From Botryllus schlosseri (taxonomy: Eukaryota): a DNA stretch of 33,000 nt. The notes under the pieces are model-generated. The model did not search any database, was not told the DNA's origin, and saw only the letters and a program-made list of their open reading frames with translations. The DNA lies in the NCBI GenBank assembly GCA_051294905.1, contig CM119383.1, positions 13,175,001 through 13,208,000 on the forward strand, in the 5' to 3' direction. The translations under genes were made by a program, and so were the position numbers. This document shows, piece by piece, positions 1 to 33,000 of the stretch. Each line of letters starts with the position of its first letter. The first letter of the stretch is position 1.

Positions 1-326
1 TTCATCGCATGATGCAGCAGCAGCCCAGTTAATGACATCACCACATTTGCTGCCAGTAACATGCATCCAAGAATGATACGTGATCCAATGCTCGCTTTCC
101 GAGGAAGAACTCTCCTGCTTTATTGATAGCATCTTCCATCCACCGGACTCGGATATATTTTGAGTACTTATGATTTTGACATTGTTCCAATCGTGATTAC
201 ATGAAATCTTTAACGAAGCGTCACTTTTAGAGAGGCTGCTCGGCGAGCATGTGGAGCTTGATTTGTCATCGTCAAGGCATATCTCCACATATACATTCAC
301 TTGGCCGCATAAATCTGCCGAGAATG
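1..326 (-). CDS. Coding exon, continues beyond the window edge
   Basis: Acceptor ttacag at 327-332, phase 1. Open frame AFSADLCGQVNVYVEICLDDD...GGWKMLSIK...HWITYHSWMHVTGSKCGDVINWAAAASCDE. Confidence 0.8.
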
Positions 327-599
327 CTGTAACAGGATTTATTTAAATGTATCATCTGCATACTCAAATATACAGGCACAAATGAATGATTACAACTGAG
401 TATGGTTGGACATCAACAATATAACTTAACAGGCCTGCTTCACAATATGCACAAGATCAATTATGTTGATTGATAGGATTGGTATGTCCGATTCGATTTT
501 TGATATTTTTCTAACTTCAAAACAATGCGGTTTGAAATTTCACTGACAAGAGCAATTGAGCACACATATACTAACCAATCCCACGAAGATGCATTAGAG

Positions 600-1702
600 C
601 AGGGGTGGGCAAACTACGGCCCGCATGCGGCCCGCAACACCGTTCTGTGCGGCCCGCGAGAGTCGAAAGAAACTTTTTTTTTATATTGATAAAATGCGTA
701 CTAAAAATCGAATTATTGCAGGGACTTGATTAACTATTTCTTAGTATATTTCACCATGATAATTCTAAGACAGTGGTTCTCAAACTGGTGGGCTCGCTCC
801 CCTTGGGGGCGTGAAAGCATCTGAAGGGGGACGCGAAGCTAAGCGCAACTGAAAAATTTTCGCGCTCCGCGCGATTTACTTCGAATTCAAAGTTTTTGCT
901 CTGTATTTAGTCTGAATTACATATATTAAAAATCTCTCATCCACAGTCGTAACCTTCCATGCCATTAAACTATCCGTTAGGTTTGCTAGCATCCTGGTTT
1001 CGTTTTGTGATATGACGATAAGGGGGCGCGAAATCTTTTACCATCATAAGGGGGGGGGGGCGTGTCTTAAAAAGTTGATCTAAGGTAAATACTTAATATC
1101 ACAGCGGGATAGCTGCAACGAGATTGACATAATTTGGATCACGAGTGGGATTTCAGATTGACCACTCCATTTTTAATTATTTCAGTGTTGTGCTTATAAA
1201 AAACGATTCGGGCGTGTCTTAGGTAGATTCGTTTGTATGCGTAGAATTGGGGTATTTATATTTTATCTACACATAGTAGAAGCGTGTTTGAAGCTAACAT
1301 GGTTATGATGCTGTCAGCATTGTGTGTCCTGGAACTGAACCAAAAGTGGAATTAGTAAATCTATGTACAGATCGCTGCTCACAGATTTAAATTTCAATCA
1401 TGTTCTAAGAATCGGGCCAACCGACTTTCATCTCATCTCTATAGTTTTGACAATTTTGTTATTGAGGTCCGCCAGCCTATGAAATCTCGCCACTACATGT
1501 TTCTGACGCGTGTACGATATCATCAAAGCAATGTTTGGCTTGATTTAAATAAGCACTTACGTATATTATCTCCATGTCCTCACTATATAATCAAATATCA
1601 ATATTGCGTTTTGGTTAATAATCCCAATTTTATATAGTGCGGCCCGCGAATGGATTCGGATGTTGAATGCGGCCCGCGAGCTCAAAAGTTTGCCCACCCC
1701 TG
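600..1702. mobile_element. Non-autonomous hAT (Charlie/Buster-type) element, 1103 bp
   Basis: Perfect 16-bp TIR CAGGGGTGGGCAAACT; perfect 8-bp TSD CATTAGAG (592-599 and 1703-1710); subterminal GCGGCCCGC repeats at both ends. Confidence 0.95.
771..1076. mobile_element. hAT MITE nested inside 600-1702, right TIR truncated
   Basis: Left end CAGTGGTTCTCAAAC; GGGGGCGCG subterminal motifs at both ends; right end stops at AAAAAGTT without the expected TGAGAACCACTG. Flanks TTCTAAGA and ATCTAAGG match 6/8. Confidence 0.7.
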
Positions 1703-1997
1703 CATTAGAGCCTATAACATACATAATTCATACTTGAATGTCATACAAGAAAATGAGGATGCATTTGCTATGAAATGAAAATGGCTGTTCATTGTTCATT
1801 ACTAGGATTGCCAGGGTTTGTCGGACAATGGCCATGTTATTTGTCCCACTAGTATCCTAGGTAACTTATTCACTCATGTGTGGTAAGCTTCATTAATCGT
1901 TAGTGATGTTAAAATCGCAGCATTATCGGTGTCATAAGAATGTTGAACAAGTGAATTTAAGTTTCTCATACATAGTGAATTCAAGTCAGGTACTTAC

Positions 1998-2291
1998 CTA
2001 AGCCCAACGTAACATCACTGAGATCTATGGTTTGATCAACGTGTATTTTCTTTTGCATGTTTTCAAATGTGCTTTTTGACACGTGGGGGGATACAATTTC
2101 TTTCTTTTCCTCGTATCCAAACGTTTGCGTCTCAACATAGAACTTGATCAGTATGTTTGATGAAAAATCAGTTTGAAAAGTAACTTCGTCAAGCCCTGAG
2201 CCAATATACTTTGCTTGTAAAATGTATGGTTCATGAAACATCAGTTGTGACAAATCCTTTTCATCCACATATGGAAATCGTATGGTCTTCT
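1998..2291 (-). CDS. Coding exon (294 bp, phase 1-1)
   Basis: Acceptor ttttcag, donor G|GTAAGT. Reads EKTIRFPYVDEKDLSQLMFHEPY...DLSDVTL and matches ORF 1981..2268. Confidence 0.85.
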
Positions 2292-2427
2292 CTGAAAAAA
2301 ATATGCATTGAAGTATAAATTAAATTGAGCAGTAACGGTTATCATGTTCAAAATGATGGTGTTACCTAGTCATATTCATAAAACTGATATCAGGTTTATC
2401 CTAATTGTATGAAATAAGTATTTAGAT

Positions 2428-4382
2428 CAGTGGTTCTTAACCTTGCTGGAGATTTTGGAGGGGGCGGAAACGCTCAGGTGGCCATATGGGGGGCGCTGGG
2501 CTCGGGGGGCGATATGGGGGGCGCTGAAGAAAAATGGCTTCGCAGTAGATGATGTGGTAGTAGGACATATCCTTAATGAGAATTCAGAGCAAATTAACAT
2601 TCCACAAAACATTTCAAATCCCGGGATTTTTGGTCGCGCTACGCGACGATGTTTGCTACATATGTTTTCATAAATGTAGTGGGTTATTATAATTCATGTA
2701 AAGAAATTGCGCGTACTTTTAGATCCCAAATTTCCCGTTAAAACAGTGCCGTCACACTTGCTAGGGTTATTTTCAACAAAATGTGTCGGATTAGGTATTA
2801 TATCCCGCAGCGCACAGCGTGTGAAAATCGAGAAGAAGGAGGCACTGTATATCACTTCCGAGAATGAGAGCCCCTTGTACAGAAAATAAGTTTTGAAGCT
2901 TTGTGCACGAAATGAATAACTAAATATACTTGTATTTGAGAGCTACAAAATGAAATCGTCAGAATATTTCTTCATGGTATCATAAAGGATGATACTGTCT
3001 AGTATTGTGGTTCACGGCCTCACATGAACGCTATGAGTTGCTATGTTTGGAATACATTCACGTTAAAATTAATAACTGGGTACAGTACTAAATTCAATGC
3101 GAGCAGATACATGCATCCCATTCTCAGTTGACTTACTAATATAGTTACACAGAGCAGTAAGACAAAATCCAATATCATTAATTTCCCCGTATTGCCAATC
3201 GCAGAGGTGAATTCGGGATGGTTCGAACCACGGGGTATGAGACCGTAACCGCTTGTTGTTATAACAACCTTGATTTGACCCTGAGTATACTACACACAAT
3301 TATGGACCTCGAGCGCGATTAAAGTGCGAAATATTTCCAATAGCAAAGTCCCGAAAAAACCGACTGGACTTTGACCTCTTACCAGGACCGAAACTGCTGC
3401 AACCCAAATCCCCAATCGGTGAGCTCGAAGGGTGCCCTAAATTATTTCGGCGAATGAACATAAATTACACATGTTTTGACGACTCCACGACGGAAGAATA
3501 TGCATAATTATAGAAAATAGAAATGGGCATTTCGGCATCGGCCATTACCACGCCACGATGCACGAAGACATATGAAGTTCTGGTCAATATGGGACTCCGA
3601 GAAGTGTTTCAAAAAGATTGTCAGCAAGAAAACCTTAAGAAAAAAAGCGTCAGCGAGAAAACCCCTCATGTTGAGCGTAAACTTCGATGTATATAAGTCT
3701 AATCGTTCACAATAGGTGTTTAAATCGCTTGTGCCGAATTATCATGTCGTCGCAATCTGCACCCCACAGGACAAATACGGTAACATCCATCAGAGAAAAT
3801 TATTTGCCGTTGAAGAAATACCAATTTTGAATCGTGAGCTTACTTTAGTTTAATACGTTTATGCTTTCAATATCTTTTGACTATATAGCAGACAAAAGGT
3901 AACAAAATAACAACATGTAACGAAATAATTGTAGCAACGGGCACGCCCGAATGTGTTGAATTATTGAATTATTAATCACGTGGCCTTCATTTTCCAATAC
4001 AACACCTCACTCAGCGCTACTGGTAAATCTGATTACGCGGGCTGAGAGGAAAAAAGTTTATAGCGACATATATATGCAATTACCACCTACTCATTCATGC
4101 ATTATAGAAAATTTTGGCGCCTAGGGCGACCAGGCCACACAAACTTTGCTGACCATCGAAATCACGCGACGGGGTTCTTGGGGGCGAAGCCCTAAGAAGT
4201 TTGGTTTATCCCGATATGGGTGCGCAAGACAATCGTTATTTAAGGGGGGCTGACGAAGTGCTGTTACGGCCCTCCCTCTTACCCATTGTCTTTATTACAG
4301 TCCTTACAATATAAGGTGGGGGCGCTGGAGCAAGATATTTTTTGAAAGGGAGCACTGGAGGGAAAAAGGTAAAGAACCACTG
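2428..4382. mobile_element. Non-autonomous hAT element, 1955 bp, with coding-like internal cargo
   Basis: TIR CAGTGGTTCTT(A/T)ACCTT; TSD ATTTAGAT / ATATAGAT (7/8); GGGGGCGCTG subterminal repeats near both ends. Confidence 0.8.
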
Positions 4383-4538
4383 ATATAGATCATGTAATAG
4401 ATATGGCTACATACCAGCAATCCTAATTCTGGAGCTACGAAGGGCATCCTATTATAATGCAAAATGGGTATGTAGTAAAACTTGTATTGCAAAAATACAC
4501 ATACACACACACCGGCAAATAGATAATATATATTTAAC

Positions 4539-4616
4539 CTACTATGACTAATCCAAGTCTCGCAGGTGTCTTTACTTTGAAATCTTTCAAATGATGTCAA
4601 TTTTCTGGTAACCATT
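4539..4616 (-). CDS. Candidate 78-bp phase 1-1 exon containing an in-frame TGA
   Basis: Acceptor aattag, donor G|GTTAAA. Reads EWLPEN*HHLKDFKVKTPARLGLVIV; phase fits both neighbouring exons. Confidence 0.55.
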
Positions 4617-4716
4617 CTAATTCGTAAATATCTTAATTAATCTCAAAATCACTAACACATTTGGATTCATGGATTAAAATTCAGAATACCATAGCCCATA
4701 TAAATAATAACTTTAC

Positions 4717-7280
4717 CTTGTAATGAGTGTATCATCTTCTCGCCAGACAAAAACTCAAACCTCGTCAAGATGAATGGACTGGAGATTTTGTATGCTGATT
4801 GAAAAACGTCGTCTAGATTGATTTTTCCAATATTCACTAGACCGTTGTTAAAATTTGTGGCAAATTGAACATCGATATGATTGTTATATTCTGTAGGCAT
4901 GTGTGTTATGGCAAGGGAGCCTTTCAGATCAACATGATATTTGTGATATAACGACATCTCATCACCAAATACATGTTGTGGATACTTGAGCAGAGTATAT
5001 GTTATATTGTGTGTGTGAATTTCCAGAGATGTGTTTCTCTCGCTATGAAAAGCAGTGAATTCCATATTTTCTGAGATTTCATTAGTGCACATAAGGGTAA
5101 ATTTTATGTGAATAAGTGTATCAAGACTTGTCAAACTAAGTGATGTCAGATTAGAAATTGATCCAAGATCATATTTAGGTACTGGTAGTATTTGTTCGAA
5201 ATGATCTGACATCATCACAGATTGATTACTTGGAAATACCAGTTGATGATCACCAATGAAATCATATTCAACTACTTCAACACGTACCATATCGGTAGTC
5301 ATTTCGCCAACAACCCATGGACCCTGTATCAAGTCACACATTCCAGAAAATTTCATCGATTCGTTGAGTAGCAACATAGAATGCAAATTAAAGTTTTTTA
5401 CATTATTCCCACGAATAAAATCCAGCAAGGGGAGAGATATCGCAAATTCAGCGATTGCAGTGTGTGTTTCTGATTTCTCCTGGACATATACCATTTTTGA
5501 TAAAGTTACCGTTGGTTGTTCCGAATATGAGGATAACAAAAGCAATGTTCTATGATCAATGTATTTTGGCATATTGATATAACCACCCAAAAACATATTT
5601 TGAACATTAGAGTCCTGATGCAAAATCCGTGGAATATTAAGTTCAGTTGTTGCCATCGAAATACTGAGAACACGCAAAGAATCTATACCGACAGAGATCT
5701 CGCGTTGGGGTTGGACAAGTTCGCAGATTTTTCCAGAGTGAATAAAATTATCCATTCCAACACACACATCGAACATAAGATCCTCACAATTTAATGATCC
5801 ATTTCGAATGTTGGTAATTTCATAATGAGACTTTATGGAGAATTTACGTAATTTATCGGCATGATAATATGTTTCACCAATGAAATCAATAGATACTGCA
5901 TCGTAAACATTATTATTAAGTGATTCGTCAATAAGCCGTGACTCAACAAACAGATCCTTTTGTACGTCAAGTTTTGGGTGTATTTCTGTACCATCGACAA
6001 CAACTGATGCAAAAATATCTACCCGAAATACTTCTATATCATTTTCAGCCATAATTTCAAGACCAAACATCGACTTCAATTCAACAATATCAAATACATT
6101 ATTCACCAATAAGTTAAGATTTCGTATCAATTTTCTCATCATGTTGTTGGATGTGTTGATGTCAATTAGATGATCAGGTAAATCAACATTAATCGATACA
6201 TACAAGGGCAATACTTCATAAAGAAGATGTCGTCTGTGAATGGATGGGTATGGGTTGTGATGGTGTAGAAACAAATCGACTTTGTTTTGAAGACAAGATT
6301 TTGAAAAATGGAATAGTCCATCCAAGAAGTATTGGATGTGCTTCATATGACAAAACTGATGTTCACGGTGATGTGCAAGCTCTTTTAATCTCATACCAGT
6401 AATATTAGAGGAAAAACAGTCATTCAAATCGATGGAGTATTCTGTTGTTAGATCAAAGGTAATGTAATGGTCTTTGAGCTCAGCAACAGAAATCAAAGAT
6501 GATTTATCAATAATCGCATCAAATACTACTGCCATCCGTAAAGTTGACGTATTATTCGTGGAATCAAATCCCGACGATAAATAAGCAGAGTTTACTGAAA
6601 GATCAGCCGAGCTGCATGAACATAACTGATCCGTCGTAGCGAATTCAAGACAAGTTGAAAATTCATCAAAGTCATCAGAGCGTATACGAACACATATTGT
6701 GTCGAATATCCCACAATATTGCCATGAAAGAATGGTAGAATAAGTAGCGTTTACCTCTACAAATTCACCAGAATATTTCATCTCAACTGAACTGCTAACT
6801 GAATATTCAATTTCCAATGGTTCATCTGAAAGAATAGAACTTGAATTTCTATCCTGATTCCGAAGATATAACGAGCTATTCATGACTTCTGCATATCTTG
6901 ATTTTGTGAAAGAAAAGAAATAGTTTTTGTGCACCCAAAGACTTATCTCAATCGTTTGCAATACATCGGGAACTATCATTTTAGAATTCACTACTTTCCA
7001 AGCAAAGGAATCGATTTGCGGCTGTATGTCAATGCATGTTACTCGATCAATACACATGTGTGGTAGGAGATGAAGTGGATATGTCAATGAAACATCTTTC
7101 GTTTTAACCGCACAAATGTGTGTGATGTGTAGACAGTCGATAGTAACTATGTTGTGTAAAGTCAGAGTGACTGAGACATGCTGATCTGAAATTTGTGAAT
7201 GATTCTGATTGAGGGTAAATCGACTTTCGAGAACTGCGGCAGCGCCAGGCACGTTGTGAAGAACAATATCAATTGTTTTT
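4717..7280 (-). CDS. Very large coding exon (2564 bp, about 855 codons), product unrecognised
   Basis: Core of the 876-aa ORF 4667..7297. Acceptor ttttttcag|A (phase 2), donor CAAG|GTAAAG (phase 1). Confidence 0.92.
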
Positions 7281-7583
7281 CTGAAAAAACATATCAAAAT
7301 GATTACAAAGAAAGACGGTGGTGGTGATTAATAATTACGTTATTGCACACAATATTGTGGGTACACAATTTCTTACTGAATGGTAAAATCGTAGTAATCA
7401 CATATTATTTGATCAACAAAATTATTTCAATTTGAGACGTATGTCAAAGTTTCGTAAAATTTATATCTAAAATTGAGTTGACAGTAGAATGTTATCGGAA
7501 TAAAATAAACTCATTTTTCCATTTCAAAGTCAGTGGATAGAATAGACATTAAGTGACTGAAACTATAAGAGAAAATCGAATAC

Positions 7584-7981
7584 CTTTCATAGACGGCTGC
7601 ATTTGACAGCACACCAAGCAATGTGATATTTGCAGTGACATTTTCACCCAATATTTCCATAAAGACCTTGGGTGGCATTCTTGGATCATTGATTTTCAGA
7701 TTTGCATTCAATTCCACACCTTCGTATTTCTGAAATATTAACAATGCAAAGACGTAAGATTAAATAATCCATTTTGTCAAATGACATACATCAATTTTAG
7801 TGCTCAGATATATTTCTTCTTCATTTCTCAATTCTAATACTTCAAAGTCCCCAAGTGGACAATTAAATACAGTCTTCGAGCTCAAGATGCTAAAATGTGA
7901 AGGAGCACCACCAGTTGATATGAATAATCCAGTTAGAGCAAGTGGCTTGTCGCAGAATTCATGGAACACTAAATCTTTTCT
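7584..7981 (-). CDS. Two coding exons (7790-7981 and 7584-7729) separated by a 60-bp intron
   Basis: RKDLVFHEFCDKPL...STKID|KYEGVELNANLK...AAVYER. Donors GTATGT and GTATTC; phases 0/0/2 chain into the large exon. Confidence 0.85.
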
Positions 7982-8287
7982 CTGAAAATAGTAATATCCA
8001 GTTTATCTCCTGTTCTTTATACATTACCAGACATGTCAAGCAAATTGACATGAAATGAAGTGGGTATTACAGATTGAACACGGAGCAAATAACTGGAATA
8101 AAGAGAAGGATATAAAATTAACAAAACACAATAAGAAACACTTCTGCATTGTTTTGATATTCTCCACCTTTTCGTTTTTATCAACATGCTCAGAATTCAA
8201 CTTGGACGTGCACCATTCAGTATGAGAAAGATGGAAATCAAAACAGCAAAAAAAATAAAAGTAAATGATAATCAAGTCAGGTTCAGG

Positions 8288-9163
8288 CAGTGTTGGGATG
8301 ACTCGAGTCATGACTTGACTCGAGTCACTTTGCTAAAATGACTTGACTTTACTTGACTCGGTGTATCAGAAATGCGGATTGACTCGTGACTCGAAGTAAA
8401 ATTAACGAGTCAATTTCAAGTCATCAAACAAACAATGTCGATAAAATCACTCTTCATGGTCGGATTGTTCGCGAAACGCTGGTATAACCCGTGAAAGCGA
8501 CCAATCATTTAATGATTGTGCGTTTTACTGAATCTCCATTGTTCACTCATAAATAAATTGACCACAATCGATATGATCGGAGCATACATCTTACGCTGTC
8601 GCAAACTAGTATAGTAGAGTAATTTAATGGCAAAATGTATACTTCCGTTCTCTGTTCTTACCTTAACCAAACTTCTTGTTTTATTGAAATTGAATTCGAA
8701 TATAGTTTATATAGTCCTCGACCATTGGCGCAGGCTCGAATTGTTTCATATCAATTTGTAAATGGGTAATGTATTGCATCTGATAGTTCGTTTCTCTATT
8801 CTCTATTTTGGCTGGTAACTAAACTGAGGCTATGCAATTACTTATGTAGTTTAGCATTTCTATGTATATGTGAGCGACACAGCGCCTTCTTACGTGCATA
8901 TTTAACTCTATATTCGTTCATCGGTTCAGAATCAATGACCACTCAATCTGTATTTCAGACAGCTAGCAAAATACAATGACGTAAGCATGCCTCATACTTC
9001 GAAAAGGACTTGAATTGTGGCTTGACTCGTGACTTGACTTGACTTGACTCGACTTGACATGAGCCACCTTCAAAAATCGAGTGATTAGACTTGACCCGAG
9101 TCAAAATCTGCAATGACTCGAAATGACTCGTGACTCGAAGGTAGTGACTTGATCCCAACACTG
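8288..9163. mobile_element. Non-autonomous hAT-like element, 876 bp, with GACTCGAGTC / GACTT subterminal arrays
   Basis: Perfect 12-bp TIR CAGTGTTGGGAT; perfect 8-bp TSD GGTTCAGG (8280-8287 and 9164-9171). Confidence 0.95.
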
Positions 9164-9255
9164 GGTTCAGGATATCTGTTTATATCTCAAAATCACTAGG
9201 AGAAAACTACACTAACAAATATAAACATGAAATGATGTATCCAAAAGCACAAAAA

Positions 9256-9450
9256 TTAATTTATGTGTGTCATAGAAGTAACATACAATACATGCAGGCT
9301 AACAATAGTAAATGAAAAAATTACCGAAATAGGAGCAACTCCACTGAATGAATAGAAATGCTCGTATGACGTCTTAGGTATGCGAGTGTCCAGTATGTAA
9401 CGCATCTCCAGAGTTTCTGGCAACTCCAGCATGATGATAGCGGATTCGCT
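9256..9450 (-). CDS. Probable coding exon, boundaries unresolved
   Basis: Open frame SESAIIMLELPETLEMRYILDTRIPKTSYEHFYSFSG in the same orientation as the host gene; splice sites not fixed. Confidence 0.4.
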   Translation of the reverse strand, partial: SESAIIMLELPETLEMRYILDTRIPKTSYEHFYSFSGVAPISVIFSFTIVSLHVLYVTSMTHIN

Positions 9451-10056
9451 ATTGTTGCTCATGTAATCATGCATATACGAAAAAAACATGATGGAGAACG
9501 GTTCGGAAAATTCTTCAAGACTCTAAGGAAAATAGAGTGCCTTTGATAGAAAATTTTGATATCATTTTGATATATTACAGTAAAACAATTTATCAATGTA
9601 TATTAAAGGGCGAAAAGGGTTTTGAGAAACAAGGCGATATGAATAAAAACAAAGACGGCATCTATTGAAAATATGAGATCTCCGATATTATTGTAAGTCT
9701 TCAATTTTTAATCCATCAGTAAAAAAACACTAGAAATACGGTGTTTCGAATGGCATATCTGCCTTGTTTGCAAAACCTTTTAAATCATTGTGGATCTTGG
9801 TCAAAATACCTGTGGATTTCCTTTAGTTTCTCGTATATGGTTACTTTAAATTTGTGCTTCGAAGATGATTACCACTCCCATATTACAATAATAAGTACCA
9901 ACCTCAATACTAAGCTAACTGTGAGGTTCAGCCGCGTATACAAATTTCATTTTAATGGTCATTATCGCTTTTTATCTTTTCAACCTACGCTTGCATTTCA
10001 ACGTCTATAGCAGGATCTACTTAAACACTTTTACCTTGCTGAATATCCTTATGAAG

Positions 10057-10432
10057 CAGTGGTTCTCAACCGGTGTACCGATTGGACTACCCAGGGGTGC
10101 CGGAGAAAATGAGGTAAAAAGGGGTGCTGTCGACATATAACAAAAATTAGGGATGTCTAAGTTATAAGTAGCGTTTGAGAAGCTGATGACTAAATACAAA
10201 GGTCGTAACCGGCGATGAGGGAGATATTGAGGCTTTGACGAAACTATTTTTAGTCACCAACATCAGAGTCTGGGGAGGAACACAGTAAACAGTGATATGA
10301 CATTAGTTGAACAGCTTTTTTATTCATTAGATTCCCAAATCTTGAACACATGGAACTCGAAGTGAGAGGGTGCCGTGAACTATGTTTCCATTACGTAGGG
10401 TGCCGTGAGGTCATAAGAGTTGAAAACCATTG
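10057..10432. mobile_element. hAT MITE, 376 bp, older copy
   Basis: TIR CAGTGGTTCTCAAC versus CAATGGTTTTCAAC (12/14); GGGTGCCG subterminal repeats; degraded TSD TTATGAAG / TTATAGAT. Confidence 0.8.
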
Positions 10433-10637
10433 TTATAGATCTTTCACATGGAATTCTGAAAGACAACCGTTGACAGCAATACCCTCGCAATCGACACATA
10501 CAGCAATGGTAAAGATTCGAACTACATGCAAATATGGCAATTGAGTAGATGTTGAAATCAGGTAAATATTTGCAGTCACTTTGTAAAAATTTTACACAAA
10601 CGAAAATCTTCCAAATTACAGCCAATGATTCCTCTAC

Positions 10638-10750
10638 CTGAACGAAAGCTATATCCCACACAGCAATATCGATCTTCAAAGCAACTTCATCAATGATGGT
10701 TGAGATCAAATCAGTGGTAACAAACTCAACCAGACGAACATGCCTGAATG
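10638..10750 (-). CDS. Coding exon (113 bp, phase 1-0)
   Basis: ttttttcag|CATTC...GTTCAG|GTAGAG. Reads FRHVRLVEFVTTDLISTIIDEVALKIDIAVWDIAFVQ. Confidence 0.65.
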
Positions 10751-11363
10751 CTGAAAAAATTTAAATTCATTTTTCATCTATGACTCGTACTTTACTAACA
10801 CGATAATAAGTCGTCAGCTGTGGTAATTGAGAGTTGGCAGCTTAACACTATCCTGCACCAGATGGTTTGTTTGATATCCGAGTTGTACTATAAGAGTTTC
10901 AATTAATCAAATATTTGATTGTGCATTTGAACTACTTTTATATATGATTATACTATATGATTCAGTTTGGTTTATCAGCAATTTTTATCAGTTCAATACA
11001 CCACAAAAATTGCGATACAATGAAAAGATGGGAAGGTGTCGAAACGACTTGGAGTAGTCTTTAGAATCATCTATATTATATCTATATATCCATCATATCT
11101 ATATTATATAATTTTCTTTAACATACTCTGGCAATTTTCTGCAATTAGTGGAACAGTATCAAGGTTTTTTGTTAATCCATTGCTGATAGTCGCCGGATGT
11201 CCCATAGGTCGCATGGTAACTACTGCTTTGATTTTGATTTCTTCATTTTTACATGCTTGAAGAAGAGTTTCGTCATCAACTTCTGCAGACATTCGCTGTT
11301 CTCCTATGCACAGTGAAACTAGGCGTTTTATTTCTGCATCCGGTATTAGGAAAATTCTTTTAC

Positions 11364-14300
11364 CCGTGATTGGTCCTTCACAGATGTAGTATGCATTGTG
11401 CAAACAATTAAGGAACTTAAATCCGTGTATGCTGCTGTACATTAAAATTCTTCCACATTGATCGCTCGAAAAAGTGTCAGATATATATCTTCCGTCATCT
11501 GAATGGAGAACACTCAAGAGTTAATAATATGAAATGTGTACAGCGAAAACTTGGTAGGAATTTCCTTGAGTAGGTCAACGAAGTCAGTGTTACTACTCAA
11601 GCAAATACAAGTATGAAGTTCATGGACATGGCCGAACTATTTGAAATAGAAGATGAAGATTTAAAAAGGACTCGACTAAATAGTTTTGAAAAGTGGATTT
11701 GGTCCATGGGTCACATACTTGTAGCAGTTAATTGAAGGTGGTCACTTTCAAATTGCAGGGTGCATATTCGCGACAAACGCAAAACAACCAAAGATTTGCC
11801 AATATATATCATGTTACTGTGAATCAGGGGCTGTTTTACCAAGTTGTTGTTTCCAAATGTTTCAGGCACACTATTTTATGTTTAGATCTGCAGAAAGGAG
11901 TGAATTGATTGTGATATCTTTAATGTGCGACTGTTTCATTCTTAGCTTATCTGATAAATGATTTTAAAAATGTAATCAAGTCCAACCAAATTGCTAAAGA
12001 TTAATTCAACCAACTGAGTAGAATCAGATGTGGGTGAGAACACCCGAGTTTTCCGTTTTCAGAATACTTCACAATATAAACTTTATCGTTTCTAGATTCT
12101 ATCAGAGGCAGGATAGATAGATGCACAAGAATTTCATGAGTGTTATTTCTATGAGAACAGGTTGATACTAGGGTTGTAACCAAGTCACAAGGTTCCGAGA
12201 CACAAGTCAATCTCACTTCTATAGTTTTTACTCGAGTCAAGTCGAGTCATTTTCAATTCACCACCGAGTCAAGGCCGAGTCCAAGTCAGCTAGTACAGGA
12301 TCGAGTCTGAGTCATAGTGTTTTGACTCGAATCCGAGTCAAACTCATTATGTTCAGTTCACTGTTCAGTTTCCAGTTCAATCCGGTTCAACCCACTCTTT
12401 CAACTCTGCTAGAGTGATATAGAATTGCTGGCATTCCTAATAAAGTCATTTTCCTCAGTTTGGCACTATTTTCCAAGTATCCGGACTGATAGACAAAATA
12501 TCAATGATGTGGTAACTTTACTAATATTCGAAGTCACAATGAAATGTCTACCTTAACCGTTCTAGTCTTGAGTCATATGATTTTGTTCGAGTCATGTACA
12601 ATGACTCGAGTACAAGTCGAGTCAATACATAATAAGACTCGAGTCGAGTCAATATACAAATTGACTCGAGTCACAAAAAAATCACGACTCGAGTCATTAC
12701 AAACCGGGTTGATACAGACCCTGATTTGAGCTTAACAGATTAATAACTTCATTGCCACTCGTCATTTTGTATTAGTCGCGAAGTTGCATCTTACAATTTT
12801 GAAAACCGTCAACAGCACTTGGCTGATAGAAACACACAACACCTCACAACATTCTACTTCTTCCGACTATTTCCGTCATTACCTCTCAGACCAGCCATAG
12901 TAGTATTGGCACTCTCCAAACCATTGATTTGAAGGTAAATGATTAAAATTTATTGACTCAATTCTTCTTCTACTTCTCCTTGAGCACCAACAGTGACTGG
13001 CTCAAATCCACATGAGTAGAATCCCCCTGAACATGCGAGTATCAACTTACATGAATTCAGCCGGAAATTCGAACCATCCTCCCATGTCCAGCTACCAGAA
13101 TTTGTTACATCAGAAACACCTGCAACATGCATAATACTGAAAGGAAAATTACCACTCTCCATAAAGCTATAGATATCATATATATTTCTAGCCATGTAAC
13201 AATTAGGTACCAGAATGGGGAAAATATTTGAAGCTGTATAACAAGTGTGCTTAAGCATTGTAGATTAACTATCTTAGTTTTTCATAGAAACAGGCTGAAT
13301 ACTACTAGCCCTTTTTCAGTTACTGACAATTGCATTGAGAGCATGATGAAATTGTTTGTTTGAGATTGTACAGCTATACGGCGTTTTTAGAATTAAATCA
13401 GAAAGTTCCTGATCATTTACGTAGTTCATGTGAAGAAAATTCTGATGATTAAAAATGGAAAAGAGCATCCTGGAAGAAACATATCACTTGATATTTATCT
13501 GGACCTCATTAACATGCAACCTTTGGATTGATACAAATCATCATCGGAATAACTTATCAAGTATATGTAATGCCTAATTACAACACAAGGTTGCAAATTG
13601 TCGAATCTTATTTGCAGTAGCATTCGATTGAATTGGGAGATAAAATGAAAGTGAAAATATTCAGCGAAATTTATTTATGCATATGCCAGTGTGGTTACAA
13701 TAAAAGAAACCTTCAGCTGTACCTATCCAAAAGGAGTTATGGCGATAATTTGAAGATCCTATATTCTGTAGAAAATTGAAAACATCATCTGTCTTCGGCA
13801 ACGCGATTCTGTACCCAATGTCCCTGTAAAATTGATATATGATGAAAAACAGTAGAAAAGCTATAGCAAAAATGAGCCAACGGATATTATTATTACAATA
13901 TTCATCTTCGAATTGAAGGAACACCAGCTTACTAGGGAATATTTATCTAAGCAATGTTTGACAGCATGTGAATTCTTTATTCATACTGTTTCTATCGGAT
14001 GACCAGAATATGAATAGGCCGATTGGTCATTGGTGATAATCTACAATGAGACCTTGGGTACTATGAAAAGGGTTGGTGATACAGTCGGAATCACAGCAGT
14101 ACATGAGAGGTATTTCAAAATGCATTTGGGGGGTGCATATGACCAAGGGATAACTCCAGTTAACAGATATTATAATTCCTTTCTTGAACGTTGATCTGAC
14201 AAATTGAGCCATTTTACCAATGCATTACAGAATTTTATATCGTAAATAATTTCCAACTATATTTACACATCACGTGGTTCGTAAAGAAACATATTGTGAA

Positions 14301-14627
14301 ACCACATTTATTTATCACAGAATCACATATGGGTAATATTACTTGGGTATTCAAAGACTTATTTTATCGAAAATGATGCAAAAATTATATCTTAATTCCA
14401 CATAATTCGTTATCAGCTAGAATGAATTAATGTGATAATAACTTCAAGCTGTACAAATATACCTCATTGCGCGTTCCAAGATATACTTCAATACCCAAAA
14501 GAAATTTGTAGAAAGCTCTACCAGTTTACTTACAAGCAAGCTTTTTTGGCTTCCGAAAAAGTGTGTGCATCCAAAAAGAACTTGTAATAATATGAGCCAT
14601 ATATATGAGACGACGTTTCTCCGTCAT
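11364..14627 (-). CDS. C-type lectin-like domain split over four exons (14534-14627, 13723-13823, 13051-13119, 11364-11498)
   Basis: Spliced product YYYKFFLDAHTFSEAKKAC|LDIGYRIALPKTDDVFNFLQ...SFWIG|VSDVTNSGSWTWEDGSNF...|...DQCGRIL...NCLHNAYYICE has the standard CTLD pattern (C, WIG, W-W-DGS, C...C, YICE). All phases match. Confidence 0.85.
12169..12707. mobile_element. hAT-like MITE, 539 bp, with GACTCGAGTC / CAAGTC arrays
   Basis: Perfect 8-bp TSD GTTGATAC (12161-12168 and 12708-12715); imperfect TIR TAGGGTTGTAA versus CCGGTTTGTAA. Confidence 0.8.
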
Positions 14628-14687
14628 CTAGAAGAGCAACAATGTCAAGTTTACACCTACTATAGATAAAATGCACAGTTCACCTAC

Positions 14688-15868
14688 TTTTGCTAAAATC
14701 CAAAAGACTCAAATTCTGATTGAACGCAATTTCTTTAAACTTTGATCCATCATCACCTAGCGATACATTCAACGACGCGATAGAATTTCCAAATTCAAAA
14801 TCTTCAGAGTTTCCATTCCTTGTGAATGAAAATTTGATTCCAATGTCGATTTTACCTGAGAATTTCATTATTTATGGAGTAGTAAAACAAAAATTTGAAG
14901 AGTATCATCAAGGTAATCGCAATTCAGTTTTACCAACCCATCCGACCTTTGACAGCCCATATTCATAGCCTGGAATGATGTCTGATTTCTCAGCTGTACT
15001 TAAGTTACTAAGAATTGAAAGCAACGTTACCAATGCTGATGAAATTCTCACAATCACATCACCCCAGAAAACTTTCCACAGCTCCCGAAATTCAGATATG
15101 CCGACAAAAACATAGGTTCGATTCGTATGAATAGTCAAAACTCTATTGCTATGGTACCAATTACTAAAAATAACAATAAATGTTAACCAAGACAGTATAT
15201 GGATGATGTTTTGTGACTTCAAGTCAGTTATGCAGGACATTATAGCCATGAAAGAAATACCTATTTAAGCAATTGGTGCCCAGGTTTATTTTGAGATATG
15301 TTAAACATACTCTCTACGGCTTCGACTCCTGACCATTGCGAAGAAATTTAATCATTAACAACCCTCACATAACACACCTTCCGCAAACGTAGTTTCAATA
15401 TCTTCAACACTCATTACGATGGGGGGAAGAGGGAGGTTTTCGCGATATGCGTAATAATACGAGCATGCTTCCGCAATATCATCAATAGGAAGGGTCACAA
15501 AGTTATTTTGAATTATCGACTCGTCCAGGAAATTGTCGTCAAGAACAATTATGGAGACATATGAAGGCATTTCCTCGCAAACAGAATCCGTTATTGTCAT
15601 CTGAAAATCAAAATTTATTAAGTCAGAAAAAGTGCAGTAACTTTATACCATGAGAATCAAATATGTATTGTTGTCATATTTAATCCATAACCACGGCGCT
15701 ACTTTTACTGCAGAAAAAATATGATTTGTATGCCATGAATTGTATGGTATGCCTTCCTAGTACAAAAAATATACTTAAAATCCCAAGAAATGTAAAAAGC
15801 ATCTCACCATTTGCCAGATTTCAAGCTCCTTCGTAGCAAACGAATAATGTGCATCCTGTAGCACCACC
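14688..15868 (-). CDS. Exon cluster (15808-15868, 15378-15600, 14934-15260, 14688-14855)
   Basis: Phase-consistent GT-AG junctions. Includes IIVLDDNFLDESIIQNNFVTLPI, which resembles a CARDB C-terminus. Confidence 0.7.
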
Positions 15869-16223
15869 CTAAGTTTTGATTGATTGCCAAGTTGGATTGC
15901 AAATGATCTAAAAAAATGATATGTTGTCCAATCTAATGGGAAATATGATGTCTTCTCTTTTTAAAATGCAGCATTCTTAAAACATTTCCATTTTTCTACA
16001 ATATATATTTCTGAAAGTCAGCTAGAATCCCAAGTGGAAGCAAACAAGCTAATCTAATCATACAGCTTTCTTGCGATTCTGAACAAATTGAGACTGAAGA
16101 TAACGCAATGTAGAATATATAGTTCTTGAGGATTCGAATGTTACATGTTGCAAGTTTGTGCTGGTATATGGACATGGTGCTAGAACATATCTACACGTAT
16201 ATGTACATGTACAATTTACATAC

Positions 16224-17221
16224 TCAAATTCATTTCTCAACAGACTGATACTCGTCAGGGAATCGGCAATAGGTTGACTGTGATACATGTAGCGAAGGTG
16301 CAGTTTCGAATTTGATATAGCTGCAGTCAGCATATTCCTGGCGTACAAAATGCCAGTCACCAGAAATTGCGATGCGCCGGCTTGGTGTATCAACCTCATT
16401 GCATTTGAAGAAATAGCATATACATCTCCTGGACATTTCAGGACAGCCTAAAGCAAAACGCGCAATATCAAGACTTATTAAAATGAACGGTCCTGTGGAT
16501 TCATTACCGTGGAATGAATAACATTATTCGTTTCGTCTGATTCCTCCAGTAAATTGTTATGGTCAAGATGGACACGCAGATTCATATCTCCACAATATAC
16601 CGACGGATACCTCATCCTTTTTGAAATAGGAAAAATAAGCAATTATAACGCAAATGAATCCGAATTTTACAATGCATATACCTGTCTATGAAATCGACCG
16701 TCATGTTTCTAGTAACTGAGTCAGTATTGTCGGCGGGGTTTTTAATCTGAAAATCACTCAAATCTGCTTCTGCTAACACACAAATACGAGTAGCGGCATT
16801 CGACTGAGGCTTGGAAAGGCATAGCTCAATTTCGAGAGTTGTATCTAGGGTGATTTCAGAATGGTGCTGATGCAGTTCAACCTGTAACAATGAAATATTA
16901 CACACCGTATTGAATTATACTGACGATTTGACTAAGAGAAACTCACATTAACTGAAATAGTTGAAGATAGGTTTTGATGGTATATGTCTACAGTCCTTTG
17001 AAACACCCCAGAAATGTCAAACTGTGAGCATGTGCACATCAATCTGCTTTCCATGAGGACAGGTCTTATGTCCGTGTACTTATAGTAATTCTTTTCGAAC
17101 CAGTCAACAGTAGGATTGAGTTCCACTGCAAGTGTACTGTTTTGACAGCAGACATTGAAGTCAAAACCTTTTTCCAATGCAAACAATTTGGTCACTTTTC
17201 TTAGTGTGGTAAGCTCCGATT
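16224..17221 (-). CDS. Exon cluster (16947-17221, 16682-16881, 16508-16616, 16224-16447) with the clearest CARDB-like motif
   Basis: Introns of 60-65 bp, phases chain 0/2/0. Reads YCGDMNLRVHLDHNNLLEESDETNNVIHST and ICVLAEADLSDFQIKNPADNT. The 17221 acceptor is uncertain. Confidence 0.8.
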
Positions 17222-17835
17222 CTGTAACAATTTCTCCGTGTTATTAGAGTGCAGTGATAAAACAGGATTACTGGTCTATGACAGTATCCTCATTTCCTTT
17301 AAAGATAGAGTAAAACGTCAGTTTAGATTACTTTGACTTGAGGAGTCATATTATTCTGCTGATAAGATGCAAGATTAATATAAGCAGACATTCTGCTATC
17401 AAATGTTCAACTCCAACCAACGGAATACTAAAAAGGGAACAGGGTAGTGTTGCACTACTGATATGTATATAAAAGAATGCAGAGTTGCTTGAAAAACTCA
17501 TGCAATTAATAGCTTTGCATGCTATCAAATTAATATATACCTACCAGATTTAAGCAAACGATTTGGCTTAAATGGTCATTTTGCAATATTGGGAATATTA
17601 AATCTCATTTCATCACTACCATGTCTGATTCAATGCAATATGTCTTACTCTGCGCTGTGCAGTTTAATCAGTGCATATATCCATAATTAAAATATGTTCC
17701 TCAACTATCTTTAAATATGGAATCTACAAACTTATGACATGTCAAGCGTTAACATACACAGAAATGTTACCGAAATATGAAATTTACCAATATTGAGTAA
17801 ACATACGACTCCAATAACGGTGCTTGCATATTTAC

Positions 17836-18224
17836 CTTGTATATCACCATCTTCTATTCTTTTGTTGCTGACAATTTCATGCCGTACATCGGAATCTCTT
17901 ATCTCAACCTTCACATATATGTCAGTCAGCCTTTGAAATTCAAATGCGTCTGGTGAAGCAACATTGAAAGATATTTCAAGCATTTTCCCTCCCTCTTCAT
18001 GATAGAAGTTATGATTTAAGGTGGAGATGAGTAGCTTATCGCCAGGGCAACGTATAAAGATGTTAGATGTCACCACGTTATTGACTGGTGATATTTCTTC
18101 AATAATATCCCCATGTGAGAGATATGATGCTTCGCATATGAATGAAACCGTCTGTCCGCAATTCCCCACTACTGTGGACAAGTTTTCAGTCCTTACTGAA
18201 TGCATCATCTTGACTCCAAGTGTA
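17836..18224 (-). CDS. Coding exon (389 bp, phase 2-1)
   Basis: ttttcaatttag|T...CAAG|GTAAAT; core of ORF 17732..18208. Confidence 0.85.
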
Positions 18225-18448
18225 CTAAATTGAAAAATAAAATTTCAATCACTTTGTAATCATTCCCAAAATCATATTCGAGATGACAACTAACATGAAA
18301 TAGCAGCGAAAGGGCCACGGATATTCATAAGAGTCATGGAAATAGATGAAAAAAGTCAGCAGTGTTTCTATAGTGGAGTTATCGAAGAAAAGCATTCATT
18401 GATATCAGAAGCTCAGGAGAAAACACTGCTCTGCAGATTGGTACTCAC

Positions 18449-19715
18449 TCTGAGGTCACGACAAGTACTGAGCTTGAAATGTCCTGTGACAATACTGTAA
18501 CGGTGTCTCCATTCTTAATTTTGAATACAATCTTCAAGTCCCGGTCCGAAATCAAGGGATCAACATCAGAATATAACAGCTCAGTCTTGGAAGCGATGAC
18601 AGATGTCTGCAAAGTCTGCTTGACATCCCACACATAGGTATCAGAAGTATTATCACTTTCATGAATTCGCAAATCAGAGAGGCGGAGATCCATAAACCTC
18701 ATTCCAAATACTAAGTACGCCATAATCGGATATGTAGAGCAGTTAATTGTGACTTCTCGAGTAAAAGGTAAGGGTACAAACTCTCCATTTATGTGAAAAA
18801 TGGTAAAATTCAGTGTTCCGGGAACCATTTTGAGATGCTTATTCGACGAGCATACCTCCTCGTATGCCATCGCGGTAAAAGGTATATCCAACTCTCGTGA
18901 CCCAAAAGGACCCAACGTTAATGTTGACGACAGATTAAATTTCGCAAAATTGGAAGAACAGTTGAAATTTTCTGCGTGAACACAAACGCCCAGTCTGAAG
19001 TCTGTTAACATGGTATTTTCGGGAGAAAGATTCTCCACCAAAAACGATACCGATGATCTGTATTCAAATGTCGGATACATTACTTCGTGGTCTGGCGTCA
19101 AGTGAACATGGTCGATGGCTAAGCGGTTGCCACAAATAACTTTGCCAACATGTGTGTTCTTTTTGTCTAAAATTTCCAAGGACTCGCTCAAAATCATTGC
19201 TGCCACTTCGATATGTTTACCACATTCGTTGGATGGGAGTTCATACAATAGAGTCACTGCACATTCGAGGTACACAATATCATCAGAAACACGAATGGTG
19301 TCTGCATTGTCAAACATTTGCGCGATTGTCATATTCTCAATGAATGATGCATGTATGCGACTATCAGTTAGCACATCCACGGAAAACGCAATTTTCGACC
19401 AGCACTCTCCAGCAAATCTGATTTCGCATGAGACTATCATTTCAGCAATATCACGGGCTGATAAATTCTCTGGCAGTTTTTCTATCCTCATCTTCACCGA
19501 CGTCTTGATTCTAAAGACAATTTCTTCTGCCAATCGGTTGTCAATTTGAGCAAAACCCGTTTTGCTTATGGCCAGATCTCTGATGGTGAATGTTATCGGA
19601 AAATCGCTGCATATTTTGGACTCGAATGGAACTGTCATCTCCACAATGTTGTCGGCTTCGTTCAATTCATCGATCTGTTGAATATCGATAAGTGTTTTTG
19701 TGATCGATTGTTGAA
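18449..19715 (-). CDS. Large coding exon (1267 bp) with Ig-like repeats
   Basis: 406-aa ORF 18445..19665 extends upstream to an aattag acceptor; donor GA|GTGAGT matches the phase of the next exon. Confidence 0.9.
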
Positions 19716-20260
19716 CTAATTGATTTGATATTCAATGTAAGAATGAAGTTTATTTTGGCTGTACAGTAACTACACATGTTTGTTTGTGAGTAAATTTGGG
19801 AACATATAACTTTTTATAATATCGGATATTACAAAGGAAAAGAAGTAGAGCATAATTATGAGACACAAAGTCATATCGCATGAAATCAGAAACTGGAGAC
19901 AATTCCTATCCCTACGCAATAGTGCTCGAGTTCACCAAGATATCATGGGTTGTATTTACTGAGTAGTAGCTGTTTTTCTTTTATCTGGATTGCCGAAATT
20001 AGTACGCACCTTCTGATAAAATCAGGAATTATGTTTACAAATTTCACGCAGTGAAGTGTTTCACCAGTTATTTGCTATCTGGCAGAGATATTTGAGATTT
20101 CTAAGTTCGCTAGTGAGCAGAAGGTGGTAAATTTAGTAGAATATTTTCCAAATCAACTAAGTAATTTTGTAATTTAAGCATTCCCTATGACATAAGATAA
20201 TACAGATCTATGGTAACTCCAAACTTGATATTTTGCCTAAGCAGATCATCAGTGGTTTAC

Positions 20261-22151
20261 GTATTAGTATGAGTGGCGTTCGAACTAAATATATACCAAC
20301 GTAGCTATTGAGGCCAATGAATGTACATATTCTGAAAATATAAGCTGCAAATTTGTGATATCACTTTCAGGATCAGAATGTCAAAGAATGAAAATAAACA
20401 ATTCATTGTTGCGTCTATTTAGTAATAATGTTGTTAAACCCTGAGATATTATTGCGTGACCAAGTCACCGACATGAAAAACAAACTTTCAAGGTCATACC
20501 TGCCCATTTCTTCCATCAGAATAATCACTGTCATCACTGTCAATCCAAGCCACAAGTTGGCATTGGTCCGAAGCACCTACAAATGATCAAAACTATGAAT
20601 CTGAAATTTTCAAACCCAACATAAGAACGCACCTGAACAACATACTCTAACCACATCCTGCACCGGTATAACTATATCTCCAGATATATACAGGGTTTGA
20701 TCAGTTACTGATATTGGGCTCTGCATCATTGAGATCTGATCGGCAGACTTTTTCGAATCAAGTTTGAGACTTGCTTCCGGATTAAACAACTTCATCCCGG
20801 ACAGATATATGTTGAAATTGAATTGGAAAACATTACGCCGATCTTCGGGTATCCCATTCAATTCAAACCTGCCAATTGATGGATACACGTCTACAGTGAA
20901 ACATCAATAAATCGAAAGTGTCCATAGAAAAGTCATAGGCTAATCAACAACAAAAAATACTATTTCAAATCAAAATATGAAGAAAAAAAAAATCATTTTT
21001 TTGAGCAATTCACATAATAACTTGGCTTACATCGCGTTTGCAATAGACCTATTACTCTTAATTTTACATTTAATTTCGAGATTGAACGTTACATACATTG
21101 AAATAACCAGCAGTCTGACTTATCCAATGCACTCTATTCAAAAGATATAATTAAAACAGGAATATATCAGATCAAATGAGTTACAAAGTTGTATTTATTT
21201 CAGCGAGACATTTATAGGTGCTACTTTAATTGCTTAAGTGACAAACCAGTTGACTGACAGCTCAATTAATTTGATCATACCATTGTCACTCAGATAAAAT
21301 AAAACTATTAGAACTTCTCAAATGAACGCCATTTTCATATGTCACTTCAATAAACTATGACTCAGTTAATAGTTTTCGATTAGGAAATATACAGCTGGGT
21401 CTAATGTGATTACCTTTCCGAGTTGGCTGATGTTCGGACAGCAAGATTGTACTGGACATGAATTTCAGCATCTACTGTATCAAGTGAAGGATAGAGTATG
21501 TAGTTGATGCCAAACTTTGGCGAGAGGTTGATATATTCCACCGTGTCACACGAGAGAATATTAAAATTGTCTGTAGCTTTGTTATTCTCAACAACAATTG
21601 GATCCAGACTGGATGTATAGCTTGAAGATCCAGGTATGATCTCCACATGAACATAACGCTAAAGAAAGAACATTATGTTAAAATCAGATTAAATAAATGC
21701 AATAAATATTTAAAGTTACATCATAGATAACTAATCATCAATCAATATCAGTACTTGGTGTAGTTTGAGGTGGAAGATATCCCTGTTACAATGAAATTTT
21801 CCAATACTACAGATGAAATCACTAGATATTGTGACTAATTTTGAAGCAATGCCGATATATGAGTCTATGACTCCTAATGCAATTGACTGTCACACTACCC
21901 ATTAAATGTATCAAAGAAGCAAATGTAAATATGCAGGAATTTCTATACATATTCTTGGTCGGGTAAACAAAGTAACGGAACTACGAAAATAGGCGTACAT
22001 GACGGGAAATTCAATAAACACTCACTTGTCGGGTACATGTATCGGTAATTGGGATGACGATAGTTCCATCAACAATGTACTTTTTGATATAGTTGTTTCT
22101 GTCAAAACCACTCGATAATGTTGGAGAAGACAGCCATGTATTGTCAATTGT
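20261..22151 (-). CDS. Exon cluster (22026-22151, 21755-21886, 21414-21658, 20646-20890, 20500-20576, 20261-20331)
   Basis: GT-AG boundaries. Peptides include KKYIVDGTIVIPITDTC and VFQFNFNIYLS. One phase join between 21414 and 20890 is unresolved. Confidence 0.65.
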
Positions 22152-22204
22152 CTGAAAATAAATTTTTCGAACGTGACACTTATTAGATATATTATAATCT
22201 AAAA

Positions 22205-22703
22205 CAGGGGTGGCCAACCAGTGACCCGAGAGAAAGTTTTGAGTGGCCCGCAACTTAATTGTCAAAATTAGTTAACAAAAATGTATTACCCAAGTAATTT
22301 CTTTTGAACTTACGAGGCCAACCAAAAATTTGATTAGTCTGACCATGAAATTTGGGATGTTGATGAATATAATATCAGTTATGACAGAGTGGCATAGCCA
22401 GGGGCCAGCCACATTTTTCGTAGTTCTTCGTACATTATTATGGAGTAGAATATTTCTCCGCAGATTTGACTGGAGATGAATGATAGACGCATGTTCGCCG
22501 AATAGTCCATTCCTTGCATACAGAGACTGGGTTTTCATTACATTAATGTTATCGATTATGATGCGTACTAAAACAAATCTTGTTTTCCTCGCTACTGAAT
22601 CCGGCTCGCTCCTATCAGATGACTAACAATGATACATAAAAGTGACCGTGCAATGATTAGTAAACTGCATGTGGCCCATTGGCCGAAAAGGTTGGCGCCC
22701 CCG
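22205..22703. mobile_element. hAT (Charlie-type) MITE, about 500 bp
   Basis: Left TIR CAGGGGTGGCCAACC, degenerate right end GGTTGGCGCCCCCG; GTGGCCC subterminal motifs; TSD ATCTAAAA / GTCTAAAC (6/8). Confidence 0.8.
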
Positions 22704-22887
22704 GTCTAAACGAACTACTATCAAGTAGCTAATTTCATCGCCGACGTGGGAAAGGGAGCGAAATTTATTTTTCAAAAATAAGGTTGTTTTGCGTTGCAAT
22801 TACGTAAGTGAAACGAGACAACTAACTCATCAGACTTGATGACATAGTCGGTTAGTGCTATATCCCAGGTTTTGGCAGATACATAAG

Positions 22888-23992
22888 CATAGGCGCCGAA
22901 CGCTAATTTTCCTTAGGTATGCGGGTTCGATGACGTCACAAAAGAATGACGTCATAATGCGACAGAATTGATATTTAGGGTTAATATAGCATCAATTCAT
23001 GAGGGTTAAGTGCATGCGTAAATGCCGATTATACAGTCTCCTCATGTTAACGAACTTGCGCGTATGATAAGCTTGTCAACGAGTCCGGAAGTGCTGTCAA
23101 TTAGCGAGTCCCTGATCGCTCGCGAACGATTAAATACGCCGCTTATCAATGTGTATTACGTAACCTCCGCGACGATTAGCGCAAGTCAAAATGTCCGAGT
23201 TGTTATGGAATCTGTTCTATAATGGCACCGATTTCAGGTTGTTCAAACCATACTCGTCTTTTTCAACTCAAGCCTTGACAGCCATTTTCTGATGGTTATG
23301 TTTAAGTATTAGCGTAATTCAATTACACATGCACGGCGAACGCACAATCGCACATGTCTGCGGACATTCAATGTCATCCAGTTTCGCGATGTCACTCTTT
23401 AATCACAATCGTTAATCAGCACACACCTAACGGCATTGTCTCCAAGCCAGCGAGAGATTGGAGCCAACACATGCTAGGCTCAAGACGCGATAGTTGGCCA
23501 ATGGCCAGCGATGATATCTTTCGTATCAGGCCTATTGCAGATGCGATTGTGTAGGCAAGCGATGATATCGTGCGCACCAATGCAGATGCGATAGTGCAGG
23601 CTAGCGATGGTACAGTACGCACCGGGCCTACTGCTGATGTAATTTTTCAAGCTAGAGAAACTAGGCTTGTTGGAGACGCGATAAATCAAGCAAGCGTCTC
23701 AAGCGACGATTGCCGAGCGCATAATTTCGCGATCATCTCAGCGGGAAAGCGCGTGGCGTTACATTGTGCCGCACAGACGAATCTCGCTAATTGGCCGCGC
23801 GCAACGGATTACCTCGCTCACATAAGCGGCAGCAGGTAATGTCGTAAACGGAAATACATTGCGATTTGTTCTAAATAACACAATCGGGGTTTATGCCGAT
23901 GCATGCCAAACTGAATTCTAGGTATGCCGCATACCTAAAAAAATGTCTAGGTATGCATGGCATACCTTGCATACCCAGGTTCGGCGCCTATG
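22888..23992. mobile_element. Non-autonomous hAT-like element, 1105 bp, with CpG-rich repeat-coding cargo
   Basis: Perfect 14-bp TIR CATAGGCGCCGAAC; TSD TACATAAG / TACACAAG (7/8); TAGGTATGC / GCATACC subterminal repeats. Confidence 0.9.
23483..23715 (+). repeat. Degenerate tandem repeat, about 5 units; the middle three are 45, 51 and 39 bp
   Basis: Core GA(T/C)GCGAT(A/T)GTG(C/T)AGGC(A/T)AGCGATG; translates as a repeated ADAIVQASD-like peptide. Confidence 0.75.
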
Positions 23993-24120
23993 TACACAAG
24001 GTAGCGGGTTCAGATCCCATTTAGTAGCCATACTTATTTTCTGTGCTACCATTTTAAAGCTTTTTCTTCTTCTCGCCCGCCTCAATGAGGTTAACAACAC
24101 CGTTATATATTTATACACAC

Positions 24121-25344
24121 CTCCAGATTGATAACATCCAATGCTCCATTAATGTCACTTGATAGCCACAGTTTGAAAAACACATTAGTAGCAAGCCACC
24201 CTTCTTGAGAGCTGTCTTTCAGAATCGAACAGAAGTAATCAGCAACGCATTCCATTTCAATCTCCAATTTGACTTTGCTTGTAATCCCAGGATATAATGG
24301 CGTGGAAAAGGGGATGAAGTTGAAGGATCCGTCGACAAGTTTGAAGACATCGTAGGTACAGGTTACATTTTTCTAGAAGTTGGTTTGAAAGTGAAAATAT
24401 GTTAATAAAATAAAGGAATTTAACAACTTTGGTTGGGCAAATATATTTTAAAATGTATGTGAATTTATATACTACTATTGTTGTAGATATGACTGAAGAC
24501 TTTTTAATGTGGGATACTATAGTAAAGGGATTGCATGATGGATTTAGGGGATAAGACACAGCACATGACATTTTCATATGTATTCATATGCACATTATAC
24601 TATAATTAAACATTAACTTCGGAAATATAACATATATGAGGATCAATGGTGTTAATATGCATATATGCGTATACATGCGTATATATTGAAAATTGCCTCT
24701 TAAACTTATAAAATATCAATATATTCCTGGTAATATTTTCCATGTGATAGGTTTCAATACATTATCATATCACATAATGTCTTATTTGACATCCTCGAGA
24801 AAGGGCTTTAGAGAATGTCGGTATGGAACCTGATATGGGAAGGATACAAGACAACAACAAAATTTAGTTCACTGTACATCACTGTTGAAAAATAGAACCA
24901 ATCAGTCGTATCAATGGCTGGCTAGTTTAAAAAGATCTAAAACAAGGCTATTGAAGGAAGGACGCAGCTTAACAGTGTAGAAAGAGTGAAAATCACATAC
25001 CCGTACAAATAACTCCTTTTCTGACAATTTCAAGAAATCGGACCGTCCGATTTCACTTATTTGTATTCCGATGAATGGGTTCCCACAATACTTCAAGTTG
25101 AATGTCGCCATTTCATATACAAACTGATTGATAATCGAGTCTTTTTGGAAATTTGGAGATTCTGCTGTTGCAAATTGTATTTTGGAAGATTTCCATAATA
25201 TTGCTCCTGACATTGACATTATTAGCAATCTCTCGTCGTTGTAATCAATATCCTCATTACTCGTCAAGACAAAAGTGAGTATTATGGATGACAAATCCAA
25301 TTTTTCCTGAAATTGCATTTGAAGTACTGTATTATTTTTCAACA
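24121..25344 (-). CDS. Two exons (25001-25344 and 24121-24372) with CARDB-like motifs
   Basis: LTFVLTSNEDIDYNDERLL...KYCGNPFIGIQI...|KNVTCTYDVFKLVDGSF...FFKLWLSSDINGALD. Donors GTATGT and GTGTGT, phase 0/0. Confidence 0.85.
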
Positions 25345-25765
25345 CTGGGCGTAAATTTCAATAACACACATACATAGAAATATCCAATATTGATACATTA
25401 TTACTTTTAAGTAGAGTAGAAGCATAGATATCAATTTAATGAGCACATATCAGAAATTATAACGGTATTATTCTGTGATAACTTATGCAGTAGCCCATTA
25501 TGGGTTCGGTAAAAACAGCTTAGCATGGCAACATATACAGAGTCCCCGATTTGGCGATAACTGCTCAACGGGGACATCGTCGTGCTCAGGTTGCAGAATC
25601 TCTCCTGTCGGTGGACGGTCTATTAGCGCGCCATCAAGACCAGCCAAGTACAATTTATGTATCAATTTACTTATCTTTCAAATCCAGAGCCACACCTTAA
25701 TATGACAAAATACTTCAATCAGCACTGAATTAAGGTAATTTACTATCTCTAGTAGACAATACAAA

Positions 25766-25982
25766 TGTGGCAGCCCACCCATTAGGGGTGTGTGTGTGTA
25801 ATGATTGTTAGTTGCTATTGTGATGGTACTGTTATTTCTGGAGCCGCCAAGTGTCTAGCATTGACTACGTGAAATGGACACTTGGTGGACACATGACAAT
25901 GCATGCTCCCTTCTTGTCTGAACTGGCTGCCGTGAGGACGCAGAAATAAAGCTGTCTAAAAACTATTGTGAATCTCTTTACA
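25766..25982 (+). mobile_element. Possible solo LTR, 217 bp
   Basis: Starts TGT, ends ACA, AATAAA at 25945-25950. No clean 4-5 bp TSD. Confidence 0.3.
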
Positions 25983-26329
25983 TAGACTATATTAGGAGGT
26001 CTCCCACACAAAGACACTCGCATACATGCTCGCTACTGCCTAACCTCAAGTGAAAAACCGTGTGCAGCCAGAATAACCTCAGCAAATATTCTACATGATT
26101 CTAAGGAGAAGGAACAGGTGTGAGCAATCAAGTGTGACGAAACAAATGTAATTACTGGACTGCTACAAATCAATTACCATGGTTTTCACAACTATACCAC
26201 TTTGCTTGGTATTTTAAACTTGCTAAACGAAGAATTTACCAATATTATGCTGTTTCATTAAAGATTGACAGTCGAATTCAGGCCCCAAAATATTTTCGGA
26301 CCAAATACAAATATAATCATGATATAAAA

Positions 26330-26645
26330 GAAGAGCAAACAAACAGAAAAGGTGCTACCATATCAAGTAATCCATGTTGTGAAGTAATCCCAGTTTCAAG
26401 TTCGACGGAAACCATTCCAGATCTCACAACAGGTTTGCTCTCCAAACTTTTCTTTTCGATAAAGATTTCACCAGACGTTTTGGCCGCAGACAAAAACATC
26501 AGCGGCGTTCTGACGAAATCACAGTCTACCTACAAAAAATCAAGAGAAGATAATCAATCTCACCGTTCCTGAAAGGTCATTGATCAGAAAAGAATTGAGC
26601 ATAGGTATGATGGCACAAATGAAGTCATTCTGTGATTGTGATACA
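26330..26645 (-). CDS. Two probable exons (26564-26645 and about 26330-26529)
   Basis: VSQSQNDFICAIIPMLNSFLINDLSGT|VDCDFVRTPLMFLSAAK...; this join requires a 34-bp intron. Confidence 0.5.
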
Positions 26646-26713
26646 CTAATTCTCTCAGCACATGTCATCACAACCAGCGATTAGTCAAATTGACTTAATT
26701 CTAGAATCTAGGT

Positions 26714-27077
26714 CAGTGGGTCACAGTTTTTTCGATTCATTGACTCCTTATCAAGCACGACACAAATTTTCGCCCCATAAATTTACTGATCTGAAAGAGA
26801 GGACACATAATCGGGAATTTATTCACCCAACTCTTATCCCTGGTGAATTGAATAAAAAAGGGTAATTTTTCCGAGTAGGTGCTCGGAAAAATGGTTTCTG
26901 CGTCTACTTTCCGTTGAGTTGACCTTTTTTCGCGTCATATGCAGAATAAACCGTCTCCACATGCATATTTTGGCCGTGTTAATTAAATATATCTGACTAG
27001 ACGTTCTAACATTTTCGACCCCTTGTTTCTCAAAATTGCCCACTGAGGGGCGATTTCACTCACGTTGGGAACCACTG
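26714..27077. mobile_element. hAT MITE, 364 bp
   Basis: Ends CAGTGGGTCAC... and ...GTTGGGAACCACTG; TSD ATCTAGGT / ATCTAGCT (7/8). Confidence 0.85.
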
Positions 27078-27177
27078 ATCTAGCTCTGACAATCCAATGC
27101 AATGTTATGCTGATGAGAGAACTCTTTGCTTGAAGGACATCATAACTAGTGACTGATTACACTAACACCAGCTGATG

Positions 27178-27224
27178 CAGTTTACTTCAGTTTACTTCAG
27201 GTTACTAGTTTACTTCAGGTTACT
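27178..27224. repeat. Short degenerate 9-10 bp tandem repeat, CAG(T/G)TTACT(T)
   Basis: cagtttactt cagtttactt caggttact agtttactt caggttact. Confidence 0.8.
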
Positions 27225-27549
27225 GGCTCAACTTATACAACTGTTGCAGCATTCCTGATGTCAACCGATGATAAGAATGAATAAAAATCAGACTAAAAAG
27301 GCCGTGAACTATAGTTTCAATAGTTATCTCATCGATACTACTAGGAAAAGCACCAAGTAGTAAATGTCAAGCTTACATTAGAACATTGTACAAAATTTCA
27401 AACAACTAAAAGATAATGGGATTTAAATAGTGATAAAATATCACAGTGCTATTTCATGAACAGATATATATGGAGATTGTGAGCGTAAAGTAGCAACAAT
27501 AATGTTTGCATGAATCAAAAAATACACAGATGAAATAATATAGATATTA

Positions 27550-28181
27550 GGGCTGTTCAAAAAAAAACTTTCTTCAGATTTCACTGGCTATGTGATAAAA
27601 TTGTTAGGTTGATGAAAACAACGCTGCACACCAACTTTGGCTCAATTCCGACCAGCAGAAGCGATTTTCTTGCAGTAGACAGTTTGGAAATTATTATTAA
27701 AAAATATAAAAACCTAAATTTTAAAATTTTCCTGTCAACCCCATAAAATTGTTAGGCTGTCCGTAGAGATGATGCACACCAAATTTGGCTCAATTCCAAC
27801 CACTAGAAGCGAAGTTATTGCTGTAGAAAAAATTTCAATTCCATGATTTTATAATAAATATTTAAAGAGTTGACCACCGCAAATGCTATTTTATTCTAAT
27901 CAAAATTTTTCTATGGCAATAAATTCGCTTCTAGTGGTTGGAATTGAGTCAGATTTGGTGTGCATCATCTCTACTGACAGCCTAACAATTTTATGAGGTT
28001 GATAGAAAAATTTTGAAATTTTTATTTTTTAATGATAGATTCAAAACTTTTTACTGCAAGAAAATCGCTTCTACTTGTTGAAATTGAACTAAAGTTGGTG
28101 TTCCGCGTCGTTTTCACCAACCTAACAATTTTATTACATAGCTAGGGAAATCTGAAAAAAAAGGTTTTTTTTGAACAGCCC
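27550..28181. mobile_element. Foldback-like element, 632 bp, with inverted arms of about 280 bp
   Basis: Ends GGGCTGTTCAAAAAA... and ...TTTTTTGAACAGCCC flanked by TA. Each arm holds two copies of an ATAAAATTGTTAGG...GCACACCAA.TTTGGCTCAATTCC.ACCA..AGAAGCGA unit. Confidence 0.9.
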
Positions 28182-28240
28182 TAAATATATATAAGCGTCA
28201 TTCCAAAAACATGCAGAACGAATGATATTTCAAAACATAC

Positions 28241-29374
28241 CCCTTCGAATCCTGTCTGAACAAGAGTCGGGATGCACTTACTTTGATGGGATAAGACTTG
28301 TGATTATCGATTTCTTCGGTATCTTGGGGATGCTCAATTGAAAGTATGACATGCAAAATGTCCCGACAGAAATGCTCCGGGATACGTATCTCCATCCGAG
28401 CCCCAGTAACGGCGAAATACCCGAAAGGATTCAATTGCTGAGAGTACATGTATGATTCCAACTCCGTGACATTAATCACTGTCAAAATAACACCGTTTAT
28501 TTGTTTTTCAGCTGAATTGCCCGTCGAGATGGACAAAATTAACTAAAACATCATACACTACTCCTAAACTTGTACCGCTAAAAATATTCCATTTTGTGTG
28601 CTTAAACGTTTGTTTTTAAGATATTTGATTACCCACTATTTTCCATACGATCAGTTCTAATTAACTAAATGTATTTCAAGTTGCAGATACATCCCATCAC
28701 AAAAAATCTTACATCTGAATACTATATTCATATTTATTACCCAAATCTTTTCGACATGCAGCCCAGAAGGGGTTAATATCAGCTATTATGCGAGCATCCA
28801 AAAGTCTTGTTTATCTTGGAATATAAGTATCATTTATCAGTGACGTTAAATTAGTAGAATTACCTGAGTATATTAGTAGGTCATCATTGTCCAAAATTGA
28901 ATCGTGGGACAAATGGAAATTGAAATCAAGTCCGTCTTTATTTCCTCTCAAATTTATGAATCGATCTCCGACGTTTTGAATGCCGATATCAACCTGAACA
29001 AGTAATCATAAATAACCATAACTCTGCTCATTAGCCATAGACCAAGAATGTCCTTGTGCTTCATTGCTAACAGTGCAAGAATTTGAGTACATGAATTCAA
29101 TGGTTTATCTCGATGAAAACTACTTCGTACAGAATGGATTGGATATAGATAGAAGAGAGTGACAAAAAATAGTGATTTAAATCATCACAATACCGAAAAC
29201 TAATCGTACAAAAGCGGAGAGAGTGAATGCAGTAAAATTATTTTGTGATGCGAATCCTTGATCACTATCATTACCAGTATATCATCCGAGTTGTAAGGAT
29301 TTACATTGTTACTATTGTAAATAACTGAGAAATTCGAGTATACTACATTTGATAATACATTGACTAGAGATTTT
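28241..29374 (-). CDS. Exons 29275-29374, 28713-28993 (with in-frame TAA) and about 28241-28580; CARDB-like
   Basis: VDIGIQNVGDRF...FNFHLSHDSILDNDDLLIYSG...IPR*TRLLDARIIADINPFWAAC; ILSIEHPQDTEEIDNHKSYPIKV. Donors GTAATG, GTAAGA and GTATGT. Confidence 0.7.
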
Positions 29375-29450
29375 CTATGTATAAAACAGGAATGCCCAAT
29401 ATCCGGCAGAGTGCAATCTACTTTTCGGATGCACATGTAAATGTGATCAG

Positions 29451-30306
29451 TAGAGCGATTTTTTGGACATGTCAAAAAAGTCAAAATTTTGCCAAAATTG
29501 TAGCGTTAGGTCAAAAAAATGTCAAAATTGTTTACACGGTCAAAATTTTTTTGCAACTTGCATTTCGTTTGTATCGTAGATGATTGTGAACTTATTGATA
29601 TTTGACAGCTTGTAGCCCAATTTATCGGTCTAACGTTGTAGCCGGCCCATTGTCTGCTCATTGTGAATCATAAACGGCCAAATGAAACAAAAAGGTTGGC
29701 ATGGTGTTATGCTCAACGTGCCGCAATATCCTAACAGAAGCAAGTATGCGTGGGCAATGGGCATTGGTTTTTATATCAACAAGCGCATGATGAAAAATTG
29801 TCAGAATGAAGCAACACGGTGAGTCAGCAACAGTATACTGTACACACAGCTTCAGTGTTGCCAGCCAACAACTGCTACTGTTGAGCGTTCTTTCTCCATT
29901 CTTGGCAAGCTACGTAGTAAGGACAGACACTTTTTACCCGAGAATGTAGGTAAGTATCTTTCGTTGTACTACAACAAATTTTAATTAGTTCTCCCATAAT
30001 GCGAGATGTAACTACTGGAATTCTTCATGGGACCAGATTTAGTGGAAATAAAGATCTTTCATGTAAAAAGTTGTCAGTTTTCAAGTAAAAAAAGTTAGCT
30101 CAGGCCTAATTACTTCATAATGACAGACAGTTCCAACCAGAAATGAAGATAAGTAGTACAATTCTATGATTTTGCGGGAAACCACCTAATTAACACACGT
30201 GAGGTCAAAATTTGGTCAAAATTAAGTTTTTCAATGTCAAAAAAAGCCAAGATTTTGATTTTCAAGGTCGACATCTTTCATTTTTTAGGTAAAAAAAATC
30301 GCTCTA
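29451..30306 (+). mobile_element. Internally deleted hAT element, 856 bp
   Basis: 14-bp TIR TAGAGCGATTTTTT; perfect 8-bp TSD GTGATCAG; GTCAAAA subterminal arrays at both ends. Confidence 0.95.
29772..29984 (+). pseudogene. C-terminal fragment of a hAT-type transposase (dimerisation-region motif)
   Basis: YINKRMMKNCQNEATR*VSNSILYTQLQCCQPTTATVERSFSILGKLRSKDRHFLPENVGKYLSLYYNKF*; PT-A-VERSFS is the hAT C-terminal motif. Confidence 0.8.
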
Positions 30307-30527
30307 GTGATCAGCCAACGTGTTTACTGAAAACGGCCAATACTCATGCTGCCATCTAACTATTCCCAAAGGTGATCAAAATGAAGTACTCCAATGTTTT
30401 CAGTGTGCTCAAGTAATTTTTGACTACTTCTGACTCCTTCAACTTCAACTACTGGACAATTTTTTTCAGCAAAACTACTTATTTTTTACAAGTGGAAAGT
30501 AGTTTGGCATATGCCTATTGCCTACAT

Positions 30528-30600
30528 CAGAGGTCTCAAACACGCGGCCCGCCAGATCATTCTGTGCGGCCCGCGAATACATTTTAGATTTTTAAGTATT
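30528..30600. mobile_element. Left end of a Charlie-type MITE related to 600-1702; right end not found
   Basis: CAGAGGTCTCAAAC followed by GCGGCCCGC...TTCTGTGCGGCCCGCGA, as at 600-660. Confidence 0.7.
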
Positions 30601-31052
30601 TGACAATATATAAGTGACAGATATATATCTATTTAGGTTTAAAAGTTAAAATTCCTTCTCAAATTGCTCCGAAAGCCTGAAACTATTCATCATACTTCAC
30701 CATCACATCAATTGCAAACGCTACCATGCTGCAAAAGATTCACTATTTCGCCACATTTCCAATTCATGATGATAAAACCGGACCCTTAGATGATTCGTGA
30801 CTGAAATTTATAAGTTGTTGTGACTTGGACGCGAACTTTCGTAGAATTACTCGGACTCCTGCAGACTCGATGACAAAATGAGAGTGACTCAAGTGGACTC
30901 GGAACGCCGAGTGTCAACAGTTATTTTGTGTTAGATGCAAGGATGGATTTTTTGATTTTCCCTCCAATTCATTGTTGTAAGTGTGCGACCCTCGATCAAA
31001 TCTTCTTTTTACAACTATTTATTTAAGTGCTGTACAAACTTTAATTTGCTAC

Positions 31053-32071
31053 TTCCATATGATGTAATTTTGACATCTCATGGAAATTGATACTTCTACA
31101 TGCAACTGTGCATAAATTTGGCTTAATGGCTTAACTTCTGCTTCAGTAGAAACACTGGCTACTTTGACAACCTAAGATTATTTCACAGTTCCAGGCTATC
31201 AAACTAAGATACATCACCTAGTTGATCTAGTAGTCTAAAAATAGTTTACCTGTACCGAGTAATCATGCGACACCGGTATTTTGCATGCTTGGTGTATGCC
31301 GAATTCTCTCAAAGCGATTGCATTGTTTTTGCACATGGCTCTGAACTTCAGACAGCTGAAATAACACAATTCAATCTTTTAGAAGTAAATACCTGAGATG
31401 GATGTAAAGAAAAGATGTACCTGACGGGGCCTCCAATTCCCAATTCATTTTCGGCAGTGTGTATATTAAATTCGTCAACGTGTGACCAACGAATATTACC
31501 GACCGCGCTGCACAAGTATATCATTTCTCCACATTTATCAATCAGAGAAGTGCGATTCAAGTATACTCCATCCGTGTCGTTGTAAATCACGCTCCAGACA
31601 TCATTCTCCTTTTTATGAAACTGAACCGCAGAGTTGGGAAGATTATATCCAAGATGGAAGTTCCTGCAAGGGCACAAAAAAGTGCTTACACATGGTAGAA
31701 ATAACATTTCATAGTTTTTCACCTGGTTGAAATTAACGGATTCATTACAGATCCGACGAAAAATCTGAGACCAATTTGCGAAGCCGGATTTTGTAACTGG
31801 GTGCCGTCAAGAGACAAAGCTTCGATCGTTATGGCGAAAGGTATTCTCGTACCAAGGTATATGAAGGGATCATAGAAATTCGCAGAGAATTCAGAGACTT
31901 CCAATCGCAATCCAACTGCAACGGCAAGATTTTGACAAAATAAGTCAAACAGTGTGAACTGAAAATAACCTTACTTGGGTTGCAAAGATCAGCAGCGAAT
32001 TCGGTAATGTCGAAAAAGATCTGATTGTTGGTAATTTCATCATTCAATTGGTTAGTCGATTTCAAGGTTGT
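31053..32071 (-). CDS. Exon cluster (31975-32071, 31723-31915, 31421-31663, 31250-31355, about 31053-31171)
   Basis: Introns of 59, 59, 65 and 78 bp with phase chain 1/2/2/0. Reads FDITEFAADLCNP|IGLRLEVSEFSANFYDP...|RNFHLGYNLP... Confidence 0.8.
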
Positions 32072-32601
32072 CTGTTGAACATTTTTTAATCAGTAAACAA
32101 TCACTATTACTACAATGAAAACATTTGAAAGGGCGGTACAGGTCCTATACTTTTCAAAGTCCATATCTTGAGACATGAAATCAATTTAACCAATGCCTCC
32201 AACACTACAATATCCCCCGACTCAAAGATATCCTTATTATTTATCATATAATTGATTGATATACGTGATTTGTCTGCTATATCATATAGTAACTAATTTT
32301 AAACCGATTACACCACATAGTCCAAATAGTTAACTTGTTTCAACGTGCTTTTAAAGTTGAACTAAAAGTGAGGAATTGTGTTGATGCTTGTTGAGATATA
32401 CTTATCTTGTTAATGATGCTTTTGGGCATACAACAATCAAGATATAACCACAGGTAGTCAGTAACAGACTTTGTACTTTTTCAAGGTTATTAATCGTCTA
32501 ATTCCATTGCTTATTCGAGTAATTACACTATCAGACTACTTACACTTCATCAATTTCAAGTAGCCAAGCTTCTGTGTTTCTACGTTTTGAATTGATAAAT
32601 A

Positions 32602-32875
32602 TATTCATATTGAGAACCCGAATATTTTCGGCTGACACTCGTCAGGCTTAATCGTAAGCAACTAGTTGAGAATTGGAAATTGCATGGTACATCAACAATC
32701 GTATCGTCGGTATGAAGTTTCTTCACCCCAAGTATTCAAAATGTCATGCCGGCGACGTCATATTTGGTGATATGGTTGTTGATATACAATGTTCTTTCCA
32801 ATTCTCTGCTAGTTACTGACGATTACCCCTGACGAGTGTAAGCCGAAAATATCCGGGTTCATTTCAATATGAATA
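32602..32875. mobile_element. Palindromic MITE, 274 bp, TA-flanked (Tc1/mariner-like)
   Basis: Inverted arms of about 110 bp (TATTCATATTGA...AACCCG.ATATTTTCGGCT.ACACTCGTCAGG...) around a short spacer. Confidence 0.85.
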
Positions 32876-33000
32876 TACTTTTCAATTGTATATTGAAGTT
32901 CTGTACCTCTAAGAAGCTCTCCAAAGACGTTTTGAATTTTTGTGAAGTTTTATAACTGAATTTACGATTCTTGTAATAGCAAACCCTTTATGACTGGGAA

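Follow-up and report, generated by a model that had tools for sequence, protein, structure and literature searches.

The 33,000-nt window analysed here, i.e. the whole stretch of Botryllus schlosseri DNA between positions 13,175,001 and 13,208,000 on the forward strand of contig CM119383.1 (GCA_051294905.1), is probably the centre of one single-copy animal gene that encodes a very large extracellular protein made of diverged Ig-like modules and a C-type lectin domain. Invertebrates commonly have giant extracellular proteins of many modules, so the kind is already known; unusual in this case are the thousands of codons that fall into no recognisable family, the near lack of relatives in very large databases, and the few recognisable modules, which point to CARDB/DUF11, a group described mainly from bacteria and archaea.

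A spliced giant gene on the minus strand

The window carries a spliced giant gene on its minus strand. A crude exon-chaining model places 44 exons and 3,459 codons on this strand at a score of 275, compared with −29.5 and 590 codons for the plus strand and −31 to −44 and 282–500 codons for three shuffled controls; the longest open frames comprise 886 and 428 codons on the minus strand vs. 147 on the plus strand. The chain was forced into a single path, and the gene model is crude beyond the RNA-confirmed junctions. The gene passes both window edges, with neither start nor stop inside, and with its flanks it spans at least ~80 kb and, in a crude model, ~7,000–9,000 codons. A preliminary description of the same DNA had proposed a spliced minus-strand frame of about 3,500 codons that neither starts nor ends in 33 kb, in agreement with the chain obtained here; its exon at 16508–16616 is exact according to RNA contigs, and its exons at 15378–15600, 25001–25344 and 28713–28993 match the exon-chaining model. 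RNA-derived contigs confirm four GT-AG introns of 60–65 nt (Table 1).

The gene is single-copy in the genome, as tested with the 886-codon and 428-codon frames. A contig of a distant relative (L001) is collinear with it, the shared order extending from the 886-codon exon over 17 more exons as far as the NIDO exon. Firm collinearity is limited to the 886-codon exon and what lies downstream of it; beyond that there is a weak match at 11107–11520. It supports a single transcript for the 3′ third of the window only. No family can be assigned to most of the protein, the 886-codon exon included: when 37 open frames from the window were run singly against Pfam, 36 had no meaningful match, the remaining one being the CARDB-like exon discussed below. 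The 886-codon exon had no usable Atlas neighbour either, and a search of 1.84 billion representatives returned a single distant relative (P0001, 22% identity). Fragments of only four relatives were found in public data.

Table 1. Positions of the features in the window (nt)
Feature	Position	Strand	Remarks
Giant multi-exon gene, internal part	1..33000	-	exon chaining compared with plus strand and shuffles; collinear with L001 downstream
Largest open frame, 886 codons	4670..7327 (exon about 4838-7280)	-	no family assignable; single copy in genome
Intron, 60 nt, GT-AG	11304..11363	-	RNA run X7 and X5/X6 contigs
C-type lectin domain, last exon	11364..11498	-	ends Y-I-C-E; donor RNA-confirmed
Repeat within intron separating lectin-domain exons	12170..12700	.	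RNA contigs
C-type lectin domain, middle exon	13051..13119	-	W-T-W-E-D-G-S; putative GTAAGT donor
C-type lectin domain, first recognisable exon	13723..13823	-	ends F-W-I-(G); putative exon ends
Exon, degenerate C-terminal motif	15378..15600	-	L-D-D-N-F-L-D-E-S-I-I-Q-N-N; no Pfam match
Intron, 60 nt, GT-AG	16448..16507	-	RNA contigs
Exon, both ends RNA-confirmed	16508..16616	-	C-terminal third of best CARDB-like module
Intron, 65 nt, GT-AG	16617..16681	-	RNA contigs
Exon, both ends RNA-confirmed	16682..16881	-	run X7 contig; N-terminal two thirds of best CARDB-like module
Intron, 65 nt, GT-AG	16882..16946	-	RNA contigs
Open frame, 170 codons	17735..18244	-	module end at 18041-18220: C-G...N-N-V-V, then C-P-G-D
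Open frame, 428 codons	18448..19731	-	one motif-bearing module at 19132-19356; single copy
Dispersed repeat, ~1.1 kb, in long intron	22888..23993	.	at least 40 genome copies elsewhere, 77-91% identity
Dispersed repeat, ~1.8 kb, in long intron	2445..4250	.	at least 50 copies, 81-89% identity
Exon, variant motifs	25001..25344	-	L-T-S-N-E-D-I-D-Y-N-D-E-R-L, Y-C-G-N-P-F-I-G-I; no Pfam match
Two model exons, 28864-28993 and 28713-28782	28713..28993	-	V-D-I-G-I-Q-N-V-G, F-H-L-S-H-D-S-I-L-D-N-D-D-L-L

Putative diverged beta-sandwich modules and their closest matches

The long unannotated stretch appears to consist of Ig-like beta-sandwich modules, strongly diverged and ~100–160 residues long, that follow one another in a chain. 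The AlphaFold model of one such module shows an Ig-like sandwich of seven to eight strands at borderline confidence (pLDDT 56.6), an earlier model of a whole 443-residue exon having reached a pLDDT of only 31.7. The predicted structures nearest to the modelled module are enriched in CARDB and DUF11 proteins: nine of its 30 best AlphaFold DB clusters are named CARDB, and its TM scores to CARDB and DUF11 clusters in the Atlas reach 0.58–0.62. With the CARDB structure of P. furiosus (3idu) it aligns at Z 7.3 and 2.5 A, 107 of 116 residues being superposed. Its best matches among solved structures are generic Ig-like sandwiches (RhoGDI at Z 9.5, RbmA, integrin alpha, transglutaminase and A2M domains), and a profile comparison of the same module with CARDB gave no match (P 0.31).

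At least six modules seem to retain a strand with cysteine-glycine and to finish in acidic, asparagine-rich residues, which come closest to the C-terminal portion of prokaryotic CARDB/DUF11 modules. The exon at 16508–16616, which encodes C-G followed by D-x-N-N-L-L-E-E-S-D-E-T-N-N, scores 20.6 bits (E 5e-4) against Pfam CARDB (PF07705), below the gathering cut-off of 22.7 bits; the best module, spliced from two exons, scores 20.3 bits (E about 6e-4) over profile positions 66–99 only, and reaches 23 bits with an archaeal CARDB HMM made for this analysis. Scanning the whole genome for CARDB in six frames returned no match. An HMM built from the gene’s own motif recovers six modules in this gene and two in the relative’s contig. 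When these eight modules were aligned with 17–19 archaeal CARDB domains by hhalign, the alignment, which spans the C-terminal 38–42 columns only, had the correct register, a P of 2e-4 and a probability of 44–46%; the register was kept at P 0.013 after removal of the best module, column shuffles never fell below 0.24, and a PKD control (PKD_4) gave P 0.91. The nearest Atlas feature neighbours of exon 18448–19731 are CARDB, DUF11 and NPCBM_assoc clusters (0.82–0.88), and language-model features of a second, separate exon likewise lead to CARDB/DUF11 clusters.

Four motifs had been described as recurring along the gene, and all four places named for them do contain motifs (the exon of the 28713–28993 region has no Pfam match on its own). 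Recurrence itself is confirmed only in part. Compared with shuffles of a crude 6,670-residue gene model, the CG dipeptide (13 vs. 6.2 expected), CGxx[LIVMF]x[LIVMFAC] (4 vs. 0.8) and the LSxDxxLDxxDxxL type (3 vs. 0.25) are enriched, whereas the VxNxG and D..N..E..NN types show no excess. In strict form each motif was matched once by pattern search, e.g. D-x-x-N-x-[VIL]-x-E-x-[NDS]-E-x-N-N at 16523–16564; a relaxed C-terminal D..N..E..NN motif occurs three times vs. 1.2 in shuffles, with degenerate forms aligned in six modules. BLASTP detected no internal repeats. The CARDB label of the preliminary description stands in part: several weak lines (profile scores, language-model neighbours and structural neighbours) agree on it, but the Pfam cut-off was missed and the label extends to a handful of modules. 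The wider claim that such repeats, in recognisable form, are what the gene is “built from” is not supported; most of the protein is unassignable.

The modules appear to resemble prokaryotic CARDB (PF07705) and DUF11 (PF01345) domains in the strand and D-x-x-N-x-[LIV]-x-E-x-x-E-x-N-N ending of the best module, degenerate in at least five more, in a V-x-N-x-G turn that some of them have near the start, in the sandwich of seven to eight strands predicted at borderline confidence for the one modelled module, and in forming long tandem chains on extracellular proteins. They differ in scoring below the cut-off within a mostly unrecognisable protein, in a length that varies from about 100 to 160 residues, in being split by introns within an animal matrix-protein architecture, and in a conserved C-G together with an inter-module C-P-G-D, both missing in 19 aligned archaeal domains.

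The lectin-like domain and the downstream end

Three exons spliced by hand match Lectin_C (PF00059) with E 2.5e-10 and 41.5 bits, above the Pfam gathering cut-off of 22.6, and cover profile positions 29–106 of 107; of the four splice sites involved, RNA contigs confirm one and the others are predicted. The C-type lectin domain reported earlier is therefore present. The spliced sequence contains neither EPN nor QPD and has F-L-N at the expected WND position; on these residues the domain is better called lectin-like, and sugar binding is not implied.

Exons downstream encode TSP_1 (E 7e-10), EGF and EGF_CA domains and a weak NIDO (E 2e-3, 18.5 bits vs. a cut-off of 25), followed further downstream by cEGF and EGF_CA (E 1e-9 to 1e-16); the NIDO exon of the relative has PF06119 on record. 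These domains identify an animal matrix or adhesion protein. The giant animal extracellular gene with a C-type lectin domain proposed earlier is supported, and no full-length match to a characterised family was found. Orthologous module exons are only 21–24% identical and evolve far faster than the NIDO end, the two species sharing precisely the motif residues W-N-x-G, C-G, N-N and C-P-G-D. Such fast evolution would fit a recognition or barrier role.

Most likely the modules build a long semi-rigid rod, on which the lectin domain and further binding surfaces would stand clear of the cell or matrix, and the EGF/TSP1/NIDO/EGF-CA end would tie this rod to the matrix or cell surface, by analogy with hemicentin or MUC4. 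As neither a transmembrane helix nor a signal peptide was found, and AMOP and VWD gave no Pfam match on candidate exons (nor AMOP at the locus in a genome-wide scan), we only infer this anchoring. In hemicentin-type giant matrix proteins, Ig modules form a long chain, after which come TSP1, a nidogen-type domain and calcium-binding EGF repeats. The present gene has the same order of parts, from a very long putative beta-sandwich chain through TSP1 and a nidogen-family domain to many EGF-CA repeats, and a rod-plus-anchor action is likely in both; however, its modules are not I-set Ig domains and its chain has no detectable sequence kinship, NIDO takes the place of G2F, a C-type lectin domain is embedded, and no VWA was seen. 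MUC4, SUSD2 and Mesh-type proteins carry NIDO-AMOP-VWD-EGF cassettes. The gene likewise has, after NIDO, an exon with G-D-P-T...D-G that is VWD-like by eye, and later EGF repeats; unlike those proteins it has a sub-cut-off NIDO, no AMOP or VWD match and hence not the NIDO-AMOP-VWD order, and it has TSP1 repeats, without a mucin-type repeat region or a detected transmembrane helix.

Origin of the modules, extent of the gene and intron content

The modules may instead be eukaryotic Ig-like (E-set) domains of the ordinary kind that have diverged very far and are not specifically related to CARDB, in which the C-G and the acidic N-N end are convergent or a common E-set trait, although we regard this as somewhat unlikely. 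RhoGDI, UNC119, integrin alpha, transglutaminase and the MG domain of A2M match as well as the CARDB structure or better, every Pfam CARDB score is sub-threshold, the modelled module lacks a CARDB profile match and the motif counts are low; on the other hand, hhalign specifically favours CARDB over PKD and holds its register without the best module, predicted-structure libraries return CARDB/DUF11 rather than FN3, cadherin or I-set, and two exons arrive independently at CARDB/DUF11 clusters by language-model features. Still less credence, indeed very little, attaches to a horizontal transfer of the modules from a bacterium or archaeon, followed by intron gain and multiplication within the gene. 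The CARDB and DUF11 matches are prokaryotic in the tools used, the best module has a near-canonical CARDB ending, and the relatives’ fragments from public data number only four, but no specific prokaryotic donor or close sequence was found, and the similarity lies at the detection limit; moreover, spliceosomal introns interrupt the modules, which belong to a protein of typical animal matrix type and have the C-G ... C-P-G-D cysteine pattern that the 19 archaeal domains lack. Since the libraries searched are dominated by prokaryotes, prokaryotic neighbours are expected in any case. The suggested prokaryotic derivation is not supported, no specific prokaryotic relative having been found, and it is improbable that an animal lineage acquired a prokaryotic CARDB/DUF11-type surface module and turned it into dozens of fast-evolving units of a giant matrix or recognition protein, founding an undescribed animal family. 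If true, kinship with CARDB would extend the module family into animal matrix biology and provide a test case for the origin and rapid divergence of new adhesion and recognition proteins; if false, the gene would still be a good example of Ig-like chains drifting past sequence detection.

It is also unlikely, if less so than such an acquisition, that two or more neighbouring minus-strand genes, in place of one giant gene, occupy the window. Transcript continuity covers short RNA contigs only, the collinearity with the relative and the forced exon chain have the bounds given above, and a 605-codon ORF lies directly upstream of the window. However, motif-bearing modules flank the lectin domain on both sides and occur within as well as beyond the window edge; the window itself showed no signature of a first or terminal exon, no signal peptide and no transmembrane end; and the long gaps tested are transposon insertions.

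Native introns of the gene measure ~55–65 nt, and its long introns are occupied by dispersed repeats in both cases tested. The intron at 11304–11363 is in frame and stop-free and is still removed in the RNA contigs. The repeat at 12170–12700 has a very high depth of RNA contigs with many mismatched joints, and a 27-nt tandem repeat lies inside it at 12615–12672.

Coding signal and exon model

The window, positions 13,175,001-13,208,000 of contig 13 in a 495-Mb genome, has a GC content of 34-43% and is free of N runs. Its minus strand carries a coding signal of about 3,500 codons that far exceeds chance: exon chaining, scored with codon log-odds learned from the long exons, a generic model of GT-AG splice sites and a prior on intron length, gave 44 exons with 3,459 codons and a score of 275 on the minus strand, as against 590 codons (score -29.5) on the plus strand and 282-500 codons (scores -31 to -44) in three shuffled sequences. 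Open frames reach 886, 428, 170 and 152 codons on the minus strand; the longest on the plus strand has 147. Because the minus-strand chain outscores both the plus strand and the shuffles, the claim of a frame of roughly 3,500 codons with neither start nor end in the window stands. A self-trained splice model degenerated to tiny exons and was rejected, and our earliest gene models split the gene too much or too little; with the fixed generic splice model adopted here, the exon model is crude except at four RNA-confirmed junctions.

These junctions come from public contigs and reads aligned to positions 11,000-16,999, in which spliced RNA contigs define minus-strand GT-AG introns (see table); both ends of exon 16508-16616, as proposed in the preliminary description, proved exact. 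The intron at 11304-11363 is in frame and stop-free and would be taken as coding from the reading frame alone, yet it is spliced out in the RNA contigs.

Features located within the window
Feature	Position	Strand	Details
Lectin exon	13723-13823	minus	ends F-W-I-G
Lectin exon	13051-13119	minus	W-T-W-E-D-G-S
Lectin exon	11364-11498	minus	ends Y-I-C-E; donor RNA-confirmed
Intron	16448-16507	minus	60 nt, GT-AG, RNA contigs
Intron	16617-16681	minus	65 nt, GT-AG, RNA contigs
Intron	16882-16946	minus	65 nt, GT-AG, RNA contigs
Intron	11304-11363	minus	60 nt, GT-AG, RNA contigs
Module unit	16508-16616	minus	own-motif HMM
Module unit	18041-18220	minus	own-motif HMM
Module unit	19132-19356	minus	own-motif HMM

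Comparison of the modules with CARDB

The gene had been described as repeatedly showing CARDB motifs. The motifs are present at all four places named for them, but they are rare: the strict patterns match once each, and only some beat shuffles. In a crude 6,670-residue model, enrichment was seen for the CG dipeptide (13 vs. 6.2 expected), for CGxx[LIVMF]x[LIVMFAC] (4 vs. 0.8) and for the LSxDxxLDxxDxxL type (3 vs. 0.25); neither VxNxG nor the acidic N-N ending rose above shuffles. The C-P-G-D-type pattern is rare, a less strict composite pattern failed to tell the strands apart (9 vs. 5), and no internal repeats emerged when the open frames of the minus strand were all compared with one another by BLASTP.

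Pfam CARDB matched one exon only (20.6 bits, E 5e-4) and the RNA-confirmed spliced module at 20.3 bits; both matches span just the last third of the profile, and no module reaches the cut-off of 22.7. An HMM of 19 archaeal CARDB domains scored the exon of the best module at 23 bits, with every other match at noise level. When the gene's own motif was used to seed an HMM, the search converged on eight units: three in the window, three of the same gene downstream of it, and two in L001, a contig from a distantly related species (reversed-sequence control, E 0.24). Compared with the archaeal CARDB profile, the eight-unit profile aligned in the correct register with P 2e-4 and a probability of 44-46%; P rose to 0.013 when the best module was removed and to 0.047 when the best two were removed. 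None of 60 column shuffles fell below 0.24, and a control PKD_4 profile from the same archaea gave P 0.91. The sole match of the module profile among PDB sequences, RNF4, was dismissed as chance.

Module exons of B. schlosseri and the L001 species are only 21-24% identical, and the residues kept between them are the motif residues W-N-x-G, C-G, N-N and C-P-G-D. Searches returned no further relatives of these exons, so the module alignments could not be deepened; phmmer with the RNA-confirmed module gave borderline matches only. In a language-model feature search, two separate exons lay nearest CARDB, DUF11 and NPCBM_assoc clusters (0.80-0.88, leads only by the tool's own standard), and the 886-codon exon had no Atlas neighbor.

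AlphaFold failed on a 443-residue exon with its one orthologue (pLDDT 31.7), and an eight-row module alignment was dropped as folding input, its N-terminal half being too poor. A complete module running from C-P-G-D to the next C-x-G (L003:7456-7956, minus strand), submitted with one orthologue and without any CARDB sequence, gave a model of seven to eight strands (pLDDT 56.6, pTM 0.49). Among solved structures, Foldseek placed this model nearest RhoGDI and UNC119, and VIA-align ranked RhoGDI first (Z 9.5), followed by RbmA, integrin alpha, transglutaminase and A2M domains; on the predicted model, these neighbors are generic Ig-like sandwiches. The Pyrococcus furiosus CARDB structure 3idu aligned to the model with Z 7.3 and 2.5 A over 107 of 116 residues, 9 of the 30 best clusters in AlphaFold DB were named CARDB, and an Atlas shape search returned CARDB and DUF11 clusters at TM 0.58-0.62. 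By profile, the same module did not match CARDB (P 0.31).

Several weak lines of evidence, each independent of the others, point the same way: some modules at least are Ig-like sandwiches of the CARDB/DUF11 type. We consider a chain of Ig-like sandwiches probable, and true CARDB/DUF11 kinship of the motif-bearing modules somewhat favored. The CARDB label of the preliminary description is partly supported, as a slightly preferred reading for those modules; it does not extend to the whole. Pfam CARDB scores lie below 22.7, and most of the protein could not be assigned to any family. The further suggestion of a prokaryote-derived module appears improbable, because neither a donor nor a close sequence was found, because the modules own a distinct cysteine pattern and adjoin typical animal domains, and because the libraries that yield prokaryotic neighbors are mostly prokaryotic anyway. 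No known family matched over the full length, and literature searches for CARDB in animals returned nothing relevant; no description of such a protein turned up in the searchable literature, and giant modular extracellular proteins are already known as a kind.

Lectin-like domain, gene extent and proposed architecture

The C-type lectin domain proposed earlier was borne out by splicing: Pfam found no lectin match on single exons, whereas three phase-compatible exons, once joined, matched Lectin_C with E 2.5e-10 (41.5 bits, profile positions 29-106 of 107). In all, two spliced peptides derived from the window, of 108 and 101 residues, were scored by Pfam. Because the usual sugar-binding triplets are absent from the joined product, we prefer the label "lectin-like".

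With 50 kb fetched on each side, the gene extends well beyond the window. A search of 1.84 billion representative proteins gave a single relative for the 886-codon exon (P0001, 22% identity, E 1e-12). The 15.8-kb contig of this relative, L001, is collinear with the B. schlosseri genome from this exon through 17 more exons downstream of the window. These include EGF_CA, TSP_1 (E 7e-10) and a weak NIDO (E 2e-3), for which the relative's exon has a recorded PF06119; farther downstream lie six or more exons of EGF-CA type and a further TSP1-like one. Neither AMOP nor VWD was detected at the locus; an exon stretch at L006:6667-7167 minus (window -23333 to -22833), G-G-G-D-P-T-F-L-T-L-D-G, resembles a VWD start and has no Pfam match. 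Several other genes with a much clearer NIDO lie on genome contigs 6, 12, 5 and 16 (best E 1.8e-19), the giant gene's being the diverged one. Directly downstream on the same strand is a rhodopsin-family seven-transmembrane receptor gene (L008:7185-7949 minus, window ~-42.8 to -41.7 kb; 7tm_1, E 1.5e-13), a separate gene that sets a bound on the giant gene's 3' end.

Upstream, motif-like exons reach at least +45 kb. Two exons there (L005:6556-6783 and L005:7288-7527, minus; window ~49.5-50.5 kb) resemble by eye a second lectin-like domain (W-I-G-G...C...V-C-E) and may form the N-terminal part of the giant gene; exon-by-exon Pfam searches did not confirm this second domain. Just upstream of the window, L004:2633-4447 minus (window 35633-37447) holds an unbroken 605-codon open frame without a Pfam match, which may be an intronic mobile-element gene or an unusually long exon. 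The gene is single-copy, its 428- and 886-codon exons matching only themselves in the genome, and a search of it found no signal peptide and no clear transmembrane helix.

Hemicentin-like and MUC4-like proteins offer an analogy for how the protein most likely works: its modules would make up a long rod displaying the lectin-like domain and other surfaces, and the EGF/TSP1/NIDO/EGF-CA end would attach it to matrix or cell surface. Between B. schlosseri and the L001 species, the NIDO exon is 34% identical and the short EGF and TSP1 exons 38-68%, all above the module exons; other relatives of the NIDO exon stand at 85% and 48% identity. On sequence comparison, these differences fit a rod that diverges rapidly, as proteins of recognition or barrier function do.

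Introns and dispersed repeats

In the exon model, 21 of 43 introns measure 45-80 nt, and both long introns tested are occupied by dispersed repeats with dozens of genomic copies elsewhere; native introns are therefore short, and the long ones transposon-bloated. The repeats, at 22888-23993 (~1.1 kb) and 2445-4250 (~1.8 kb), belong to two families. Copies of each, at 77-91% identity, number in the dozens and are spread over many contigs, and first-look candidates run into the thousands. Rfam matched no RNA family, and tandem repeats are trivial. Another intronic repeat, at 12170-12700, contains a 27-nt tandem unit (12615-12672); RNA-type contigs cover the repeat at very high summed depth and with many mismatched joints. 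It is probably a small, abundant, transcribed mobile element.
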